Virus record (IMG/VR): IMGVR_UViG_3300017694_000006
Coordinates: 1 to 43,680 of that record
Direction: 5' to 3' (one strand)
Length of the DNA: 43,680 nt
Source of the DNA: a virus
How positions within the stretch are numbered: position 1 is the stretch's first letter; each line of letters begins with the position of its first letter. The notes under the pieces were generated by a model. That model saw nothing but the letters and a program-made list of their open reading frames with translations. It ran no database searches and was not told the origin of the DNA. Made by a program: the position numbers and the translations under genes. This document shows positions 1 through 43,680 of this stretch, in pieces.

Positions 1-123
1 GGAAACCGAGACCATGCGCGAGAAGCTGGAGATCAAGACCCAGGAGGCTGCGGCCATCCTGAAGCCGGGCGGGGAAATCCTCTACCTAGGCACTCCGCAG
101 TCCCAGTCCTCGATTTACCGAAA
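1..123. repeat. Contig end overlap, identical to 43558-43680. Indicates circular closure or a permuted assembly
   Basis: Direct comparison: ggaaaccgagaccatgcgcgag...cgatttaccgaaa is present at both ends of the window, 123 of 123 bases identical. Confidence 0.95.
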
Positions 124-1234
124 GCTGCCCGAGAAGGGCTATGAGGTCCGCGTCTGGCCTGCCCGTTATCCGCTTGCGGAGAAGCTGGGCAACTACAGCG
201 GCTCCCTCGCGCCCATGCTCATGGCAGACATCGAGCGCGATCCGTCCCTCATGAAACCCTTGGGTTCCACTGTGGGCGGCGCTCCGACTGACCCAGACCG
301 CTTCAACGACCTCGACCTGATCGAGCGCGAGACCGAGTACCGGGCTGCGGGCTTCCTGCTCCAGTACCAGCTCGACACCACGCTCTCGGATGCTGAGAAG
401 TACCCGCTCAAGTCCCGCGACCTGATCGTCACCGACTGCGACAAGAAGGTCGCTCCGGCGCGCTTGGTCTGGGGCTCCAGCCCCGAGCTGGCCATCAAGG
501 ACATCGAGAACGTCGGCTTCGACGGGGACCGGCTCTTCCGGCCCATGCACGTCTCCTCCGAGTTCCTCGGGTACACCGGCAGTGCCATGCACATCGACCC
601 TTCGGGCCGTGGGCGCGACCGTACTACCTACGTGGTCACCAAGTTCCTCTGCGGGTACGTCTTCGTGACCCGGTGGGGTGGCTTCCAGGATGGCTATGGT
701 CCTCAGACCCTCGCTGCCCTAGCGCAGATAGCTGCCGACGAGGAGGTCTCCATCATCGTCCCCGAGGACAACTTCGGTGACGGCATGTTCGGCAAGCTCC
801 TCGAACCCTACGTCAATCGCCTCCGGCCCTGCCGGGTCGAGGGGACGCGGGTCAAGGGGCAGAAGGAGCTGCGCATCATCGGGGCCCTAGAGCCCACCAT
901 GCGCTCCCACAGGCTCGTCATGGACACCAACGTCCTGAGGGCTGACCTCAAGCAACCCGTGGTCCACTCCGGGCTATTCCAGCTCACCCACATGACCTCG
1001 GCTCGCGGAGCCCTGAAGCATGACGACATGGTCGACGTGCTGGCCATGGGTGTGCAGCACTGGACCGAGTACCTCAACGCCGACGCTAAGAAGGCAGAGG
1101 ACGACCGGAAGAGGAAGGCGGACCTTGAGTGGGAACGGAAGTTCTTCGAAGGGACCGTGGGTCACAGCTTCATGCGCAAGCCTACAGGTGTCCTGGCCAA
1201 GAGAGGCCGTGGGAGGCCTGTGGGGAGGCGATGA
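1..1234 (+). CDS. terL: Terminase large subunit (T7 gp19-like), 3' portion. The reading frame continues from 43121-43557 across the circular junction
   Basis: ORF track 14..1234 is in frame with the open frame at the window end. Sequence LYLGTPQSQSSIYRKL...RVWPARYP resembles T7 gp19 IYLGTPQ...ARYP. Stop TGA at 1232-1234. Confidence 0.93.
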   Translation, partial: ETETMREKLEIKTQEAAAILKPGGEILYLGTPQSQSSIYRKLPEKGYEVRVWPARYPLAEKLGNYSGSLAPMLMADIERDPSLMKPLGSTVGGAPTDPDRFNDLDLIERETEYRAAGFLLQYQLDTTLSDAEKYPLKSRDLIVTDCDKKVAPARLVWGSSPELAIKDIENVGFDGDRLFRPMHVSSEFLGYTGSAMHIDPSGRGRDRTTYVVTKFLCGYVFVTRWGGFQDGYGPQTLAALAQIAADEEVSIIVPEDNFGDGMFGKLLEPYVNRLRPCRVEGTRVKGQKELRIIGALEPTMRSHRLVMDTNVLRADLKQPVVHSGLFQLTHMTSARGALKHDDMVDVLAMGVQHWTEYLNADAKKAEDDRKRKADLEWERKFFEGTVGHSFMRKPTGVLAKRGRGRPVGRR

Positions 1235-1239
1235 GGATG

Positions 1240-1261
1240 GGGAGGGTAGTTGTACCCTCCC
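1240..1261 (+). other. Stem-loop directly after terL (9-bp stem GGGAGGGTA/TACCCTCCC, loop GTTG), no U-run
   Basis: Read from sequence: gggagggta gttg taccctccc. Confidence 0.4.
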
Positions 1262-1268
1262 TGTTCCT

Positions 1269-1291
1269 GAAGGACTCCTGCGGGGCTCCTA
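1269..1291 (+). repeat. Direct repeat copy 1, GAAGGACTCCTGCGGGGCTCCTA (partner at 2099-2120)
   Basis: Near-identical to GAAGGACTCTGAGGGGCTCCTA at 2099-2120 (one indel, one substitution). Part of an array of CTCCTNNGG-type short repeats. Confidence 0.7.
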
Positions 1292-1369
1292 GAGACTCCT
1301 GAGGCGCATTGAAGGACGGGGGAGGGGATGATACCCTTCCTCCTCCTTCCACTGCCCTAAGAGGCTCCT

Positions 1370-1600
1370 GTGCCCATCGGCATGACCACCAGCAGCTCTG
1401 CCGTCACTCTTCCCCTCGACGTGATCTTAGAGGTCATCAAGGGGACCAGAGGACACCCAGTGTCTGAGGAGACAATGGCCCTGCTGCTGGTGGATGTGGG
1501 CTATGCCGTATGCAACCTGCCGGTGGAACCTGAGGTAGCTAAAGCGATCCTGAGGGAGGCCTTTGGGGCTGAGGGTCCTTTAGGTATACCTAAGGTATAA
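1370..1600 (+). CDS. Hypothetical protein in the position of T7 gene 19.5 (last gene before the genome junction)
   Basis: 76-aa ORF, GTG start 6 nt after AAGAGG. An ATG alternative lies at 1382. No recognisable motif. Confidence 0.45.
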   Translation: MPIGMTTSSSAVTLPLDVILEVIKGTRGHPVSEETMALLLVDVGYAVCNLPVEPEVAKAILREAFGAEGPLGIPKV

Positions 1601-1619
1601 CCCACCCCCGAGGGTGGGT
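1600..1619 (+). other. Perfect hairpin ACCCACCC-CCGA-GGGTGGGT abutting the stop codon of the last gene
   Basis: 8-bp perfect stem and 4-nt loop read from sequence. Followed by gataatt rather than a U-run. Confidence 0.6.
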
Positions 1620-1626
1620 GATAATT
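1604..1626 (-). promoter_or_regulatory. Family-B (T3-like) promoter motif in reverse orientation: AATTATCACCCACCCTCGGGGGT on the - strand
   Basis: Reverse complement of 1604-1626 matches the copy at 10868 at 20 of 23 positions and the copy at 23750 at 19 of 23. Confidence 0.45.
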
Positions 1627-1793
1627 CGACCTCGTCACTTTCACTGCAAAAATCCGAGGCGGGATAGCGCACAGCGCAAGCTGGCGGTTCCCCCCGTGGG
1701 GGTGCCCTGCCGGGGATCGTCCCTAGCCCGCCGCGCTTTCCGCCTGTCCTGAGGGCATCCCTCGGTCACCCTTGGCGCGATCCGGCGCACCCT

Positions 1794-1816
1794 TTGACGG
1801 CACCCCCTGCTAATCG
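1794..1816 (+). promoter_or_regulatory. Weak candidate host promoter TTGACG-N9-GCTAATCG (alphaproteobacterial sigma-70 style)
   Basis: Pattern resembles the Caulobacter-type TTGACGS-N10-14-GCTANAWC consensus, but the spacing is short. Confidence 0.2.
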
Positions 1817-1925
1817 GCTAGTTCGATGGCACCCTGTGGGCCATAGCGTGCCATCTGAGGGCAGGCGAGGGGTCCTGAGGGCCTGCCCGTGGGCTGCCGT
1901 TGGTTCGGGCGTGTCTCTGCTATGC

Positions 1926-1937
1926 CCTGCGTTTTTC
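1926..1937 (+). repeat. 12-nt direct repeat CCTGCGTTTTTC, copy 1
   Basis: Identical 12-mer at 2136-2147. Both are preceded by ATG(C/G)(C/G). Confidence 0.6.
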
Positions 1938-2098
1938 GATCCAGCTCTTCAGCGTCCCTCGGGTACCCTGCGGCTATCCTTCGAGGTCCTGGGGTGATCC
2001 TGCAGTGCCTACTATCCTGAGGATGCCCTACAGTGCCCTGCGGACCACCTTAGGACTCGCTGCGGCGCTCCTGAGTGGGTCAGTGCGGGCGGGGCTTG

Positions 2099-2120
2099 GA
2101 AGGACTCTGAGGGGCTCCTA
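2099..2120 (+). repeat. Direct repeat copy 2, GAAGGACTCTGAGGGGCTCCTA (partner at 1269-1291)
   Basis: See 1269-1291. Confidence 0.7.
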
Positions 2121-2135
2121 CGGGCTCCTAATGGG

Positions 2136-2147
2136 CCTGCGTTTTTC
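2136..2147 (+). repeat. 12-nt direct repeat CCTGCGTTTTTC, copy 2
   Basis: Identical to 1926-1937. Confidence 0.6.
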
Positions 2148-2185
2148 CTGCCTAGACAGAGGGTAGGACAGGGCCCTGTGAAAAC

Positions 2186-2209
2186 AATAGTTCGAGATAT
2201 CGAACTATT
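2186..2209. repeat. Inverted repeat AATAGTTCGA-GATA-TCGAACTATT (10-bp perfect arms)
   Basis: Read from sequence. The right arm overlaps the first family-A motif by 2 nt and sits just upstream of the TTGACA at 2213. Confidence 0.75.
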
Positions 2210-2225
2210 CCATTGACACGACGAT
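2208..2225 (+). promoter_or_regulatory. Family-A intergenic motif copy TTCCATTGACACGACGAT
   Basis: Matches consensus TTCCATTAACCCGACRAT. Confidence 0.5.
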
Positions 2226-2241
2226 TGACCACGCCTAGATA
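2213..2241 (+). promoter_or_regulatory. Candidate host sigma-70 early promoter TTGACA-17 nt-TAGATA
   Basis: TTGACA at 2213-2218, a 17-nt spacer and TAGATA at 2236-2241, about 210 nt upstream of the first early gene. The position is analogous to T7 A promoters. Confidence 0.5.
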
Positions 2242-2427
2242 GGGATCACCGGACGGCGAGACACTCTCACCAACCGGGGCCCAGACGGGGAGCGCGCAGG
2301 ACCGCTTCGATCCATCTGGGAGCCATCACCTAGACTGCCCTGAGGGGTTGAAGCGGTGGCGAGGAGATAGCGGGGAAACCCGCCGGTTCCTAGAGGGGCG
2401 CTGAGGCGCTCCTGCAGCAACCGATAG

Positions 2428-2445
2428 TTCCATTAACACGATGAT
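2428..2445 (+). promoter_or_regulatory. Family-A motif copy TTCCATTAACACGATGAT
   Basis: Preceded by GATAG, as in the copies at 6805, 6887 and 8944. Lies 7 nt upstream of the 2452 start codon. Confidence 0.55.
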
Positions 2446-2451
2446 TGGAGA

Positions 2452-2829
2452 ATGACGATGCGCCTTTGGACCTTCGCAACCGCTTCGTTCCTGGTGACCG
2501 CCGATACGGTGCCCGACAGTGACGTTGACACGTCCTATGACGAAACTGGAGAGACCGACGAGAAGCTCGCCAGCGGCGAGTGGGAAGCCTTCGGCACCGT
2601 CGTCAAGGTGGAGACGCATGACGGCGTGGAACTGGGCACTGCAAGCCTATGGGGCTCGATTTACGCCGACCCTCGCGAGTTCCGGGATCACCTGGGCATT
2701 GCTGAGAAGGGCCGGGCCGACGGGTGCAACTACGGAAGCTACTTCTCGGACTTGGTTCGGGAGGCAGTGGGCGAGGCGCGCACGACGCTGGCCACGCTAC
2801 AAGGCCTAAAGGTCCGCACCGCGACCTAA
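2452..2829 (+). CDS. Acidic early protein, first gene after the junction region (position of T7 gene 0.3)
   Basis: 125-aa ORF. GGAG lies at 2447-2450, so ATG 2458 may be the true start. D/E-rich stretch DSDVDTSYDETGETDEKLASGEWE. Confidence 0.6.
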   Translation: MTMRLWTFATASFLVTADTVPDSDVDTSYDETGETDEKLASGEWEAFGTVVKVETHDGVELGTASLWGSIYADPREFRDHLGIAEKGRADGCNYGSYFSDLVREAVGEARTTLATLQGLKVRTAT

Positions 2830-2832
2830 CCC

Positions 2833-2850
2833 TTCCATTAACCCGACAAT
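2833..2850 (+). promoter_or_regulatory. Family-A motif copy TTCCATTAACCCGACAAT
   Basis: Begins 6 nt after the TAA stop codon of the 2452-2829 gene. Confidence 0.6.
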
Positions 2851-2937
2851 CCCAACAGGTCCCATGTCGAGGGGCGGACACGCGCCGCCCTTCATATCGG
2901 CCCTGCCGAAACCCTCAGACAACCTGGAGTGACCCAC

Positions 2938-3264
2938 ATGCGCCAAGCCATCACCACGAAGTACCTGGGGCCGACGAACTCGCGTGGATCGCGGGTTAAG
3001 GCCACCGCCGCAGCAGGCTCCATTACCGATAGCTGGAACCATGCCCAGAACGTCGATGAGAACCACGCCCGTGTTGCCCAGCTGCTCGCTGCTAAGTTTG
3101 GCTGGTCGGGCGTCTGGGTCGCCGGGGGCCTGCCGAATGATCGCGGCAACGTCTTCGTCAGCCTGGAAGGCGAAACCTACGGCGCAGAGCGGCAATCCGC
3201 CGGGCGGGATGACCGCTTGGGGATTGAGGGGCGCGACTGGTTCGGCCTCCGGCCCCGCGCCTAA
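2938..3264 (+). CDS. Hypothetical early protein (MRQAITTKYLGPTNSRGSRVKA...)
   Basis: ORF track 2929..3264. The ATG at 2938 lies 8 nt after GGAG, and third-position GC is high. Confidence 0.6.
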   Translation: MRQAITTKYLGPTNSRGSRVKATAAAGSITDSWNHAQNVDENHARVAQLLAAKFGWSGVWVAGGLPNDRGNVFVSLEGETYGAERQSAGRDDRLGIEGRDWFGLRPRA

Positions 3265-3267
3265 TCC

Positions 3268-3285
3268 TTCCATTAACCCGACAAC
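3268..3285 (+). promoter_or_regulatory. Family-A motif copy TTCCATTAACCCGACAAC
   Basis: Begins 6 nt after the stop codon TAA at 3262-3264. Followed by GGAG and ATG 3300. Confidence 0.6.
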
Positions 3286-3299
3286 CTGGAGTTCACCTC

Positions 3300-3920
3300 A
3301 TGACCCTTTCAGTTTCCCGGAAGACCGACCGCACGAAGATGGCCGCTGCCATCGCCGCCCTGTGCGCTGACCTGGGCGCAACCTGTGAAGTCCGCGACAT
3401 GGCAACCTACCGCTACCCGGACGGCTCCGGCGGCAGCTGCCCTCGCGAGATATGGTGCATCATCAAGCACGGTGCGGTCGAGGTCACGGTCGACCTGGAC
3501 GGCGACAGCGGCCAGCAGCGGGAAGGGACCTGGGTCCTGGCCTGGGTTACTGACATCAACTCGCACGCCCGTTTTGCGTCGCGGTTCGGCAGCGCCGCCG
3601 GGGGCACCGCCAACGGGCGCAAATGCACTGCAGTGACCTACGGGGGGTTTGAGGGCCTGACGGCAGGCCTGCGACGTGCCCTGGAGTGCGTCAACGCGGG
3701 GGAGGCCCTGGGCGAGCCTGCAGCTTACATGGTGCGAGAAGGGGAGGGGTCACACGGTCAAGCGCCGCATGGCTGCTACACGGCTTCGGGCGTGCGGATC
3801 AGTGGCGGCGGGATCGTCCCTCTCTCAGCTGCCGAGTACGCCGCCAAACGTGGCGGGATGCGCCTCATCTCCCGCGAGGAACTCGACGCGATCCTGCAGA
3901 GCCCCGCGCTCGCTGCCTAA
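3300..3920 (+). CDS. Hypothetical early protein
   Basis: 206-aa ORF with an upstream GGAG. No recognisable motif. Confidence 0.6.
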   Translation: MTLSVSRKTDRTKMAAAIAALCADLGATCEVRDMATYRYPDGSGGSCPREIWCIIKHGAVEVTVDLDGDSGQQREGTWVLAWVTDINSHARFASRFGSAAGGTANGRKCTAVTYGGFEGLTAGLRRALECVNAGEALGEPAAYMVREGEGSHGQAPHGCYTASGVRISGGGIVPLSAAEYAAKRGGMRLISREELDAILQSPALAA

Positions 3921-3923
3921 CAC

Positions 3924-3941
3924 TTCCATTAACCCGACAGT
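3924..3941 (+). promoter_or_regulatory. Family-A motif copy TTCCATTAACCCGACAGT
   Basis: Begins 6 nt after the stop codon TAA at 3918-3920. Confidence 0.6.
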
Positions 3942-4028
3942 CTCCAGCGGGGCCCTCGTCGCCCCGCCGGTTTCCCGAGTGCCTCCCGAGCGGGGCCCTC
4001 CGGTAACTGCAAGAGGAGTGAAGTACCA

Positions 4029-4214
4029 ATGATCGCACGAACCGTGCGCCGGGCATCCCTCGGCGTCTTCTTCAGCCTAGGGGTCGCCCAGCTGGCCATC
4101 GAAGGCCTCTCCTGGACCCTCGGCTTCCCCATCACATCCTGCGCGTCCTGCGGGATCATCATGCTGGCCGCGCTCATAGGGGCGCTGGTCGGCGCTGCGT
4201 TCGAGGAGGTCTAG
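4029..4214 (+). CDS. Small membrane protein with two predicted TM segments
   Basis: 61 aa. Hydrophobic stretches LGVFFSLGVAQLAI and IIMLAALIGALVGAAF. AGAGGAG lies upstream. Confidence 0.55.
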   Translation: MIARTVRRASLGVFFSLGVAQLAIEGLSWTLGFPITSCASCGIIMLAALIGALVGAAFEEV

Positions 4215-4216
4215 CC

Positions 4217-4570
4217 ATGCCAGAGCGCAAACGAAACCAGCTCATCGCCCGCACCGCAGCGACCATCACGATTGCCCTTAGGCGCGTGTGGGCACCCCAA
4301 GGCGGCAACGCCAGCGGCGTGGAGGTCGGCGTCATCCTGACGGAGGTATTCTACACCGCCAACCCCTGGGTCACTGCCCAGTACGTCACCGACCGACTTG
4401 CGGGGGTCTATTCCACGGACACCGTCCGCCGCCGACTCGAAGAGATGGTCGACGCTCAAACCGTCGAGCTGATCGAGACAGGAGGGCGCAAGCTCTACAG
4501 GGCAGGGCCGGGGGCTGCTGGTGCCACTGTCGAAGCGTTCCTAGACGGGTGCGCAACGCTCAATGTCTGA
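4217..4570 (+). CDS. Putative winged-helix DNA-binding protein
   Basis: 117 aa. The C-terminal part TVRRRLEEMVDAQTVELIETGGRKLYR looks like a wHTH recognition helix plus wing. Confidence 0.45.
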   Translation: MPERKRNQLIARTAATITIALRRVWAPQGGNASGVEVGVILTEVFYTANPWVTAQYVTDRLAGVYSTDTVRRRLEEMVDAQTVELIETGGRKLYRAGPGAAGATVEAFLDGCATLNV

Positions 4571-4690
4571 ACGCCGCAAATCCACGCCAACGCCGCAATT
4601 TGCGTCCGAACTATTCCAAACTCGGAACCATCGGTCTAACGGGAAGACCGCTAGAAGATGAGAACGGAATAAGAACATTTCACTTGCAAT

Positions 4691-4706
4691 GTAGGACTTT
4701 TCCTAC
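4691..4706. promoter_or_regulatory. Palindrome GTAGGA-CTTT-TCCTAC in an AT-richer intergenic region. Candidate operator
   Basis: Perfect 6-bp arms read from sequence, upstream of the MarR-like gene. Confidence 0.35.
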
Positions 4707-4846
4707 GATCCATCTGTCTGCTACGCCGGAGGGCACGGGGGGTTTAAAAGCGGGGGACGCTTCGAACCGGAGCCTACGGCAACAATCCGCCGTCTCAATC
4801 ACGGGGCGGTTGAGCTGAGGTCATGACCGTATGCGAGACAATGCCG

Positions 4847-4870
4847 TTGACAAACAATTCGGGCTAACCG
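4847..4870 (+). promoter_or_regulatory. Candidate host promoter TTGACA-N10-GCTAACCG upstream of the MarR-like gene and integrase
   Basis: TTGACA at 4847-4852 and GCTAACCG at 4863-4870. Resembles alphaproteobacterial TTGACGS-N10-14-GCTANAWC. Lies 58 nt upstream of ATG 4928. Confidence 0.4.
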
Positions 4871-4927
4871 AAGTGCGGGGGAGCAGAGTGAACGCCGACA
4901 ATCACATCTCGCGAAAGGAATTACGCA

Positions 4928-5374
4928 ATGCTAGGGACAGCCACCGCTATCGAGAGGCCCCGAGTGACAACGACCACGAAGCAGCAGCGATCCGATCCGC
5001 TAACGCGGCACGTGCGCGACTTCGAAAACTACTCGGCGGCGATGATCGTCCTGGCCGAGAGTGCGCCGGACCGCATGAGCCTGTCGCAGGGGATTTTCTT
5101 TATCCTGACCGCCACTGCCGATCTTGCGGGCAAGGACCCCACGTTCAGCGACATTAAGGAGGCTGTGGGCGACACCGTCAATCGCTCGCTCCACACAACC
5201 TACCGTGTCCTTCTGGAACCCTCGCGGAACTACCCGGATGGCCTTGGTTGGCTCCGCCAGGAACCGAACCCGATGGACGCGCGGCAGAAGTTCCTCCGAC
5301 TGACGCCGAAGGGCAAGTCGGTTCTCAAGGGCATGCTGCACGCCATGAACATCAAGATGGAAGGAGCAAACTGA
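4928..5374 (+). CDS. MarR-family-like winged-helix transcriptional regulator
   Basis: 148 aa. The segment TVNRSLHTTYRVLLE...GLGWLRQEPNPMDARQKFLRLTPKGKSVL has the MarR pattern (recognition helix, wing, D.R...LT.KG). The stop codon overlaps the integrase start. Confidence 0.55.
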   Translation: MLGTATAIERPRVTTTTKQQRSDPLTRHVRDFENYSAAMIVLAESAPDRMSLSQGIFFILTATADLAGKDPTFSDIKEAVGDTVNRSLHTTYRVLLEPSRNYPDGLGWLRQEPNPMDARQKFLRLTPKGKSVLKGMLHAMNIKMEGAN

Positions 5375-6666
5375 TGGCCAAGCTGGGCCAGAAGTCCAAC
5401 GGCATCTACTACCTCGACGTGCAGGTGCCGGATGACGAAGGCGGGCTCAAGCGCAGCCGTGTGAGCTGCAATACCCGCGAGAAGAGAGATGCGGAAGCGC
5501 AGCGCCGCGACTGGATCGCTGGAGTTCACCCACAGCATCCTAGCCGGGGCGGAGTTATCGCGCCTAAGGGTCGCGCAGCTGTCCGCGATACATCCATTAG
5601 CCCGCCGAAGCGGCAAACGGAACTGACGCTTGTCCAGTGGCTCGACATGTGCCTGTCGACGATATGGTCGAACGTGCAGATAAAGGCACACGCCTCCGCA
5701 TGCTCAAATGTGAAGGTCCTGACCGAAATTATCGACAATGACCTACTCCTGGCGGACGTGTCATCAGCACACCTGCAGACCATCGCGGCGGACCTCCGAA
5801 AGCGCGAGTACGCTGAAGGCACCGTCAAGCGGAAGCTGCAGGCCATCGTGGCCGCGCTGAACCACGCGAAGTTGACCGAGGACGCCCAGGGTAAGGCGCT
5901 CTACGTCGGAACGGCGCGCAAGCCCAAGACGGCCAAGGTTCGCCCCCGCGAGCGCGTGTTGAGCCGGGACGAAGAGGTGGACGTGTTCAAGTGCCTAGAC
6001 GCGCGCATAGAGGCCGAGCCGGGCCGTCCGTGGCTGAAGTTTAAGATGCTGACTCTGGTCATGCTCGACACCGGGTTCCGCCTGGGCGAGGCGCTCGCCT
6101 GCGGTGCCCGCAACGTCCGCCGCAAGCGCTGGGTCGATCCCCGTTCGGGCGAGGCGCAGGAGGCCGTGTACCTTCACATCGAGGGCATCCACACGAAGAG
6201 CGGGCTACCGCGCGAGGTGCCCCTCACGGATCGCGTCATCGAGTTACTGCCGCTGCTCAACGCGGGGTCCGCAGGGGGCCGATGGTTCCCCTGGAAGCCC
6301 AAGCAGAGCGGCGCGTGGTATCTGTGGAACAATATCCGCGAGGACCTGTCCAAGATGGGTCACGACGTCTCGGACGTGGTGCAGCACACCTTCCGCCACA
6401 CCTGCGCCACGCGGCTGTGCGAAGGCGGCATGGACTTGGTCTCGCTCCGAGACTGGCTCGGCCACTCGGATATTGCCATCACCGCGCAGAACTACCTGCA
6501 CCTGATGTCCACCCATCTCCACGTCGGTGCAGCGATCCTGAACACCAGCAACGGCTCCAATAATGTGGTGCCACTTCGCAGCTCAAATGGTGCCCAGGGC
6601 GCCATCCCGAATAGTCGTGTTAACGGAAGCGAACGTGACGAGGCTGGTTTGGCACGATCCGCCTAA
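5374..6666 (+). CDS. int: Tyrosine recombinase / phage integrase
   Basis: ATG at 5374 after GGAAGGAG (ATGA overlap with the upstream gene). Catalytic-type motifs FRLGEAL, HTFRHTCATRL and LGHSDIAITAQNYLHL are present. Confidence 0.9.
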   Translation: MAKLGQKSNGIYYLDVQVPDDEGGLKRSRVSCNTREKRDAEAQRRDWIAGVHPQHPSRGGVIAPKGRAAVRDTSISPPKRQTELTLVQWLDMCLSTIWSNVQIKAHASACSNVKVLTEIIDNDLLLADVSSAHLQTIAADLRKREYAEGTVKRKLQAIVAALNHAKLTEDAQGKALYVGTARKPKTAKVRPRERVLSRDEEVDVFKCLDARIEAEPGRPWLKFKMLTLVMLDTGFRLGEALACGARNVRRKRWVDPRSGEAQEAVYLHIEGIHTKSGLPREVPLTDRVIELLPLLNAGSAGGRWFPWKPKQSGAWYLWNNIREDLSKMGHDVSDVVQHTFRHTCATRLCEGGMDLVSLRDWLGHSDIAITAQNYLHLMSTHLHVGAAILNTSNGSNNVVPLRSSNGAQGAIPNSRVNGSERDEAGLARSA

Positions 6667-6745
6667 GCCGCAGTAAACCGCCATTGCGCTAGTTCCGGGC
6701 GCACCAAAGTTTCCGCAGTTACCTGCGGCTTTGAAGTTAAGATGA

Positions 6746-6779
6746 GGGGTGCGCCAAATGGCGCACCCCTTTTTCTTTG
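6746..6779 (+). terminator. Rho-independent terminator downstream of int
   Basis: GGGGTGCGCC-AAAT-GGCGCACCCC (10-bp perfect stem) followed by TTTTTCTTT. Confidence 0.8.
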
Positions 6780-6804
6780 TGCCGGGCACGTTGTGGCACG
6801 GTAG

Positions 6805-6822
6805 TTCCATTAACATGACAAT
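6805..6822 (+). promoter_or_regulatory. Family-A motif copy TTCCATTAACATGACAAT, bracketed by the inverted repeat GGCACG/CGTGCC
   Basis: GGCACG at 6795-6800 and CGTGCC at 6823-6828. A hairpin GGCGACT-TATG-AGTCGCC follows at 6832-6849. Confidence 0.55.
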
Positions 6823-6886
6823 CGTGCCAATGGCGACTTATGAGTCGCCCTTGGGATACCTGCGTCCAACGCACGCGGACCGATAG

Positions 6887-6904
6887 TTCCGTTAGCCCGA
6901 CTAA
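6887..6904 (+). promoter_or_regulatory. Family-A motif copy TTCCGTTAGCCCGACTAA
   Basis: Preceded by CGATAG. Lies 29 nt (start to start) upstream of a family-B motif. Confidence 0.5.
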
Positions 6905-6915
6905 GGGCGCTCATC

Positions 6916-6938
6916 AATTACCACCCACCCTCGGCTCG
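6916..6938 (+). promoter_or_regulatory. Family-B (T3-like) promoter motif AATTACCACCCACCCTCGGCTCG, upstream of the RNAP gene
   Basis: Matches consensus AATTAWCMCCCACCMTCGGNGGA. Confidence 0.55.
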
Positions 6939-7006
6939 GGAAGCTCCTGCAGCCGCTCCTCGGTGCGCGTTCGGCGCACCCAATCCCTGACCAGGAAGGA
7001 ATACCT

Positions 7007-9499
7007 ATGACCGATTTCCGCGCCCAGCTTCGCCGCCAGATCGACCTTGAAGACGAGCAGCGCGCCCTGGGGCAATCCCGCTATCACTCGCGGGCTCTCC
7101 CGTGGAAAGCCGAAGCGGGCAGCATGGATGAGGAGGCCAACCTCCCGCCCGGCACGCACCTCCTCAAGGCAACCGTCAAGCCCGTGGCCGAGGCAATCGA
7201 GGCGTTCCTGTCCGAAGCGTGCGAGCGCAAGGCAGGGCGGCTGCACCGCGCCGTCGACTTCCTCCTCCTCGCTGAGCCCCAGGAGGTTGCCTATCTTGCG
7301 ACTCGGGTGATGGTGAACCTGTGCATGTCGCAGTCCCTGCTGCAGACGGTGGCCATCAAGGTCACCGACGCGCTCATCGAGAACCTGGAGTTCAAGTCGT
7401 TCCGCGAGATGAACCGGAAGGGGTACAAGGGGTTCCTGAAGGCCCAGGAGGCGAGGGGGTCTTACTCGCGCCAGCGCAAGAGCGCCGTCAAGAAGCTCTT
7501 CCAGCACGAAGGCTGCGCCATCAGCGTATCGCCGGAGGAGCGCGTCTCCATCGGCACGAAGTGCATCGAGCTGGTGATCGAGGCCACAGGCTTCTTCGCG
7601 TTAGAGAAGGTGCGCCGCTCCAACGGCTTCGCCTACAGCCTCCGCCCAACCGAGACGCTGCAGGGCTGGTTCGACAACCAGCACGCCCGCTGCTCGCTGC
7701 TCGACCCCATCAACATGCCCATGGTCGTTCGCCCGCGCCGCTGGCGCTCGCCCACCTACGGCGGCTACCTGACCCCCCGCCACGGGAACCGCTTCATCAA
7801 GCAGCGGAACCAAGCGTACCACCAGGAAGCCCGCCACATGGACCTGTCGAAGGTCTATGACAGCGTGAACCACATCCAGGACACGCCCTGGTCGATCAAC
7901 GTCCGCGTGCTGGAGGTGATGGAGCAGGTATGGGCTGACGGGACCTCCCTCGGGGGCCTTCCGCAACGCGAGGATGACCCTATCCCGGCCAAGCCGGAGG
8001 ACATCGACACCAATGAGGCAGCGAAGAACGCCTGGAAGCGGGCGGCTGCCGAGACCTACGAGACCAACGCGGAGCGTCAGTCGGGCCGCATCGCCATGCA
8101 CTCGGGTCTGTGGGTTGCCCGCAGGTTCGCTGACGAGGGCTCCATCTACTACCCCCACGAACTCGACTTCCGTGGGCGGGTCTATCCCATCCCGGTGTTC
8201 GGCCCGTCACCACAGGGCTGCGACTGGCAGAAGTCGCTCCTGCACTTCTCCGAAGGTGTCCCTCTGGGCCTTGAGGGTTTCCGCTGGCTCTGCATCCACG
8301 TCGCCAACCTCTTCGGGGTCGACAAGGTTTCCTTCCGGGAGCGGGAGAAGTGGGTCACGGACAACCTCCCGGCGCTCATGGACAGCGCACAGAACCCCCT
8401 CGACGGTGACAGGTTCTGGACGACCGCAGACAGCCCCTACAGCGCCCTTGCGGCTCTGTTCGAGCTGAACGACTGCGTTCTGATGGATGACCCCACGGCC
8501 TACGTGTCGCGGGTGCCTGTGGCGCTCGACGGGTCCTGCTCGGGCATCCAGCACTTCTCCGCGATGCTGAGGGATGCCGAGGGTGGCGCTGCGGTCAACC
8601 TGCTGCCCTCGGAGTTCCCGCAGGACATCTACATGCGCGCCGCAGGCAAGGCCCAGGTCATTGCCGACGCCACGCCCTTCATCACCTACACGGTGAAGGA
8701 AGGCGGGGAAGAGCATGATGTGACGATCCCGAACCCGTGGATGAACGGGATGGTCAAGCGGGGGATCGCCAAGCGTCCAACCATGACCTTCTGCTACAGC
8801 GCAACCCGCTTCGGCATGGGCGGCATGATCGTGTCGACCTTGAAGGAGATGGACCGAGACAGGGCAGGGAAGGGCGAGGGCCCGTACCTGGGCGGTGCGG
8901 ACAACTATCACTGCGCCATGTGGCTTTCCCACGTCATGTTTAGTTCCATTAGCGAGACTGTTCCGGCTGCCGCCAAGGCGATGGAGTGGCTCCGCGAGGC
9001 GGCGAAGGTGGCGGCGGAGGGCGGCTTGCCGCTGTGGTGGACGACCCCGATGGGCCTTCCAATCCTCCAGGAGTACAAGGCGCAGAAGGGCGAGCGCGTT
9101 GAGGTTCACTGGATGGGCCAGCGGGTTCGCATGATGGTCCAGAAGGAGACTGAGGACCTCGATGGGCGCGCCCAGGCAAATGGCGTCGCTCCGAACTTCG
9201 TCCACTCACTGGACGCAGCGCACCTCCAGGCCGTGGCGCTCCGCTGCCGGGAAGAGGGGATTGGCCACCTCGCCATGATCCACGACAGCTTCGGCACCCA
9301 CGCGGCCAACACCGCGCGGCTGTCAGCGATCCTCAGGGACACCTTCGTGGAGCAATACGAGGGCGATGTCCTGGGGGACTTCCATGCGGAGCTGAAGGAG
9401 CAGCTGGGAGAGGAGTTGGCAGCCAAGCTGCCGGAGCCTCCGAAGTCCGGGAACCTAGACCTGAACCTCATCCGAGGTGCGTCCTACACGTTCGCCTAA
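7007..9499 (+). CDS. Single-subunit DNA-directed RNA polymerase (T7 gene 1-like)
   Basis: 830 aa. Contains VALDGSCSGIQHFSAM, GVAPNFVHSLDAAHL, AMIHDSFGTH and a C-terminal YTFA (T7 ends FAFA). RBS GGAAGGA. Confidence 0.97.
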   Translation: MTDFRAQLRRQIDLEDEQRALGQSRYHSRALPWKAEAGSMDEEANLPPGTHLLKATVKPVAEAIEAFLSEACERKAGRLHRAVDFLLLAEPQEVAYLATRVMVNLCMSQSLLQTVAIKVTDALIENLEFKSFREMNRKGYKGFLKAQEARGSYSRQRKSAVKKLFQHEGCAISVSPEERVSIGTKCIELVIEATGFFALEKVRRSNGFAYSLRPTETLQGWFDNQHARCSLLDPINMPMVVRPRRWRSPTYGGYLTPRHGNRFIKQRNQAYHQEARHMDLSKVYDSVNHIQDTPWSINVRVLEVMEQVWADGTSLGGLPQREDDPIPAKPEDIDTNEAAKNAWKRAAAETYETNAERQSGRIAMHSGLWVARRFADEGSIYYPHELDFRGRVYPIPVFGPSPQGCDWQKSLLHFSEGVPLGLEGFRWLCIHVANLFGVDKVSFREREKWVTDNLPALMDSAQNPLDGDRFWTTADSPYSALAALFELNDCVLMDDPTAYVSRVPVALDGSCSGIQHFSAMLRDAEGGAAVNLLPSEFPQDIYMRAAGKAQVIADATPFITYTVKEGGEEHDVTIPNPWMNGMVKRGIAKRPTMTFCYSATRFGMGGMIVSTLKEMDRDRAGKGEGPYLGGADNYHCAMWLSHVMFSSISETVPAAAKAMEWLREAAKVAAEGGLPLWWTTPMGLPILQEYKAQKGERVEVHWMGQRVRMMVQKETEDLDGRAQANGVAPNFVHSLDAAHLQAVALRCREEGIGHLAMIHDSFGTHAANTARLSAILRDTFVEQYEGDVLGDFHAELKEQLGEELAAKLPEPPKSGNLDLNLIRGASYTFA
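8944..8961 (+). promoter_or_regulatory. Family-A-like motif TTCCATTAGCGAGACTGT inside the RNAP coding sequence
   Basis: TAGTTCCATTAGC shares the extended upstream TAG seen at 2428, 6805 and 6887. It is weaker in the 3' half and may be fortuitous. Confidence 0.25.
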
Positions 9500-9502
9500 T
9501 AC

Positions 9503-9520
9503 TTCCATTAGCCCGACGAT
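9503..9520 (+). promoter_or_regulatory. Family-A motif copy TTCCATTAGCCCGACGAT
   Basis: Begins 6 nt after the RNAP stop codon TAA. Lies 31 nt (start to start) upstream of a family-B motif. Confidence 0.55.
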
Positions 9521-9533
9521 CTCGGGTGCGGGC

Positions 9534-9556
9534 AATTATCCCCCACCATCGGCGGA
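9534..9556 (+). promoter_or_regulatory. Family-B (T3-like) promoter motif AATTATCCCCCACCATCGGCGGA
   Basis: Shares about 40 nt with the copy at 10819, including the downstream GGCGGATGAAACCGC. Confidence 0.65.
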
Positions 9557-9591
9557 TGAAACCGCACCCCATCAAAGAGGACCATGAGACC

Positions 9592-9702
9592 ATGAAGAAT
9601 ATCACCTTGAATCGTGAGGCCCGCGAGCGCCTCGCAAGGCAGCTGGCGGAGACCCACGGGCGTCCTGTCCAGGTCGTCGACGTCGCTGACGGAGGACGCT
9701 GA
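9592..9702 (+). CDS. Small hypothetical protein (36 aa)
   Basis: ATG 8 nt after AGAGGA. The stop TGA overlaps the ATG of the next gene (TGATG). Below the ORF-track length cutoff. Confidence 0.35.
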   Translation: MKNITLNREARERLARQLAETHGRPVQVVDVADGGR

Positions 9703-10166
9703 TGCGCCTCCTCTACCTCGACCTAGACGGCGTCATGGCCGACTTCGACGCCCACTTCCCGGCCCTGTTCGGCGTGGATCATCGCGAGATGCTCGACGAG
9801 GAAATGTGGTCAAGGATCAACGCACACCCGAGCTACTTCCGCGACATGCCGATGTGCCCCGGCGCGCTGGAGTTCTTCCATGAGGTGCGACACCTCAATC
9901 CCATCATCCTCACCGCGTGCCCCAAGTCGGATTATGCCCACGTCGCGCGGCAGAAGCGGGCCTGGGTTCGCCAGCACCTGTCACCTGAGCTGACCGTTCT
10001 GCCCGTCATGGGAGGGCGCAACAAGCCGCTCTTCATGCACGCCATGGGCGACGTCTTGGTCGACGATCTGGACCGCAACTGCGGGGCCTGGGCGGACGCA
10101 GGCGGCTACCCTGTGCGGCACCGGAACTTCGAACTCACCCGTGCGCGGCTGAAGGAGCTGTTCTGA
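9702..10166 (+). CDS. HAD-superfamily 5'(3')-deoxyribonucleotidase-like protein
   Basis: N-terminal LYLDLDGVMADF (DxDGV nucleophile motif) and, later, VLVDD. Confidence 0.7.
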   Translation: MRLLYLDLDGVMADFDAHFPALFGVDHREMLDEEMWSRINAHPSYFRDMPMCPGALEFFHEVRHLNPIILTACPKSDYAHVARQKRAWVRQHLSPELTVLPVMGGRNKPLFMHAMGDVLVDDLDRNCGAWADAGGYPVRHRNFELTRARLKELF

Positions 10167-10819
10167 TGTTCGCCTATCGCACCCCGCGCGTCATCTCGCT
10201 CACCGACATCAAGTTCGACGAGGCGGTCCTATCGACCGACCACTGCGGGCTCTTCAGGGCCCCTCTGCACCTCGCGGCTGCCCTCATGCCCTCCATGGCG
10301 GACCTCATCGCCTCTTGCCCCATCGACGCGGCCTATCGCGCCGACTGGGAGCTAGACGTCAAGGTCCACATGCTGATGCGGGATCAGTACCCCTGCATCC
10401 CTAACTGGCACTGCGACAACGTTCCGCGCACTGATGGGACCCGCTACGACCTCGTCGGCTCCCATGACGGGACGTTCGACTATGGGGCGGGGCGGGACAT
10501 CCCGATGTTCCTTTGGGTGTCCGACGAACCCACTACGGAGTTCCTCGCAGAGGAGCTGCAGGTTCCCGAGACGCCCGGCAGCCACGCCGACGTCGCCTTC
10601 GACATCCAGCAGTGGGCCCCTCGCACCCAGCGCATTCAGGCGAACGCTTGGTATTCGATGGATCAGCGCACGCCCCATCGCGGTCGTGCGGCGGAGCATG
10701 GAGGTTGGCGTGTGTTCGCGCGACTGACCCACAAGTCAATCGCACCGAGCCGCCCGGTTCTGTCGGTGATCCGCAGGCACACACAAGTCTACCTCGAAGC
10801 CGACCACTTCACTTGGTGA
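10166..10819 (+). CDS. Hypothetical protein, possibly with a cupin / 2OG-Fe(II)-oxygenase-like fold
   Basis: 217 aa. Has an HxD candidate (NWHCDN), a distal His-Arg (RTPHRGR) and RVFARL. The fold assignment is a guess. Confidence 0.55.
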   Translation: MFAYRTPRVISLTDIKFDEAVLSTDHCGLFRAPLHLAAALMPSMADLIASCPIDAAYRADWELDVKVHMLMRDQYPCIPNWHCDNVPRTDGTRYDLVGSHDGTFDYGAGRDIPMFLWVSDEPTTEFLAEELQVPETPGSHADVAFDIQQWAPRTQRIQANAWYSMDQRTPHRGRAAEHGGWRVFARLTHKSIAPSRPVLSVIRRHTQVYLEADHFTW

Positions 10820-10841
10820 ATTAACACCCACCATCGGCGGA
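10819..10841 (+). promoter_or_regulatory. Family-B (T3-like) promoter motif AATTAACACCCACCATCGGCGGA
   Basis: Best match to the T3 consensus AATTAACCCTCACTAAAGGGAGA. The predicted +1 G at 10836 begins the hairpin GGCGG-ATGAAA-CCGCC. Confidence 0.7.
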
Positions 10842-10867
10842 TGAAACCGCCTCCCCATCTTTGCGCC

Positions 10868-10890
10868 AATTATCCCCCATCCTCGGGGGT
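10868..10890 (+). promoter_or_regulatory. Family-B promoter motif AATTATCCCCCATCCTCGGGGGT (tandem with 10819)
   Basis: Lies 49 nt downstream of the previous copy. Confidence 0.55.
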
Positions 10891-10938
10891 GGGATCATTC
10901 TTAGGTTCCTATTGGCCCCGACTTCACTGGAGCTGTTC

Positions 10939-11151
10939 ATGTCACTCAACTCGCTTCGTCGGCGTAACCGTGCGCTGCGCATCAAGCTCGGGACCCGTCC
11001 TGAAGTGTTCGTCGACCCGCGTGAGCGAGTTGAGGCGGACCTTACCACCGTCACCCTGCACCCGACCAAGGGCTTCCGCCGCATCTGCGGGAAGCGGGCG
11101 GCTCTGTACGCCATCCCCGGCCTCGCCGCATGCACCACTGGAGCTACCTGA
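10939..11151 (+). CDS. Hypothetical protein (70 aa)
   Basis: ATG 6 nt after GGAG, with high third-position GC. Part of ORF-track 10861..11151. Confidence 0.5.
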   Translation: MSLNSLRRRNRALRIKLGTRPEVFVDPRERVEADLTTVTLHPTKGFRRICGKRAALYAIPGLAACTTGAT

Positions 11152-11197
11152 TGAACACTTTCGATCCCACCAAGCCGGTCGCGGTCGCCCTCGTCTG

Positions 11198-11473
11198 ATG
11201 CCTCCCCACACCATCCGCGACCGGGTGTCCTTCAGGTCCACCCTAGCCCCCCTCAAGACCCCAGCCTTTTCCATCCTGGACGCTCTGCAGTCTCACGCTG
11301 CTGACATCCAGCTCGAAGCGCTGGCTCTCACCTTCACCATCCTGGCCCGAGGGGCCGGGCTGAGTGCCCATGAGCTGGTCGACCGCGCTGGTCGGCAGCT
11401 CTCGGACGCCGAGGCGGTCCGCAACCCTATTCCCGAGGCCATCGCGGCCTACGCGCAAGGAGAACTCCGTTGA
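11198..11473 (+). CDS. Hypothetical protein (91 aa)
   Basis: ATG at 11198 in the frame of ORF-track 10841..11473. High third-position GC and a TGATG overlap upstream. Confidence 0.5.
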   Translation: MPPHTIRDRVSFRSTLAPLKTPAFSILDALQSHAADIQLEALALTFTILARGAGLSAHELVDRAGRQLSDAEAVRNPIPEAIAAYAQGELR

Positions 11474-12327
11474 GCAAGATTGATATCACCAAGCCGCTGC
11501 AGTTGGCAGACGGCACCAAGGCCGCGTTCAGTCGCGTTGATACCGATGGCGACATCGTCGTGTTCGTGGGTGATGGCCGTGGCATGTGCTATTTCAACCC
11601 CCACACCGGGAAGCACGTCTTCGGTTTCCTGCCCGCCCTCATGAACGTCCCCGAAGCTGCCCACGCATGGTCCGACGTGGACCCAACCAAGCCCCTCGAA
11701 GACCTCGAAGGACATGCGGTGACCCTCGTCGGTCGCACGGTCACCCGAGACGACGGCGGTGAAATCAACATCCCCTGCCACGGCTTTGGCCCTCACCGGA
11801 TCGTGTACGTCACGGTCGATGCTACGGGCTGGGGATGGCCGGACTACAAGCCGTTCCTCCGCAATCGCGCAGAGGTCCCCGCAGCCACCCTCGACACCTC
11901 CAAGCCCCTGCAGACCGCTGACGGCAAGCCCGTCAAGTTCCTCGGCACGATGTCCGATGGCCGCTTGGTCGTCGAGGTGAACTACGGTCGCCTCACCGCG
12001 CCATACGCCACCGAGCTGCGTTTCGCTGATGGACGCAAGTCCGCCCGCAACGGCGTCACCTCGGGCGACGATCTGGTCGTCAAGGTCACGAAGTCGACCC
12101 GCTTCCTCAACGTCTACTCGGACGGCACCGGCAGTAAGTCGGTCCACACGACCTTCGAGGCCGCGCGGGACAACTCCAAGTACGGGAAGGTCCGCGTGGC
12201 TGTCATCGAGCAGCAGCTGGAAGACGGCGTCGTGGTCTCGGCCAAGTGCATGCCGAGCGTCGAGCCGTGGTTCCGCAGCCGCAGCTTCCCCAAGGGACGC
12301 AAGGCAACCGCAGCAGACTTCGCCTGA
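11470..12327 (+). CDS. Hypothetical protein with three internal D-x-T/S-K-P-L repeats
   Basis: TTG start 7 nt after GGAGA. Repeat units are DITKPLQLADGTKAAF, DPTKPLEDLEGHAVTL and DTSKPLQTADGKPVKF. Confidence 0.65.
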   Translation: MSKIDITKPLQLADGTKAAFSRVDTDGDIVVFVGDGRGMCYFNPHTGKHVFGFLPALMNVPEAAHAWSDVDPTKPLEDLEGHAVTLVGRTVTRDDGGEINIPCHGFGPHRIVYVTVDATGWGWPDYKPFLRNRAEVPAATLDTSKPLQTADGKPVKFLGTMSDGRLVVEVNYGRLTAPYATELRFADGRKSARNGVTSGDDLVVKVTKSTRFLNVYSDGTGSKSVHTTFEAARDNSKYGKVRVAVIEQQLEDGVVVSAKCMPSVEPWFRSRSFPKGRKATAADFA

Positions 12328-12489
12328 ATGGACGAACTGCTCTACCTCAACATGGTCGAGGCCGCTGCCGAGCGCGCTGCCGAGACCGGCGCGGTTGACC
12401 TAGTCGACATCGCCAACGCCGCCGAAAGCGGCTTCGACACCACTCAGTTCATTGCAGACGCCACGGCTGCTGCCGAACTCCTCCATTAA
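12328..12489 (+). CDS. Small acidic hypothetical protein (53 aa)
   Basis: ATG directly after the upstream stop codon. Its own stop codon TAA lies inside the family-A motif CTCCATTAAC. Below the ORF-track cutoff. Confidence 0.4.
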   Translation: MDELLYLNMVEAAAERAAETGAVDLVDIANAAESGFDTTQFIADATAAAELLH

Positions 12490-12498
12490 CAGGATAAT
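12481..12498 (+). promoter_or_regulatory. Family-A motif variant CTCCATTAACAGGATAAT upstream of the SSB gene
   Basis: Lies 8 nt upstream of ATG 12506. Confidence 0.45.
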
Positions 12499-12505
12499 CC
12501 GACAC

Positions 12506-13264
12506 ATGGCGAAATCCACCTACGTGGCGGGGCCGAAGTTCACGACCCCCCGCGCTCCGGCTATCTGGCCGCGCCTCAACGAGGCCGATACGAAGTTCGA
12601 CGCCGCTGGCGTCTACGAGTGCAAACAAGAGCTGTCGCTCGACGACCCCATCGTCATCAAGATCAGGGCCAAGGCGTTGGAAATCGCCAAGGCCAAGTTC
12701 GAGGAGGTCAAGGAGACCTTGGCGGGCGAGAGCGGCGTGTTCTTCGACGAGGAAGAGTACGACGCGCGGGTTGCGGAGCTTAAGGCCTCTGGAAAGCAGG
12801 CCCTCATCAAGAAGCTCAAGCTCGTCACGCTGGTGGAGCCGCTGGCTCCTGAGGTCGACGACGAGGGCGACGAGACCGGCACCGTGATGCTGAAGGCCAA
12901 GATGAAGGCCTCAGGCGTCTACAAGTCCGGTAAGAAGAGCGGTGAAGCCTGGGAGCGCAGGCCCGACATCTTCAACGCCCAGGGCAAGCAGCTCACGAAC
13001 CCGCCGAAGATCGGCTCGGGCTCGGAAGTGAAGATGTCCATCGAGCTGAACCCTTACTACGCTGCCAGCGACGGCACCGTGGGTTGCTCCTTCCGTCTCT
13101 CGGCGGTCCAGCTCATCACCTTGGTCGCCTTCGGCCAGCGTGACGCTTCGGCCCACGGCTTTGGCGCGGAAGATGGCGACGACATCGACGACGAAGAGCT
13201 GAGCAGCGGCGGCGGTTTCAAGAACGAGACTGGCGGCGACAGCTCGGACGACGACGAGCTTTGA
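12506..13264 (+). CDS. Single-stranded DNA-binding protein (T7 gp2.5-like)
   Basis: MAKSTYVAGPKFTTPRA..., IGSGSEVKMSIELNPYY (T7 has IGGGSKLKVKYSLVPYK) and an acidic C-terminal tail GGDSSDDDEL. Confidence 0.85.
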   Translation: MAKSTYVAGPKFTTPRAPAIWPRLNEADTKFDAAGVYECKQELSLDDPIVIKIRAKALEIAKAKFEEVKETLAGESGVFFDEEEYDARVAELKASGKQALIKKLKLVTLVEPLAPEVDDEGDETGTVMLKAKMKASGVYKSGKKSGEAWERRPDIFNAQGKQLTNPPKIGSGSEVKMSIELNPYYAASDGTVGCSFRLSAVQLITLVAFGQRDASAHGFGAEDGDDIDDEELSSGGGFKNETGGDSSDDDEL

Positions 13265-13683
13265 CGTCCACTAGCTTCCGGCTTGCCATTGCCCCGATGC
13301 CTACTCCTCGACCAAGGGCGCGGGTTATCGTGGCGGCAGGGCGGAAGCCCATCGCTTCCTTCTACTCCCCCAAGGAATACCAGGAGTGGCAGAAAGAAGC
13401 GGCGCAGGCGCTGAAGAGCGTACCCGCGTTCCCCCTCGATGGACCTTGCGAAGTATCCATCATCTGCGAGGCGGCGAAGCCCAAGACCACCAAGCTGCCG
13501 CACCCCAAGTGGGACGTCGACAACGCTGCGAAAAGCGTTCTCGACGCCATCACGAAGGACGGTCGGTTCTGGGCCGACGACAGCCAAGTCGCGCTCCTGA
13601 AGGTCACCAAGAGGTGGACGGAGGGGGAGCCCGGCATCTCAGTACAGCTGGCACCGTGCGAGCCGCATGGGTCCAGTCTGTAG
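13261..13683 (+). CDS. rusA: RusA-family Holliday junction resolvase
   Basis: PMPTPRPRARV near the N-terminus, WDVDNAAKSVLDAI and FWADDSQV. TTG start overlaps the SSB stop codon. Confidence 0.75.
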   Translation: MTSTSFRLAIAPMPTPRPRARVIVAAGRKPIASFYSPKEYQEWQKEAAQALKSVPAFPLDGPCEVSIICEAAKPKTTKLPHPKWDVDNAAKSVLDAITKDGRFWADDSQVALLKVTKRWTEGEPGISVQLAPCEPHGSSL

Positions 13684-14146
13684 TTCCTGCGGCTACCCTG
13701 TCGCAGCGATCAAGCGAACCGGAGGCAGGCCTCGGAAGTGCCTAGGTTGTCAGAGGGAAGTCGCGAGGCTTTCTAAAGCAGCAGCGCGCGCCCGCAACGG
13801 CACGGGTATTAGGTGCCATCATCGCAAATGGATGGCCGACAACCCAGCCAAGCGAATGCTTTACTCTGCGAAGAGGCGGGCATCGCAGCAAGGTCTGCCG
13901 TTCAATCTGACTGAGGCTGACATCGAGGTTCCTGAGTTCTGCCCAGCTATGGGCATCCGACTGAAGACTTCGCCGGGTCCACGGGACAGGACCTCACCCA
14001 GCCTCGACCGCCTCAAGCCACACCTCGGCTACACCAAAGGCAACGTGGCCGTAATCAGCGACTACGCCAACCGCATCAAGCAGGACGCCACGCCCGAAGA
14101 GGTGATGGCCGTCGCTCGCTGGATGGAAACAATCAAGGACCCATGA
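13667..14146 (+). CDS. Free-standing HNH/His-Me-finger-like endonuclease, paralog 1
   Basis: N-terminal CxxC...CxxC, then LPFNLTEADIEVPEFCPAMGIRL...SPSLDRLKPHLGYTKGNVAVISDYANRIK. About 45 percent identical by eye to 19701-20126. Confidence 0.55.
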   Translation: MGPVCSSCGYPVAAIKRTGGRPRKCLGCQREVARLSKAAARARNGTGIRCHHRKWMADNPAKRMLYSAKRRASQQGLPFNLTEADIEVPEFCPAMGIRLKTSPGPRDRTSPSLDRLKPHLGYTKGNVAVISDYANRIKQDATPEEVMAVARWMETIKDP

Positions 14147-14607
14147 ACTACCGTCCAATGACCCGCATCGGGTTCATCGCGATCCATTGCTCGGCAACCC
14201 CGGCAACCTCGGTGAACATCGACGCAGCTGAAATCCGCCGCTGGCACCGTAAGCTGGGCTGGCGCGACATCGGCTACCACTTCGTCATCAAGCGCGATGG
14301 CACCGTCGAACCCGGTCGACCGGTCGACATGCCCGGAGCGCACGAACCGAAGATCAACTCCCAGTCCATCGCGGTCTGCCTCGTCGGCGGATCGCCGCCC
14401 ATCGGCTCCCCGGAGCAGAAGAAGGGCTTGGGAGAGAACAACTACACGCCCGCCCAGTGGGCCTCCCTGAAGAAGCTCGTCACCGAACTGCACGCCAAGC
14501 ACCCGAACGCGGTCGTCCTCGGACATCGCGACGTTCCCGGCGTGCGCAAGGCGTGCCCGAGCTTCGAAGCGAAGGCCTGGTGGTCGGAGAACAAACCCAC
14601 CTCGTAA
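14143..14607 (+). CDS. N-acetylmuramoyl-L-alanine amidase (T7 lysozyme gp3.5-like)
   Basis: IAIHCSAT, WRDIGYHFVI and VLGHRDV...KACPSF match the T7 lysozyme / PGRP amidase_2 pattern. Confidence 0.9.
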   Translation: MNYRPMTRIGFIAIHCSATPATSVNIDAAEIRRWHRKLGWRDIGYHFVIKRDGTVEPGRPVDMPGAHEPKINSQSIAVCLVGGSPPIGSPEQKKGLGENNYTPAQWASLKKLVTELHAKHPNAVVLGHRDVPGVRKACPSFEAKAWWSENKPTS

Positions 14608-14621
14608 ACGGAGAACCCGAG

Positions 14622-14864
14622 ATGTCCCGCTCAGAAAACAAAGCCGTCCTTGTGGCGAAGCACCTGCGCAAGCACGGCCACATCAGCCAAGGCAGCGCCA
14701 CTCTGGAGTACGGTAACTTCCGCCTCTCCGACGCCATCTTCCGGCTCCGCACCGACGACGATGACCTCATCCCTGAGGGCATGCGGATCATCACGGTGAC
14801 CAAGCGGGACGCCTCGGGTCACCCCTACGGCGAGTACCAGCTGGTGAAGAAGGGCTCGATCTGA
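14622..14864 (+). CDS. Small winged-helix (HTH_39-like) protein
   Basis: 80 aa. AVLVAKHLRKHGHISQGSATLEYGNFRLSDAIFRLR...YQL resembles the phage wHTH family. ATG 6 nt after GGAGAA. Confidence 0.45.
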   Translation: MSRSENKAVLVAKHLRKHGHISQGSATLEYGNFRLSDAIFRLRTDDDDLIPEGMRIITVTKRDASGHPYGEYQLVKKGSI

Positions 14865-15046
14865 TGGCGAAGCCGCAGCGCAAGCCCGTCTCCGCTGGGG
14901 CCCAGCCTCCCCGTGAGCTGATCCGCCGCACCACCGCTATGACCGATGCCATGGTCGACGCCTTCCGCAACGCGGGCCTCGACGTGAGCCGCGCCAAGCT
15001 CCCCGTCAAGCGCGAGACCACATGGTCCGTGACACGTCGGGGCTGA
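14864..15046 (+). CDS. Hypothetical protein (60 aa)
   Basis: TGATG overlap with the upstream gene and high third-position GC. Overlaps the primase start by 25 nt. Confidence 0.4.
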   Translation: MAKPQRKPVSAGAQPPRELIRRTTAMTDAMVDAFRNAGLDVSRAKLPVKRETTWSVTRRG

Positions 15047-16707
15047 GCGAAAGCAGCCTCCTCTACAAGACCAGCTGCCCCAGGGCGGACTGCGGATCAA
15101 GCGATGGGAACGCCGTCTATGATGACGGTCACACTTTCTGCTTCGTCTGTAGCCGCCCCGGGCGTGTCGATGGCGAGGAGGACTACACACCTCCCGCCAA
15201 AGGAAAGCGAATGGCTGGCCTGATAAGCGGCACAGTAGAGGCGATCCCGTCGCGCAAGCTCGACGACCGGGTCTGTCAGAAGTACAACTACCAAGTCGGC
15301 ACCTTCAGCGACAAGAAGTGCCACATCGCGCCGTTCTACGACGCCGAGGGCACGATGGTTGCCCAGAAGGTCCGCCTACCGGGTAAGGACTTCGTGGTCC
15401 TCGGGGACCTCAAGGCATCCCTCCCGCTCTTCGGGCAGCACCTATGCCGGGACGGCGGCAAGATGATCGTGGTCACCGAAGGTGAACTCGACGCCATGTC
15501 CGTGACCCAAGCAATGGGCCTGACGTGGCCCGCCGTCTCGATCCCACAGGGCGCACCTTCGGCCAAGAAGGCAATTGCCAAGGCCCTAGGGTTCCTCGAA
15601 GCGTTCGAGAAGGTCGTCTTCATGTTCGACCAGGACGACGTCGGGCAAGCCGCGATGGCGGACTGCCTGCCTCTCCTGTCCCCCGGCAAGGCCTACGTGG
15701 CCACGCTCCCGGCGGGCATGAAGGACGCCAACGACATGGTCAAAGCGGCCCGCTCCAAGGAGCTGGTCGACGCCATCTGGGGCGCGCGCAAGTACGTGCC
15801 GGAAGTCCTCAACGACATCGACGACGAACTGATCGACGATGCCTGTGAGGAGCAGGGCTGGGGGCTTCCCTGGCCCTACGTGTCGATGACCAAGGCGACC
15901 TACGGTATCCTTCGGGGCTGTGTGTACACCTGGGGAGCTGGCACGGGCTCTGGCAAGACCACCCTAATGCGGATGCTCATGGCTACGGCCATGCGTCCCG
16001 AGCTTGGCGAGGATCACTCGGAGTTCATGCCGATGCCCGCGCCGAGACCTGTTGGCACCATCCTGTACGAGGAGCCGCTGAAGCGGACCCTCAAGAACCT
16101 CGCGGGCCTCGTCATGAGGCAGCGCATCCACGTGCCCGGCACCGAGTACGACAAGGATGAGGCGAAGCGGATTATGAAGGAGCTGCGGCCTCTTCTGAAG
16201 TCCATCTCGCTCAAGGGCGCTCGGGACTGGGATGCCGTCAAGAACACCATCAGGTATCTTAACGCCTCCGAGGGCGTCGAGGACTTCGTGATCGACCCGA
16301 TGACCGCGCTCACTGCGGGCATCGAGAACGAGCGGCAGGCCCTTGACGGTATCATGTCCGACATGGCCGAGCTGGCCGAGGACTTGGACATCACAATCCA
16401 CCTCGTCTTCCACTTGGCGACCCCCGAAGGGAAGAGCCATGAGGATGGCGGGCGGGTGCAGGAGAAGCACTTCCGGGGCTCCCGCGCCGTCGCGTTCTGG
16501 TCGCACTTCCTGTTCGGCCTTGAGCGGAACAAGCAGGACCCCGACTGCCCCACGATCATCCGAGGTCTGAAGGATCGCCCAACCGGCGATGCCATCGGGC
16601 CGTTCATTGCGCTCACCTACGACAAAGCGACGGGCCACATGGTCGAAGTCGAGATGCCGGAGGATGGCGAGCGCCCCTTCAAGAACGAGGAGGACAATGA
16701 CCTCTAA
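15022..16707 (+). CDS. Bifunctional DNA primase/helicase (T7 gp4-like)
   Basis: Zinc motif CPRADCGSSDGNAVYDDGHTFCFVC, TOPRIM motif IVVTEGELDAMSV and Walker A GAGTGSGKTT. The acidic C-terminal end resembles T7 gp4. Confidence 0.95.
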   Translation: MVRDTSGLSESSLLYKTSCPRADCGSSDGNAVYDDGHTFCFVCSRPGRVDGEEDYTPPAKGKRMAGLISGTVEAIPSRKLDDRVCQKYNYQVGTFSDKKCHIAPFYDAEGTMVAQKVRLPGKDFVVLGDLKASLPLFGQHLCRDGGKMIVVTEGELDAMSVTQAMGLTWPAVSIPQGAPSAKKAIAKALGFLEAFEKVVFMFDQDDVGQAAMADCLPLLSPGKAYVATLPAGMKDANDMVKAARSKELVDAIWGARKYVPEVLNDIDDELIDDACEEQGWGLPWPYVSMTKATYGILRGCVYTWGAGTGSGKTTLMRMLMATAMRPELGEDHSEFMPMPAPRPVGTILYEEPLKRTLKNLAGLVMRQRIHVPGTEYDKDEAKRIMKELRPLLKSISLKGARDWDAVKNTIRYLNASEGVEDFVIDPMTALTAGIENERQALDGIMSDMAELAEDLDITIHLVFHLATPEGKSHEDGGRVQEKHFRGSRAVAFWSHFLFGLERNKQDPDCPTIIRGLKDRPTGDAIGPFIALTYDKATGHMVEVEMPEDGERPFKNEEDNDL

Positions 16708-17314
16708 AAATTGTGCCGACTGTCGGTTCGGGCCTGACTCAATCGAGAGCTGCCAAGCCCGCAGCTGCTTCGCAGACCCACGGTTTCCCGCATGGGAACC
16801 GCAGGAGCCCAAGTGTCTCATCGCCCCTACCGAGACTGCACCACGTTACGTCGACTGCTACCACAATCCCAAGTGGTGCGGATGCTCTCGTTGCTTCGAG
16901 GCACTTCGCCAGCTTCCGACACCGCAACCCGGCATCGGCCACAACGGCGGTCCACCTATCGCGGAATGGGCCGACAGCCCTTCGCTTCCTGACGCTGCTT
17001 CAGCGCGCAACGAGTACCCGATGGCCGATGGCCTTCTGGACTACTTCCCGAACGCTCTGGCTGAGGTCGCGAAGCTCTCGCACTTGGCAACCCAGCAGCA
17101 TCATCCCGATCAGGAAATGCACTGGGACCGCAGAAAGTCCACGGATCACCGCAACAAGATCATCCGGCACCTCGCGGACACCCACACGGTGGACGACAAG
17201 GGCCTCGATCATTGGGCGATGGTCTGCTGGCGGGCCCTGGCTGGCTACCAGGACTACCTCGAACGCAAGCACAGCCTGCCGCCGTCCCGCGCCTCGCGCA
17301 ACCGACCCTTCTGA
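16697..17314 (+). CDS. Cys-rich protein with a DUF5664-like C-terminal domain (dATP/dGTP pyrophosphohydrolase-associated domain)
   Basis: ATG 16697 in the frame of ORF-track 16589..17314. YPMADGLLDYFPNALAEVAKLSHLATQQHHP...W.RRKS...RHL...D..GLDHWAMVCWRALA resembles the recollected DUF5664 pattern. Confidence 0.45.
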   Translation: MTSKNCADCRFGPDSIESCQARSCFADPRFPAWEPQEPKCLIAPTETAPRYVDCYHNPKWCGCSRCFEALRQLPTPQPGIGHNGGPPIAEWADSPSLPDAASARNEYPMADGLLDYFPNALAEVAKLSHLATQQHHPDQEMHWDRRKSTDHRNKIIRHLADTHTVDDKGLDHWAMVCWRALAGYQDYLERKHSLPPSRASRNRPF

Positions 17315-17335
17315 TTAACCCCCACCATCGGAGAA
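17313..17335 (+). promoter_or_regulatory. Family-B (T3-like) promoter motif GATTAACCCCCACCATCGGAGAA
   Basis: Overlaps the upstream stop codon TGA. The predicted +1 G at 17330 makes GGAG the first transcribed bases. Confidence 0.65.
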
Positions 17336-17340
17336 TGAAC

Positions 17341-17640
17341 ATGATCGCACGCATCCGCACCTTCGCTGCCATCCTCGTCGGCTACGCTCTGGCCGCAGCC
17401 GCGACTGTCCTTAGCTACGTTTCGGGCCTCCTCGACCGCCTGCCGGTGTCCATCGACCGAACCGTCGCGGGCCTCGACAAGATCGTCGCCAAGCTGGAGC
17501 GCGCCGAGGCGCAGCATCAGGCACGCATCGACCGCGAAATCGCGTTCCAGGAAGCCAGCTACGCTCGCGAAGACGCCGCCGCATCGGCAGCCGACCGCGC
17601 CGCCCGCGTCCGCGCTCGCATCGCCAAGCTGCTCGACTAA
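17341..17640 (+). CDS. Membrane-anchored coiled-coil protein
   Basis: MIARIRTFAAILVGYALAAAATVLSYV (TM segment) followed by an Ala/Arg/Glu-rich helix. ATG 17341 lies 7 nt after GGAG, and an in-frame ATG at 17335 is an alternative. Confidence 0.5.
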   Translation: MIARIRTFAAILVGYALAAAATVLSYVSGLLDRLPVSIDRTVAGLDKIVAKLERAEAQHQARIDREIAFQEASYAREDAAASAADRAARVRARIAKLLD

Positions 17641-17643
17641 CAC

Positions 17644-17661
17644 TTCCGTTAGCCTGAGCAT
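17644..17661 (+). promoter_or_regulatory. Family-A motif variant TTCCGTTAGCCTGAGCAT
   Basis: Begins 6 nt after the stop codon TAA at 17638-17640. Confidence 0.45.
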
Positions 17662-17671
17662 CAGCATCCAA

Positions 17672-17697
17672 GGGGGTCCTACGGGGCCCCCTTTTTT
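17672..17697 (+). terminator. Rho-independent terminator upstream of the DNA polymerase gene
   Basis: GGGGGTCC-TACG-GGGCCCCC stem (one G-U pair) followed by TTTTTT. Confidence 0.7.
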
Positions 17698-17714
17698 CGT
17701 TCTGGGAGCCCGAC

Positions 17715-19694
17715 TTGCTCATATACGACATCGAGACGAACGGGCTGCTCGACGAGCTGGACCGCGTCCACACCCTACACATTCTTGAGACTGCCACCGG
17801 CATCCGCCTAAGGTTCAACGACGGCTTCTTCGCTGACGGCAGCCCGGCACCGCGTCACGGCAGCATCGCAGACGGCTTGCGCCTCCTGATGAAGGCCCGC
17901 CGCATCTGCGGTCACAACGTCATCTCATTCGATAACCCGGCGATCACCAAGGTCTACCCGTGGTTCAAGCTGCGGCCCGACTGCATCGTCGAAGACACGA
18001 TGGTCTGGGCCCGGCTTATCTGGCCGCACATCAAGGAAATCGACGCCAAGTGGATGAAGTCGGGCAGGCTGCCTGCGGACTTCGCCAAGCAGAAGCTGAT
18101 GGGCACCCACAAGCTCAAGGCCTGGGGCATCCGCTTGGGTGTCCTGAAGGCTGACTACGAGGGAGAGTGGGACCTCTTCACGCAGGAGATGGAAGAGTAC
18201 GCTGCACAGGACCCGGTCACGACTTTGGCGCTGTGGCGCAAGATCGTGGAGAAGGGCTTCGCGCCTGAGGCCGTGCGGCTTGAGCATGACGTTCAGGCGA
18301 TCATTCACCTGCAGCAGCGGTTCGGCTTCAAGTTCGACCGTGAGGCAGCCGAGAAGCTGGAGTGGGTCCTGCGGGCCCGTAAGGCTGAACTTGAGGACGA
18401 ACTCCGCGCTGCCTTCAAGCCCTGGTACAAGCCGGAGCGCAAGGGTGGCAAGATCGTCGAGCTGACCCCGAAGAACAGCAACCGGCGGTTCAATCACACC
18501 GCAGGCTGGACGTTCTCCAAGGTCAAGCTGGTCTCCTTCAATCCCGGCAGTCGCCCTCAAATCTCCGAGCGGCTCATCGAGCTGTACGGGTGGATACCTG
18601 TCGAGTTCACTGACAGCGGCGCACCGAAGGTCGACGAAACGACCCTCGGCTCTCTCGACCACATCCCAGCAGCGCGCCTGCTGGTCGACTACCTGACCGT
18701 CGACAAGCGGCTCGGCCAGTTGGCCGAGGGCGACAATGCCTGGATGAAGATGGTCGCAGCGGACGGACGTATCCACGGGTACGTCAACACGCTCGGCGCG
18801 ATCACCCGAAGGATGACCCACTCGGGTCCTAACATGGCCCAGGTGCCGTCCTTGGTGAACGCCAGGGGCACGGTGCCATACGGCAAGGAGTGCCGGTCTC
18901 TCTTCGTCGTGGCGAAAGCTCGCTTGCTCTGTGGCGTGGACGCCGAGGGCTTGGAGCTGCGGAAACTCGCCCACTACATGGCGAAGTACGACGGTGGGGC
19001 TTACGCCGACACGGTCGTCAACGGCAAGCGCGAGGACGGCTCTGACGTCCACACGGTAAACCAGCGGCTTATCCGCCTCAACGCCCGCAACTCGGCCAAG
19101 ACCTGGATTTACGCCTACCTTTACGGCGCTGGCCTGCTGAAGCTCGGCATGGTCATCTACGAAGACTTCACCCCGGCGCAGCGCGAGGCCTTCAACGCCA
19201 AGCACCCGGCGGGCAAGTTGCGCGAGAGCGCCATCGCACGGCTAGGCAAGCAGGCGAGGGTGCGCGTTGAGGGCGGTCTTCCTGCGCTCGGCCAACTGCA
19301 AACCAAAATCAAGCGGCTCGCCGCCTCTGGTTTCCTGAAGAGCGTGGACGGCTCACTTCTTCGCGTCCGGTCTCCGCACGCAGCGTTGAACACCCTACTT
19401 CAGGGCGGAGGCGCTATCGTCATGAAGAAGGCGCTGGTGATCCTCTTCAACCGGCTACTCGCCGATGGCTGGGTCGCTGACCCAGTGACCGGCGCGCTGA
19501 CGCGAGACGGGGAGGTGATGGGCTTCGTCGCGAACATCCACGACGAGTTCCAGATGGAAGTACCCGAACACCTCGCGAAGGAAATCGGTCAGATGGGCAA
19601 GGACGCGATCCGGGATGCTGGTATCGAGTTCGACCTCCGCTGCCCGCTCGCGGGTTCATGCGACATCGGCCACAACTGGGCGGAAGCCCATTAA
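17715..19694 (+). CDS. DNA polymerase (family A, T7 gp5-like)
   Basis: TTG start after GGGAG. Exo I motif LIYDIETNGL, motif B-like SAKTWIYAYLYGAG and motif C-like ANIHDEFQ. Confidence 0.95.
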   Translation: MLIYDIETNGLLDELDRVHTLHILETATGIRLRFNDGFFADGSPAPRHGSIADGLRLLMKARRICGHNVISFDNPAITKVYPWFKLRPDCIVEDTMVWARLIWPHIKEIDAKWMKSGRLPADFAKQKLMGTHKLKAWGIRLGVLKADYEGEWDLFTQEMEEYAAQDPVTTLALWRKIVEKGFAPEAVRLEHDVQAIIHLQQRFGFKFDREAAEKLEWVLRARKAELEDELRAAFKPWYKPERKGGKIVELTPKNSNRRFNHTAGWTFSKVKLVSFNPGSRPQISERLIELYGWIPVEFTDSGAPKVDETTLGSLDHIPAARLLVDYLTVDKRLGQLAEGDNAWMKMVAADGRIHGYVNTLGAITRRMTHSGPNMAQVPSLVNARGTVPYGKECRSLFVVAKARLLCGVDAEGLELRKLAHYMAKYDGGAYADTVVNGKREDGSDVHTVNQRLIRLNARNSAKTWIYAYLYGAGLLKLGMVIYEDFTPAQREAFNAKHPAGKLRESAIARLGKQARVRVEGGLPALGQLQTKIKRLAASGFLKSVDGSLLRVRSPHAALNTLLQGGGAIVMKKALVILFNRLLADGWVADPVTGALTRDGEVMGFVANIHDEFQMEVPEHLAKEIGQMGKDAIRDAGIEFDLRCPLAGSCDIGHNWAEAH

Positions 19695-19700
19695 GGAAGA

Positions 19701-20126
19701 ATGACCCCTCGCATCCAACGCGAGCCGGGGGCCTACTGCGCAGAGAGAGCCATCCTCACTCGGGCCCGTTCGCGGGCTCGGGAAAAGGGTGTGCCTTTCT
19801 CGCTCACGTACCTCGACATCGTTATCCCCGACCGCTGCCCCATACTTGGGATCAAGCTGGAGCGGGGCACTAGCGGCGGGCTCGACAGCTCACCGTCTCT
19901 CGACCGCATCATCCCCGCGCTCGGCTACGTGCCGGGCAACGTGAGAGTGATCGCCAACCGCGCGAACAGGATCAAGTCGGACAGCACCCCCGAGGAGCTG
20001 TCCCGCATCCTCACCTACGTCCTCGAAAACGACCCCAACAACGCCAAGCGCCGAAGGAGGCCTCATGCGAAAACTTCTAAGGACAATGCTTCGCTGGCTG
20101 CGTCTTCTGACGTCCAGTCGAGATAA
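19701..20126 (+). CDS. Free-standing HNH/His-Me-finger-like endonuclease, paralog 2
   Basis: VPFSLTYLDIVIPDRCPILGIKL...SPSLDRIIPALGYVPGNVRVIANRANRIK. Lies immediately downstream of the DNA polymerase gene. Confidence 0.55.
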   Translation: MTPRIQREPGAYCAERAILTRARSRAREKGVPFSLTYLDIVIPDRCPILGIKLERGTSGGLDSSPSLDRIIPALGYVPGNVRVIANRANRIKSDSTPEELSRILTYVLENDPNNAKRRRRPHAKTSKDNASLAASSDVQSR

Positions 20127-20316
20127 TCAGACCCCGGATATAATCCGCATCGGGTCCATACTCTTCGGCATGTGGGCTCTCGGGCTCACCGCCTGGGACG
20201 TGCTAGTCCTGAACCATCAGTTCGACATGCTCAACTACAGCGGCGGCGTGGCAGCGATCCTGACCTCGACCGGCGCGGCGCTGGGCCTCAAGCGCAAGGA
20301 CGAACCTGAAGCATGA
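20065..20316 (+). CDS. Two-TM small membrane protein, a holin candidate
   Basis: 83 aa with TM segments IIRIGSILFGMWALGLTAW and GGVAAILTSTGAALGL and a charged C-terminus KRKDEPEA. GGAGG lies upstream. Overlaps the tail of the HNH gene. Confidence 0.4.
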   Translation: MRKLLRTMLRWLRLLTSSRDNQTPDIIRIGSILFGMWALGLTAWDVLVLNHQFDMLNYSGGVAAILTSTGAALGLKRKDEPEA

Positions 20317-21071
20317 CGCTTCAGACCCTCGACCTCTTCGCAGGGGTCGGGGGCTTCTCCCTCGGTCTCGAAAGGACCGGCGGGTTCCGCACCTCAGCCT
20401 TCTGCGAAATCGACCCCGCCGCCCGGCGCGTACTCAACAAAAACTGGCCGGAAGTGCCGGTGTTCGAGGATGTCGCGCAGCTCACCAAGGAAAACTTCGA
20501 TGTCCCTGTCGACGTCATCACTGGCGGGTTCCCCTGTCAGGACATATCATTCGCCCGAACCGGAAGCGGCAAGGGACTCGGGCTCGCCCTCGCGGGTGCC
20601 CGCTCGGGCTTGTGGTTCCAGTTCCGCCGACTCATCTCCGAGTACCGCCCGCGCTTCGCGATCATCGAAAACGTCTCTGCCCTGCGAACTCGGGGACTGG
20701 ACGTCGTCCTCAGCGGGCTCGCTGCGCTCGGGTATGATGCGGAGTGGCACTGTATACCCGCTGGAGCCGTTGGCGCTCCTCAACGCAGGGACCGGGTGTG
20801 GGTCGTTGCCTACACCTGCGGCTCGGGACTTTCGGGACCTCTCCTCAGCGGGAGTTCCTTACCCCTCACAGCTCCGCCGCAACTCTCCCAGCTTGGCGAC
20901 CTTACTGTACAAAGCGGGGCTTGCTGGCCCTCTCATTCCACAGCTCTACGAGTGGGTGATGGGCTTCCCGATTGGCCACACCGCCTGAAGCAGATGGGCA
21001 ACGCTGTTGTCCCCGCCATTCCCGAGATGATCGGGAGAGCAATCCTCAGATACCTGAAGGAAAACCCATGA
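20313..21071 (+). CDS. dcm: DNA (cytosine-5)-methyltransferase. The region between motif VIII and motif X looks frame-disrupted
   Basis: Motif I DLFAGVGGFS, motif IV GGFPCQDIS, motif VI IIENV, motif VIII QRRDRVWVVA and motif X GNAVVP are in this frame. LPTPAARD and YEWVMGFPIGHT are in the +1 frame (ORF 20470..20988). Confidence 0.8.
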   Translation: MTLQTLDLFAGVGGFSLGLERTGGFRTSAFCEIDPAARRVLNKNWPEVPVFEDVAQLTKENFDVPVDVITGGFPCQDISFARTGSGKGLGLALAGARSGLWFQFRRLISEYRPRFAIIENVSALRTRGLDVVLSGLAALGYDAEWHCIPAGAVGAPQRRDRVWVVAYTCGSGLSGPLLSGSSLPLTAPPQLSQLGDLTVQSGACWPSHSTALRVGDGLPDWPHRLKQMGNAVVPAIPEMIGRAILRYLKENP

Positions 21072-21346
21072 CCATCCAAGCAACCATCGTGCCCCCTCGG
21101 GGCCGCATCACAGAGCGCGAGCTAATCGCTGCCAGCAACTCGGTCAAAGCCCTGCGCTCGCTCCGCCAGTTGCAAGGTGCCATCGACCGGAACGCCTGCG
21201 CTCAGGTTCGCATCCAGTCGCCCAAGGGCTCCACCGAACTCCCACTCTTCGACGACGAGCTGGAAGCCGTGGTCGCCCTGCTGATCGAAAGACACTCGGT
21301 GTTCCTCGCGGGACTCGATGTGGAACTGGAAGTGTTGAGCAAGTGA
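21068..21346 (+). CDS. Hypothetical protein (92 aa)
   Basis: ATGA overlap with the dcm stop codon. In the frame of ORF-track 20972..21346. Confidence 0.5.
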   Translation: MTIQATIVPPRGRITERELIAASNSVKALRSLRQLQGAIDRNACAQVRIQSPKGSTELPLFDDELEAVVALLIERHSVFLAGLDVELEVLSK

Positions 21347-21363
21347 CCGAGGAGACCGCCGCA

Positions 21364-21477
21364 ATGGTGGAGCGCCTCTTCGCCGCCATTGCTCATGGCG
21401 CTGAGGACCACCGAGACTGGCTGCATGAGGCGCTGGTCGCGTTCTTCTCCGGTCTGCCGCTTCCGGCGGTGCGATGA
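21364..21477 (+). CDS. Small hypothetical protein (37 aa)
   Basis: ATG 9 nt after GAGGAG. The stop codon overlaps the next start (ATGA). Below the ORF-track cutoff. Confidence 0.3.
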   Translation: MVERLFAAIAHGAEDHRDWLHEALVAFFSGLPLPAVR

Positions 21478-21863
21478 CGATCCCCAAGACCTCCTTCAGG
21501 CTCCTAGGGCTCACCCTCGCTGCCCTAGCAGCCATTCTCGTCGCCTACTGGCTCCTCACAGCCCCTGCGCGCTCTCGCAAGGCAACCGCAATCTCCACCG
21601 CAACCGCCGCTTCTGCCTCAGCCTCCAAGGCTGCCGCGCAGGACACCATCAAAATCCTCGTCGAGACCCAAGCGACCCACGGGCGCATCGACGTAGTCAC
21701 TCAAGGAAACCGCGATGCCATTCTCGCCGCTGATGGCGCGACTGAGGCGGTGGGGTCTGGTGTTCACAACGCCGGTCTTCATGCTCTCTGCTTGCGCGAC
21801 ACCTATCGTCTACAACCGGCCTGCCAGCGACTGCTCGACGCTGGTGCCGAAGGTCCTCGTTGA
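21474..21863 (+). CDS. Putative i-spanin (Rz-like, N-terminal TM anchor)
   Basis: FRLLGLTLAALAAILVAYWLL is a TM segment followed by a periplasmic region. An overlapping out-of-frame lipoprotein gene follows. Confidence 0.5.
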   Translation: MTIPKTSFRLLGLTLAALAAILVAYWLLTAPARSRKATAISTATAASASASKAAAQDTIKILVETQATHGRIDVVTQGNRDAILAADGATEAVGSGVHNAGLHALCLRDTYRLQPACQRLLDAGAEGPR

Positions 21864-22062
21864 GGCAACCCTAGGTGCGCCTCTTCCTGCGGACCCTTCT
21901 GCTGGGTCTTGGGTTGTCTTTGGGGACGCCCAGACCGGCCAGCTCGACAAGGCCAACACAGATAAGCGAGCTGCTCACGACATCGTGACGGCCTGTGAAC
22001 TTCGGGACCGTGAGGCCGCTAAGGGGATCAGCAAGCGCCCCTGGTGGGCGGTGTTCGGGTGA
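21715..22062 (+). CDS. Putative o-spanin (Rz1-like outer-membrane lipoprotein)
   Basis: Signal peptide MARLRRWGLVFTTPVFMLSAC with lipobox L-S-A-C. Starts inside the i-spanin gene in another frame, 6 nt after AGGAA. Confidence 0.55.
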   Translation: MPFSPLMARLRRWGLVFTTPVFMLSACATPIVYNRPASDCSTLVPKVLVEATLGAPLPADPSAGSWVVFGDAQTGQLDKANTDKRAAHDIVTACELRDREAAKGISKRPWWAVFG

Positions 22063-22106
22063 AAGCCAGAACCTTCGGTCCATTCTCATGGACCCGCTCC
22101 ACGGAC

Positions 22107-22385
22107 ATGGATCAGACCGTTGTCCTGATGCATCACTTGACGTTCAAGCTAGGGCGCATCCGTCTGGAGTTTAGCTTGCAGACTCAGGCGTCTGTAGATC
22201 GACTCCGCCGCATAGACGCCTATTTGGCGCTCAGAAAGCAGGCGGTCGCTTTGTGGTCTCCACACGCGGTCGAGTGGTTTTTGGAAGATCGTGGCGGAAG
22301 CTTGGAGGAAAACGCGGAGCTGCTTCGGCAGATCATCGACGGAACCCTCTCGAACCCTTGGCCTGACGATCCAGAAGGTGCCTAA
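22107..22385 (+). CDS. Hypothetical protein (92 aa) in a lower-GC3 island
   Basis: ATG 22107 in the frame of ORF-track 22044..22385. The sequence looks protein-like (AVEWFLEDRGGSLEENAELLRQIIDG), and third-position GC is clearly lower than in neighbouring genes. Confidence 0.4.
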   Translation: MDQTVVLMHHLTFKLGRIRLEFSLQTQASVDRLRRIDAYLALRKQAVALWSPHAVEWFLEDRGGSLEENAELLRQIIDGTLSNPWPDDPEGA

Positions 22386-22593
22386 TCCGGTTGCGGCTCG
22401 CGTTGGCGTTCTGAAAGCGACCGATGTCGTTGTCGCCAAGTAGAGCCGTCCAGAACCAGACCAAGGTGTCCCGCTCCACGCCTGCATCGCGCAGGCACCT
22501 CATCGCTTCCAGCACATCCTCGCTTGTCCCGCGCACCTTGCTGGACCGCTCGGCGGCTTCGTCGACGATCCTCAGGGCTTCTTCGGTGTCCAT
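22333..22593 (-). CDS. Hypothetical protein (86 aa), reverse strand
   Basis: ORF track 22333..22593 (-). Helical-looking MDTEEALRIVDEAAERSSKV...EAMRCLRDAGVERDTLVWFWTALLG. The + strand alternative over the same bases is Ser-rich junk. Converges on and overlaps the 22107 gene by 53 nt. Confidence 0.45.
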   Translation of the reverse strand: MDTEEALRIVDEAAERSSKVRGTSEDVLEAMRCLRDAGVERDTLVWFWTALLGDNDIGRFQNANASRNRIRHLLDRQAKGSRGFRR

Positions 22594-22614
22594 GGGTCGC
22601 CTTTAGCGCGCCTG

Positions 22615-22632
22615 GAACATCCAGAGAACATC
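22615..22632. promoter_or_regulatory. Direct repeat GAACATC-N4-GAACATC in the 56-bp divergent intergenic region
   Basis: GAACATC at 22615-22621 and 22626-22632 (11-bp period), between the - strand gene start (22593) and the + strand gene start (22650). Confidence 0.35.
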
Positions 22633-22649
22633 AAATTGGAGAAACACAC

Positions 22650-22922
22650 ATGAGGTTATGCCTTATCGTACTGGCGTTCGTCGCCGGGTTCGCCTTCCTG
22701 ATCTACATCACGCCGCCGCCTGACCCGAACAGTGTTTCGGAGCGCCTTCGCCGGGGCGAGGCTGTCCTGTCGTCAGTAGCACCTGATGGCACCAAGCTGT
22801 GGCACGTCGAGCGTGGCGGTCGGGACATCTACTATTCAACCGGCGGCACTCAAACGACCCGCACTGAGGGCTCCGGCAAGCAGGCCCATACCGTCGACGT
22901 GATTGTCCCGAACGGCGGTTGA
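22650..22922 (+). CDS. Small membrane-anchored protein
   Basis: MRLCLIVLAFVAGFAFLIYI is a TM anchor followed by a soluble domain. ATG 9 nt after GGAGA. In the frame of ORF-track 22524..22922. Confidence 0.55.
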   Translation: MRLCLIVLAFVAGFAFLIYITPPPDPNSVSERLRRGEAVLSSVAPDGTKLWHVERGGRDIYYSTGGTQTTRTEGSGKQAHTVDVIVPNGG

Positions 22923-23731
22923 CCCGCACGCTCCTCATCGACGCTGACATCATCGCCTACAAGGCAGCAGCGTCGAACGAGCAGAACATCGACTGGGGTG
23001 ATGGGGTCGTCTCTCACACCGCCGACTTCGAAGGTGCCAAGCGGCACGCTCGCGAAGCTCTCGATGCGCTCGTTGAACAACTGGACGCGACCGACCTCAT
23101 CATCTGTCTGTCGGACGACTTCAGCAATTGGCGGAAGGACATCTTCCCCGCCTACAAGACCAACCGGGCCGCTACAGTCCGCCCGGAACACCTCTACGAC
23201 ATGAAGGACTGGCTGGCGGAGACCTACCCGACCGACCGCCGGTCCCGCCTGGAAGCCGACGATGTCATGGGCATCCTCTCGACGGAACCCCACAAGGGCG
23301 AGCGGATCATCGTGTCCGCCGACAAGGACATGCAGACCATCCCCGGTCTCCTGTTCAACCCGAACAAGGACAAGTTCGTTCGCACCATCGAGCCTGACGA
23401 AGCGGAGCGGTTCATGCTCTGGCAGGCTATCTGCGGCGACCAGACCGATGGGTATCCAGGGTGCCCCGGCTTCGGCCCCGGTGCCGCCGACAAGCTCCTC
23501 GCTGGCATTGGTCTGGAGAGCTTCGTCCACACGTTTAAGTCGGGGCCCCGCAAGGGAACCGAGGAGACCCGGTGGCGTGAGGTGGACCTTGGTTGCCGAT
23601 GGAAGGCCATCGTGTCCGCCTACGAGAAGGCCGGGCAGGGCGAGGCTGAGGCCATCGTCCAGGTCAACGTCGCCCGCATCCTGAAGGCCGGAGATATGGA
23701 CGGGACCAAGATCATCCCGTGGGCTCCCTAA
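22919..23731 (+). CDS. 5'-3' exonuclease (T7 gp6-like, FEN/PIN fold)
   Basis: TTG start. LLIDADIIAY, NWRKDIFPAYKTNR, LEADDVMG, SADKDMQTIPG and GDQTDGYPGCPGFG parallel T7 gp6 (NWRKELVDPNYKANR, LEGDDVMG, SCDKDFKTIP, GDITDGYSGIAGWG). Confidence 0.9.
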   Translation: MTRTLLIDADIIAYKAAASNEQNIDWGDGVVSHTADFEGAKRHAREALDALVEQLDATDLIICLSDDFSNWRKDIFPAYKTNRAATVRPEHLYDMKDWLAETYPTDRRSRLEADDVMGILSTEPHKGERIIVSADKDMQTIPGLLFNPNKDKFVRTIEPDEAERFMLWQAICGDQTDGYPGCPGFGPGAADKLLAGIGLESFVHTFKSGPRKGTEETRWREVDLGCRWKAIVSAYEKAGQGEAEAIVQVNVARILKAGDMDGTKIIPWAP

Positions 23732-23749
23732 GCCTTTCTCGTTTTCTCG

Positions 23750-23772
23750 AATTAACACCCACCCTCGGAGGA
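23750..23772 (+). promoter_or_regulatory. Family-B (T3-like) promoter motif AATTAACACCCACCCTCGGAGGA. The only such motif ahead of the structural genes
   Basis: The predicted +1 G is at 23767. The transcript would begin with the stem-loop GGAAG-GAAA-CTTCC (23770-23783). Confidence 0.65.
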
Positions 23773-23796
23773 AGGAAACTTCCCTCATGGTCCTTA

Positions 23797-23859
23797 GGGG
23801 ACCGCTCGCGTTTCGGATTGGGGGTTCCCCGGTCGGCGCCCGAGCGGTCCCCTTTTTTT
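23797..23859 (+). terminator. Strong terminator-like structure: 12-bp perfect stem enclosing a 32-nt insert, then T7
   Basis: GGGGACCGCTCG (23797-23808) pairs with CGAGCGGTCCCC (23841-23852), followed by TTTTTTT (23853-23859). Confidence 0.65.
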
Positions 23860-23956
23860 CCGAGGTGACCCCCTGAAGTTCCCCGATAGCGCCGTCGCAT
23901 TAGTCGACGAGCTGGATCGGCTCGTACCCGAGCGGGTCCCCGAAGCTGGGGACTCC

Positions 23957-24061
23957 ATGGAGAGCATCCAGAGATACGCAGGGAAGCGAGAGCTTGTCCT
24001 GTTCCTGAAGAATTGGCGCGATGCCTTGAAGCGCGACGTGGTCCGAAAGGAGCGGCGCTGA
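23957..24061 (+). CDS. Small hypothetical protein (34 aa)
   Basis: MESIQRYAGKRELVLFLKNWRDALKRDVVRKERR. The stop TGA overlaps the next ATG (TGATG). Below the ORF-track cutoff. Confidence 0.35.
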   Translation: MESIQRYAGKRELVLFLKNWRDALKRDVVRKERR

Positions 24062-24390
24062 TGTGTATCGTGAAGACCCCGAAGGTGAAGGCCACGGACG
24101 CGGCGAACAAGACGCCCGACCCTGCCATCATCCGCAACCCGTACCTCGACGGCGTTGATCCAGAAACCAAAGCTCTGCGCATGGGCAGCTCCAGCCTGCG
24201 CATTGAGCGCGCCGGGAGCGGAGCCGCTTCGTCTAGCCCAGCTAGTCCAGCGGCTCCCCCGGTGTCCGTAGCGCCGCCTCTCTACTCGAACCCAAGCAAC
24301 GTGTATGTTGGCATGGCTCTCAAGAAGATCATTCCCGTTCTGGGAAGGGGCGGACCTACAGGTAAGATCACGCGTCAAGTGGCTCCTTAA
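24061..24390 (+). CDS. Hypothetical protein upstream of the portal gene (possible virion protein)
   Basis: ATG 24061 in the frame of ORF-track 24013..24390, coupled to the upstream small ORF. Confidence 0.5.
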   Translation: MCIVKTPKVKATDAANKTPDPAIIRNPYLDGVDPETKALRMGSSSLRIERAGSGAASSSPASPAAPPVSVAPPLYSNPSNVYVGMALKKIIPVLGRGGPTGKITRQVAP

Positions 24391-24399
24391 GGACCCTCA

Positions 24400-25965
24400 T
24401 TGGCAGAAGAACAGAAGCTGGTGACGGGGGCGAAGGCCCGGTACAACCAGCTGAGCAGCGGACGGCAGACCGTCCTGGAGCGCGCACGCTCCAACTCCAA
24501 GCTGACCATCCCCGGTCTTGTCCCCATTGACGGACAGGATAGCAACTCCGCCTTCGAGCAACCCTACCAGTCCCTCGGGGCCCGCTGCATCAACAACCTC
24601 GCAGCGTGGCTCCTGGTCACTCTCTTCCCACCCGACCAGCACTTCGCACGCCTAAGCGTCCACGAAGACACCGCAGCGGAACTTGGGGAAGACCTTTCGA
24701 CCGTGAAGGAAGCCCTCAACCGCATCAGCGGCAAGGCGCACCTCCTCATCGAGACGAGCATGGCGCGACCGATCTTCATGGAGGTCCTCCGCCACCTGAT
24801 CGTCGCCGGTAACGTCCTCGTCTACTATGCCTTGGACGGCGGGCCTCCGCGCATGTTCCGCCTCGATCAGTACGTCTGCCTGCGCGATGAGCGCGGGGGG
24901 CTGCTAGAGGCGCTAGTGTTCGAGAAGGTCTACCCGTCGACCTTGACGCCTGCGGTCATTGCCGCGTGCAAGGTAGCGGTGGAGCCGGGCAAGGAGAACG
25001 ATAAGCTCGTCGAGGTCTACACCCACGTCAAGCGAGACGGCGAGACCATCTCCCACCACCAGGAAATCAACGGCATCATCGTGCCGGGCTCCGAGGGCAA
25101 GTCCCCTCGCGACAGCTCGGGGTGGATGGCGCTGCGGTGGCAGGCGATCCCCGGCAGCGATTACGGTCGGGCCCACGTCTCGGAATACGTCGGGGACCTC
25201 ATGTCCCTTGAGGACCTCTCGAAGGCCATCATCCAGTTCGCTGCGGTCGCCTCGCGTATCGTCCACATCGTCGACCCTAACTCGATGATCGACATCGAAG
25301 AGCTGGCGGCAGCCGAGACCGGCGACTTCGTCACGGGCTACATCGACAAGGTCAAGGCCCTCCAACTGGAGAAGAGTCAGGACTTCACCGTCGCCAGCTC
25401 AGTGGCCGAACGCCTAGAACTTCGGCTGTCCCACGCCTTCATGCTCCAGAGCGGAACCGTCCGCCAAGCCGAGCGCGTCACGGCGGAGGAAATCAGAGCG
25501 ATGGCCCAGGAGCTGGAGAACGTCCTAGGCGGGGTCTACACCGTCCTCTCGGCGGAGTTCCAGCTGCCGCTTATCCGGCGCATCCTCTACATCCTGATCC
25601 GCCAAGGCGAAGCGCCAGAGCTGCCAAAGACCGTTCAGCCCACCATCGTCACCGGCTTCGAAGCCATGGGGCGGAACCACTCAGCCAACAAGCTGAAGAT
25701 GTGGATGACGGATATGGTCGGCATCTACGGGCCGCAGGTTGTCCAAAGCATCACTGATCCGACTGAGGTCGGTCGGCGTTTCGCGGACAGCTACGGCATC
25801 GAGAGCGTCGAGACGCTCATCAAGAGCGCCGATGCGCAAGCCAACGAGCAGCAGGCCGCGATGGCCAACCAAGCAGCACTCGCCGCAGCCCCGCAGATTG
25901 CGAAGGGCGCGGCTGACGCAATGAACCAGGGCGAGCCGGAGCAAGCTCCGCCCGCAGCAGCATAG
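24400..25965 (+). CDS. Portal (head-to-tail connector) protein, T7 gp8-like
   Basis: TTG start after TAAGGA. MAEEQKLVTGAKARYNQL, GDFVTGY, LQLEKSQDFTVA and ERVTAEEIRAMAQELENVLGGVYTVLSAEFQLPL parallel T7 gp8. Confidence 0.95.
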   Translation: MAEEQKLVTGAKARYNQLSSGRQTVLERARSNSKLTIPGLVPIDGQDSNSAFEQPYQSLGARCINNLAAWLLVTLFPPDQHFARLSVHEDTAAELGEDLSTVKEALNRISGKAHLLIETSMARPIFMEVLRHLIVAGNVLVYYALDGGPPRMFRLDQYVCLRDERGGLLEALVFEKVYPSTLTPAVIAACKVAVEPGKENDKLVEVYTHVKRDGETISHHQEINGIIVPGSEGKSPRDSSGWMALRWQAIPGSDYGRAHVSEYVGDLMSLEDLSKAIIQFAAVASRIVHIVDPNSMIDIEELAAAETGDFVTGYIDKVKALQLEKSQDFTVASSVAERLELRLSHAFMLQSGTVRQAERVTAEEIRAMAQELENVLGGVYTVLSAEFQLPLIRRILYILIRQGEAPELPKTVQPTIVTGFEAMGRNHSANKLKMWMTDMVGIYGPQVVQSITDPTEVGRRFADSYGIESVETLIKSADAQANEQQAAMANQAALAAAPQIAKGAADAMNQGEPEQAPPAAA

Positions 25966-25972
25966 GAAGAAC

Positions 25973-26131
25973 ATGACCAAGCCCGCAGCGGCCCCCAAGG
26001 ACACCGAAGTGGTGACCCGCACTGACATGGAAATCGTCGACAACACCGACATCCAGGTCACCGAAGAGGTCTCCGTCGAAACCGAAGAGGTCGAAATCCT
26101 CAACGGTCTGGTCCAGATCAACTACAAGTGA
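25973..26131 (+). CDS. Small acidic hypothetical protein (52 aa) between portal and scaffold
   Basis: ATG after AGGAAG. The stop codon overlaps the GTG start of the scaffold gene. Below the ORF-track cutoff. Confidence 0.4.
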   Translation: MTKPAAAPKDTEVVTRTDMEIVDNTDIQVTEEVSVETEEVEILNGLVQINYK

Positions 26132-27024
26132 CGGTCGTCACAGAGAGCGGTGCAGCTCCGGCAATGGAAGCTCCCGCTCTCTCTCCCGCTGAGCAGGCCT
26201 CGGTTGAGGTCGGCCAGCGCGGCTTCACGGAGCCGGTCGGCGTAAACGAGCCTGCACCCAGCGGCCCGCAGCGTCCCGACTATATCCCGGAGAAGTTCTG
26301 GAAGGACGGCAAGGCCGACTACGAGGGTCTGGCCAAGAGCTATGCCGAGCTAGAAGCGAAGCAGTCCACCCCTGCAGCCGCAGCGCCGCCCGCAGAGGCC
26401 CCTGAGGGCACCGTAGGTCCCGATGGGAAGATCGCCAAGCCGGAGGCTCCCAAGGCACCCGAGACGCCTCCTGCCGCCCCCCTTGCTACCGCGATGGACA
26501 AGGCGCGTGACGAATGGTCCTCGGGTCAGGCCGTCAGCGACGAGACGGTGGCTGAGCTGGAAGCCGCAGGTATCCCGAAGGAAATCTTCGGAGTTTACCT
26601 GGAAGGCCTCCAGGCCCTCGCCACCAAGACCATGGGCGAAATCCACACGTTCACCGAAGGTGCCGACAACTACAACGCCATGGCGTCGTGGGCTGCCGAG
26701 AAGCTGTCGGATGCGGAGCTGGATGCGTTCAACACGGCGCTCGACAATCCCCAGCTGCGTGAGAACGCGGTGCGTGGCCTCTATGCCCGCTACAGCTCGG
26801 CGCGGCCCTCGGAAGGAAACCTCATCACCCCCGCAGGAACCCCCTCGCAGGGCGGCGACGTCTACACGGACAAGTCGCAGCTGATCGCGGATCAGCGCAA
26901 CCCGCTCTACCAGACCGACCCCGCCTTCAGACAGACCGTGGTCGATAAGCTGCAGCGCTCGCAGCAGAGCGGCTTCACGGTGGTGGCGCGTCCGATGTTC
27001 GAGCGCGAAGTCTACACGCGATAA
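26128..27024 (+). CDS. Capsid assembly scaffolding protein (T7 gp9-like)
   Basis: Its position between the portal and capsid genes, an Ala/Pro/Glu-rich composition and PDYIPEKFWKDGKADYEGLAKSYAELEAKQ are typical of podophage scaffolds. Confidence 0.8.
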   Translation: MTVVTESGAAPAMEAPALSPAEQASVEVGQRGFTEPVGVNEPAPSGPQRPDYIPEKFWKDGKADYEGLAKSYAELEAKQSTPAAAAPPAEAPEGTVGPDGKIAKPEAPKAPETPPAAPLATAMDKARDEWSSGQAVSDETVAELEAAGIPKEIFGVYLEGLQALATKTMGEIHTFTEGADNYNAMASWAAEKLSDAELDAFNTALDNPQLRENAVRGLYARYSSARPSEGNLITPAGTPSQGGDVYTDKSQLIADQRNPLYQTDPAFRQTVVDKLQRSQQSGFTVVARPMFEREVYTR

Positions 27025-27220
27025 GCGCAAGCCGAGGTCGCTCCTCGGCACAACAGGGACGCACGGTTAGCCTGTCTAAAAAATCCGGCACACTTCCGAC
27101 CCAACCTCGACGCCGTCGTGAACGCCCCCGCAGGCCCGCAAGGACAACCTCCGGCAACTGGCAACGACCCATCCGGCCCCGGTCAACCAACCTACCTTTC
27201 CTCATTCTCTCAAGGATACT

Positions 27221-28186
27221 GTGGCCAACTCCACTCCTAACCGCCCTGGTCAGAACCAGGGTGCAGGCGACGTTCGCGCGCTCATGCTCGACCTCTTCGG
27301 CGGCGAGGTCATCTCGGCGTTCGAGACGGCAACGATGCTGCGCGACAAGCACCAGACCAAGACCCTCGCGAAGGGCAAGTCGTTCAAGTTCCCCGCCATC
27401 TGGCGCGCGACCGGCGGCTACCACGTACCCGGCACCGAGATTGTCGGTGACCAAATCCCCCACACCGAGATCATGGTCGATCCCGATGACAAGCTGGTGT
27501 CGAGCGTCTTCATCGCGGACATCGACGAGCTGCTGAACCACTTCGACGTGCGCGCTCCGTACACCAAGGAGCTGGGCGAGTTCCTGGCGCGTCACTACGA
27601 CGCCAACGTCCTTCGAACGCTGATCCTCGCCGCCCGCGCTGGCGCGCTGTTCCCCGGCGACACCGGCGGCACCGGCCTGCAGAACGCTTCGTTCGCCACC
27701 GACGCCAACGCCCTGATCGACGGCTTCAGCGCCGCGAAGCAGGCGATGGACGAGAAGGACGTTCCGGTGAACTCGATGCCGGTCCACGGTATCCTGCGCC
27801 CGGCGCAGTGGTATCTGGTCGCCCGCAGCGACAAGAACCTGAACCGCGACGTCAACGGCGGCACGGCTTCGGTGCGCTCGATGACCCTCACGACCATCGA
27901 CGACATCCAGGTCACCAAGTCGAACATCGCCTCGGGCGTCTTCGGCGCGGACGACAGCGCCAACACGGCTATCCCGGCCCCGTACCGTGCCAAGTTCGGC
28001 ACGACCGTGGGTGCCATCTGGACCCCGATGGCTGCCTGCTCGGCCATTGTGCAGGACCCGTCGTTCCAGATCGTCGACCAGCCCGAGAAGCAGGGCACCT
28101 TGCTCATCTCGCGGATGATGGTCGGCACCCGCAAGCTCCGCAGCAAGTGCGCTGTCGAGCTGCGCACCGGCGCGGTCCCGGCATAA
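27221..28186 (+). CDS. Major capsid protein (T7 gp10-like)
   Basis: GTG start 5 nt after AAGGA. MANSTPNRPGQNQGAGD, LFGGEVISAF and GKSFKFP parallel T7 gp10 (TNQGKG, FGGEVLTAF, GKSAQFP). Confidence 0.95.
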   Translation: MANSTPNRPGQNQGAGDVRALMLDLFGGEVISAFETATMLRDKHQTKTLAKGKSFKFPAIWRATGGYHVPGTEIVGDQIPHTEIMVDPDDKLVSSVFIADIDELLNHFDVRAPYTKELGEFLARHYDANVLRTLILAARAGALFPGDTGGTGLQNASFATDANALIDGFSAAKQAMDEKDVPVNSMPVHGILRPAQWYLVARSDKNLNRDVNGGTASVRSMTLTTIDDIQVTKSNIASGVFGADDSANTAIPAPYRAKFGTTVGAIWTPMAACSAIVQDPSFQIVDQPEKQGTLLISRMMVGTRKLRSKCAVELRTGAVPA

Positions 28187-28196
28187 GTCAATCCCT

Positions 28197-28224
28197 GGGG
28201 GTCTCTTCGGAGGCCCCCTTTTTT
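28197..28224 (+). terminator. Rho-independent terminator after the capsid gene (position of the T7 T-phi terminator)
   Basis: GGGGGTCTC-TTCG-GAGGCCCCC followed by TTTTTT. Confidence 0.8.
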
Positions 28225-28242
28225 CCTTCTGGAGCTTAACCC

Positions 28243-28836
28243 ATGCCCATGCTCGAACCATTGAGCGAGCTGGAGGCTGTGAACGCCATGCTGCTCAGCA
28301 TCGGTCAGGCCCCAGTCAACACCCTCAGCGTCTCAGGTCTCACCGACGTATCCGTCGCGCGCGACAAGCTGTCCGAAGTGACGCGAAGGGTTCTCTCGCG
28401 AGGCTATTCGTTCAACACGGACTCTGCGTACCCGCTGTCTCCTGACGCCGAGAGTGTCATCCTAATTCCCAAGGGTGCCCTGAAGGTCAAACCGGCAGGC
28501 ACTTCGAACTTCTCCGTAAGGCGGCATCCGACCAAAGGACGCGCGCTGTGGAATGGAGACGAACTGACGTGGCTCTTCAAATCCGCGCAGCCTGCCGAGA
28601 TCACCTGGGGCTTCCCCTTCGATGAGCTGCCCGAGACCGCACGTTGCTACATCGCAACCGTAGCTGGCCGGGAGTTCCAAGCCCGCATTGTCGGCTCGAC
28701 CATCCTCGACAAGTTTCTGGACGAAGACGTGCAGCGCGCGTGGCTATTGCTGGAGCGCGAGGAGCGCGCCACCCGCAAGACGAACCTGTTCCGCAACAAC
28801 GCCGGGCTTTCAGGTTTCGGCTCTAGGAGCTACTGA
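28243..28836 (+). CDS. Tail tubular protein A (T7 gp11-like)
   Basis: Position and size (197 aa). LSELEAVNAMLLSIGQAPVN...RGYSFNT resembles the gp11 N-terminus. Confidence 0.85.
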   Translation: MPMLEPLSELEAVNAMLLSIGQAPVNTLSVSGLTDVSVARDKLSEVTRRVLSRGYSFNTDSAYPLSPDAESVILIPKGALKVKPAGTSNFSVRRHPTKGRALWNGDELTWLFKSAQPAEITWGFPFDELPETARCYIATVAGREFQARIVGSTILDKFLDEDVQRAWLLLEREERATRKTNLFRNNAGLSGFGSRSY

Positions 28837-31043
28837 TGAGCCTACGCTCTCGGGTCCTACCGACGATTGCCAACGGCATCTCGCGGCAGCCACCCATCCT
28901 CCGCTCAGCGGACCAGAACGAAGACGAGCTGAACACCTGGGTTAGATTGGTCGACGGCGTTGGCCGCAGGCCTCCGACGCAGCACATCGCTGAGATTGCA
29001 GACAGCCTCTCCGATGCGGCCTTCGTTCACCAGATCAACCGCGATACCACCGAGCGTTACCTCGTCATCATCGAAGGCGGGACGCTTAGGGTTTGGGATC
29101 AGCTAGACGGCTCCGCAGTGACCGTCGCGACCCCCGGCGGACTAGGGTACATCCAAGGTGACCCTTCGGACCTCCGCGCGTTCACCGTGGCGGACTACAC
29201 GTTCATCGTGAACACCCGTCAGGTTTGTGCCATGGCGGCGGTCGGTTCCGATGCGGAGCCTGCCCCTGACTATTACCGGATGCCCGCCAACCGGGTGCCG
29301 CGATACCGCAACGGCGAGTACGTCGAGCCGGTGGCCGATGACTACTACTCGGGCGGCACTTTCCAGTATCCCCCGAACCCGGCGCTGCCATCTGGCCTAA
29401 CCGGCGAGGTGCCCTCGGTCGAGAAGCTGCCGGAGACTGCCCCCGAAGGAGCGCTCTACCGCGTATCGGGATCGTCGACGGGGAACTTCACATCCTTCTA
29501 TGTCACCCGCAGGGGTGCCGTGTGGGACGAGTGTGTCGCGCCGGGCATTGCGAACGGCATCGATGCCCTGACCATGCCCCACTGCTTAATCCGCGAGGCG
29601 AACGGAACTTTCACGTTCGCGCCGTTCTCCTGGAGCCCACGCCGAGTGGGAGACGAGGGCACCAACGCGAAGCCAACCTTCGTGGGCCGCACCATCAACG
29701 GCCTGTTCTTCTACCAGAACCGCCTCGGCTTCCTGGCTGATGAGAACGTGATCTTCTCCGCCGCTGGCGACTTCGGAAACTTCTGGCGCAACACCGTCCT
29801 CGACTACATCGACAGCGATGTGGTGGACGTGGCGGCTTCGTCGACGGGTGCAGACGGCAAGGTCTCGATCCTCAGGAACGTCATTGCGTTCCAGGATGGC
29901 CTGCTGGTCTCCTCGGATCAGACCCAGTTCTCAGTCGCCAACGGCGAAGACGGGCTTACCCCTTCGTCGGTCGCGATCCGCGCCGTGACGCACTACGAGG
30001 TGAACAATCGCGTTCGCCCGGTGGCTGTGGGGACGGAGGTCTACTTCGTCTCTGACGGCTCCGGAGGCACCACGACATGGGAGTACAGCCGCCTTCAGGG
30101 CGCAGAAGCGACCAGCGCTGCTGACATCACCGCCCATGTAAAAGGGCTCATCCCCTCGGGCGTCCGCACGCTCACCGCCGCTCCCGACTTGAACGCGCTG
30201 TTCCTCGGGAACGGCACCGCTAAGATGTGGGTCTACCAGCTTTACTGGAACGGGAATGAGAAAATCCTCTCCAGCTGGCGGGTGTGGGAAATGCCCGGCG
30301 CTGTCCTGGCATCAACCTACCTGGACGGTCAGCTCTATCTGCTGATCCAACGGGACGGCAAGGTAAGCATCGAGAGGCTCGACCTCAGGATCGATGCGGT
30401 TCCCCAAGGTCAACTTGCGCCAGTCCATCTGGACCGCTTGGCGGCCCTCCAAGGAACCTACGATCCCGCAGCAAAGCGCACGCTGTTCACGCTGCCCTAT
30501 GCCGCAGCCCAAAGCCAACTCCGGATTGTACGCCCGGCCACTCATGAGCAGCTCCCAGGGAGCGCCATAGAGACTGCGCAGTTCATCTGGCACGGCCCGC
30601 GCGCGGTGTCGGTGGCAGGCAACGAAGCGGCAGGGATGGTGGTGGTAGGGGAAGCCTACAGAACCCATCTGACCTTCTCTCGGCAGTTCCCAGTGAACTA
30701 CCAAGGACAGCCGGTCACTACCGGACGGATGCAGCTTCGAACCTTCACGGTGAACTACTCGGCCACTGCGAGCTTCAACGCGGATGTGAGACCCTACGGA
30801 CCCCTTGGGCCAACCTCGCCGGTCGAGGTGTTCTCCAACAAGCACAGCCTGTTCACCGGGCGCATCCTTGGGGACGATGGGAACCGGCTGAACAGTCAGC
30901 CATATCCCACCGCGAGCTACACGTTCACCGTCTACGGGAACGCCGCTGACGCGCAAATCACCCTATGGACCGAAAGCCACACCCCCGCGACCTTCGTGTC
31001 TGCGGAATGGGAAGGATTTTACGTGAACAGGACGCAAGGATGA
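28836..31043 (+). CDS. Tail tubular protein B (T7 gp12-like)
   Basis: 735 aa. ATGA overlap with the gp11-like gene, synteny and size. Confidence 0.85.
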   Translation: MSLRSRVLPTIANGISRQPPILRSADQNEDELNTWVRLVDGVGRRPPTQHIAEIADSLSDAAFVHQINRDTTERYLVIIEGGTLRVWDQLDGSAVTVATPGGLGYIQGDPSDLRAFTVADYTFIVNTRQVCAMAAVGSDAEPAPDYYRMPANRVPRYRNGEYVEPVADDYYSGGTFQYPPNPALPSGLTGEVPSVEKLPETAPEGALYRVSGSSTGNFTSFYVTRRGAVWDECVAPGIANGIDALTMPHCLIREANGTFTFAPFSWSPRRVGDEGTNAKPTFVGRTINGLFFYQNRLGFLADENVIFSAAGDFGNFWRNTVLDYIDSDVVDVAASSTGADGKVSILRNVIAFQDGLLVSSDQTQFSVANGEDGLTPSSVAIRAVTHYEVNNRVRPVAVGTEVYFVSDGSGGTTTWEYSRLQGAEATSAADITAHVKGLIPSGVRTLTAAPDLNALFLGNGTAKMWVYQLYWNGNEKILSSWRVWEMPGAVLASTYLDGQLYLLIQRDGKVSIERLDLRIDAVPQGQLAPVHLDRLAALQGTYDPAAKRTLFTLPYAAAQSQLRIVRPATHEQLPGSAIETAQFIWHGPRAVSVAGNEAAGMVVVGEAYRTHLTFSRQFPVNYQGQPVTTGRMQLRTFTVNYSATASFNADVRPYGPLGPTSPVEVFSNKHSLFTGRILGDDGNRLNSQPYPTASYTFTVYGNAADAQITLWTESHTPATFVSAEWEGFYVNRTQG

Positions 31044-31519
31044 TCCAAGTCCACGACCTCCGTCAGGTCTCCCCGGAGACGGCGGGGGTCTGGGCGGATC
31101 ACCTATCGAAGAACCTGCGAGCCTGTGACCTCGACGAAATCGAGGCCATGGGTTCCGTCTCTGCTGAGGATGCACTCCGCGCCTCTGTAGAACTCTCGTC
31201 CCAGGCCTACGCGGTTCTGGATAGGGCCGGGGAGCCTGTCGCCATGTTCGGCGCTGCTCCCCACCCTTTGCCCGGAGTGGGCGTAGTTTGGATGCTAGGG
31301 ACGCCGGGCATCGAGCGGGAAGGTCGCGCCATCGCACGCGCCACCCGAACCTATTTTGACGAACTGAACGCCTCCTACAGCCTCCTCTGGAACTACATAG
31401 ACGCCCGCAACACCGCCTCGTTGCGGTGGCTTCGCTGGGGCGGGTTCCGGCTCCTGGGAGAGACTAAGTTCGGGACACATCCCTTCCACATATTCGCAAG
31501 GACGAACTACTCTGTGTGA
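31040..31519 (+). CDS. Internal virion / assembly protein in the gp13 position
   Basis: ATG 31040 in the frame of ORF-track 30965..31519, ATGA overlap with the gp12-like gene. C-terminal WNYIDARNTASLRWLRWGGF. Confidence 0.5.
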   Translation: MIQVHDLRQVSPETAGVWADHLSKNLRACDLDEIEAMGSVSAEDALRASVELSSQAYAVLDRAGEPVAMFGAAPHPLPGVGVVWMLGTPGIEREGRAIARATRTYFDELNASYSLLWNYIDARNTASLRWLRWGGFRLLGETKFGTHPFHIFARTNYSV

Positions 31520-31547
31520 TCCAGTAACGGCGGCGATAGTCGTCGGT

Positions 31548-31994
31548 GTGACGGCGGTCGCCAGTACGACTGCGAACGTCATCAGCCAAACCAAAGCGGC
31601 CAAGGCCCAGACCAAGGCCATCAACGCGCAACGCGAAGTCGTGCGCGAAGAGACCCGGCAGGAAGCCACGGGCAAGCTGTTCGATCAGATGCGCGCCACT
31701 CGAAGAGAGCAGGCCGCAATCCGCACAGCGGGCGGCGAGGCCGGGCTTTCCCTATCGTCAGGAGGCTCCATCGAGAACCTCCTCCTGGACAGCGCCATGC
31801 AGTCCGAGATGTCGAACGACCGCACCATTGCGAACATGGAGAGCAGCCACCGCGCCAACGAAGCGCAGGCGGACTCCATGCTTTCCAAAATCCAGAAGCC
31901 AACGGCCCTCGGTGCCGGGCTCCAGATTGCCTCGACCGCCGCAAGCGCGTGGTCTGGCGCTCAGGACGCAAAGATAAGGAAGAACGGTGGCTGA
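31548..31994 (+). CDS. Internal virion protein B (T7 gp14-like)
   Basis: GTG start per the ORF track. The frame is open upstream to 31512, and CDPVTAAIVVGVTAV resembles the recollected T7 gp14 N-terminus MCWAAAIPIAIS. Confidence 0.65.
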   Translation: MTAVASTTANVISQTKAAKAQTKAINAQREVVREETRQEATGKLFDQMRATRREQAAIRTAGGEAGLSLSSGGSIENLLLDSAMQSEMSNDRTIANMESSHRANEAQADSMLSKIQKPTALGAGLQIASTAASAWSGAQDAKIRKNGG

Positions 31995-34275
31995 CCTCGC
32001 AACTACGAAGCTGCGGCGGGAGTCCATCGACAAGGTGGTCGACCGTCGCTCTGGAGTTATCGACTCTCGCCGTGATACCCGGCAGCCTGCCTTCCAAGGT
32101 TCGGCTACCATGGGGAGCGCATCGCGCGGAGACGGCGGCGCTGAGGAATTGCGCCGCGTTCTGGGCATGGCTCAGAAGACTGCAGGCGACTTCCAGGGAT
32201 ACGCCGAGAATAGCTTCAAGAAGGAGGAGACGGCGAACGCCGCTCAAGGCTCCATCGACAACGCCACAGGCCACGTCGACGCCGAGCTGGAGAGAAAGTC
32301 GTACTCCTACCGCAACTCGGTCGCCCTAGGGCGCACCATGACGTCCTTCCAGTCTGGCCTTCAGGACCTCGACAAGTCCCTCCGAGGCACCATCGAGTCC
32401 CAAGATGACCCCGACCTTGCCACCCGGCAAACCCAGGTCAAAGGCCAGATCGACCAATACTTCCGCGACTTCGCAATGGACCCCGAGACGGGGGAGCTGA
32501 AGAGCTTCCTCGCTACCCCGGAGGCCAAGCGGTGGCTCGCAGGTTCCATGGCGGACACTCGGTCGAAGCTGGAAGGCAACGCGCTCTCCCGCATCGAAGA
32601 GCGGTTCAAGGGCGAGGCCCTGACGCACGCCAGCACCATCCTGGGTTCGCAGATTGACGCGGGCAACATCGATGTCGCAGGGCTGCGCAAGCTGGTCCCT
32701 GAGACGGTTACCGACGACGAGCTGCGCGGAACTCTCATTACCACGTTCCAAGGCAAGGCCGAGCAGCTGAAGGCTGACGGCAAGTTCGAGGATGCGATCC
32801 GCACCGTGAACCAGCTACTGGGTGACGGCGCGAGCCCCACGGGCCCCACAGGCATCCTTCCGGTCGACCCCGACGCCGCCATCGGTCTCACTGTCCCAGG
32901 GGCCCCGGCTCCGGTCGGCAGAACCACAGGACCCCTGACGGTCACCAAGCGGCGCACGCAATCCCAGGTCATCGGCTTCGTGCTGAACGACCTCGAAGGC
33001 GGGGCGCAGGTGGTGAACAATCGCGACGGGGGCGGCACGACCAAGTTCGGCATCACCAAGCGAAACAACCCCGACGTAGACGTCGCCAACCTGACGCTCG
33101 CGCAAGCGAGCAGCATCGCCAAGGACCGCTACTGGCAACCTGCCTACGACGACGCCCATCCGGCGGTCGCGGCTATCGCCTTCGACGCGGGGTTCATCAA
33201 CTCCAAGTCGTTCGCGCGAGAGATTGCCACCAAGTACCGCAACGATCCCGTGGGTGCCCTAAACGCCTACCGAGGTCGCCTGCAGGCCATTGCGCAGAAG
33301 CCCGACAAGGCTCGCTTCCTGCGCCCTTGGATGAACCGGGTCGACCACCTGGGCAAGTACCTGGGCGTTGGTCCGGGCGGGCAAGGCTCGGACAACGTCA
33401 TCGACGATCCGTCCTTTGCTCTCGATCCAGAGCCCCTCGATCCCGTGGAAGCTGCTCGGCAGAACCCCGGCGTATCGCTGGCACCGCAGATGACCGGCGG
33501 TCTCGCGCTAAGACCCGAGGAGCGCACGAAGCTCTTGGAGTACCGCGACCAGCTGGGCCGAGAGGTCAAGCAGGAGTGGACGCGCAAGACCAACGAACAG
33601 CAGGACGAGGCGGCGAACAGCTACCTACTCCGCATGTCCGGCCTTGGCGCTCCGGTGACCCCGAGCGAAATCGCAGAGGCATCCCGCCGACGCGAGATTG
33701 ACCCTCGGCAAACCCGCCAGCTCCTCGACGTGATCCGTCAGGACGCGGACAGGGACGAAGCGCGGGCTGAGCGTGCATCCAACGAAGCCGACCGCGACCG
33801 CGACAAGGCGGACGAGGAGCAGGCACAGGGTATAGTCGCGAGCATCATGGGGCCGGTGTATTCCGGCACCCGCTCGCCGGGCGAGGCGCTACGTCAGTTC
33901 GGCTCACAAGCTGCCTCACTGGACCCTAAGGTCCGCCGGGCGGTGATGGGTGCCATGACGGCTGAAGCCAACGGGATCGAGGAGGTTCGCAAGAACAACC
34001 CAGCCCTGCGCGCCGCTACGGACAGCCTGGACGATGCCGAGCAGGAAGCGCTTCGTCGCGTCTCGCGCAACTATCGCGATCCCCGCACGGGGCGGGCGAT
34101 CACTGCGGAGCAGCAGCGGGCTATCATCTCGCTTCAGTTCCAAAAGGCGAAGCGCACGCTCTTCCAGACGGCCATCGACAAGGGCGACATCGCCAACCTG
34201 CCAGAGCAGCTGAACCGGCAGATTGCCGGAAAGATCAGGCCCTACATCGTCGCACCTACGCGACCCCGCAGATAA
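31987..34275 (+). CDS. Internal core protein (gp15 position) carrying a GH108-like muramidase domain
   Basis: GTG start after AAGGAAG. LNDLEGGAQVVNNRDGGGTTKFGITKRN...LTLAQASSIAKDRYWQP...IAFDAGFIN matches the EGG...GG.T.yGIT...YW...fD pattern of glycoside hydrolase family 108. Confidence 0.75.
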   Translation: MADLATTKLRRESIDKVVDRRSGVIDSRRDTRQPAFQGSATMGSASRGDGGAEELRRVLGMAQKTAGDFQGYAENSFKKEETANAAQGSIDNATGHVDAELERKSYSYRNSVALGRTMTSFQSGLQDLDKSLRGTIESQDDPDLATRQTQVKGQIDQYFRDFAMDPETGELKSFLATPEAKRWLAGSMADTRSKLEGNALSRIEERFKGEALTHASTILGSQIDAGNIDVAGLRKLVPETVTDDELRGTLITTFQGKAEQLKADGKFEDAIRTVNQLLGDGASPTGPTGILPVDPDAAIGLTVPGAPAPVGRTTGPLTVTKRRTQSQVIGFVLNDLEGGAQVVNNRDGGGTTKFGITKRNNPDVDVANLTLAQASSIAKDRYWQPAYDDAHPAVAAIAFDAGFINSKSFAREIATKYRNDPVGALNAYRGRLQAIAQKPDKARFLRPWMNRVDHLGKYLGVGPGGQGSDNVIDDPSFALDPEPLDPVEAARQNPGVSLAPQMTGGLALRPEERTKLLEYRDQLGREVKQEWTRKTNEQQDEAANSYLLRMSGLGAPVTPSEIAEASRRREIDPRQTRQLLDVIRQDADRDEARAERASNEADRDRDKADEEQAQGIVASIMGPVYSGTRSPGEALRQFGSQAASLDPKVRRAVMGAMTAEANGIEEVRKNNPALRAATDSLDDAEQEALRRVSRNYRDPRTGRAITAEQQRAIISLQFQKAKRTLFQTAIDKGDIANLPEQLNRQIAGKIRPYIVAPTRPRR

Positions 34276-34287
34276 CCAAGGGAACCC

Positions 34288-37200
34288 ATGAGCGACCTAG
34301 ACACACTCTTCGCGGAAGCGGATGGCGCTGAGGCCGAGCCGCAGACCGAGCAGAGGCCTGTTGAGCCGCGCACGGGTTCCCGCAATCGGGTCAAGACCGA
34401 CACCGCAGGCAGCTTCGTTTACGGCGCTGCCGACACGGTGACCTTCGGCTTCCTCGACGAACTCGGGGCAGGGGCCGACTGGCTCCTCCTGGGCAAGGAC
34501 TACGACAAGGCGCTGGCGGATAACCGTCAGGCGCTTGCGGACATCCGCGAGGATCACACCGGCTCCTTCGTCTCCGGCCAGCTCGCTGGTGGCTTCCTGC
34601 CCGTACTGGGCTGGGGAGGGCGCGTGAAGGCAGCCGCGACGGCGCGAGGGTTGACCTCGGGCGTGAAGGGCATGGTGGTAGCCGGGGGCGTGCAAGGCGC
34701 GCTCTACGGCGCTGGGTCTGCCGATGGCGACCTGAAGAGCCGCCTCTTGGGCGCAGCCTCGGGCGGCGCTCTAGGCGCGGCAGGCGGCTACGTCCTTGGC
34801 GCTACGATCATACCCGCAGCCAAGTGGGGAGCCGGAGCAACCCGCGACTTCCTGGCGATGCGCTACGGACGCACTCCGCGTCTAACCTCAGCCATCACCC
34901 CGGCGCGCATCGAGCGCGCTGCAGATGGCGTTGCAGAGGACCTGACGGCTGCCCGCGTGGAAGCCCGAGGTCGCCCTGTGCAGGGAACCCGCGAAGCGGG
35001 AACACCAGCACCGACGCTCAACCGCCTCACCGGCCAAGCCGACGATGTCCTGGAAGACGGCGCTATCCTAACCACGCGCGAGCTGGTCGGGGAGGCATCG
35101 GTCGCCCGAAAGGCGATCCAGGAGCGCGTAGATAAGATGACGGTGCAGCAGGCCCAGCGATGGGCGCAGCGCCTGGAGAACGCGGAGCTGGACGGGGGCG
35201 TCATCGACGACCCTCACTACCGCTCACTTCTGGGGCTCGACGCAACCGACCACGGCCTCGATGCCGATGGTGCCAAGCGCGCTGCCAATCTCCTGGAGGA
35301 GGCCACAGAGGCCGTCCTAGAGAAGGCAGGCCTGGGTGCCAAGACGACCAGACAGCAGGACAATGCGTTCCGCGAAGCCTACGGCGCTGGGGTCACCGAA
35401 GCGGATACCGCAGAGGCCCTAGAGCGCACACAGAAGGCCGTCACCGATGGCCGCATCGGCGGACATCAGCAGATGCTGGCCGCGCTGCAGTTTACTCGGG
35501 CCAAGGACAAGTACCTGCCGGAGATACTGAAGGGGAACCCAGAGGCCCGCGAGGGTCTCTTGGACGAACTCTCCAAGGCCATTCGCATCCACGCCGAGGG
35601 CACCGCCATCAAGGCGCAGATTGCCCGAGGTCTCGCGGACATGCGTTGGCACAAGGGGAAGCTCGCGTTCGCGGAAATCCGTGACGACGTCCTCCACGTC
35701 GAGACGCAAGAGAGCATCCGCAATAAGGTCGACGCCTCGCTCAAGGAGCTGGGCGAGGGCGAGTTCGCGGACCTCATGTCCAAGCTGCACAACCTCGACG
35801 ACCTCGACCGCGTCCAGCAGGTTCTACTGAACCCCGCTGAGGCATCCGCTCTTTCGACGTGGCGGCGCACGCTCAACACTCTATCGTCCTTCATCAAGTC
35901 GAACTCGCTGACACCGGCCTCTGGCCTGTTCAACACCATCGGCTTCATGACCCACGACTTCTTCCGCAACGACGCCGCCAAGCGGTGGGCAGCGCGGAAC
36001 TTCGAGCTGGCCGGTAAGGCCGACGAGGCGCTCGCGCTTCGGTTCGAGCTGGACGTGGGTCGCCGGGTCTACATGACGGCGCACAAGCGCGGCATCCGTG
36101 CCGCCATGGACCGCGTCAAGTGGGAGTGGTGGTCGGACGTCGAGCGCATCGCGTCAACGGGCTTGGGCGCTAACAGCCCACAGGCGCTTAAAGCCTCTGC
36201 TTCGAAACTAGCCATGATTGAGCGTGGCTTCCGAGCCCCTGACGTCAGAGAGTTTGAGGACAAAGCTCGGCTCAACGTCACCAACTTAACGGCCTTTGAC
36301 AAGAGGATGGAGGAGGTCGCAGGAGGGTCCTTTGGCTACCTTTTGGAGACGCTCCACCGCTCCCGAGCGTCCCTAGGCAACATTGTAGACGCTGCAGGCA
36401 CTGCGACGGCTAAGGTCGTGGCGGGGGGGCTGGACGACTGGGGCAGGGCCTTTGTGAAGACGAAGGAAACCTACGCTTTGGCTGCTCGCTACGCGGTTCG
36501 CGAGACAATGCAGCTCGGCCTACCCGTGAAGGAGACGCTGGAACTGGCGCAGAAGCGCGCCGTGCAACTGGCCGAGATGCCGCCAAAGGAATTGCTCGAT
36601 CAGGTCGAAGAGGCGCTGTTGACCAAGGGCGACCTGCCGGAGGAACTCAAGTTCACCTTAGGCCTATCTCAGCAAGCCGAAAAGGAAGCCGAGCGCGTCC
36701 TGTTCATGGACGGCCCGCAAACCAAGTACGGTCGCGTAGCTACCGACGCGGCCAAGGGTATAGACAAGGTATTCTCCCTCGGCACCGTCGAGGGGATGCT
36801 GATGACCTACGTCCGCACCCCTGTACGCATTTTCGAGCGCGGTATGGTTTCCTACACGCCTTGGGGAACCAAGGCAAAGGAGGTCCAGGAAATCCTCGCC
36901 AAGGGCGGGATGGAGGCCGAAATTGAGAGGGCCCGTATGGAGCTGGGCTCGATGGTCATGGGCATGGGCGCTACGCTCGCTGCTGCCGGTGCAATCACGC
37001 TAACCAACGGCGGGTACGACAACTCCGCCAACTTGAGGGGGGCTCCTCCTGGACGTCTAAATCTACCTGGGGGATACTATGTCGAAATCGGCAGGCTCGA
37101 TCCGTTCGCCCTTACGCTCGCCTTGGGCGGGTTTGTGGGGCAGGCGTACAAGGCCTACCAGGACGCAGGGACGCATGGCGAGGAGCATGAGGAGGCTTTG

Positions 37201-37983
37201 GCCACCGCGCTTCAGATAGGCTTCCTAGCGGCCCGTGAGGGCATCCTGGAGAAGACCTACGTCACTGGCGTGCGCGACATGCTGAAGTCCGTGTTCTCCG
37301 ATCAGGAGGAGGGCTTGGTCGCCGGTTACGAGAAGGCGGTCATGAGCGCGTTCACCCGCGCGATCCCTCTCTCAGGAACAAGCAGAACCATCAACGACAC
37401 CGTGCGGTCCTCCGCACCCGAGGCTGTGAGCTGGATGGACAACATCCTGCGCGCGGTTCCCGGCGGCGGTCTAGTGCTGCCCTCCCGCATCGACCCCTTG
37501 GGTAACGAGGTGGAAGGCAGAGACGGCGGGGTCTCCTTTGGGTCGACCCGCGACGTTGATCCGGTGACCTCTCAGCTGGCCGATCTTGGCATCGATATCC
37601 AGACTCTCAAGAAGGCTGACCCTTCCGGGTTTAAGCTGACTGCGGAGGAGGTGTCGGAGCTGCGGCGGCTTAGGGGAACGGAGGCGCTTAATGCTGACGG
37701 AGAGACCATGAAGGACGCTCTAGCGCGCCTCATGGATGACCCCTGGTTCCAGCAGCTGCCCTCCAAGGAGCAGAAGCAGGACGAAGTTGTCAGCCTCATG
37801 GCCGACTTCAACAAGCCCGCACGCGAACTCCTGATGGAACGCAATCCGACCTACGCTGCCGACAAGGCCGCTATGAAGTCGCTCTCCGACTACATGGCGG
37901 AGGGCATGTCCCGCAAGGACGCAGCGACCTACGCCCGTGAGGATACCCTCGCGGAGGGCCTGCCGGAGCCTTCCAGGCTCTAA
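34288..37983 (+). CDS. Large internal core / ejection protein (gp16 position)
   Basis: 1231 aa. Called from synteny and size, with no lytic transglycosylase motif noticed at the N-terminus. Confidence 0.75.
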   Translation: MSDLDTLFAEADGAEAEPQTEQRPVEPRTGSRNRVKTDTAGSFVYGAADTVTFGFLDELGAGADWLLLGKDYDKALADNRQALADIREDHTGSFVSGQLAGGFLPVLGWGGRVKAAATARGLTSGVKGMVVAGGVQGALYGAGSADGDLKSRLLGAASGGALGAAGGYVLGATIIPAAKWGAGATRDFLAMRYGRTPRLTSAITPARIERAADGVAEDLTAARVEARGRPVQGTREAGTPAPTLNRLTGQADDVLEDGAILTTRELVGEASVARKAIQERVDKMTVQQAQRWAQRLENAELDGGVIDDPHYRSLLGLDATDHGLDADGAKRAANLLEEATEAVLEKAGLGAKTTRQQDNAFREAYGAGVTEADTAEALERTQKAVTDGRIGGHQQMLAALQFTRAKDKYLPEILKGNPEAREGLLDELSKAIRIHAEGTAIKAQIARGLADMRWHKGKLAFAEIRDDVLHVETQESIRNKVDASLKELGEGEFADLMSKLHNLDDLDRVQQVLLNPAEASALSTWRRTLNTLSSFIKSNSLTPASGLFNTIGFMTHDFFRNDAAKRWAARNFELAGKADEALALRFELDVGRRVYMTAHKRGIRAAMDRVKWEWWSDVERIASTGLGANSPQALKASASKLAMIERGFRAPDVREFEDKARLNVTNLTAFDKRMEEVAGGSFGYLLETLHRSRASLGNIVDAAGTATAKVVAGGLDDWGRAFVKTKETYALAARYAVRETMQLGLPVKETLELAQKRAVQLAEMPPKELLDQVEEALLTKGDLPEELKFTLGLSQQAEKEAERVLFMDGPQTKYGRVATDAAKGIDKVFSLGTVEGMLMTYVRTPVRIFERGMVSYTPWGTKAKEVQEILAKGGMEAEIERARMELGSMVMGMGATLAAAGAITLTNGGYDNSANLRGAPPGRLNLPGGYYVEIGRLDPFALTLALGGFVGQAYKAYQDAGTHGEEHEEALATALQIGFLAAREGILEKTYVTGVRDMLKSVFSDQEEGLVAGYEKAVMSAFTRAIPLSGTSRTINDTVRSSAPEAVSWMDNILRAVPGGGLVLPSRIDPLGNEVEGRDGGVSFGSTRDVDPVTSQLADLGIDIQTLKKADPSGFKLTAEEVSELRRLRGTEALNADGETMKDALARLMDDPWFQQLPSKEQKQDEVVSLMADFNKPARELLMERNPTYAADKAAMKSLSDYMAEGMSRKDAATYAREDTLAEGLPEPSRL

Positions 37984-38029
37984 CCACGGAGGGGGCCCAG
38001 GTCCCCTCCATCCCCTTCCAAGGAGCCTG

Positions 38030-40198
38030 ATGGCAACTCAAGTTACCTACGTGGGCGACGGCACGACCGTCACCTACGCGATCCCGTTCGACTACTCAGC
38101 AGACGGGAGCGATTTGAATGTGACGGCGGACGGATCGACGATCCAGTTCAGCCTCGACAATGCGTCCACCTTGCGGCTCCTTTCAGCTCCCGCCGTGGGC
38201 TCCACAATCCGGGTGTTCCGTAAGACCCCCTTCGAGACACCGGAGGTAGTCTTTGCGGATAGCTCCATCTTATCCGCAGGTGACCTCAACGCTGCTTCCG
38301 GGCAGGTGTTCAGGCGGCTCCAGGAGCTGGATGACGATCACCGTGAGGTGGCCGCGCGCTCCTTCCAGAGCCCCGTTGGGGAGACGGGACTTGAGCTGCC
38401 ACCCGCATCCTCGCGGGCCAGTCGCTTCCTTACGTTCGATGCCGATGGCCTCCCGATCATGTCGGAAGGAACCGGCTCCGATCCTGCCCTTCGAGGTGAC
38501 CTAAGTTCCCCTGACGCCGGTAAAGGGTCCGACCTACTGCGCTTTGTGCAGAGCGGCTCCGGTGCGCTCGCGCGATCCGCAAGGGCGAAGATGGGGGATT
38601 GGCGCAACGTCTTGGACTACGGCGCTGTGGGCGACGGCCTAGCGGACGATACCTCGGCGCTCCAGGCAGGAGACCTTGCAGGACCGCTGCTCGTCACATC
38701 GCCGCACCGCATCAGCCACTCGATCACGCTAAGCCGCCATGTTCAGTTCGCGGGCGCTGGTCGTCTTCTGATCGACGCCGGAGCTACCGTCACCTTTGCT
38801 GATGGCTTGACGGCACCCGACCGCCAAATCTTCTACGGCAGCGGCAACGTCGCGGGCCTACAGTATTCGAAGATGACGTGGTTCGCGGGAGACTATCGAA
38901 ACACGTATACCGACGCCTTGTCGCGCCTTCAGAAGGCCGCAGACGCATGCGTCGAGTACGCGATGGTTGAACATCCGGTCGGCTTCTTCGCCATCAGTGG
39001 GAATACTCCCGTGGTGTTTCGCAAGGGCCAGTTCTACTTCGGCTACGGGTCGATGAAGAGCGAAGTCCGGTTCACATCCTCTACGTCCAATGTGTGGGCC
39101 TTTGAGGGAGTGGGCAGCGGGAAGATCGAAGGGGTGTCCTGTGTAGGCGTCAACGGCCTACCTGCCACTGACGGTTACGCGCTGGAAATCACTGCGCAGT
39201 ACACGACGTGGAACGACGTGTTCATCCGCAGCGGTTTCACAGGTATCCGCGTGGAGTTCGTGGTTGGCGTCAAGGGCACCAACTTCAACGTCTACGACTG
39301 CACCAGCATTGGCGTCGACATCAACAACGTCAACGACGTGTTCTTGTCGCAGTTCCTCATCAGCGCGCCGCTTGACTACCTCAACATGTCAGCCGTGTCT
39401 GGCACCTTCGCCCCCGGCGAGACAATTGTAGGGACCACTTCGGGAGCAACCGCCCATGTCGTCCTGCAAGCCTCGGCTACGGTCCTGCGCGCAGGCGTGG
39501 ACGGCAAGAACTTCACCGCAGGCGAAGCAATCACCGGCGTAGTCTCGGGAGCGACCGCAACGCTTGTGTCTCAGGATGTGCACCACGCGCTGGGCGGCAT
39601 CCGCCTGACCAACAAGGTCGAGGCGCTTGTCGTCACGGATGGCGACATCATCGGCGGGGCGTTCTCCATGACCACGGACGCCAACCTCAACGCCCCCTAC
39701 GTGCGACCGGCTTACAACAAGTTCACCAACGTCTACTTCGACAGCGGCGACGGCGGAGTGGTCATCGACAAGTCCGTCGAGTTCGACTTCGTGTCTTGTT
39801 GGTTCAGCAACCGGCCCGGCAGCGGGATCACCCTACTGGGGACTGACGGTATGCGCTTCCTCGGCGGTGGTGCCATCAACTGCCATAAGCACGGCGTGGT
39901 GATCGAGGCAGCCGCCAAGCGCACGGTCTTCAACGGCTTCGCCGCTCGCGGCAACAGCCAGGAGAACGCGGGCACCTACCATGGTCTGGCGTTCGCGTCC
40001 GGGGTCACAGACTTCGTCGTGACCGGATGCACGCTCGGGGGCAGTATCGGGTTCGGAAACCAAGGCTACGGACTCATCGTCTACCCTGGCGCATCAGACC
40101 GTTACACAATCTCCGCGAACCTCATTGGAGGTAACCAATCTGCTGGCATCCAAGATGGCGGCACCGGAGTGAACAAGACAATTTCAGGAAACTGGTAA
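38030..40198 (+). CDS. Tail fibre/tailspike: T7 gp17-like N-terminal adaptor plus a pectate-lyase-like beta-helix
   Basis: ATG after AAGGAG. MATQVTYVGDGTTVTYAIPFDY...IRVFRKTP is the gp17-type N-terminus. NVLDYGAVGDGLADDTSALQAG is the typical start of a right-handed beta-helix depolymerase. Confidence 0.88.
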   Translation: MATQVTYVGDGTTVTYAIPFDYSADGSDLNVTADGSTIQFSLDNASTLRLLSAPAVGSTIRVFRKTPFETPEVVFADSSILSAGDLNAASGQVFRRLQELDDDHREVAARSFQSPVGETGLELPPASSRASRFLTFDADGLPIMSEGTGSDPALRGDLSSPDAGKGSDLLRFVQSGSGALARSARAKMGDWRNVLDYGAVGDGLADDTSALQAGDLAGPLLVTSPHRISHSITLSRHVQFAGAGRLLIDAGATVTFADGLTAPDRQIFYGSGNVAGLQYSKMTWFAGDYRNTYTDALSRLQKAADACVEYAMVEHPVGFFAISGNTPVVFRKGQFYFGYGSMKSEVRFTSSTSNVWAFEGVGSGKIEGVSCVGVNGLPATDGYALEITAQYTTWNDVFIRSGFTGIRVEFVVGVKGTNFNVYDCTSIGVDINNVNDVFLSQFLISAPLDYLNMSAVSGTFAPGETIVGTTSGATAHVVLQASATVLRAGVDGKNFTAGEAITGVVSGATATLVSQDVHHALGGIRLTNKVEALVVTDGDIIGGAFSMTTDANLNAPYVRPAYNKFTNVYFDSGDGGVVIDKSVEFDFVSCWFSNRPGSGITLLGTDGMRFLGGGAINCHKHGVVIEAAAKRTVFNGFAARGNSQENAGTYHGLAFASGVTDFVVTGCTLGGSIGFGNQGYGLIVYPGASDRYTISANLIGGNQSAGIQDGGTGVNKTISGNW

Positions 40199-40199
40199 C

Positions 40200-40391
40200 G
40201 TGCAAATCACGCAGTCACAATTTATGAGCATGGTTCGCGCGCTTGCTCCGGCTCTTTTCAAAGACGCAAGGGCAGAGATGGCTACGGCCCGCGAAGCTCT
40301 GGTGGGCCGACACAGGTCCGCGCTTGAGGGCGAGGGTTTCGTTATCGTCCCCGATGCGCCCCTCGCTGACCCGAGCGTGCCCGAGAGATGA
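40200..40391 (+). CDS. Hypothetical protein (63 aa)
   Basis: GTG start immediately after the tail fibre stop codon. No motif. Confidence 0.35.
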   Translation: MQITQSQFMSMVRALAPALFKDARAEMATAREALVGRHRSALEGEGFVIVPDAPLADPSVPER

Positions 40392-40612
40392 ACCTGTCTG
40401 CACTCCGCGATCACCTTATCTCGGTGGTCGCGGGGGCGGCTGTCCTCGGCGGCAGCGCTACCCTCATCTCCACCAAGATCGACGTGACCGTACTGACGGA
40501 ACGCGTCGACAAGCTGGAAAAGCTCAACGAGAACGTTGAGGGCCTCCGCGACGACCTACAGTCCACCCGCGAGGAACTCATCCGTTCGCAGCTTCGGGAC
40601 ACCCGCAAGTGA
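40388..40612 (+). CDS. Single-TM protein with a charged coiled-coil tail. Holin candidate in the T7 gene 17.5 position
   Basis: LISVVAGAAVLGGSATLI is a TM segment, followed by ERVDKLEKLNENVEGLRDDLQSTREEL. Lies between the tail fibre gene and terS. Confidence 0.35.
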   Translation: MNLSALRDHLISVVAGAAVLGGSATLISTKIDVTVLTERVDKLEKLNENVEGLRDDLQSTREELIRSQLRDTRK

Positions 40613-40881
40613 CCCGCGCTGGCTCCGACATCATGGATATGCTCCACGGCTTGGTCGCTACCGGCCTGACCGAGGAGCTGCAGCGGGCCATTACGGCTGC
40701 CGCCGATCCAGACCCCGCTAAGCGGGTCGCTATCAACCCGCAGTTAATCGACAAGGCCCTGAAGTTCCTGAAGGACAACGGGGTGGACGCGCCACGCGCG
40801 AACAAGAAGGTCGACGTCCTCGCGGGCGTCCTGACCGACTTGGACCTTGACGAAGTCGCTGCCGCGCAAAGGATGAACTAA
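40609..40881 (+). CDS. terS: Terminase small subunit (T7 gp18-like)
   Basis: 90 aa (T7 gp18 is 89 aa). Called from synteny, with a helical N-terminus and NPQLIDKALKFLKDNG resembling gp18 SPQLYNAINKLLDRH. Confidence 0.65.
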   Translation: MTRAGSDIMDMLHGLVATGLTEELQRAITAAADPDPAKRVAINPQLIDKALKFLKDNGVDAPRANKKVDVLAGVLTDLDLDEVAAAQRMN

Positions 40882-40920
40882 CTCCATGAACTCTACGCCC
40901 GGTGCCGGGGGCCACGCTTG

Positions 40921-41217
40921 ATGGCCTCTGGAACCTTGGTGAAAGGCGTCAGCTCGATGTTCGCTGATGTCTCTGTGGCTGCCCTCACCGCAGCTCAAGC
41001 AGCCGGGACCGACCCGGTACTCGCCGCTAACCCCTACCGCGCGGCGCTAAAGATCGTTCCGCCCAAGAATTGCACCCTGGCCTATGCCAGCGCCGCGCGC
41101 GGTGAACCTCTGTTCGCCGGTGTGACGAATTCCTTCGTCGGCGGGGACTGCGCCGCCAATGCCTTGTACGTTCGCGGGTTAGCAGCCGGTGACGTCCTAG
41201 TGATCTTGGAGGGCTGA
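40921..41217 (+). CDS. Hypothetical protein (98 aa), first gene of the terS-terL cargo island
   Basis: ATG 40921 (TTG 40918 in the ORF track). No motif. Confidence 0.45.
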   Translation: MASGTLVKGVSSMFADVSVAALTAAQAAGTDPVLAANPYRAALKIVPPKNCTLAYASAARGEPLFAGVTNSFVGGDCAANALYVRGLAAGDVLVILEG

Positions 41218-41218
41218 C

Positions 41219-42781
41219 GTGGGCGCACCTATTGCGGCAATAGCCGTGGGTCCGCTGGCGGCGCAGGTGCCCCAGCGCAATGCCAACCTGATCCCTCTAC
41301 GTGCTGCCTTAATACAAGGAACGGCTCGCGTTGTGTTCGCTGGCGACAGCATCCTAGAGAACAATAACCAAAACTCGCGGTTTTCCGGCCTGCCTTACAT
41401 CATTCAACGATTGTTTGGCGAAGAGTTTCCTGAGGCGGCTATCGAGTATGTCAATTTGGCGCTTGGCGGACGCGATGCATGGCATCTTGCCAGCCCCGCG
41501 TATGTCGGCTTGGCTGCGGATAACTCGCCAAACACGGGGTACTATCGGCAGGCGAACAACACCCTAAACAATAACGGCGTGTGGCGGACTGAAGACGGGA
41601 CGACGCTCAATGGATCGGTCATCGGTGAGGCATGGCTTGAAGCGGTAAAACGTGTTCAACCGGATGCCGTTTTCATGAACTTCGGTCTTAACGAGGACCC
41701 AGGCAAAAACCCCTGCACCGATCCTGCAGGCTATTACCGCTCGATGAAGTATCTGATCGATGCTATGGCGGGTTGGTCAAAGCGACCCACGATCATCATC
41801 GCAACCTCCCATACCGGGCTTCCCGACACAGCAGGCAGGACTGACGATCTAGCGGGCCGGGCACTTGGGCTTACCGTGGGGCGGATCGCGCGGGCGCTCG
41901 CAAAGCAATACAAGCTGCCAATTATTGACGGCCAGCGGCAATATGAATTGCTAACCCGTGGCGTGGACGTCACTAACCCGGAGCCGCACGTCGAAGCTGG
42001 ATTACGCTATAATGGCGGGCTGAACTCCGGCGCGGCGTTCACGCTAGACCCGACCTATTGGGCCACTTACGCCAGCGACGGCACCACTGCGTCCAGTGCC
42101 AGCGGAGCTACATTCCGTGGTGACGGCAACGCCGCTTGGCACTATTTCCGTAAGCGGAACACGCCTAATGGACATGTCCAGGTATCATTTACACCTAACA
42201 CATCAAATCCGAGGCCTGAGGTTTATTATCGGGCTGTGCCCGGCACCACGTCTCTGACCGACGACAAGTACCTAGTCCGACTAAATGGCGCGAACGTGGA
42301 ACTTGCGAGCTATGACACGCTCACGAATGGAAGCTCTAATACACTGCGAGTGATCGCATCTGCGCCGCTTGATGTCGCCGTAAGTAATGGGCAAACTTAT
42401 TATCTAGATATTGTATTTGACGGCGCGCGTCACATCATTCGCGTGAATGGCAAGATGAAGATAGACACGACCGATTACACGCACATGCGCTCGGGTTGGA
42501 TTGGTTTCGGTCAGGGTGCTAGCGGGCAGAACACCGCGATCAAGATCGGCGTCGGCTTTCAGGACGGCGTTTATGTCGAGTATTTCGACGACAAGGTGGT
42601 GAACACCTCGCCGGCCTACACTGACGCGAACCTGCTCGGCACGGTCAATGATTGGGGCACCAACCCGGATAGCGTAGGGGGTAATACCAGCGTCCACATG
42701 ACAACGGCTGCATACGGTCTGGTTTATGAACCGGCAGTCAAAGACATGCTTAAGCGGCTGCGCGCCGCCATGGCACTTTGA
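41219..42781 (+). CDS. SGNH/GDSL-type esterase domain fused to a lectin/LamG-like jelly-roll C-terminal domain
   Basis: Block I VVFAGDSILENN, block II LALGGRD and block III FMNFGLNE. No clear DxxH block V was seen. The C-terminal half shows the Y.L.IVFDG....IRVNGK......GWIGFG pattern. Visibly AT-richer DNA. Confidence 0.65.
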   Translation: MGAPIAAIAVGPLAAQVPQRNANLIPLRAALIQGTARVVFAGDSILENNNQNSRFSGLPYIIQRLFGEEFPEAAIEYVNLALGGRDAWHLASPAYVGLAADNSPNTGYYRQANNTLNNNGVWRTEDGTTLNGSVIGEAWLEAVKRVQPDAVFMNFGLNEDPGKNPCTDPAGYYRSMKYLIDAMAGWSKRPTIIIATSHTGLPDTAGRTDDLAGRALGLTVGRIARALAKQYKLPIIDGQRQYELLTRGVDVTNPEPHVEAGLRYNGGLNSGAAFTLDPTYWATYASDGTTASSASGATFRGDGNAAWHYFRKRNTPNGHVQVSFTPNTSNPRPEVYYRAVPGTTSLTDDKYLVRLNGANVELASYDTLTNGSSNTLRVIASAPLDVAVSNGQTYYLDIVFDGARHIIRVNGKMKIDTTDYTHMRSGWIGFGQGASGQNTAIKIGVGFQDGVYVEYFDDKVVNTSPAYTDANLLGTVNDWGTNPDSVGGNTSVHMTTAAYGLVYEPAVKDMLKRLRAAMAL

Positions 42782-42794
42782 CCGTCGTGACCCC

Positions 42795-43076
42795 CTAGGA
42801 CCCCTTAGGCACACAATCGAAGGTCACGGTGTAGCCATGCTGCCCCGTGGCCCTCGGTATCCTGCCGTACTTCTCGCAGTGAACCGTCGCGTACTTCAGC
42901 GCGTCGTTCACGGTCCAGACGTTGAACACCGAGACGAACGCTTCATTCCCGTCGACCTTGGCGGGGAGAATGCGCGTCGTCTCGCAGCCTGACAGCAGCA
43001 CGGGGAGGATGAGGAGGGCCAACTTCTTCATCCTCCTGCTGTGCCCTACGGCTAACCCGAAGGCAACTTCTGACAT
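42795..43076 (-). CDS. Small secreted lipoprotein, reverse strand (moron-like)
   Basis: Signal peptide MKKLALLILPVLLSGC with lipobox L-S-G-C. The long form starts at 43076 (GGAGG 10 nt upstream) and the short form at 43031. Confidence 0.75.
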   Translation of the reverse strand: MSEVAFGLAVGHSRRMKKLALLILPVLLSGCETTRILPAKVDGNEAFVSVFNVWTVNDALKYATVHCEKYGRIPRATGQHGYTVTFDCVPKGS

Positions 43077-43120
43077 CCCAAGAAATCCTCCAGGGGTCCT
43101 TTCTTAAGTTCCTCTGGTAC

Positions 43121-43680
43121 GTGTGGACCCGGTTGCTGCTCTTGCCGCAGCCGACCCGCGTACAGTTAGACATCGCCCGCTTCCTAGAGACGGGAGGACG
43201 CCGCCGGTTCATCCAGGCGTTCCGAGGGGTCGGCAAGACCTTCCTCACTGCAGCCTACGTGGTCTGGCGTCTCTGGAAGAACCCTAACCTCAAGATCATG
43301 ATCGTGTCTGCGAATGAAGCGTTCGCGACCGAGATTGCTCTCTTCATCAAGCAAATCATCGAGCATGAGGCTGGCGACGACCTATGGTCCGAGCTGCGCT
43401 CCAGGCCCGGCCAGCGGACCTCCGCACTAATCTTCGACGTCGGACCTGCGAAGGCCGACAAGAGCCCCTCGGTGAAAGCCGTGGGTATCACGGGACAGCT
43501 CACGGGCTCCCGCGCTGACATCGTCCTATTCGACGACACCGAGGTTCCGAAGAACTCGGAAACCGAGACCATGCGCGAGAAGCTGGAGATCAAGACCCAG
43601 GAGGCTGCGGCCATCCTGAAGCCGGGCGGGGAAATCCTCTACCTAGGCACTCCGCAGTCCCAGTCCTCGATTTACCGAAA
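43121..43680 (+). CDS. terL: Terminase large subunit, 5' portion (runs off the window end and continues at base 124 of the window). Start uncertain: GTG 43121 or CTG 43070
   Basis: Walker A FIQAFRGVGKTF and Walker B ADIVLFDDTE. QLDIARFL...FRGVGKT parallels T7 gp19 QIDMAKVL...FRGIGKS. The frame is open from 43013. Confidence 0.9.
   Translation, partial: MWTRLLLLPQPTRVQLDIARFLETGGRRRFIQAFRGVGKTFLTAAYVVWRLWKNPNLKIMIVSANEAFATEIALFIKQIIEHEAGDDLWSELRSRPGQRTSALIFDVGPAKADKSPSVKAVGITGQLTGSRADIVLFDDTEVPKNSETETMREKLEIKTQEAAAILKPGGEILYLGTPQSQSSIYR
43558..43680. repeat. Second copy of the contig end overlap (identical to 1-123)
   Basis: Same 123-nt string as the window start. It lies inside the terL reading frame. 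Confidence 0.95.

Follow-up and report, generated by a model that had tools for sequence, protein, structure and literature searches.

In temperate T7-like phages, MarR-binding sites have been proposed to flank the promoter upstream of the polymerase gene (Boeckman 2022, cited in PMC10134795), and MarR-based control of that gene has been proposed in the literature (PMC10134795). Phage Pasto carries the palindrome TAGTCAC-N6-GTGACTA in its early promoter spacer, with further copies 5' of the polymerase gene and past its stop codon, the last of these preceding a promoter resembling family B described below. In phage LUZ100, the box CTATCCAC.. occurs in the spacer of each of two host promoters with mapped TSSs, P1 and P2; two further boxes precede the polymerase gene, another follows its stop codon and another, at 6965, precedes the SSB gene. 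The published promoter map annotates no TSS at the LUZ100 boxes outside P1 and P2.

The DNA analysed here (the window; 43,680 nucleotides, IMG/VR record IMGVR_UViG_3300017694_000006) represents a temperate T7-like podophage with a sphingomonad-type host; the genome is complete and circularly permuted. It contains two motif families, A and B, both genuine and far in excess of chance. An earlier note had listed their copies, and these positions were borne out by scans against shuffled sequence, by a clade PWM and by synteny; each family was also found to be kept across related phages (contigs and lineages given by L numbers), a comparison that note had suggested. Its further statement that nothing had been described for a motif such as A was too strong, given the proposed MarR sites cited above and the analogous boxes visible in the published LUZ100 promoters.

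Family B and the phage RNA polymerase

Family B has the consensus AATTAACMCCCACCMTCGG and extends from -17 to +6 with a GG start. Scanning the window gave 6 matches at ≤3 mismatches versus 0.00 expected. Identity to the T3 promoter, using the T3 sequence quoted in the earlier note, was recounted as 14 of the first 19 positions, in agreement with the figure given there. The B copies and the polymerase gene are:

1604..1626, - strand, B copy in the right-end non-coding region after terL (phage-RNAP promoter, reversed)
6916..6938, + strand, B copy 69 nt 5' of the RNA polymerase start codon (syntenic in relatives)
7007..9499, + strand, gene for the T7-type single-subunit RNA polymerase (specificity loop consistent with B)
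9534..9556, + strand, B copy 35 nt past the polymerase stop codon (consensus match)
10819..10841, + strand, B copy, first of a tandem pair (consensus match)
10868..10890, + strand, B copy, second of the pair, overlapping a hairpin (consensus match)
17313..17335, + strand, B copy followed by an ATG at 17338 (consensus match)
23750..23772, + strand, B copy preceding the structural (late) gene block (consensus match)

B is kept at syntenic sites in all relatives. In the 1604..1626 copy, -8..-1 plus the first transcribed bases form the hairpin CCCACCC-TCGG-GGGTGGG, and reverse-strand copies stand at the equivalent place in L007 (2331) and L081 (8558). The 6916 copy, which departs from the consensus past +2, could provide positive feedback on the polymerase and has orthologues upstream of the polymerase gene in L003, L004, L005, L007 and L009. 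The transcript predicted from the 9534 copy begins GGCGGAUGAAACCGC, a 5' stem-loop, and every relative has a counterpart at the equivalent place. The tandem pair is kept in L003, L004, L005 and L006/L009, and the 17313 copy, in which the +1 GGAG would be the Shine-Dalgarno element of the ATG at 17338, has orthologues in L004 (9822), L006 (9542) and L008 (7374).

The window polymerase retains the equivalents of R746 and R756 and has R in place of Q758 and E in place of N748. Read against published T7/T3 contacts, this set fits C at -7, -9 and -8 together with T3-like -10/-11. Across lineages, the 758 equivalent is R or K where base -8 is C, Q where it is T (L005) and D where it is G (L010, L020), and in L020 the 746 equivalent is I and the C at -7 of B is gone. 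On the sequences compared, B positions -8 and -7 co-vary with the specificity-loop residues, as structural knowledge of T7 predicts. Because of synteny, 5' GG starts followed by stem-loops, and this co-variation, the identification of B as the cognate promoter of the encoded T7-type RNAP, also made in the earlier note, is strongly supported. The B set would drive the polymerase gene (feedback), the DNA-metabolism genes and the late genes.

The A box, its positions and its independence of the polymerase

Family A is a 23-bp box, (A)TAG-TTCC-AyTAR-nnn-GAC-nAT-C, longer than first listed by 4 nt on the 5' side (ATAG) and 1 nt on the 3' side (C). The earlier consensus returned 8 sites at ≤3 mismatches versus 0.03 expected from shuffles, of which seven are + strand copies listed before (2208, 2428, 2833, 3268, 3924, 6805 and 9503) and one, at 6611-6628 on the - strand, is additional. 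The perfect palindrome at 2187-2208 and a reverse-strand copy at 4854-4872 are likewise new to the list. The listed copies at 6887, 8944, 12481 and 17644 are more diverged, scoring 23-26 bits with the clade PWM (training-set range 17.5-34 bits); those at 8944 and 12481 have orthologous copies in relatives. Multi-copy matches to A in a pattern scan of 2.9 million viral contigs were found only in relatives of the window phage. The 23-bp boxes, with a palindrome at the first of them, are:

2187..2208, no strand, perfect 22-bp palindrome ATAGTTCGA-GATA-TCGAACTAT (A-box 5' half)
2204..2226, + strand, A copy; TTGACA at positions 6-11 is the predicted early promoter's -35 (consensus match)
2424..2446, + strand, A copy immediately upstream of the first early gene (consensus match)
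2829..2851, + strand, A copy after an early gene, TAA-N3-TTCC (consensus match)
3264..3286, + strand, A copy, TAA-N3-TTCC, with the next gene's Shine-Dalgarno directly 3' (consensus match)
3920..3942, + strand, A copy, TAA-N3-TTCC (consensus match)
4854..4876, - strand, A-like copy (TTCGGTTAGCCCGAATTGT) ~55 nt upstream of the MarR-like gene (clade PWM)
6610..6632, - strand, A copy within the integrase gene 3' end (consensus match at 6611-6628)
6801..6823, + strand, A copy 5' of the polymerase gene, flanked by TGGCACG ... CGTGCCA (consensus match)
6883..6905, + strand, weaker A copy 9 nt upstream of the 6916 B copy (clade PWM)
8940..8962, + strand, A copy inside the polymerase ORF (clade PWM; orthologues)
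9499..9521, + strand, A copy beginning in the polymerase stop codon and followed 12 nt later by the 9534 B copy (top score)
12477..12499, + strand, A copy (CTCC variant) before the SSB gene (clade PWM; orthologues)
17640..17662, + strand, A copy found in the window genome only (clade PWM)

Across 35 copies, A14 never varies and T1 hardly does, while G stands at position 13 in 32 of them and A at -4 in 27; in the TAA-N3-TTCC arrangement the second A of TAA supplies the conserved A at -4. Five copies had been placed 6 nt after a TAA (2833, 3268, 3924, 9503 and 17644), which is this same arrangement counted from the T, and the A-to-B start-to-start spacings of 29 and 31 nt reported with them are correct. 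Inside the polymerase ORF, the 8940 copy is kept with rare codons (TTT 9.8%, AGT 2.6% and ATT 13.9% of their synonymous sets); it recurs in eight further contigs and conforms in L005 and L008 to the box type of its own lineage, and in the L109 lineage a diverged TAGTTCCAT remnant takes its place. Boxes analogous to the 9499 copy follow the polymerase stop codon in Pasto, LUZ100, S2B, jiawei and many metagenomic relatives. The 12477 copy, placed like the LUZ100 box at 6965, overlaps both a small-ORF stop codon and the Shine-Dalgarno of the gp2.5-like SSB gene (ATG 12506), with orthologues in L009 (11183) and L005 (4331).

The leading idea of the earlier note was that the phage RNAP itself recognises A, either as a promoter of a second class or as a decoy at which it does not initiate. 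At 23 bp the box has a length like that of T7-type promoters, the window A includes ATTAACCC, a stretch also present in B and in the T3 promoter, and 13 of 16 positions match B in our own alignment if a 1-nt gap is allowed. That gap, however, puts G at -7, where the conserved R746 equivalent expects C; the +1 purine is not conserved, and copies occur 5' of the polymerase gene, where expression has to come first. The ATTAAC(CC) core common to A and B, correctly noticed in the window, was found only there and in one related contig (L007/L008); in the other relatives A reads TTCCACTAG or TTCCGTTAG and B retains AATTAAC, hence the common letters are best read as a coincidence. A is conserved across the clade independently of the polymerase: in L005, L010 and L020 the box is constant despite an altered B and specificity loop, which argues that the polymerase, whose loop co-varies with B and not with A, does not read it. 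We consider a role for A as an RNAP promoter or decoy very improbable.

Host promoters, messages and palindromes

A predicted host-type sigma-70 early promoter, TTGAC-N17-CTAGAT, lies at 2213-2240, with its -35 beginning 4 nt past the 2187-2208 palindrome; A sits on the early promoter, as the Pasto palindrome does. The register varies: the box contains the -35 in the window and L081, and the -10 falls at its positions 13-18 in L007 and 7-12 in L200. A itself has no conserved -35, with no information upstream of -5 in the 35 aligned copies. A could be a class of host-RNAP promoter with a weak or missing -35, possibly activator-dependent, in which AnnnT (-4..1 or 14..18) is the -10 and every early cassette, like the polymerase and SSB genes, has a host-driven start of its own. 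The two AnnnT frames, with A14 invariant and T1 nearly so, suit such a promoter, as do the L007 and L200 coincidences with the predicted main early -10 and the placement of boxes immediately 5' of genes on the coding strand; the polymerase-upstream copy also has a -35-like TTGGCA/GTGGCA 18 nt upstream of GAnnAT, and the TGGCACGAT repeats bracketing it could be its operator. However, a -10 hexamer wants T at -12, where position 13 of the box is G, an E. coli-type promoter scan flags 0 A copies, and a strong intrinsic terminator (17670-17693) follows the 17640 copy after ~8 nt. In ~13 compact copies the Shine-Dalgarno sequence overlaps the 3' half of the box, so a start site downstream of the box (beyond 14..18) cannot serve those genes. 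Together with the lack of a -35 and the shifting register, these overlaps argue against A as an intrinsic promoter element; the LUZ100 boxes outside P1 and P2 without annotated TSS count the same way, and the palindromic versions of the box would be left unexplained. A host-promoter function is, in our estimate, unlikely.

The same Shine-Dalgarno overlaps would also fit a site that works at the RNA level within the 5' UTRs of early and middle messages, as an operator of translation or as a place of processing. So would the fact that almost all copies are in sense orientation and fall between the stop codon of one gene and the ribosome-binding site of the next. T7 RNase III sites lie between the early genes, before and after gene 1 and, in small number, in the middle region; the placement of A mirrors this, and its palindromic variants could form short hairpins. 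Yet the early-promoter copies lie upstream of the predicted start and the LUZ100 ones upstream of the mapped start, outside the transcript. Reverse-strand copies at marR and in the integrase gene are equally hard to place in a message: the 4854 copy sits in the spacer of TTGACA-N17-GAAGTG (4847-4875), with a reverse-strand copy likewise upstream of marR in L007, and lineage-matched reverse copies stand at the same place in the integrase 3' end of L007 and L081. The box has 0 Rfam family matches, is unpaired in predicted folds and lacks a partner sequence for a long duplex, and downstream folding, at -16.3 kcal/mol, does not stand out from random values (-14.4 +/- 4.3), which leaves an RNA-level function with little probability.

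Candidate regulators and a model for A

The genes and repeats bearing on the reader of A are:

4928..5374, + strand, MarR-like winged-helix regulator gene, candidate A-box reader (helix residue H/N/K tracks box variant)
5374..6666, + strand, tyrosine integrase gene
6649-6660, 6794-6804 and, inverted, 6821-6830, no strand, TGGCACGAT-type repeats bracketing the attP region and the 6805 A copy
6779-6789, no strand, palindrome GTGCCGGGCAC, also bracketing the attP region and the 6805 A copy
14622..14864, + strand, conserved winged-helix (HTH_39-like) gene in the DNA-metabolism block, second A-reader candidate

The MarR-like recognition helix NRSL-H-TTY was found in ~10 loci, all with TTCC boxes (one carries a TTCG copy too), with the H replaced by N in the lineage with TTCG boxes and by K in that with TCCC boxes, a co-variation amounting to two independent contrasts only. 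The A-box reader is probably the MarR-like repressor, to which the helix type common to Pasto and LUZ100 (below) and the MarR-based control proposed in the literature also point; the 14622..14864 product is a weaker candidate.

A could instead be bound by a protein of the sphingomonad host, for example a nucleoid-associated factor or a global regulator, that the phage exploits. The box is clade-wide, more conserved than B and does not track the phage polymerase; it differs from the window's A in phages of other hosts (Caulobacter phage S2B, Pasto and LUZ100), and the LUZ100 box CTATCCACA resembles a DnaA box (consensus TTATCCACA). But the TTCG and TCCC variants occur in close lineages, with polymerase, primase and DNA polymerase 61-74% identical to those of the window, and they track the phage helix residue. 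Pasto and LUZ100, moreover, have in common an S-x-S-R-N helix and similar boxes despite unrelated hosts, an alpha- and a gammaproteobacterium, and multi-copy matches are confined to the phage's relatives. A host factor, one of the options raised earlier, is less likely than a phage regulator, and quite improbable on its own account.

A is most likely an operator-type DNA site for a phage regulator. Of the operator options in the earlier note, one for the RNAP falls for want of co-variation; one for a phage regulator is favoured by the reverse-strand copies that several lineages have in the marR promoter spacer and at the integrase 3' end, by the rare codons that keep the box inside the polymerase ORF, by the like placement of boxes in Pasto and LUZ100, and by the palindromes, which include near-perfect TAGTCCC-N6-GGGAC forms in the sister lineage L109 and, in distant lineages, palindromes directly after the polymerase stop codon. 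Several observations count against it. The box in the window genome is essentially asymmetric (38% complementary pairs versus 37% expected in a dyad test of 42 copies), which tells against a MarR reader since MarR-family proteins usually bind palindromes. Its orientation matches gene direction in all but two or three copies, whereas a symmetric operator would not need one orientation, and in the K-type lineage the polymerase-ORF copy departs from the lineage's own box. Operators before nearly every early gene would also be unusual, a further point against an operator.

The TGGCACGAT-type repeats and the GTGCCGGGCAC palindrome are probably integrase arm-type sites or, alternatively, a MarR operator; in integrated relatives, ~70-130 nt separate the end of a host tRNA gene from the start of the A box downstream of it. 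With its more classical operator geometry, GTGCCA-NN-TGGCAC beside attP could be the true MarR site, in which case the reader of A would be another protein.

The sequences themselves show that the boxes exist, are conserved and do not depend on the polymerase, and show where and in what DNA context they lie; from this we infer the binding protein of A and its repressive effect as follows. A phage-encoded regulator, most probably the MarR-like protein encoded beside the integrase, would read the box as one strong half-site (ATAGTTCC) plus one degenerate half-site (..GAC.AT). The boxes occupy or adjoin every point of possible host-RNAP entry into the lytic programme, namely the early sigma-70 promoter, the regulator's own promoter, the junctions between early gene cassettes, positions before, inside and after the polymerase gene, and the region before the SSB gene. 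Bound regulator would act by promoter occlusion or read-through block, giving a silent prophage and possibly early-transcription shut-off in lytic growth. To the joint reading, with B as the phage-RNAP promoter set and A as the box of a phage regulator, most probably the MarR-like protein, we give about an even chance.

Genome organization and relatives

The window (43.7 kb, 63% GC) was found to hold the whole genome of a T7-like podophage in circularly permuted form, laid out as follows.

14-1234: 3' end of the terL gene
After terL and before the early genes: non-coding end region
2452-4570: early genes
4928-5374: MarR-like winged-helix gene (marR)
5374-6666: tyrosine integrase gene (int)
7007-9499: T7-type RNA polymerase gene
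3' of the polymerase gene: block encoding SSB, RusA, endonuclease, amidase, primase-helicase and DNA polymerase, followed by the structural genes

Among isolated phages, Caulobacter phage S2B and 'Mycobacterium phage jiawei' come nearest by polymerase sequence, at 52% identity, and the LUZ100 and Pasto polymerases are ~36% identical to that of the window. Megablast of the region against isolated phages returned matches of ~90 bp only, with no close cultured relative in that collection; closer uncultured relatives (polymerase identity 64-88%) were taken from viral, genomic and metagenomic collections, and the phages and contigs compared are designated below by L-numbers. The gene order, MarR/integrase module and 52% polymerase identity of jiawei (L002, OR464703.1) are common to S2B and the sphingomonad-type clade, and the mycobacterial host annotated for jiawei looks doubtful. 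Within the first 20 kb just two strong intrinsic terminators occur, one at 6744-6771, which comes after the integrase gene as LUZ100 T4 does, and one at 17670-17693, directly preceding the DNA polymerase gene. The genome-end region (1250-2180) contains ~930 nt of non-coding DNA with many short repeats of the types CTCCTGAGG, CCCTGCGG and CCTAGAG; similar end arrays occur in S2B (CACACCGGGGGC), jiawei and L007 (GGCAGGG/CACCGGCAG), and the window stretch is probably a terminal-repeat or concatemer-junction region.

Five relatives (L003, L004, L005, L009, L010) carry a complete host tRNA gene (tRNA-Gly or tRNA-Pro) upstream of the polymerase gene and in the same orientation, ending ~70-130 nt before the copy of the family A box (see below) that precedes the polymerase gene; one tRNA-flanked relative resides in Novosphingobium lindaniclasticum LE124. 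These complete host tRNA genes mark the five as integrated prophages. The attP site lies between the integrase and polymerase genes (window 6649-6830), so that integration cuts the polymerase gene off from marR, int and the early genes and puts it directly 3' of a host tRNA gene.

Family B and the phage polymerase

Family B is a T3-like motif with seven copies (1604-1626 on the - strand, 6916, 9534, 10819, 10868, 17313 and 23750), all of which were recovered where the earlier note had placed them; its consensus gave six sites at ≤3 mismatches, with 0 expected. The reported identity to the T3 promoter at 14 of 19 positions was reproduced, as were the spacings of 29 and 31 nt between family A and downstream family B copies. 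The motif is conserved over ~23 bp, intergenic and has a GG start, and its copies are co-oriented with the genes except for that at the right end. It is nearly unchanged at syntenic sites in every relative, namely 5' and just 3' of the polymerase gene, in a tandem pair ~1.3 kb beyond it, still further downstream, and, in inverted form, at the right end of the genome.

When the window polymerase was aligned to T7 RNA polymerase, the equivalents of the specificity-loop residues R746 and R756 were found to be kept, with Q758 replaced by R and N748 by E. Read with the published T7/T3 contacts, these residues predict C at -7, -9 and -8 and T3-like bases at -10/-11, which are those of family B. Among the relatives, the residue at the 758 equivalent and the promoter base at -8 change together as tabulated, and in L020 the 746 equivalent is I and the -7 C is lost.

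Specificity-loop residue and promoter base -8 in the window and its relatives
758 equivalent R or K; base -8 C; window, L003, L004, L006, L008, L009
758 equivalent Q (as in T7/T3); base -8 T (AACCCTCAC); L005
758 equivalent D; base -8 G; L010, L020

Synteny and this co-variation support the earlier assignment of family B to the encoded polymerase, and its standing as the predicted, ordinary T7-type promoter set of the phage's own enzyme may be considered settled. Like the T3/T7 class II/III promoters (-17 to +6), with which it agrees in length, it has an AT-rich block at -17..-13 (AATTA), a C-rich -11..-7 read by the specificity loop, CAC at -7..-5, a GG start and 5' stem-loops after the start, and it is sited after gene 1 (the polymerase gene) and before the DNA-metabolism and late genes. 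It differs from them in having CATC or CCTC rather than TAAA or TATA at -4..-1, in the copy inverted at the right genome end, and in the copy 5' of the polymerase gene, which corresponds to LUZ100 phi1. The inverted copy just after terL is kept (window 1604-1626 (-), L007 2331 (-), L081 8558 (-)) and points back into the late genes; in the window it overlaps a hairpin (CCCACCC-TCGG-GGGTGGG). Its possible roles are transcription of an antisense RNA, a part in replication or packaging as for the T7 end promoters, and a second function as a terminator hairpin. Family B and its polymerase would make up a new orthogonal polymerase-promoter pair, and the natural series of loop residue and -8 base (R/K-C, Q-T, D-G) extends the T7 recognition code, with possible use in synthetic biology.

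Extent of family A and its readings as a promoter or RNA element

Family A is a 23-bp box, (A)TAG-TTCC-AyTAR-nnn-GAC-nAT-C, numbered from the first T of TTCC. The 11 copies listed in the earlier note (2208 to 17644) all exist, and the consensus gave eight sites at ≤3 mismatches against 0.03 expected. The weaker copies (6887, 8944, 12481, 17644) score well with a position weight matrix (PWM) of the clade, and relatives have orthologues of the two at 8944 and 12481. The box extends beyond what had been described: across 35 copies its information is limited to positions -4..19 (A-T-A-s before position 1, then T-T-C-C-A-y-T-A-R-c-n-n-G-A-c-n-r-T-C), with no conserved bases up- or downstream of these. 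The TAA-N3-TTCC arrangement at preceding stop codons was likewise correct and arises because the conserved A at box position -4 is the last base of the TAA codon. In ~13 compact copies the ATG of the next gene falls at box positions 22-31, with the Shine-Dalgarno sequence within the 3' half of the box. The copy within the polymerase ORF is written with TTT, AGT and ATT, codons whose shares of their synonymous sets are 9.8%, 2.6% and 13.9% in the window genome; it recurs in eight further contigs and follows the lineage's own box type in L005 and L008, the L109 lineage being an exception in which the intra-ORF copy departs from that type. The A box is real, conserved and functionally constrained.

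Two copies have notable neighbours. That at 17644, specific to the window genome, directly precedes a strong terminator. Beyond the intra-ORF copy, at a distance of 38 nt, comes a conserved in-frame ATG (AKAMEWL) with AAGG before it, and a start there (window 8981-9499) would give a 172-residue C-terminal fragment that includes the specificity loop; this ATG may be coincidental, since the Met is also conserved in T7.

The earlier note had pointed to an ATTAAC core common to families A and B and had named a second class of promoter among the possible readings of A. That reading is not supported. In most relatives the A box reads TTCCACTAG or TTCCGTTAG and lacks ATTAAC, whereas B keeps AATTAAC, so that the shared core is a coincidence of the window genome and the L007/L008 contig. 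In L005, L010 and L020 both loop and B are altered, yet A still reads ATAGTTCC(A/G)yT... The A box does not co-vary with the loop, would have G at -7 in a gapped alignment to B, and has no conserved +1. It does not form a second class of promoters with a core in common with B.

A host promoter was also considered for family A. The box contains AnnnT frames, by which a -10-like element alone would be possible, and it overlaps the predicted main early promoter in four lineages. Its register there, anchored across lineages by a conserved leader (ATCACCGGACGG), differs as tabulated.

Register of the A box at the predicted main early promoter
Window and L081: early -35 (TTGACA) inside the A box
L007: A box positions 13-18 are the predicted -10
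L200: A box positions 7-12 are the predicted -10

As a sigma-70 promoter, family A has no -35 and no information upstream of -5 in the 35 copies, and a consensus promoter scan flagged none of its copies. With the Shine-Dalgarno sequence in the 3' half of ~13 copies, the genes next to these cannot be served by transcripts that begin beyond the second AnnnT frame, and the terminator directly after the 17644 copy also counts against a promoter. Judged by sequence, family A is not a conventional host promoter. A sigma-54 site (TGGCACG-N4-TTCC, 5' of the polymerase gene) was rejected on three counts: the -12 GC is CC, the GG is missing in other copies, and TGGCACGAT is multiply repeated. Compared by eye, the conserved positions or spacing of the box also misfit sigma-28, ECF (GGAAC, opposite strand) and sigma-32 promoters, the alphaproteobacterial LexA box (GTTC-N7-GTTC), the CtrA box, IHF, boxA/nut and ops. 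When the box was searched for in unrelated viral contigs, nearly all hits were single chance matches, the multi-copy matches being newly found relatives (L010, L020, L081), and this search gave no evidence for a host-specific motif.

For an RNA element, no Rfam family matched family A at the gathering score, and a search of positions 1200-7100 at a permissive E-value returned only two chance-level matches (E 0.26 and 0.33), both away from the A copies. Predicted folds leave the box unpaired, and hairpin tendency 3' of it is no greater than random. Since the A copies at the early promoter precede its predicted start, the element acts at the DNA level there. Separately, the leader 3' of the predicted early promoter (GGATCACCGGACGGCGAGACAC) is conserved between lineages (window 2243-2427, L007 2898-3230, L200 5657 onward), runs ~200 nt without an obvious ORF up to the first early gene and has no Rfam match; a structured leader and a small RNA are both conceivable.

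Early proteins e1-e4 (window 2452-4214) have no detectable homologues in sister lineages (compared with L007, L081 and L009), in which the replication and structural genes are 60-88% identical; e5 (4217-4570) is the only early protein that recurs, in L007. A boxes mark the borders of these variable early cassettes and could act as recombination linkers between them. In T4-type phages, PeSL elements are promoter/stem-loop repeats between variable early genes. The A box resembles them as a short conserved regulatory repeat bordering variable early cassettes, and differs in that PeSL hold a recognisable sigma-70 early promoter whereas the A box is without a -35 or a fixed promoter register; repeats of this sort might serve as recombination linkers as well.

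Family A as a candidate operator

Family A is best explained as an operator-type box, which would be bound by a lysogeny or early-shutoff regulator at all host-polymerase entry points. The box overlaps core promoter elements, including those of the regulator's own promoter (the window promoters being predicted), as is expected of an operator: besides the early promoter, a reverse-strand copy (4854-4872) lies in the spacer of a predicted TTGACA-N17 promoter-like site 5' of marR. A second reverse-strand copy (6611-6628) lies in the 3' end of the integrase gene, and both L007 and L081 have lineage-matched reverse-strand counterparts. A perfect 22-bp palindrome at 2187-2208 is built from the 5' half of the A box (ATAGTTCGA-GATA-TCGAACTAT) and stops 4 nt short of the early -35. 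The outer arms of this palindrome, ATAGT-N12-ACTAT, show ordinary A-box geometry (A-4..T1, A14..T18). In the sister lineage L109 (polymerase 66%), the variant TAGTCCC-AGAGAC-GGGAC(ATA) is a near-perfect palindrome, and more distant lineages have the palindromes TAGTCCCGCATCCGGGAC, TAGGTTCCACATCTGGAAC and CCATGCAAACATGG at the same site after the polymerase stop codon. Counted against an operator, nearly all A copies are co-oriented with the genes, and a dyad test of 42 copies found no significant symmetry in ordinary ones. A regulator at the box would repress by occlusion or roadblock.

Pasto and LUZ100 resemble the window in having a MarR-like regulator and a tyrosine integrase upstream of the polymerase gene, and a phage promoter before that gene with repeated boxes around it. 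In Pasto, a palindrome (TAGTCAC-N6-GTGACTA) occupies the spacer and -10 of the predicted early promoter, three further copies lie 5' of the polymerase gene, and one lies right after the polymerase stop codon, just 5' of a B-like promoter (ATTTCCCCGCACACTAGG). In LUZ100 (L105), a box CTATCCAC(YRG)CGCA is found in the spacers of P1 and P2, which are TSS-mapped host promoters. Two more copies precede phi1 and the polymerase gene, one lies right after the polymerase stop and upstream of phi2, and one follows the gp14 stop, upstream of SSB (boxes at 376, 577, 3939, 3995, 6689 and 6965). These positions are those of the window A copies; the LUZ100 record annotates no TSS at boxes outside P1 and P2. 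The LUZ100 box, as CTATCCAC(A/C/T), is one base off the DnaA-box consensus TTATCCACA. The window box differs from those of both phages in sequence, is largely asymmetric and strictly oriented, and has many more copies, before nearly every early gene and one in the polymerase ORF. The positional plan common to the window clade, Pasto and LUZ100 suggests an old, conserved switch design. MarR-binding sites on either side of the promoter 5' of the polymerase gene have been proposed (Boeckman et al. 2022, as cited in PMC10134795). The passages of PMC10134795 consulted do not discuss the LUZ100 box, and they describe no experimentally demonstrated box-binding protein for Pasto or LUZ100.

The reader of the A box must be a conserved protein or a host factor, since e1-e4 lack homologues in sister lineages and yet the box is kept. 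Between the recognition helix of the MarR-like protein and the box there are two independent contrasts only: NRSL-H-TTY occurs with TTCC (~10 loci, one also with a TTCG copy), N with TTCG (L007/L186) and K with TCCC (L109). Pasto and LUZ100 have an S-x-S-R-N helix in common and similar boxes, and their hosts are unrelated. These few pairings favour the MarR-like protein as the putative A-box reader. An HTH_39-like winged-helix gene (14622-14864, flanked by the amidase and primase genes; E 4e-4, narrowly missing the Pfam cut-off) was also considered. At 39-78% identity, tblastn recovered it from the eight relatives whose sequence covers this place, and the same search did not detect Pasto gp023 or LUZ100 gp18, annotated as DNA-binding at the same place. 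Its product appeared promising at first, L008 and L109 pairing divergent proteins with variant boxes, but L108 combines an L008-type helix with a TTCC box, and because of this mismatch it correlates less well with the box.

Another set of repeats lies around attP, located as follows.

6649-6660, 6794-6804 and 6821-6830: TGGCACGAT-type direct and inverted repeats
6779-6789: GTGCC-N-GGCAC palindrome
6779-6830: GTGCCGGGCAC/TGGCACGAT DNA

The TGGCACGAT repeats and a GTGCCA-NN-TGGCAC palindrome lie on both arms of the attP core, a position that fits integrase arm-type sites, and bracket the A copy 5' of the polymerase gene. GTGCCA/TGGCAC repeats also occur between int and the polymerase gene in S2B, jiawei and Pasto, and beside the LUZ100 box. 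Alternatively, the window repeats and palindrome could be the true MarR operator, which would leave the A box without a named reader.

Returning to the A box as the operator, a wider proposal, which we consider rather improbable as a whole, is that the A boxes form the genome-wide regulon of one small phage DNA-binding protein, whether the MarR-like repressor or the product of the HTH_39 middle gene. Each point of entry for host polymerase, the rare-codon site in the polymerase ORF among them, would be gated by this protein, in concert with integration at attP, by which the polymerase gene and the early genes are physically parted. Integrase-carrying Autographiviridae with alpha- to gammaproteobacterial hosts would have inherited the plan (early promoter, before and after gene 1, before SSB) from a common ancestor. 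The MarR-based lysogeny switches published for Pasto and LUZ100 are hypotheses in which no operators are mapped. If the operator reading is true, family A would mark concretely the sites at which temperate T7-like phages should have their lysogeny regulator bound, and would bear on how such phages silence a T7-type lytic programme.

Follow-up and report, generated by a model that had tools for sequence, protein, structure and literature searches.

T7-like phages are often presumed to be strictly lytic, for example in the choice of phages for therapy and in the interpretation of viromes. The stretch of DNA analyzed here, a viral record of 43,680 nucleotides referred to throughout as the window (IMG/VR record IMGVR_UViG_3300017694_000006), carries a tyrosine integrase gene directly upstream of the gene for a T7-type RNA polymerase and on the same strand, with the gene for a MarR-like regulator directly upstream of the integrase gene. 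This raises the question of what a lysogeny-type module does at the head of the polymerase gene of such a phage, and how a prophage of this kind would be kept silent. We conclude that the locus is very probably the lysogeny cassette usual in temperate T7-like phages, and that the phage represents a new lineage whose hosts are most likely sphingomonads. The arrangement of MarR-like gene, integrase gene, phage attachment site (attP), and polymerase gene is already described elsewhere and is not a new kind of system, and the known organization of temperate T7-like phages is unchanged by the window. What is added here are the prophages of relatives at tRNA 3′ ends, the window's likely attachment core, and GGCACGAT repeats on both arms of attP. 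Each extra lineage with an intact integration cassette erodes the assumption that these phages are strictly lytic.

Genome and Cassette Layout

Positions 1-123 of the window are identical to positions 43558-43680, inside the terminase gene, and the window is thus a circularly closed, non-integrated genome of 43,557 bp. Beyond the cassette the genome is of T7 type and encodes a primase-helicase, a DNA polymerase, portal, capsid, and tail tube proteins, and a gp2.5-like SSB. The cassette consists, in order, of the MarR-like regulator, the tyrosine integrase, the predicted attP, and the RNA polymerase gene (Table 1), and the features listed in a first-pass annotation of this region are present where it had placed them. 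The same order of MarR-like, integrase, and polymerase genes is found in phage S2B, in CRP-361, and in more than ten metagenomic relatives. A megablast search of 4000-9500 against 50,697 phage records returned only 90-nt matches inside the polymerase gene, which indicates that the phage has no near relative among the isolates. ARAGORN found no tRNA gene in the window, and Rfam gave no match over its whole length; GGTTCGAA near 4750 was considered as a tRNA fragment and dismissed by eye.

Table 1. Positions of the cassette features in the window.
Feature	Position	Strand	Basis or remark
Winged-helix DNA-binding protein, 117 aa (DNA binding predicted)	4217-4570	+	Profile search and model
Non-coding control region upstream of the MarR-like gene, 357 bp	4571-4927	+	Promoter candidate and small palindrome
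Promoter candidate TTGACA-N10-GCTAACCG	4847-4870 (TTGACA 4847-4852; GCTAACCG 4863-4870)	+	Sequence
Small palindrome TTCGG-N5-CCGAA	4858-4872		In control region 4571-4927
MarR-like winged-helix regulator, 148 aa	4928-5374	+	Profile and model evidence
Tyrosine integrase, 430 aa; conserved N-terminal putative arm-binding domain and intact catalytic domain	5374-6666	+	PF00589
Left (P) arm: inverted TTCCRTTARC copy	6611-6628	minus	Inside 3′ end of integrase gene
Left (P) arm: TTGGCACGAT	6649-6658		Within 3′ end of integrase gene
Predicted attP core TTCCGGGCGCACCA (3′ end of tRNA-Lys(UUU))	6693-6706	+	Offset and tRNA matches
Intrinsic terminator, right of attP core	6744-6779	+	Terminator scan
Right (P′) arm GGCAC cluster	6779-6830		Palindrome GTGCC-G-GGCAC (6779-6789), then GGCACGTT, then the 6794-6829 bracket
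Bracket TGGCACGGT-N18-ATCGTGCCA around TTCCATTAAC element	6794-6829		
Second TTCCGTTAGC element	6887-6903	+	In 6887-6939 segment upstream of polymerase gene
Phage-type promoter ATTACCACCCACCCTCGG	6917-6934	+	~70 nt before polymerase ATG
T7-type single-subunit RNA polymerase	7007-9499	+	PF00940, 1e-109

The Integrase

The integrase matches PF00589 at 53.4 bits (cut-off 27.1; E = 3.6e-14) and aligns with XerD and with the HP1 integrase. Its catalytic residues R236, K275, H338, R341, H364, and Y374 are all present and are invariant in an alignment of 16 family members; the first-pass reading of a lysogeny-type module with an intact tyrosine integrase is upheld by these data, and the inactivating substitutions that it had considered as grounds for rejection did not appear on proper alignment. 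The protein has 162 homologues, of which the best is 54% identical, and some of them are encoded in bacterial chromosomes. Residues 1-200 have no Pfam match, and conservation across relatives with different tRNA cores is highest in the N-terminal 65 residues.

XerD and XerC are among the PDB sequence matches, and the recombinase could in principle resolve replication dimers or concatemers in an Xer-like manner and not integrate the phage. We find this scarcely credible, as homologues are encoded right at the junctions of prophage and host, where tRNA 3′ ends are duplicated, which contradicts such a role, the long N-terminal domain is absent from Xer proteins, and the best family match is phrog_1 'integrase' (7.6e-42).

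Attachment Site and Prophages of Relatives

Relatives of the phage are integrated at tRNA 3′ ends, with both prophage ends mapped in three cases. Two are in complete sphingomonad genomes, namely Novosphingobium resinovorum CP128492 (tRNA-Cys, core CTCGGGCCTCCA) and Alteriqipengyuania flavescens CP129107 (tRNA-Gly, core TCACCCGCTCCAGA), and the third is in a 77-kb metagenome contig, JGI contig Ga0310127_000334 (tRNA-Gly, 19-bp core). All three have the polymerase gene at attL and, at attR, the genes for the MarR-like protein and the integrase. Polymerase homologues at 63-87% identity adjoin host or tRNA genes at attL, the closest of them (87%) adjoining host genes, and further attR junctions are found in L033 and L014. 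Integrated copies of relatives thus exist, which at family level disposes of the other ground for rejection named earlier, a lack of integrated copies in any related host.

In the three verified prophages and in two further relatives, the 11-mer of the tRNA 3′ end begins 28-29 nt past the integrase stop. The element TTCCGGGCGCACCA of the window begins 29 nt past the stop codon, matches the 3′ end of tRNA-Lys(UUU) exactly in L027 and over 14 nt in L066, and is flanked by an inverted repeat (pair I3, 6665-6681 / 6715-6731). Judged by this offset and these tRNA matches, it is the most likely attP core of the window. The layout given by the first-pass annotation was correct in setting a terminator before the polymerase gene and incomplete in overlooking attP between the integrase gene and that terminator; the severing of the polymerase gene by integration and the placement of the terminator after a host tRNA gene were consequently overlooked as well.

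Lysogens with the core of the window itself were sought in three ways. In genomes, a 19-mer of the core and its right flank gave five matches, about the chance number, none of them a prophage; in metagenomes, a 23-mer gave no match; and a gapped pattern of the core and the GGCAC palindrome gave at least 125 loci, with no polymerase, integrase, or MarR-like relative among the matches listed. Among the genome hits and the metagenome matches listed, none was an integrated copy of this phage itself or of one with its attP type, and no excision factor was recognizable in the phage. These results bear on the reading that the cassette is a relic and the phage effectively lytic or at most pseudolysogenic, with no stable lysogens. 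The lack of a lysogen with the window core in the genome scans or among the metagenome matches listed agrees with this reading, as do the shortened spacer of a conserved palindrome, the lack of a sigma-70 consensus promoter, and the lack of stable lysogens of phage LUZ100 (PMC10134795). We nevertheless consider it unlikely, given three full-length ORFs, intact catalytic residues, an attP core that reproduces a tRNA 3′ end exactly and at the offset usual in the family, both arm elements kept, and relatives that are repeatedly found integrated.

The MarR-like Protein

The stop codon of the MarR-like gene (TGA, 5372-5374) and the start codon of the integrase gene (ATG, 5374-5376) share the A at 5374; the two genes are therefore tightly coupled, in agreement with the translational coupling proposed earlier. 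The sole match of the protein to a curated model is HTH_27 at 18.0 bits, under the Pfam cut-off of 22.2, and among 35 members of its family HTH_27 is matched at E < 0.01 by 12 and MarR or MarR_2 by none (curated MarR models considered: PF01047, PF12802, and PF13463). The protein also matches phrog_9665 'transcriptional regulator' (1e-5). The family profile matches MarR-family structures only, the best being Tm0710 (E = 2.8e-4) over a 33-residue wing only. The AF2 model (pLDDT 83.6) contains helices, a beta-hairpin wing, and one C-terminal helix, and the last dimerization helix appears to be missing from it. In a Foldseek search with this model all of the top 50 matches were MarR-family proteins, at weak scores (E 0.02-0.16, TM 0.3-0.45). 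The assignment of the product as a divergent MarR-like winged-helix protein is supported by these profile and Foldseek searches, which bear out what had been proposed from the sequence for this protein. The proposal that the protein preceding it is a winged-helix protein is upheld by the separate searches described below.

In the relatives, the MarR-like gene is always directly upstream of the integrase gene, and its product is 52% identical to that of the window in N. resinovorum, 44% in A. flavescens, 32% in S2B, and 28% in CRP-361, where it is annotated as MarR. The identities of the MarR-like protein and the polymerase in relatives are 68/77, 59/74, 52/65, and 44/63%, respectively, whereas the integrase identity in the same relatives is 38-50% and does not track that of the polymerase, a pattern that fits a role of the MarR-like protein in polymerase control. 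The protein is the best candidate for a repressor of polymerase gene expression.

The Upstream Winged-Helix Protein and Control Region

The winged-helix gene at 4217-4570 is preceded by a 61-aa ORF (4029-4214) with a gap of 2 nt, so the two are probably co-transcribed. Its product has 25 relatives in a representative library; the family profile matches ArsR/SmtB-type winged-helix repressors in the PDB (E = 0.013), and family members match DUF7342, Penicillinase_R, PaaX, and MarR_2. A single-sequence AF2 model has a pLDDT of ~80 in its helix-helix-helix-strand-strand core, and Foldseek matched it to ArsR and MarR folds (E = 4e-3). The protein is kept in some relatives only (L014, 62%; L017, 48%), and its possible roles include those of a Cro-like protein, an antirepressor, or an excision factor.

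The control region between this gene and the MarR-like gene contains blocks shared with relative L014. The host-type promoter that the first-pass annotation had assigned to the module is located as described, with a perfect TTGACA and a second element 10 nt on, but as a promoter candidate it is weak. A sigma-70 promoter was taken to be two near-consensus hexamers with a 16-18 nt spacer, whereas the hexamer spacing implied here is ~11 nt, and a sigma-70 scan of 1-10000 found no promoter. The TTGAC is kept at the same place in L014 and L013, so a non-canonical promoter is possible at this position. An RNA element in the 357-bp spacer was also considered and is unsupported, as the spacer matches no Rfam family and folds no better than shuffled sequence (z = 0.53).

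Terminator, Phage Promoter, and Polymerase Gene

The terminator to the right of the attP core is the best in a scan of 1-10000, with a 12-pair stem (6744-6771) that includes nine G-C pairs and is followed by TTTTCTTTG; it lies between the module and the polymerase gene, as had been noted. We infer two roles for it. In the free phage it would end the MarR-integrase transcript; in the prophage it would come directly after the host tRNA gene and precede the polymerase gene. The promoter before the polymerase gene belongs to a T3-like family with seven copies in the window against zero expected, and a copy precedes the polymerase gene in every relative. TGGCACGGTAGTTCCA was considered as a sigma-54 promoter and rejected, the GC at -12 being replaced by CC, CG, or another dinucleotide in the window and in all relatives.

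Repeats on Both Arms of attP

The left-arm region (6611-6658) was delimited from inverted-repeat pairs I1, I2, and I7 and an exact motif search, and its elements are also present at the 3′ end of the integrase gene in L013, L033, L014, L019, L023, and L026. GGCACG/CGTGCC hexamers occur four times in 200 bp, the densest cluster of the window (Poisson estimate ~0.005 genome-wide), and the exact TGGCACGAT occurs only at 6650 and 6821-6829. The spacing of the 34-bp element GGCACGAT-N18-ATCGYGCC is the same in ten relatives. The tight GGCAC palindrome has a spacer of 1 bp in the window; nine relatives have 4 bp there and one has 5 bp. A second family, TTCCRTTARC, has ten copies against 0.01 expected; it accommodates no -35/-10 pair, departs from the T3-like promoters at the positions that set specificity, and is confined to closer relatives. 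The GGCACGAT repeats, placed to either side of the attP core and around the region that precedes the polymerase gene, are candidate operators of the MarR-like protein and/or arm sites of the integrase.

The repeats may thus be arm-type sites for the N-terminal domain of the integrase, with the MarR-like protein acting elsewhere, for example at 4571-4927, or serving as a recombination directionality factor. We regard this as possible and worth keeping in view, if on balance improbable. The repeats flank the core at about -40 and at +75 to +125, tandem copies being spaced by ~10-11 bp, and an N-terminal domain whose first 65 residues are conserved while the tRNA cores vary is the pattern expected of constant arms and a changing core. 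Lambda Xis is a winged-helix protein whose gene lies just upstream of the integrase gene and overlaps it, and the MarR-like gene overlaps the start of the integrase gene in the same way. On the other hand, GTGCC-N4-GGCAC and the fixed GGCACGAT-N18-ATCGYGCC bracket round a promoter-like element resemble the sites of dimeric regulators, the identity of the MarR-like protein tracks the polymerase and not the integrase, and 148 aa with a MarR-type wing exceed the typical size of an excision factor. A literature model, moreover, puts MarR sites beside the promoter of the polymerase gene (PMC10134795). A co-variation test of arm sites against operators found both candidate DNA-reading parts equally conserved across the family; as the N-terminal domain of the integrase is as conserved as the recognition helix of the MarR-like protein, co-variation cannot separate the two. 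Given this equal conservation and the presence of repeats on both attP arms, the repeats may be integrase arm sites and not operators.

Proposed Mechanism

In the lysogeny cassette that we favor, the host polymerase would transcribe the MarR-like and integrase genes from 4571-4927 to the terminator as a single operon with translational coupling. Recombination by the integrase would join the attP core (~6693-6706) to the host tRNA gene that carries the same sequence. With attP placed between the genes for the integrase and the polymerase, integration would cut the latter off from everything upstream; the polymerase gene would then be the first gene of the prophage, behind the host tRNA gene and the terminator, and the far end of the prophage would hold the integrase and MarR-like genes together with the early genes. 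Without phage polymerase the prophage would remain silent, and expression of the polymerase would commit the phage to lytic growth. A phage-type promoter (6917) precedes the polymerase gene, so that any leak would amplify itself; the best candidate to prevent this is the MarR-like protein, which would bind the GGCACGAT repeats that surround the region ahead of the polymerase gene. Against a lysogeny cassette stand the free circular form of the window, a nearest integrase homologue that is just 54% identical, a MarR membership under the curated Pfam thresholds with weak fold matches, and the lack of a canonical host promoter. The failure to find this phage or its attP type integrated among the genome hits and metagenome matches listed, the lack of a recognizable excision factor, the 1-bp palindrome spacer, the possible use of the repeats as arm sites, and the lack of stable lysogens of LUZ100 despite its equivalent cassette also count against it.

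A further reading, which we put forward as speculative and quite improbable, is that attP and the lysis-lysogeny switch are one DNA segment, with a composite of GGCACGAT and TTCCRTTARC placed as an inverted pair on both arms. The right copy would face the polymerase gene and the left copy would face back into the integrase gene, possibly as an antisense promoter. Occupation of both copies by one protein, the MarR-like protein with or without the integrase, would govern the expression of the polymerase and of the integrase as well as the geometry of recombination, and the switch would be completed by integration itself, which would uncouple the polymerase gene from all transcription upstream of it.

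The silencing of a T7-like prophage by a MarR-like protein through one gene is a published hypothesis. This lineage lends itself to work on it, as close relatives are known both free and as mapped prophages in cultivable sphingomonads (Novosphingobium, Alteriqipengyuania) and the cis-elements are short, conserved, and easily mutated.

Comparison with Known Systems

The first-pass annotation had called the regulatory logic of temperate T7-like phages essentially undescribed, a view that is out of date in light of the pelagiphages (10.1101/410191), LUZ100 (PMC10134795), and Pasto and S2B (PMC9145550, PMC10134795), for all of which the succession of MarR-like gene, integrase gene, attP, and polymerase gene is published. 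The HTVC019P-type pelagiphages carry a MarR-family gene, a tyrosine integrase gene, and an RNA polymerase gene in this order (Zhao et al. 2019; bioRxiv 10.1101/410191), and their attP is always in the non-coding region between the integrase and polymerase genes, with attB in tRNA genes and cores of 11-46 bp (10.1101/410191). They share with the window a T7-like genome, the order of MarR-like gene, integrase gene, attP, and polymerase gene, and the tRNA type of attB, which is predicted for the window. Their hosts are marine SAR11 bacteria of low G+C, unlike the likely sphingomonad host of the window, and their cores often match the middle or the 5′ end of the tRNA, whereas the predicted core of the window matches the extreme 3′ end. 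No similarity to pelagiphage proteins was found by tblastn at the thresholds used.

In the Pseudomonas phage LUZ100, transcriptomics revealed a MarR-integrase operon transcribed from a non-consensus host promoter (Putzeys et al. 2023, PMC10134795), with a strong terminator (T4) directly after the integrase gene and a phage promoter, phi1, directly before the polymerase gene (PMC10134795). A model of MarR-based repression was proposed for this phage, and stable lysogens were not obtained (PMC10134795). The operon, terminator, and phage promoter are laid out alike in LUZ100 and the window, T4 being the counterpart of 6744-6779; LUZ100 differs in its gammaproteobacterial host and in a tRNA-Leu gene upstream of the integrase gene. 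Agrobacterium phage Pasto is summarized as an active temperate T7-like phage, with T7-like prophages being widespread (Boeckman et al. 2022, Virology 568:86, via PMC9145550, PMC10134795), and in the model of the same authors, as summarized, MarR binds sites that flank the promoter upstream of the polymerase gene (Boeckman et al. 2022, via PMC10134795). Pasto resembles the window in being of the temperate T7-like type, a likeness that rests on these summaries. LUZ100 and Pasto were both absent from the tblastn matches.

The nearest isolated phage is Caulobacter phage S2B (MN857473), with 52% identity in the polymerase, 35% in the integrase, and 32% in the MarR-like protein; it is functional as a temperate phage by report (Ely et al. 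2022, via PMC9145550, PMC10134795). Its gene order, gp057c-gp056c-gp054c, is the same as that of the window. S2B has GGCACAC repeats between the integrase and polymerase genes, which are direct, unlike the 34-bp bracket of the window, and an extra small ORF between these genes, without the TTCCATTAAC motif. The roseophage gene order was counted with that of S2B as a parallel to the cassette of the window.

In lambda-type systems, the tyrosine integrase has an extra N-terminal domain, the core is flanked by repeated sites on either arm, the start of the integrase gene is overlapped by a small winged-helix gene, and integration parts a downstream element from the integrase gene; the proposed layout of the window is similar in these respects. 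The window phage, in line with the first-pass annotation, lacks the CI/Cro pair, and maintenance of lysogeny is expected to work instead through a single gene, that of the phage polymerase.

Cassette genes and genome

The module ahead of the T7-type RNA polymerase gene is a real and well preserved lysogeny cassette, with genes for a winged-helix protein, a MarR-like protein and a tyrosine integrase (see table). It is carried by a complete T7-type genome with a G+C content of 63%, in which the + strand bears all the genes in the usual T7 order. The window begins and ends with exact 123-bp copies of a sequence inside the large terminase gene, which makes it a circularly closed assembly, 43,557 bp long, of the free, non-integrated form of the phage; the true physical ends are unmarked. 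A megablast search of 50,697 phage records returned no near relative, and the phage represents an undescribed lineage that probably infects sphingomonads.

Positions of features located or predicted in the window, and of three related prophages mapped at both ends
Feature	Record	Position	Strand	Remarks
End repeat, 123 bp	window	1-123 and 43558-43680
T3-like promoter copy	window	1608-1625	-	leftward
TTCCRTTARC copies	window	2428, 2833, 3268, 3924, 6805, 6887, 8944, 9503, 17644	+
Winged-helix protein ORF	window	4217-4570	+	117 aa
Promoter candidate	window	4847-4870		TTGACA and a second element
MarR-like protein ORF	window	4928-5374	+	148 aa
Tyrosine integrase ORF	window	5374-6666	+	430 aa
TTCCRTTARC, inverted copy	window	6615-6628	-	inside integrase 3' end
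9-mer TGGCACGAT	window	6650 and, inverted, 6821-6829		only these two
Inverted repeat	window	6665-6681 / 6715-6731		AAGCCGCAG... / ...CTGCGGCTT
Predicted attP core	window	6693-6706
Terminator hairpin	window	6744-6771		followed by T-run
Palindrome GTGCC-N-GGCAC	window	6779-6789
T3-like promoter ATTACCACCCACCCTCGG	window	~70 nt ahead of polymerase ATG
RNA polymerase gene	window	7007-9499	+	PF00940, 1e-109
gp2.5-like SSB, endonuclease, primase-helicase, DNA polymerase genes	window	T7 order	+
Portal, capsid, tail tube, fibre genes	window	T7 order	+
N. resinovorum prophage	CP128492	about 2,805,800-2,850,430		tRNA-Cys(GCA)
A. flavescens prophage	CP129107			tRNA-Gly(CCC); core TCACCCGCTCCAGA; layout as in N. 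resinovorum
Prophage on 77-kb JGI contig	Ga0310127_000334			tRNA-Gly(CCC); 19-bp core

The features described in a first-pass annotation (the ORFs, their overlap, the integrase, the terminator and the position of the promoter candidate) all lie where it had placed them. The MarR-like and integrase genes are coupled, the stop codon of the former having one base in common with the ATG of the latter (TGATG). The integrase, described as intact-looking, is intact: it scores 53.4 bits against PF00589 (Pfam cut-off 27.1), its catalytic region aligns with those of XerD and HP1 integrase, and the six catalytic residues R236, K275, H338, R341, H364 and Y374 do not vary in an alignment of 16 family members. 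The 148-aa protein falls under the curated Pfam cut-offs (HTH_27: 18.0 vs 22.2), a profile of 35 homologues matches structures of the MarR family alone (best E = 2.8e-4, over the wing), and all of the top 50 Foldseek matches of its confident AF2 model (pLDDT 83.6) are to the MarR family, at a weak E of 0.02-0.16 and TM of 0.3-0.45. In roseophage CRP-361 the homologous protein bears the annotation MarR-family regulator. The 148-aa protein is classed as a divergent MarR-like winged-helix protein. The 117-aa protein, which only some relatives have, is also of the winged-helix type, with a fold of the ArsR/MarR class. Among the early ORFs, Pfam recognized no protein of the CI/Cro type, in agreement with the first reading.

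Promoters and terminator

The promoter candidate ahead of the MarR-like gene is in the position given for it, but it is weak: its second element begins only 10 nt after TTGACA, and a sigma-70 scan of the first 10 kb found no promoter. TTGAC is kept at the equivalent position in two relatives. The non-coding spacer upstream of the gene (4571-4927, 357 bp) is unusually long for a compact phage genome; several of its blocks, for example CGCAATTTGCG and GAACTATTCCAA, are conserved with the related sequence L014, and it gave no Rfam match and no excess of RNA structure. The hairpin after the integrase gene, proposed as the strongest terminator of the early half, is the best in a scan of the first 10 kb. 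T3-like promoters occur seven times in the window where none are expected, and every relative has a copy ahead of the polymerase gene. Six of the seven copies point rightwards; the leftward copy sits in the mostly non-coding 1.2 kb that separate the terminase gene from the early genes.

Integration of relatives at tRNA genes

The integrase has 162 homologues (best identity 54%) and the polymerase more than 400 (up to 87%), many of them on contigs of 42-46 kb and some in chromosomes of Novosphingobium, Alteriqipengyuania, Sphingomonas, Chakrabartia, Caulobacter and Brevundimonas. For three prophages both ends were mapped. In N. resinovorum the polymerase gene comes first, immediately after the tRNA gene, while the MarR-like and integrase genes come last, 43 kb from it, and the 12-bp tRNA end CTCGGGCCTCCA recurs after the integrase gene. 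The prophage on the JGI contig is 77% identical to the window in the polymerase and 68% in the MarR-like protein. Further right-hand (attR) junctions occur in the relatives L033 and L014, and the closest polymerase relative (87%) adjoins host genes. Integrated copies with attL and attR, for which a search had been proposed, therefore exist at the family level, at tRNA 3' ends. These junctions place the family attP between the integrase and polymerase genes, so that integration puts the two genes at opposite prophage ends in the window's family.

On the host side of its attR, L014 carries DndB-like, D12 methyltransferase, BrxR-like and AlpA-like genes (12049-15000), so that this prophage borders on an apparent further island, mobile or defensive. 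The relative L019 has, between its GGCAC cluster and its polymerase gene, an inserted gene (3047-3751) for a Bro-N domain protein (PF02498, 2.4e-20), a type common among prophage antirepressors.

Predicted attachment site of the window

An 11-mer ending in CCA and built like a tRNA 3' end (acceptor strand, discriminator base, CCA) begins 28-29 nt past the integrase stop in the three mapped prophages and in the relatives L032 and L033; in the window, CGGGCGCACCA begins 29 nt after this stop. When window 6696-6714 was searched for in 185,579 genomes, there were five matches, about the chance number; one of them, in an alphaproteobacterial MAG, is exactly a tRNA-Lys(UUU) 3' end. A second tRNA-Lys(UUU), among the metagenome loci fetched, ends CCTTCCGGGCGCACCA and matches window 6693-6706 over 14 nt. 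From the offset rule and these tRNA-Lys(UUU) matches, the attP core is predicted at the latter position and attB at the 3' end of a tRNA-Lys(UUU) gene. The predicted attL would consist of the tRNA-Lys(UUU) ending TTCCGGGCGCACCA followed by AAGTTTCCGCAGTTACC, and the predicted attR of GCCATTGCGCTAGTTCCGGGCGCACCA followed by host sequence downstream of the tRNA. Among the genome and metagenome matches listed, no lysogen carrying this core was found, and integration of the window phage itself is inferred.

The predicted core lies between the arms of an inverted repeat, and transcripts could fold into a hairpin spanning it only while the phage is not integrated. The reconstructed N. resinovorum attP and L032 have comparable repeats around the core, an arrangement that recalls the sib-type integrase control of lambda.

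Repeats on both arms and a model of control

Four occurrences of GGCACG or its complement lie within 200 bp around the core, the densest such cluster in the window (Poisson ~0.005 genome-wide). Relatives have the same repeat motif at the extreme integrase 3' end and again right of the core, as a cluster of three to five copies that holds a tight palindrome, GTGCC-N4-GGCAC. This cluster also contains a 34-bp element, GGCACGAT-N18-ATCGYGCC, whose spacing is fixed in ten relatives. The palindrome spacer, only 1 bp in the window, measures 4 bp in nine of the relatives and 5 bp in a further one, and the site of the closest relative, L009, reads GTGCCGCGTGGCAC; the short spacer could mean weaker protein binding.

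A further motif family, TTCCRTTARC-NN-GA (A.A.TTCCRTTARC..GA), has ten copies against 0.01 expected, standing ahead of each early gene, twice ahead of the polymerase gene and once inverted in the integrase 3' end, where it mirrors the right-arm copy. It is kept in L013, L014, L017 and L033 and lacking in more distant relatives; sigma-70, sigma-54 and T3-like promoter patterns all fail to fit it.

The MarR-like and integrase genes would form a single operon that the host polymerase transcribes as far as 6744-6779, and the integrase would recombine the core with the tRNA-Lys gene. Integration would sever the polymerase gene from all upstream transcription, with the tRNA gene and a phage-borne terminator preceding it. 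With a phage promoter of its own, this gene would amplify any leak in its expression and would need a repressor at that point; the best candidate is the MarR-like protein, putatively acting through the GGCACGAT sites. The main rival reading takes the repeats as arm-type binding sites for the integrase; they sit on both attP arms, and the integrase shows the same degree of conservation in its N-terminal 65 residues as the MarR-like protein does in its recognition helix. Operator and arm-site functions are mutually compatible. A role of the MarR-like protein in polymerase control is supported by its divergence, which tracks that of the polymerase (MarR-like/polymerase identities to the window of 68/77, 59/74, 52/65 and 44/63%). 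Across the relatives L013, L014, L017, L001 and L005 it is 44-79% identical to the window, whereas the integrase is 38-50% identical and does not track the polymerase, which suggests that the integrase, with its tRNA target, has been exchanged between otherwise related phages. Under repression by the MarR-like protein, an uninduced lysogen should transcribe only the MarR-like and integrase genes, the polymerase gene being silent.

Comparison with known temperate T7-like phages

The regulatory logic of such phages had been called essentially undescribed, a claim that is out of date, since the arrangement is published for pelagiphages, LUZ100, Pasto and S2B (10.1101/410191, PMC10134795). HTVC019P-type pelagiphages have the order MarR-family gene, integrase, polymerase, with attP always in the integrase-polymerase spacer, attB in tRNA genes and cores of 11-46 bp (10.1101/410191). 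In LUZ100, transcriptomics showed that the MarR-like and integrase genes are transcribed together, that their host promoter departs from the consensus, that the integrase gene is immediately followed by a strong terminator and that a phage promoter immediately precedes the polymerase gene; the authors' model has MarR repressing this last region (PMC10134795); MarR sites flanking the promoter are ascribed there to Boeckman et al. 2022. For Pasto and S2B, both T7-like, a functional temperate life style is reported (cited in PMC9145550 and PMC10134795). The window shares the MarR-integrase-attP-polymerase arrangement with the pelagiphages and LUZ100, and its gene order is that of S2B and roseophage CRP-361 in their GenBank records. 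To these systems the present analysis adds mapped junctions of related prophages, a predicted tRNA-Lys core for the window phage and the conserved repeat architecture on both attP arms, which renders the proposed MarR-based control directly testable.

Follow-up and report, generated by a model that had tools for sequence, protein, structure and literature searches.

Sequence evidence for a conserved gene nested in the +1 frame of a phage cytosine methyltransferase gene

The heterodimeric nature of M.EcoHK31I was reportedly described by Lee, Kam and Shaw in 1995. In this natural C5-methyltransferase of Escherichia coli HK31, which recognizes YGGCCR, the β polypeptide is encoded wholly in another frame of the α gene (PMC2836561, PMC3404938). 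The α polypeptide contributes motifs I–VIII and X, the β polypeptide contributes motif IX, and both chains are required; the N-terminal part of β can be dispensed with in part, and translation can begin at its internal Met codons (PMC2836561, PMC3404938). M.AquI (CYCGRG) is another natural two-polypeptide C5-methyltransferase, and is split around the variable region (PMC3404938). A search of the literature on the motif and on phage nested methyltransferases returned nothing beyond these two enzymes.

The window analysed here, the 43,680 nucleotides of the IMG/VR virus record IMGVR_UViG_3300017694_000006, belongs to a T7-like phage, with a single-subunit RNA polymerase (7007–9499), a T7-type primase-helicase (15022–16707) and a family A DNA polymerase (17889–19694). 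A methyltransferase gene is located in the replication module of this phage, and no restriction enzyme was recognized among its scanned neighbours. We propose, with a probability of roughly 0.7, that overlapping frames at this locus give rise to a DNA (cytosine-5) methyltransferase of two polypeptides, an α chain and a nested β chain. Its features are the following:

α open reading frame, 20313–21071, plus strand: frame 0, 252 residues; large domain of a C5-cytosine methyltransferase, with motifs I–VIII, a tether and motif X.
β open reading frame, 20470–20988, plus strand: +1 frame, 172 residues counted from the first ATG, TGA stop at 20986–20988; wholly nested in α.
Candidate β start, 20487–20502, plus strand: AAGGA at 20487–20491, an 8-nt spacer and ATG at 20500–20502, which would give 162 residues.
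Motif I (FAGVGG), 20337–20354, plus strand: frame 0, not in the overlap; third-base entropy near maximal.
Motif IV (GFPCQD, with the catalytic Cys), 20526–20543, plus strand: frame 0; the +1 reading there is SLAGSPVRTY.
Motifs VI–VIII (ENV ... GYDAEW ... QRRDRVWVVAY), 20667–20813, plus strand: frame 0, dual-coded with β (...SGMMRSGTVYPLEPL...).
Motif VI (ENV), 20667–20675, plus strand: frame 0.
Motif VIII (QRRDRVWVVAY), 20781–20813, plus strand: frame 0.
α tether, 20814–20981, plus strand: frame 0, residues 168–223, open, with weak amino-acid constraint; this is the stretch that had been called scrambled.
β signatures, 20806–20907, plus strand: LPTPAARDFRD (20806–20838) and RRNSPSLATLL (20875–20907) in the +1 frame; putative target-recognition domain.
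β motif IX, 20932–20985, plus strand: LIPQLYEWVMGFPIGHTA (EWVMGFPIGHT) in the +1 frame.
Motif X with its lead-in (RLKQMGNAVVP), 20982–21014, plus strand: frame 0; GNAVVP at 20997–21014, residues 229–234.

Frame 0 has the hallmarks of a C5-cytosine methyltransferase, namely motifs I (FxGxGG), IV (PCQ), VI (ENV), VIII (QxRxR) and X (GNxV), together with the catalytic-domain fold. It matches the Pfam family PF00145 (E 1e-41) over residues 4–169 only, corresponding to profile positions 2–163 of 324; motif IX is missing from α, and the last 60 residues of frame 0 have no Pfam match. Methyltransferases of the PDB align mostly with α residues 3–167, and to ~224 at most, and α matches PHROG 363 with an E value of 4.6e-65. 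The +1 open reading frame 20470–20988 translates to ...SLPTPAARDFRD...LIPQLYEWVMGFPIGHTA*. Motif X is continuous with α, and β either stops before it or passes through it out of frame.

Much of this layout had been noticed in a preliminary description of the same DNA. Its open frame 0 with motifs I, IV, VI, VIII and X is borne out by the coordinates of the open reading frame, as are the 57 low-complexity codons between motifs VIII and X and the overlap of VVAY (frame 0) with LPTP (+1). The PTPxAxD signature and the motif IX that it had read in the +1 frame are likewise real, with a similarity far above chance (tblastn, PHROG 1008). It also rightly held that a split of motifs over two frames needs explaining. 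Of the three explanations it proposed, a scrambled double-frameshifted enzyme and a pair of sequencing errors are refuted and expression through recoding is disfavoured; the evidence favours an option that it did not list, namely a second subunit encoded by an overlapping gene nested in the first, like that of M.EcoHK31I.

The homologues of α decide about the first two explanations. A word-indexed search returned 7982 of them, the closest being 235–290 residues long, with 96–100% coverage of frame 0 and identities of 83%, 74%, 72% and lower. These full-length homologues are colinear with frame 0 across 20820–20985, where W205, R213 and G217 are invariant in the sequences aligned. A deletion had been postulated at about 20805–20815, with a compensating indel at about 20983–20988; the homologues share the frame layout and, when aligned with the window, show no indel. 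Such a colinear alignment excludes a double frameshift or sequencing error private to this contig. Moreover, 140 or more related but independent genes, taken from phage and metagenome data of different projects, show the two-frame layout. The idea of a double frameshift confined to this contig, or of two sequencing or assembly errors, has nothing in its favour but the look of a single sequence, and is hardly credible. A double frameshift that would be ancient and family-wide was also considered; the open and constrained state of the +1 frame ahead of motif VIII led to its rejection.

The +1 frame has a family of its own. PHROG 1008 is the family of the +1 open reading frames from the window (E 5.2e-9), from Stenotrophomonas phage SOVA965 (6e-21) and from a Paenibacillus phage (8e-74). 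A 69-residue +1 peptide gave tblastn matches in 76 phage records (best E 3e-6), and all the matches listed lie beneath genes labelled DNA or cytosine methyltransferase; in both records inspected, the match is again read in +1 relative to a methyltransferase gene of the frame-0 type. In SOVA965, frame 0 encodes 241 residues and the +1 frame 210, and the annotation covers the +1 fragment only. The corresponding lengths are 346 and 234 residues in Paenibacillus phage vB_PlaS-1/A (GC 0.47), and Paenibacillus phages have one or two coding sequences annotated as methyltransferase. An exhaustive HMMER search with the window +1 sequence, at E≤1e-3, retrieved 1313 clusters (representatives at 50% identity), all of 97–344 residues. 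Their matches begin near the N-terminus and they are stand-alone calls, not fusions. No single chain joining the catalytic domain and β in one frame was found among the best 150 of the 1313 representatives, and a few representatives have only the first 50–70 α residues in frame with β. Pfam and NCBIfam returned no family for the β sequences of the window, SOVA965 and the Paenibacillus phage. Using blastn, the gene gave only two short matches to phage records and no match to complete E. coli genomes.

The frame junction shifts between lineages. Motif IX lies in frame 0 in one variant (L056), and in another (L065) α stops after motif VIII and lacks motif X. A Cys-rich C-terminal extension of β in a further homologue (L044) looks HNH-like by eye; Pfam gave only a sub-threshold DUF6076, and this extension was not used as evidence.

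Both frames were then compared in sets of 72–140 homologous genes, with GC contents of 0.41–0.67; since these sequences are related, the statistics are not fully independent, although substitution at synonymous sites has reached saturation in most of the set. The β open reading frame lies inside α, in the other frame, in the window and in 74 of 74 homologues, later extended to 140. The longest stop-free run has a median of 224 codons in the +1 frame versus 55 in the +2 frame (74 genes, GC 0.41–0.67). Stops expected in the +1 frame were obtained by keeping the frame-0 protein fixed and resampling its synonymous codons in 72 genes:

α residues 1–52: 183 observed, 147 expected.
α residues 66–118: 11 observed, 134 expected.
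α residues 119–166: 1 observed, 122 expected.
Tail, residues 228–245: 129 observed, 85 expected.

Residues 66–166 combined thus contain 12 stops where 256 are expected, with no depletion before or after, and stops in the +2 frame are about as frequent as expected in all regions of the 72 genes. The converse holds for frame 0. When the +1 protein of the middle region is kept and its codons are resampled, 19 frame-0 stops are observed (18 of them in L065) versus 256 expected. These deficits show that both frames are actively kept open, and solely across the overlap.

Selection on synonymous sites follows the same limits. At conserved frame-0 columns, third-base entropy is near maximal at residues 6–53 and 228–244, and it collapses only between residues 120 and 224, where single codons become fixed: GGG for G140 (66 of 69), TAT for Y141 (55 of 66), GCT for A150 (56 of 67), GCC for A166 (57 of 66), xGA for R213 and GGG for G217 (66 of 70). 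In the window, α codons 139–150 include GGG, TAT, GAT, ATA and GCT, which are minority codons in this phage of 63% GC (TAT, 56 of 255 Tyr codons; ATA, 22 of 398 Ile codons); they are the family-conserved set that spells SGMMRSGTVYPL in the +1 frame. Substitution rates at frame-0 codon positions 1/2/3, from 52 independent pairs, are as follows:

N-terminus: 0.145/0.092/0.454.
Motifs IV–V: 0.158/0.102/0.359.
Motifs VI–VIII: 0.158/0.068/0.251.
Middle (tether): 0.364/0.259/0.259.
Tail (motif X): 0.154/0.057/0.466, a normal frame-0 pattern.

The third-position rate is thus 0.251 at motifs VI–VIII, versus 0.454–0.466 in the flanks. In the middle region, the fastest-changing site is frame-0 position 1, equivalent to position 3 of the +1 frame; 703 changes there are synonymous in the +1 frame only, versus 434 in frame 0 only, and the flanks show the reverse. 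Across 131 genes, the +1 reading of motif IX hardly varies (M 131, G 131, F/Y 130, P 130, E 126) and its third bases are free, and the frame-0 column that overlaps it reads D 47, H 41, N 35 and Y 8, as expected from NAT. The phase of substitution and this column together indicate that the flagged stretch is functionally read in the +1 frame, frame 0 being mostly a stop-free passenger. W205 and a frequent E-P pair appear under mild constraint in frame 0, so that the tether is not wholly free. Base composition in the window shifts phase along the same gene and, like the choice of codons, follows the +1 frame in the overlap, as shown by GC at frame-0 positions 1/2/3:

Gene start: 0.63/0.48/0.83.
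20667–20810: 0.79/0.54/0.65.
20811–20984: 0.67/0.64/0.55.
Gene end, after 20984: 0.57/0.36/0.71.
Phage-wide: 0.66/0.48/0.77.

Across the family, both frames are open, the phase of selection passes from frame 0 to +1 and back to frame 0, and the overlap shows constraint on synonymous sites. Stop depletion, synonymous constraint and the switch in substitution phase point to selection on both frames, as for a gene of the M.EcoHK31I type, and suggest, if only indirectly, that both products are made. Judged on these sequence comparisons, the two-frame pattern reflects a phage cytosine methyltransferase gene whose +1 frame holds a second, conserved gene.

Could the +1 frame be an untranslated shadow of the conserved frame-0 protein? 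Upstream of motif VIII, its EDSPAKTS-like and SGMMRNG segments are the frame-shifted counterparts of GGFPCQDIS and IGYDAEW, and conservation of frame 0 alone would partly conserve them. A shadow would not, however, account for a stop depletion that is confined to the +1 frame and to residues 66–224, even at GC 0.41–0.47, nor for the constraint on frame-0 synonymous sites, and in the middle region it is frame 0 that acts as the shadow. This explanation is thus highly improbable, although slightly less so than a private frameshift or error.

Structure prediction separates the two chains in a similar way. The AF2 model of α, based on a 106-sequence alignment, has pLDDT values of 84–98 over residues 1–170 (except the catalytic loop) and 230–252, whereas residues 173–229, at 34–46, are predicted to be disordered. 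Foldseek places this model closest to the catalytic domains of M.HhaI, M.HaeIII, DNMT1 and MET1. The β model (102 sequences) is confident only at residues 141–172 (pLDDT 86–88), which form two helices ending in MGFP, and most of the chain has low confidence (50–66). No match was found between the β profile and PDB sequences at E≤10, and Foldseek found no fold match for the β model. More information comes from the L056 variant, in which the frames rejoin ahead of motif IX and RLNPDWVEWLMGYPISWTD is in frame with GNSVVP. The whole L056 protein aligns with Pfam profile positions 2–322, and its C-terminal piece alone with positions 277–322 of 324, which identifies the motif of the +1 frame as the canonical motif IX. 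Given the lack of PDB or fold match and the low confidence of the model, the identity of β as a small domain rests on its motifs and on this Pfam alignment. Two other +1 motifs recur in the homologues, [LW]PTPxA(R)D(Y/W)K and RN(T/S)PTLA. Their forms [LW]PTPxARD[YW]K and RN[TS]PTLA are presumably similar to the TL motif found in recognition domains of the M.HhaI type, a likeness that serves as a lead only, the search of the profile against the PDB being negative.

These data also bear on the nature of the β product, which might be translated without being a methyltransferase subunit, as a regulator or an unrelated overprinted protein, α being then a minimal enzyme of low specificity. Such a role would fit with a chain that has no Pfam, NCBIfam or PDB match, whose neighbours in the atlas are clusters of hypothetical proteins, and which is modelled with low confidence over most of its length. 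It is at odds with the near-invariant motif IX, present in β and missing from α, which Pfam places at profile positions 277–322 when it is in frame with motif X. The disordered and unconstrained middle of α also implies that α alone has neither recognition domain nor motif IX, and in M.EcoHK31I a gene of this layout yields a functional heterodimer. We thus regard a β protein unrelated to methylation as unlikely, and a second subunit as the better reading.

How β would be expressed is suggested by its possible starts. ATG codons in the +1 frame cluster at α residues 51–53, 63 and 67, before motif IV, and at 141/142; in the window they are found at 20470, 20500, 20734 and 20737. An ATG is present at α residues 40–75 in 118 of the 140 genes, 65 of which have a Shine-Dalgarno-like site 4–11 nt upstream (background 12.9% per position); the α starts themselves pass the same criterion in 54 of 140 genes. 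At ATG 20500, AAGGA and its 8-nt spacing follow the pattern of real genes of the window (starts at 4928, 7007 and 21715), and no properly spaced Shine-Dalgarno-like site precedes ATG 20470. The first ~60 codons of β are under weak constraint.

The competing mode of expression is the programmed recoding already envisaged in the preliminary description, with a +1 shift at about 20805–20815, after motif VIII, and a return at about 20983–20988, yielding a single-chain canonical enzyme. The composite would be a textbook C5-methyltransferase (motifs I–VIII, PTPxARD, motif IX and KQxGNAVVP), the phase of selection changes at exactly the supposed borders, and the L056 variant has motifs IX and X in one frame. 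Recoding would nevertheless not explain why +1 stops are depleted ~12- to 100-fold from α residue 66, why openness and partial constraint of the +1 frame begin ~100 codons ahead of the required shift, or why synonymous constraint starts at about residue 120, all of this far ahead of the shift; neither would it need frame 0 to stay open through the middle. The signals of recoding are also missing. None of the 131 genes has an in-register X_XXY_YYZ (the −1 slippery heptamer) between motif IX and the β stop, where the return would occur, and the entry has neither a frame-0 stop nor a conserved hungry codon. A review of frameshifting gives no precedent for a bacterial or phage gene with two shifts, and mentions no DNA methyltransferase case (PMC5009743). 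The start signal of β, the lack of a heptamer and the data on stops and selection favour independent initiation, and recoding appears doubtful, to about the same degree as a β protein foreign to the enzyme.

Under the two-polypeptide model, α (20313–21071) would be the catalytic large domain, with motifs I–VIII, a tether of ~57 residues and motif X, the tether sequence being largely a by-product of the +1 frame. The β chain (probably 20500–20988) would be translated from its own internal start, and would supply a recognition segment of the PTPxARD/PTLA type and the canonical motif IX, both missing from α. The two chains would then assemble into one active enzyme, as experiments have demonstrated for M.EcoHK31I. 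We infer in this way the translation of β from ATG 20500, the association of α with β, target recognition by β and the enzyme activity. The presence in β of both the recognition-type motifs and the selection signal further suggests that β may be the whole small domain.

The balance tips slightly in favour of a broader proposal, in which two chains are obligatory throughout the clade of short phage C5-methyltransferases, the entire small domain (recognition part and motif IX) being encoded in the +1 frame. The clade would then comprise thousands of α genes, and its β genes would be the 1313 clusters that have no Pfam or NCBIfam model. Frame 0 between motifs VIII and X would encode a disordered tether only, the small domain being read there in +1. 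Few conserved same-strand overlapping genes of dsDNA phages would be as long (~160–300 codons) or as widespread. Their annotation would be systematically wrong, with α alone, β alone or both called methyltransferase. In any single-frame annotation the gene appears broken or short, and the annotation of β is inconsistent; once known, the nested layout averts calls of pseudogene, frameshift or recoding. If β carries the recognition part, the β frame would also be needed to predict phage methylation specificity, which is relevant to anti-restriction. Overlaps of 160–300 codons, at GC 0.41–0.67, provide in addition a large natural data set on two proteins sharing DNA.

Compared with monomeric enzymes such as M.HhaI and M.HaeIII (PF00145), the α model superposes on the catalytic domain (Foldseek E ~1e-14, 170–200 columns), and the window gene differs in that its frame 0 lacks the recognition domain and motif IX, which are read in +1. 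PHROGs lists α (363) and β (1008) as two unrelated families under one name, and holds no record of them as overlapping frames of one gene. The split is not of the M.AquI type either. The small subunit of M.AquI carries motifs IX and X and comes after the large one, whereas in the window motif X belongs to the uninterrupted frame 0 of α, and β is nested in α.

The nested architecture is the same as in M.EcoHK31I, a likeness of architecture only, which does not imply common descent. The partly dispensable N-terminus and the internal Met starts of M.EcoHK31I β have their counterpart in the weak early constraint on β and the several +1 ATG codons of the window family. In contrast to M.EcoHK31I, the window gene is an orphan methyltransferase gene, located in the replication module of a T7-like phage, and no restriction enzyme was recognized among the neighbours scanned; its α chain is also shorter (252 residues). 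The location of the recognition domain also seems to differ. It has been predicted in α for M.EcoHK31I, whereas in the window family the recognition-type motifs and the selection signal are found in β, the middle of α being predicted as disordered. The window gene, with a β chain lacking any Pfam or NCBIfam model, is probably a further case of the nested two-chain layout already described, and generalizes the M.EcoHK31I arrangement, formerly a single oddity.

The window carries a T7-like gene set, made up of a single-subunit RNA polymerase, a T7-type primase-helicase and a family A DNA polymerase, and its 43,680 bases may represent a whole phage contig. Two ORFs, which overlap each other by about 60 nt, lie upstream of the methyltransferase:

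7007-9499, single-subunit RNA polymerase
15022-16707, primase-helicase
17889-19694, family A DNA polymerase
19701-20126, ORF of 141 aa
20065-20316, ORF of 83 aa, hydrophobic protein

The 141-aa ORF has no match in Pfam. Judged by eye, its SLDRI...GY..GNV...AN..K pattern has an HNH-like look.

In alpha, the frame-0 methyltransferase ORF, the tether joining motifs VIII and X contains, within 20919-20960 of the window and in homologues, a tryptophan, W205, found in 69% of 131 genes and in at least 90% of the closer relatives. This residue and the E-P following it look more conserved in frame 0 than the +1 frame dictates, the rest of the tether being unconstrained. The window itself has the W and lacks the E-P (WPSHS).

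Variations of the two-frame layout were observed at the following homologous loci:

L056, 1498-2544, variant layout, GC 0.44
L044, 1688-2599, extended beta (the +1-frame ORF)
L065, 584-1688, variant without motif X

The frame junction of L056 is shifted compared with the window-type layout. Its +1 ORF is limited to SGMM...LLPTP...MLPTPTASD...FFPTPTSRDYKD, motif IX (RLNPDWVEWLMGYPISWTD) and GNSVVP being found in frame 0, which nonetheless stays open throughout about 125 junk-like codons. At L044, beta is prolonged in the +1 frame by a Cys/His-rich C-terminal extension of about 110 aa (CxxC...HH...CxxCH-like), whose sole Pfam match, DUF6076, is below threshold (E 0.0035); frame 0 is open underneath, with a repeated W..EP..RVAHGVP segment. 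At L065, frame 0 meets a stop directly after motif VIII and many more beyond, the +1 ORF runs for 307 codons up to a terminal ...LNPTWVEWLMGYPEDYT, and the GNAV motif is absent downstream from every frame. This locus represents a decayed copy or else an alpha/beta pair lacking motif X.

A few predicted proteins among the representatives of the beta search (P0149, P0160 and P0184) have the beta sequence in frame with the first 22-70 residues of alpha, including motif I; their alpha parts match positions 1-22, 1-52 and 2-70 of the PF00145 profile, which is matched by 8 of the 102 members of the beta alignment. These proteins represent natural variants produced by indels, or else errors of assembly.

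The Stenotrophomonas phage SOVA965 (PP079418.1) has a counterpart:

720-1445, alpha ORF, 241 aa, all catalytic motifs

This ORF bears no annotation in the GenBank record, where the ‘DNA-cytosine methyltransferase’ label covers only the beta (+1) ORF fragment, at 922-1422 of the locus.

Follow-up and report, generated by a model that had tools for sequence, protein, structure and literature searches.

SGNH esterases are well documented among the receptor-binding proteins of phages (PMC7693777, PMC13123978). Receptor deacetylation by such proteins has been established experimentally for gp63.1 of phage G7C and for Klebsiella prophage enzymes, according to the studies cited in these two articles (PMC7693777, PMC13123978). 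The SGNH module has been exchanged horizontally among Autographiviridae (PMC7693777), and T7-like phages with a second receptor-binding protein, or with an SGNH protein encoded away from the tail-fibre gene, are known (PMC6872550, PMC7693777). In T7-like phages, second receptor-binding proteins are encoded among the DNA maturase genes or past them; Pectobacterium phages PP1 and POP72 carry their SGNH genes at the genome end (PMC6872550, PMC7693777). More generally, phage enzymes that deacetylate a receptor and do not cut it are coming to be seen as a major factor in host range that has received too little recognition, above all in temperate phages (PMC13123978).

The locus described here belongs to the IMG/VR virus record IMGVR_UViG_3300017694_000006, of which positions 1 to 43,680 (43,680 nucleotides, hereafter the window) were analysed. 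An SGNH esterase gene, a small gene called w99 and a lipoprotein gene lie there between the genes of the small and large terminase subunits, terS and terL. The initial annotation, made from the sequence alone, considered this combination and its location unusual, which was an overstatement in view of the precedents (PMC7693777, PMC13123978, PMC6872550). The enzyme is of a familiar kind and its w99 partner is undescribed. The reading that we prefer, with slightly better than even confidence, is that of a late accessory receptor-deacetylating enzyme with w99 as its adaptor or chaperone, accompanied by an unrelated lipoprotein moron, the two representing independent acquisitions.

The terS-terL slot and its lipoprotein gene

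The left border of the slot is terS (40609-40881, + strand), a small terminase gene of the T7 gp18 type, identified by PF11123 (E 4.8e-9, above the gathering score) and phrog_891 (E 2.8e-12). The right border is the 5' part of terL (43070-43680, + strand), the rest of which lies at 1-1234 of the window. The DNA can be matched from position 43070 onwards to the terL of Caulobacter phage S2B and of phage 'jiawei', and the N-terminus LTSQEILQGSFLKFLWYVW matches the opening residues of both proteins. The nearest isolated relative is a phage of Caulobacter. As judged from these alignments, the true start of terL is probably about 50 nt upstream of the first canonical start codon, at CTG 43070; the equivalent codon is ATG, TTG, GTG or CTG in 27 of the 29 related loci checked. 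Three open reading frames occupy the interval, at 40918/40921-41217 (+), 41219-42781 (+) and 42795-43076 (-), and each is a real gene, since homologues of each exist elsewhere. The gene content first proposed for the interval was thus correct. The placement of the spanins at 21474-22062 fits as well, by a reading of the sequence only: the 21474-21863 product has an N-terminal transmembrane segment and the 21715-22062 product a lipobox. Scanning positions 40000-43680 gave zero sigma-70-like promoters, phage-type promoters, Rfam families and tRNAs, and the PADLOC defence models found nothing relevant among the slot proteins. A weak hairpin (42767-42830, dG -22.5 kcal/mol, z -2.2 relative to shuffles, without a U tract) lies between the two convergent stop codons.

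The proposal that this junction is an insertion hotspot was followed up by comparing the interval across 38 contigs with a related terL, in 35 of which terS homologues precede terL. The hotspot idea holds, because the gaps measure about 0 to 4.2 kb and their cargo is varied and unrelated; none of the three window genes occurs in any of these 38 contigs. The terS-terL junction is a variable cargo slot of an alphaproteobacterial lineage of temperate T7-like phages. Pfam searches on ten cargo proteins of related contigs returned a collagen-repeat match in one of them only (L036). Other slot cargo looks 'beta-helix', 'glycoside-hydrolase-like' or 'fibre-like', by eye only.

The interval had also been described as an AT-rich island of about 2.2 kb. 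When GC and codon usage (as GC3) were computed, this description was found to apply to the 520-aa esterase gene only, whose GC content of 0.564 compares with 0.633 +/- 0.013 across all remaining windows of equal size (z -5.2, no other window being as low) and whose GC3 is 0.62 as against 0.78. The w99 gene (GC 0.633) and the lipoprotein gene (GC 0.603, GC3 0.84) are ordinary and resemble the backbone. The drop in GC sets in about 60-100 nt into the 520-aa reading frame and ends at its stop codon. A 64% identical esterase copy in another contig (L003) has a GC content of 0.547 between flanks of 0.62-0.635, and there is clear evidence of movement of the enzyme body from one phage backbone to another, unrelated one. 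We propose that the body in the window is a recent replacement from a source of lower GC, placed behind w99 and an N-terminal peptide of native GC; the position of the break hints that enzyme bodies might be exchanged behind a constant w99-plus-peptide unit.

The lipoprotein gene (42795-43076, - strand) may start at ATG 43031 or, in a longer form, at ATG 43076. The short form, MKKLALLILPVLLSGC, has a lipobox in its sequence, the lipid-modified Cys being encoded at 42984-42986. A homologue (P0008) is 54% identical, has the lipobox LTGC and keeps the lipobox Cys together with two further Cys residues. In its contig (L009), nothing but the P0008 gene lies between terS and terL, and both its site and its orientation agree with those in the window. 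Since the lipoprotein is alone at the slot there, it and the esterase appear to be separate acquisitions. A tblastn search against 50,697 GenBank phages gave no match to the lipoprotein, and a pattern scan of IMG/VR no relative. The mature domain has no significant homology to Cor or Bor and zero Pfam and PADLOC matches, and the NCBIfam matches are at the level of the signal peptide only, that to PRK11372 lying wholly on it. Looked at as a moron, the gene has backbone-like GC3, no promoter of its own that could be found, either sigma-70-like or phage-type (a loose TTG...-type search upstream was unconvincing), and only the weak hairpin after its stop. Its position on the opposite strand would be the typical layout of a prophage-expressed moron. 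Expression would come from the prophage, and one can only guess at a function in the cell envelope, for instance exclusion.

A joint lysogenic-conversion or superinfection-exclusion unit, in which esterase and lipoprotein remodel the lysogen surface together, would take advantage of the adjacent and convergent position of the two genes. The phage is a T7-like one for which a temperate life and a prophage state are plausible, given the integrase encoded at 5248-6666 (PF00589); the lipoprotein gene faces the other way, as is usual for morons, and its product weakly matches Cor (phrog_1119, E 0.0023, residues 16-62). However, this match falls largely on the signal peptide, in which it begins before running on into the mature part, and has no real Pfam, NCBIfam or PADLOC support. 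The esterase gene is moreover on the late strand (+), with the last phage-type promoter (23750) upstream of it, and its product has no signal peptide, its N-terminus resembling the charged, non-signal N-termini of related enzymes; the esterase is therefore unable to get to the surface of a living lysogen. The lipoprotein never adjoins homologues of the esterase (L003, L004, L010, L011) or of w99. With the genes on opposite strands, GC3 values of 0.62 and 0.84, and a lipoprotein without esterase or w99 in L009, the cassette formerly suggested is not borne out, and we regard a joint unit as very improbable. According to the preferred reading of two independent acquisitions, the slot would hold a tightly coupled late-strand cassette of w99 and esterase, and an older lipoprotein gene of native composition.

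A split SGNH catalytic domain

The homologues, an AF2 model and Foldseek comparisons describe the 520-aa protein (41219-42781, + strand) as an SGNH esterase that lacks an anchor and has a CBM66-like beta-sandwich inserted in it. The first part of the SGNH domain (41291-41959) contains blocks I-III, which had been recognised from the start. The block I nucleophile, S44 (41348-41350) in FAGDSILE, is invariant across 40 relatives; in the oxyanion hole, G84 (41468-41470, LGGR) is nearly invariant and N158 (41690-41692, GLNE) invariant in the same set. Block V, formerly thought to be absent, is found with a C-terminal helix in the second part of the domain (42599-42781): H493 (42695-42697) in GGNTSVHMT and G488 are invariant in 40 sequences, the family consensus being GGNGxNHP. 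It had been missed because the beta-sandwich (aa 249-460, 41963-42598) splits the catalytic domain. These conserved columns are kept across relatives that are merely 20-65% identical. As judged from these positions, the protein is a complete SGNH hydrolase (S44, G84, N158, H493).

The AF2 model built from 40 sequences (pLDDT 85.3, pTM 0.88; pLDDT 37.7 with the 3 closest sequences as input) displays an SGNH fold of the alpha/beta/alpha type with three layers. Its five parallel strands (35-42, 74-79, 150-154, 191-196, 235-237) alternate with helices, and a last helix spans residues 496-519. The fold is interrupted by the beta-sandwich, which is inserted between strand 5 and block V. The first part of the SGNH domain has a profile match to the acetyl-mannan esterase CEX (6hfz, E 2.3e-9). 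The sandwich, of CBM66 or ConA-like lectin fold, matches the CBM66 structure 4b1m in Foldseek (E 6.8e-10, TM 0.76 on the target) and a CBM66 levanase module by hmmsearch profile (E 4.6e-9 over 156 positions); PF06439 is present in 3 family members. A lectin/LamG-like C-terminal half had been described: its lectin-like fold is retained, and its position is corrected to an insertion at aa 249-460 in the model. The structure prediction and Foldseek check advised at that stage thus yielded an SGNH fold with an inserted CBM66-like sandwich, phage tail spikes being the best matches.

The predicted chemistry, from the conserved residues and the model, is the removal of O-acyl groups, most likely O-acetyl, and hence glycan deacetylation. 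The invariant residues, the AF2 model and the Foldseek and profile matches support the original idea of an SGNH esterase combined with a carbohydrate-binding module for this purpose. Acting as a pair and aided by the Gly84/Asn158 oxyanion hole, Ser44 and His493 would strip O-acyl groups from the host surface polysaccharide, which is the presumed substrate, and the CBM66-like insert would hold this polysaccharide in place for deacetylation.

One of the residues expected in a classic triad, the Asp of a DxxH motif, was not found: the position -3 to H493 is T490, and Gly, Asn or Thr in the family. This, together with a PF13472 (GDSL_2) score of 29.7 bits, under the gathering cut-off of 32.9, could indicate a catalytically dead or repurposed protein, for example an acyltransferase or an adhesin that does no more than bind glycans. 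The strict or near invariance of Ser, Gly, Asn and His at 20-65% identity argues instead for maintained catalysis, and no membrane acyl-donor partner (AT3 or MBOAT) for a transferase role is encoded nearby. Moreover, SGNH esterases with a Ser-His dyad, such as those of CE2, are active. Loss of catalysis or repurposing is thus quite improbable, and the predicted esterase would use either a Ser-His dyad or an acid supplied from elsewhere. Pfam GDSL_2 matches 31 of the 40 family members at E <= 1e-3. By their sequence positions only, D237 (invariant) and D478 (nearly invariant) are candidate acids.

The w99 partner and the site of action

A representative library contains 287 homologues of the esterase, mostly longer phage tail fibres and spikes. 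Among the best 150 of these 287, most are 600-900 aa long and the matching region begins at residue 100-340. The extra N-terminal parts of the relatives match Phage_T7_tail and BppU_N, some members match Pect-lyase, and many match PHROG 'tail fiber/tail spike' families. The best Foldseek match in BFVD is the tail spike of Pectobacterium phage Possum (E 1.3e-20 over 506 columns), followed by an SGNH protein of Escherichia phage anhysbys (E 9.5e-19). Two homologues lie in structural surroundings, P0002 after a major-tail-protein-like gene and P0009 before an SU10-type adaptor gene. The window esterase itself has zero PHROG matches, zero tblastn matches among 50,697 GenBank phages and no relative in the IMG/VR pattern scan. 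Its catalytic domain is preceded by some 20-24 residues, for which no T7-tail or other anchor match was obtained. The primary tail spike (38030-40198) has matches to a T7-tail N-domain (E 1.2e-10) and to beta-helices only; no branching domain was detected in it, and residues 100-190 have no sequence match in the PDB.

Of the two roles first considered, receptor modification or a second virion-associated enzyme, the latter fits better with a fibre/spike family, a late-strand gene and a missing signal peptide. In the reading that we prefer, the esterase would represent the catalytic and glycan-binding body of a receptor-modifying enzyme of the tail-spike type. It most likely acts from outside, during adsorption, as an accessory receptor-binding protein, because it has no virion anchor and no signal peptide and is transcribed late; it would then be associated with the virion. 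The missing virion-anchor domain and the absence of any sign of trimerisation count against this accessory receptor-binding role, as does a primary spike in which no branching domain was detected.

The gene upstream, w99 (40921-41217, + strand, with 40918 as alternative start), encodes 98-99 aa, and its stop codon lies 1 nt before the esterase start. The protein has no match in Pfam, PHROG, NCBIfam or PADLOC, nor by tblastn in the 50,697 GenBank phages. Homologues with 41-59% identity are nevertheless present in 10 other contigs, a prophage of Stakelama pacifica has a w99 homologue, and w99 is directly upstream of an SGNH hydrolase in 6 of 8 informative, independent phage contexts (the window, L012, L013, L014, L054 and L056/57). 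The spacing is 1-5 nt, 66 nt in one context, and at least four enzyme architectures are represented. The enzymes behind w99 in L012-L014 belong to other SGNH subfamilies, because the A2 family profile does not detect them. In L015, the w99 homologue is followed by a protein read by eye as beta-helix-like. The 98-aa unknown of the initial annotation is thus a genuine gene, whose conserved upstream partnership with SGNH enzymes had been overlooked. The sequence comparisons point to w99 as the conserved partner of SGNH-type enzymes and as an unannotated family, with a proposed role as adaptor, or as assembly factor or chaperone, for the downstream enzyme.

Several other origins of w99 were considered and rejected. 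Comparison by hhalign gave probabilities below 3% for a kinship with the small genes upstream of esterases in L003, L010 and L011, and likewise for an 88-aa gene in L019. By hmmsearch, nothing was found to indicate that w99 is the detached N-terminal anchor of long-form tail spikes, or that it has a paralogue in the same genome.

The esterase begins with a peptide of native GC, MGAPIAAIAVGPLAAQ... (41219-41290, + strand), which is a candidate docking peptide. It aligns with the N-termini of w99-linked enzymes in L012, L008, L054 and L056. A motif MxDxVAAxLVGxAKAQ is shared by 5 of 8 w99-linked enzymes and absent from the other 3; it is short, of low complexity and rich in Ala, Val and Gly. Residues 1-17 of the esterase have pLDDT values below 50. 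A similar 'VGALADQ' stretch is seen in P0002 and P0003, close relatives without w99. The composition and patchy occurrence of the motif, and this similar stretch, weigh against the preferred reading. Perhaps through this N-terminal peptide, w99 would hold the enzyme on the particle, or else would fold it.

The esterase could instead be a soluble, non-virion enzyme, made late and freed at lysis, with w99 as a folding factor or regulatory subunit. It would then remove acyl groups from capsule, exopolysaccharide or debris, either facilitating the escape of progeny or ridding lysed cells of their receptors so that no progeny are lost to them. In favour of this, the esterase has no N-terminal anchor domain, and its gene lies outside the structural block, among packaging genes. 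The w99 cassette comes after lysis genes (endolysin, spanin) at the prophage end in L007 and L015, and just before holin- and endolysin-like genes (by eye) in L054. The family is however dominated by tail fibre and spike fusions, with tail spikes as the best structural matches, and close homologues lie within structural modules. The w99 domain forms the C-terminus of a 332-aa ORF in L055 that is fibre-like by eye, and T7-like phages are known to have second receptor-binding proteins that lack an anchor and whose genes lie away from the fibre gene (PMC6872550). A soluble enzyme freed at lysis is therefore the less likely outcome, in our opinion, although one of real weight.

A broader view of w99 can be put forward only tentatively, and is rather doubtful. 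Glycan-modifying enzymes without an anchor might have in this family a platform dedicated to their docking, or a partner that they cannot do without in assembly; it would recognise the MxDxVAAxLVGxAKAQ motif and would differ from T4gp10-like branching domains. The enzymes served would be mostly SGNH esterases, of several unrelated architectures, in diverse phages. Such a platform would amount to a plug-and-play attachment mechanism letting enzyme bodies be swapped. If w99 is an attachment or assembly factor, it would help to predict which stand-alone esterase genes encode virion components, and would provide a compact handle for engineering receptor-binding modules. What the locus already adds is an SGNH esterase that is anchorless and whose catalytic domain is split by a CBM66-like module, along with a small, conserved partner gene missed by current annotation pipelines.

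The locus among described systems

Lambda Bor, a reverse-strand lipoprotein moron, offers the natural comparison for the lipoprotein. As with lambda Bor and the Cor proteins of phi80 and N15, a small lipoprotein gene lies antisense in the late region, by packaging genes, in an integrase-carrying phage. Unlike those, the window lipoprotein is without significant homology to them and no promoter was found for it.

The esterase resembles CEX (6hfz) and CBM66 (4b1m / 4azz) in combining an SGNH domain with a beta-sandwich glycan-binding domain. In CEX, the beta-sandwich is appended to the SGNH domain. In the window protein, in contrast, it is inside this domain and in a phage context, and the sequence identity is 11-15%.

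The SGNH domain and the predicted deacetylation without polysaccharide cutting are shared with gp63.1 of E. coli phage G7C and with the spikes of Pectobacterium phages PP99, Q19, PP47, PP81 and Possum. The G7C and Pectobacterium proteins have an N-terminal particle-binding domain, T7-fibre-like or, in G7C, acting via gp66, whereas about 20 disordered residues precede the catalytic domain of the window esterase. Its gene also differs from theirs in lying between terS and terL with a dedicated upstream w99.

The second receptor-binding proteins (RBP2) of the KP32/KP34 type provide another reference, with three differences. Sequence and profile searches of the window's primary spike detected no T4gp10-like branching domain. 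The putative partner for docking, 98 aa long, is a protein of its own without kinship to known adaptors. Unlike the KP32/KP34-type and PP1/POP72 genes, the window gene is located within the terS-terL junction, not beyond terL. As in these RBP2 and the PP1 and POP72 SGNH genes, the enzyme is anchorless and its gene is separate from that of the primary fibre or spike (PMC6872550, PMC7693777). It further shares with the KP32/KP34-type RBP2 a short N-terminal peptide, a conserved docking peptide there and a candidate one here, in front of a swappable body.

The terminase interval and its cargo

The window is a complete, circularly represented T7-like phage genome of ~43.6 kb (GC 63%), identical to an ENA metagenome contig and partly identical to a Logan contig from another sample. 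Its two ends (1-123 and 43558-43680) are identical over 123 bases, reflecting either a circular-assembly overlap or a terminal repeat, and terL thus spans the window ends. A tyrosine integrase gene (5248-6666; PF00589, precomputed) lies directly upstream of a single-subunit T7-type RNA polymerase gene (7007-9499), and this phage is therefore probably temperate. The entire window yielded no tRNA gene. Judged by terL DNA, the phages nearest to it among those sequenced are Caulobacter phage S2B and one deposited under the name 'Mycobacterium phage jiawei', the identity of ~75% being confined to terL. Together with the genome features, these relatives place the phage in an alphaproteobacterial lineage of temperate-type Autographiviridae.

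The gene layout given in the initial annotation is correct: terS (40609-40881, + strand; PF11123, E = 4.8e-9; phrog_891, E = 2.8e-12) is followed by the genes of a 99-aa protein, w99 (40918/40921-41217, +), of a 520-aa esterase (41219-42781, +) and of a lipoprotein (42795-43076, -), then by terL. Homologues in other assemblies exist for all three intervening open reading frames, which are thus real genes. A terL-based scan of IMG/VR yielded 38 related contigs (30-92% identity over the terL N-terminus, at least 49% for all but one), and the three genes are absent from all 38. Of the 35 contigs with an identified terS, 19 have it abutting terL; in the others, a gap of 0.4-4.2 kb holds unrelated cargo, including a collagen-repeat protein (Pfam, E = 3.7e-15), further large proteins judged fibre- or enzyme-like by eye, a recurrent family of unknowns including S2B gp004c, a small protein reading as HNH-like, and small secreted or membrane proteins on the reverse strand. 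This range of gaps and variety of cargo support the insertion hotspot suggested earlier.

The unannotated gp004c family (136-398 aa) has a common C-terminal region with motifs such as YVKFYNKxSAPT. It fills the interval in five related contigs: L001 (5654-6487), which is the isolated temperate Caulobacter phage S2B itself, L018, L037, L040 and L044.

Directly upstream of terS, and overlapping it, a gene at 40388-40612 encodes a 74-aa protein that combines a transmembrane segment and a coiled coil. Several related contigs share this protein (33-61% identity), which may correspond to the holin of T7 gene 17.5. Besides this candidate, another holin-like gene and two spanin-like genes are found at 20065-22062. 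On a reading of the sequence, the spanin-like pair (21474-22062) agrees with the initial description: the first protein has its transmembrane segment at the N-terminus, and the second carries a lipobox. Between the holin-like frame and this pair, the frame at 20313-21071 displays, by eye, cytosine-5 DNA methyltransferase motifs (FCEIDP..., GGFPCQDIS).

The lipoprotein gene, the terL start and repeated motifs

The initial annotation suggested that the esterase and the lipoprotein could form one cassette, a grouping that is not retained. The only lipoprotein homologue (54% identity) occupies the same site in the same orientation in contig L009, where it alone separates terS from the terL start and neither w99 nor esterase is present, and the codon composition of the window gene is backbone-like (GC 0.603, GC3 0.84). 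The protein shows a classic signal peptide and lipobox (MKKLALLILPVLLSGC), and two more of its cysteines are conserved; its family matches are weak and largely driven by the signal peptide (Cor phrog, E = 0.0023). These features are best accounted for by an older moron-like gene, separate from the esterase, with a putative role in the envelope. A promoter for this gene was looked for, and none was found.

The facing terL gene has no ATG, GTG or TTG from the in-frame stop at 43010-43012 to the GTG at 43121. Translation from CTG 43070 opens with 17 residues that align at the extreme N-terminus of the S2B and jiawei proteins, and the homologous codon in 29 related loci is ATG (11), TTG (11), GTG (2), CTG (3) or CTC (2). 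Such alignments suggest that terL probably starts at CTG 43070. The L009 gene likewise has a CTG, with a similar AAGGCAA motif ahead; the observation (window 43013-43121) extends to L019/L020 and L036. The long-form start of the lipoprotein gene (43076) would overlap a CTG-started terL head to head by 7 nt.

The motif AATTAWCMCCCACCMTCGG, which resembles T3/T7-class phage promoters in sequence, occurs seven times in the window for 0.04 expected by chance, on the + strand at 6916, 9534, 10819, 10868, 17313 and 23750, and as a single, perfect minus-strand copy at 1608-1626. The latter is one of the two arms of a hairpin (ACCCACCC-CCGA-GGGTGGGT) that closely follows a 76-aa gene lying downstream of terL; this copy faces back to terL and, ~2.1 kb beyond, to the lipoprotein gene. 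A second repeat, CTTCCATTARCCCGA (14 matches for 1.3 expected; ~12 sites on the + strand, 2201-17657), clusters in the early and middle parts of the genome and may represent a regulatory site or another class of promoter.

Architecture of the 520-aa esterase

A word-indexed search retrieved two relatives of the 520-aa protein (64% and 35% identity), and an exhaustive profile search 287. In a 40-sequence alignment, S44, N158, D237, G488 and H493 do not vary, and G84 hardly does; on this sequence evidence, all four SGNH signature residues (S44, G84, N158, H493) are thus present. Block V, initially reported as not obvious, was missed because it lies near the C-terminus (GGNTSVHMT; family consensus GGNGxNHP). 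The usual Asp three residues before the catalytic-site His is missing. The AlphaFold model obtained from a deeper alignment is confident (pLDDT 85.3, pTM 0.88) and displays an alpha/beta/alpha domain (residues 25-247 and 469-519), which matches the acetyl-mannan esterase CEX (6hfz), split by an all-beta domain (249-460) similar to the carbohydrate-binding module CBM66 (Foldseek E = 6.8e-10; profile E = 4.6e-9). The proposed C-terminal lectin half is thus instead an insertion inside the catalytic domain.

The best 150 of the 287 relatives are mostly 600-900 aa long, with the matching region beginning at residue 100-340. The additional N-terminal parts of long relatives match Phage_T7_tail and BppU_N, some relatives match pectate-lyase-like domains, and many match PHROGs with a tail-fibre or tail-spike annotation. 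Over the whole length, the top viral structural matches are the tail spike of Pectobacterium phage Possum (E = 1.3e-20, 506 aligned columns) and an SGNH protein of Escherichia phage anhysbys. The gene of the 64% relative directly follows a major-tail-protein-like gene, and that of a 37% relative directly precedes an SU10-type adaptor gene. The 520-aa protein has only ~24 residues ahead of the fold, the first 17 predicted to be disordered. Sequence and model together indicate that it is the enzymatic body of an esterase tail spike, devoid of a particle-binding domain.

The putative partner w99 and a proposed exchange of enzyme bodies

No match to w99 was found in Pfam, PHROGs, NCBIfam, PADLOC or GenBank phages; homologues occur in ten other contigs (41-59% identity). 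Among the contexts that show the gene 3' of w99, the window, L012, L013, L014, L054 and L056/57 have one encoding an SGNH/GDSL hydrolase, with at least four different architectures, those of the other contigs going undetected by the esterase family profile. In L015, a Stakelama pacifica prophage, this gene encodes a 355-aa protein, beta-helix-like by eye, and in L008 a partial unknown. The w99 stop and the enzyme start are separated by 1-5 nt in six of seven cases, and a similar N-terminal peptide opens five of the eight enzymes encoded downstream (MGAPIAAIAVGPLAAQ, MADLVAAVLVGSAKVE, MADNVAAKLVGEAKAQ, MTNMVAAKAVGELA, MGDEAAILVGPAKAQV). L055 has the w99 domain at the C-terminus of a 332-aa frame, fibre-like by eye.

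The low-GC island initially proposed holds for the 520-aa gene (GC 0.564 versus 0.633 +/- 0.013 for all other same-length windows, none as low, z = -5.2; GC3 0.62 versus a mean of 0.78 for large genes), not for the w99 (GC 0.633) and lipoprotein genes, which are unremarkable. At fine scale, the fall starts ~60-100 nt into the esterase frame and ends at its stop codon: w99 and the N-terminal peptide have native GC, the enzyme body does not. The 64%-identical esterase of contig L003 has another N-terminus and another upstream gene, with the same low GC within high-GC flanks. Taken together, the recurrent adjacency, the common peptide, the GC break and the L003 copy point to enzyme bodies being exchanged while the w99-plus-peptide unit stays constant.

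No kinship of w99 was detectable with known adaptors, with the N-terminal anchors of long-form esterase relatives or with the small genes upstream of other esterase homologues. In L003 (498-1013) and L010 (1494-1676), two unrelated contigs, such genes overlap the esterase start codon and end in the same C-terminal motif (LTFSDGTPLAYSDGTYLELAA and LTFTDGNALQFSDGQYLEFSA); they may constitute a second, different partner system for this esterase family. In two metagenomic contigs, L054 (453-791) and L056 (1220-1504), a small conserved gene (94-112 aa; motif RLRL(T/S)GTGT(V/I)TIDAR) precedes the w99 homologue, and the cassette may thus comprise three genes in some phages.

The data above establish the signature residues, the fold, the family, the gene adjacency and the compositional history; substrate, virion association and the role of w99 are inferred. 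In the model put forward, both proteins would be made together, late in infection, w99 attaching or folding the esterase. The CBM66-like insert would hold a host surface polysaccharide from which Ser44 and His493 would strip O-acyl groups, thereby exposing or creating a receptor, either that of the primary beta-helix spike (38030-40198) or one for irreversible binding. A soluble esterase released at lysis is the main rival, supported by the w99 cassettes that adjoin lysis genes in three other contigs; the tail-related matches and gene neighbours of the relatives speak against it. The observation of the initial annotation is partly confirmed, and its interpretation partly supported.

Tail spikes with esterase domains make up an established class: gp63.1 of phage G7C deacetylates O-antigen, T7-like phages of Pectobacterium carry horizontally acquired SGNH spikes, and in Klebsiella prophages SGNH receptor-binding proteins rank with the most frequent enzymatic domains (PMC7693777, PMC13123978). 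The 520-aa enzyme is a new version of this well-known kind, and its partnership with w99 is the sole element here that may be new. Swapping bodies behind a constant w99-plus-peptide unit would follow the principle known from KP32/KP34-type phages, where second receptor-binding proteins carry docking peptides (PMC6872550).
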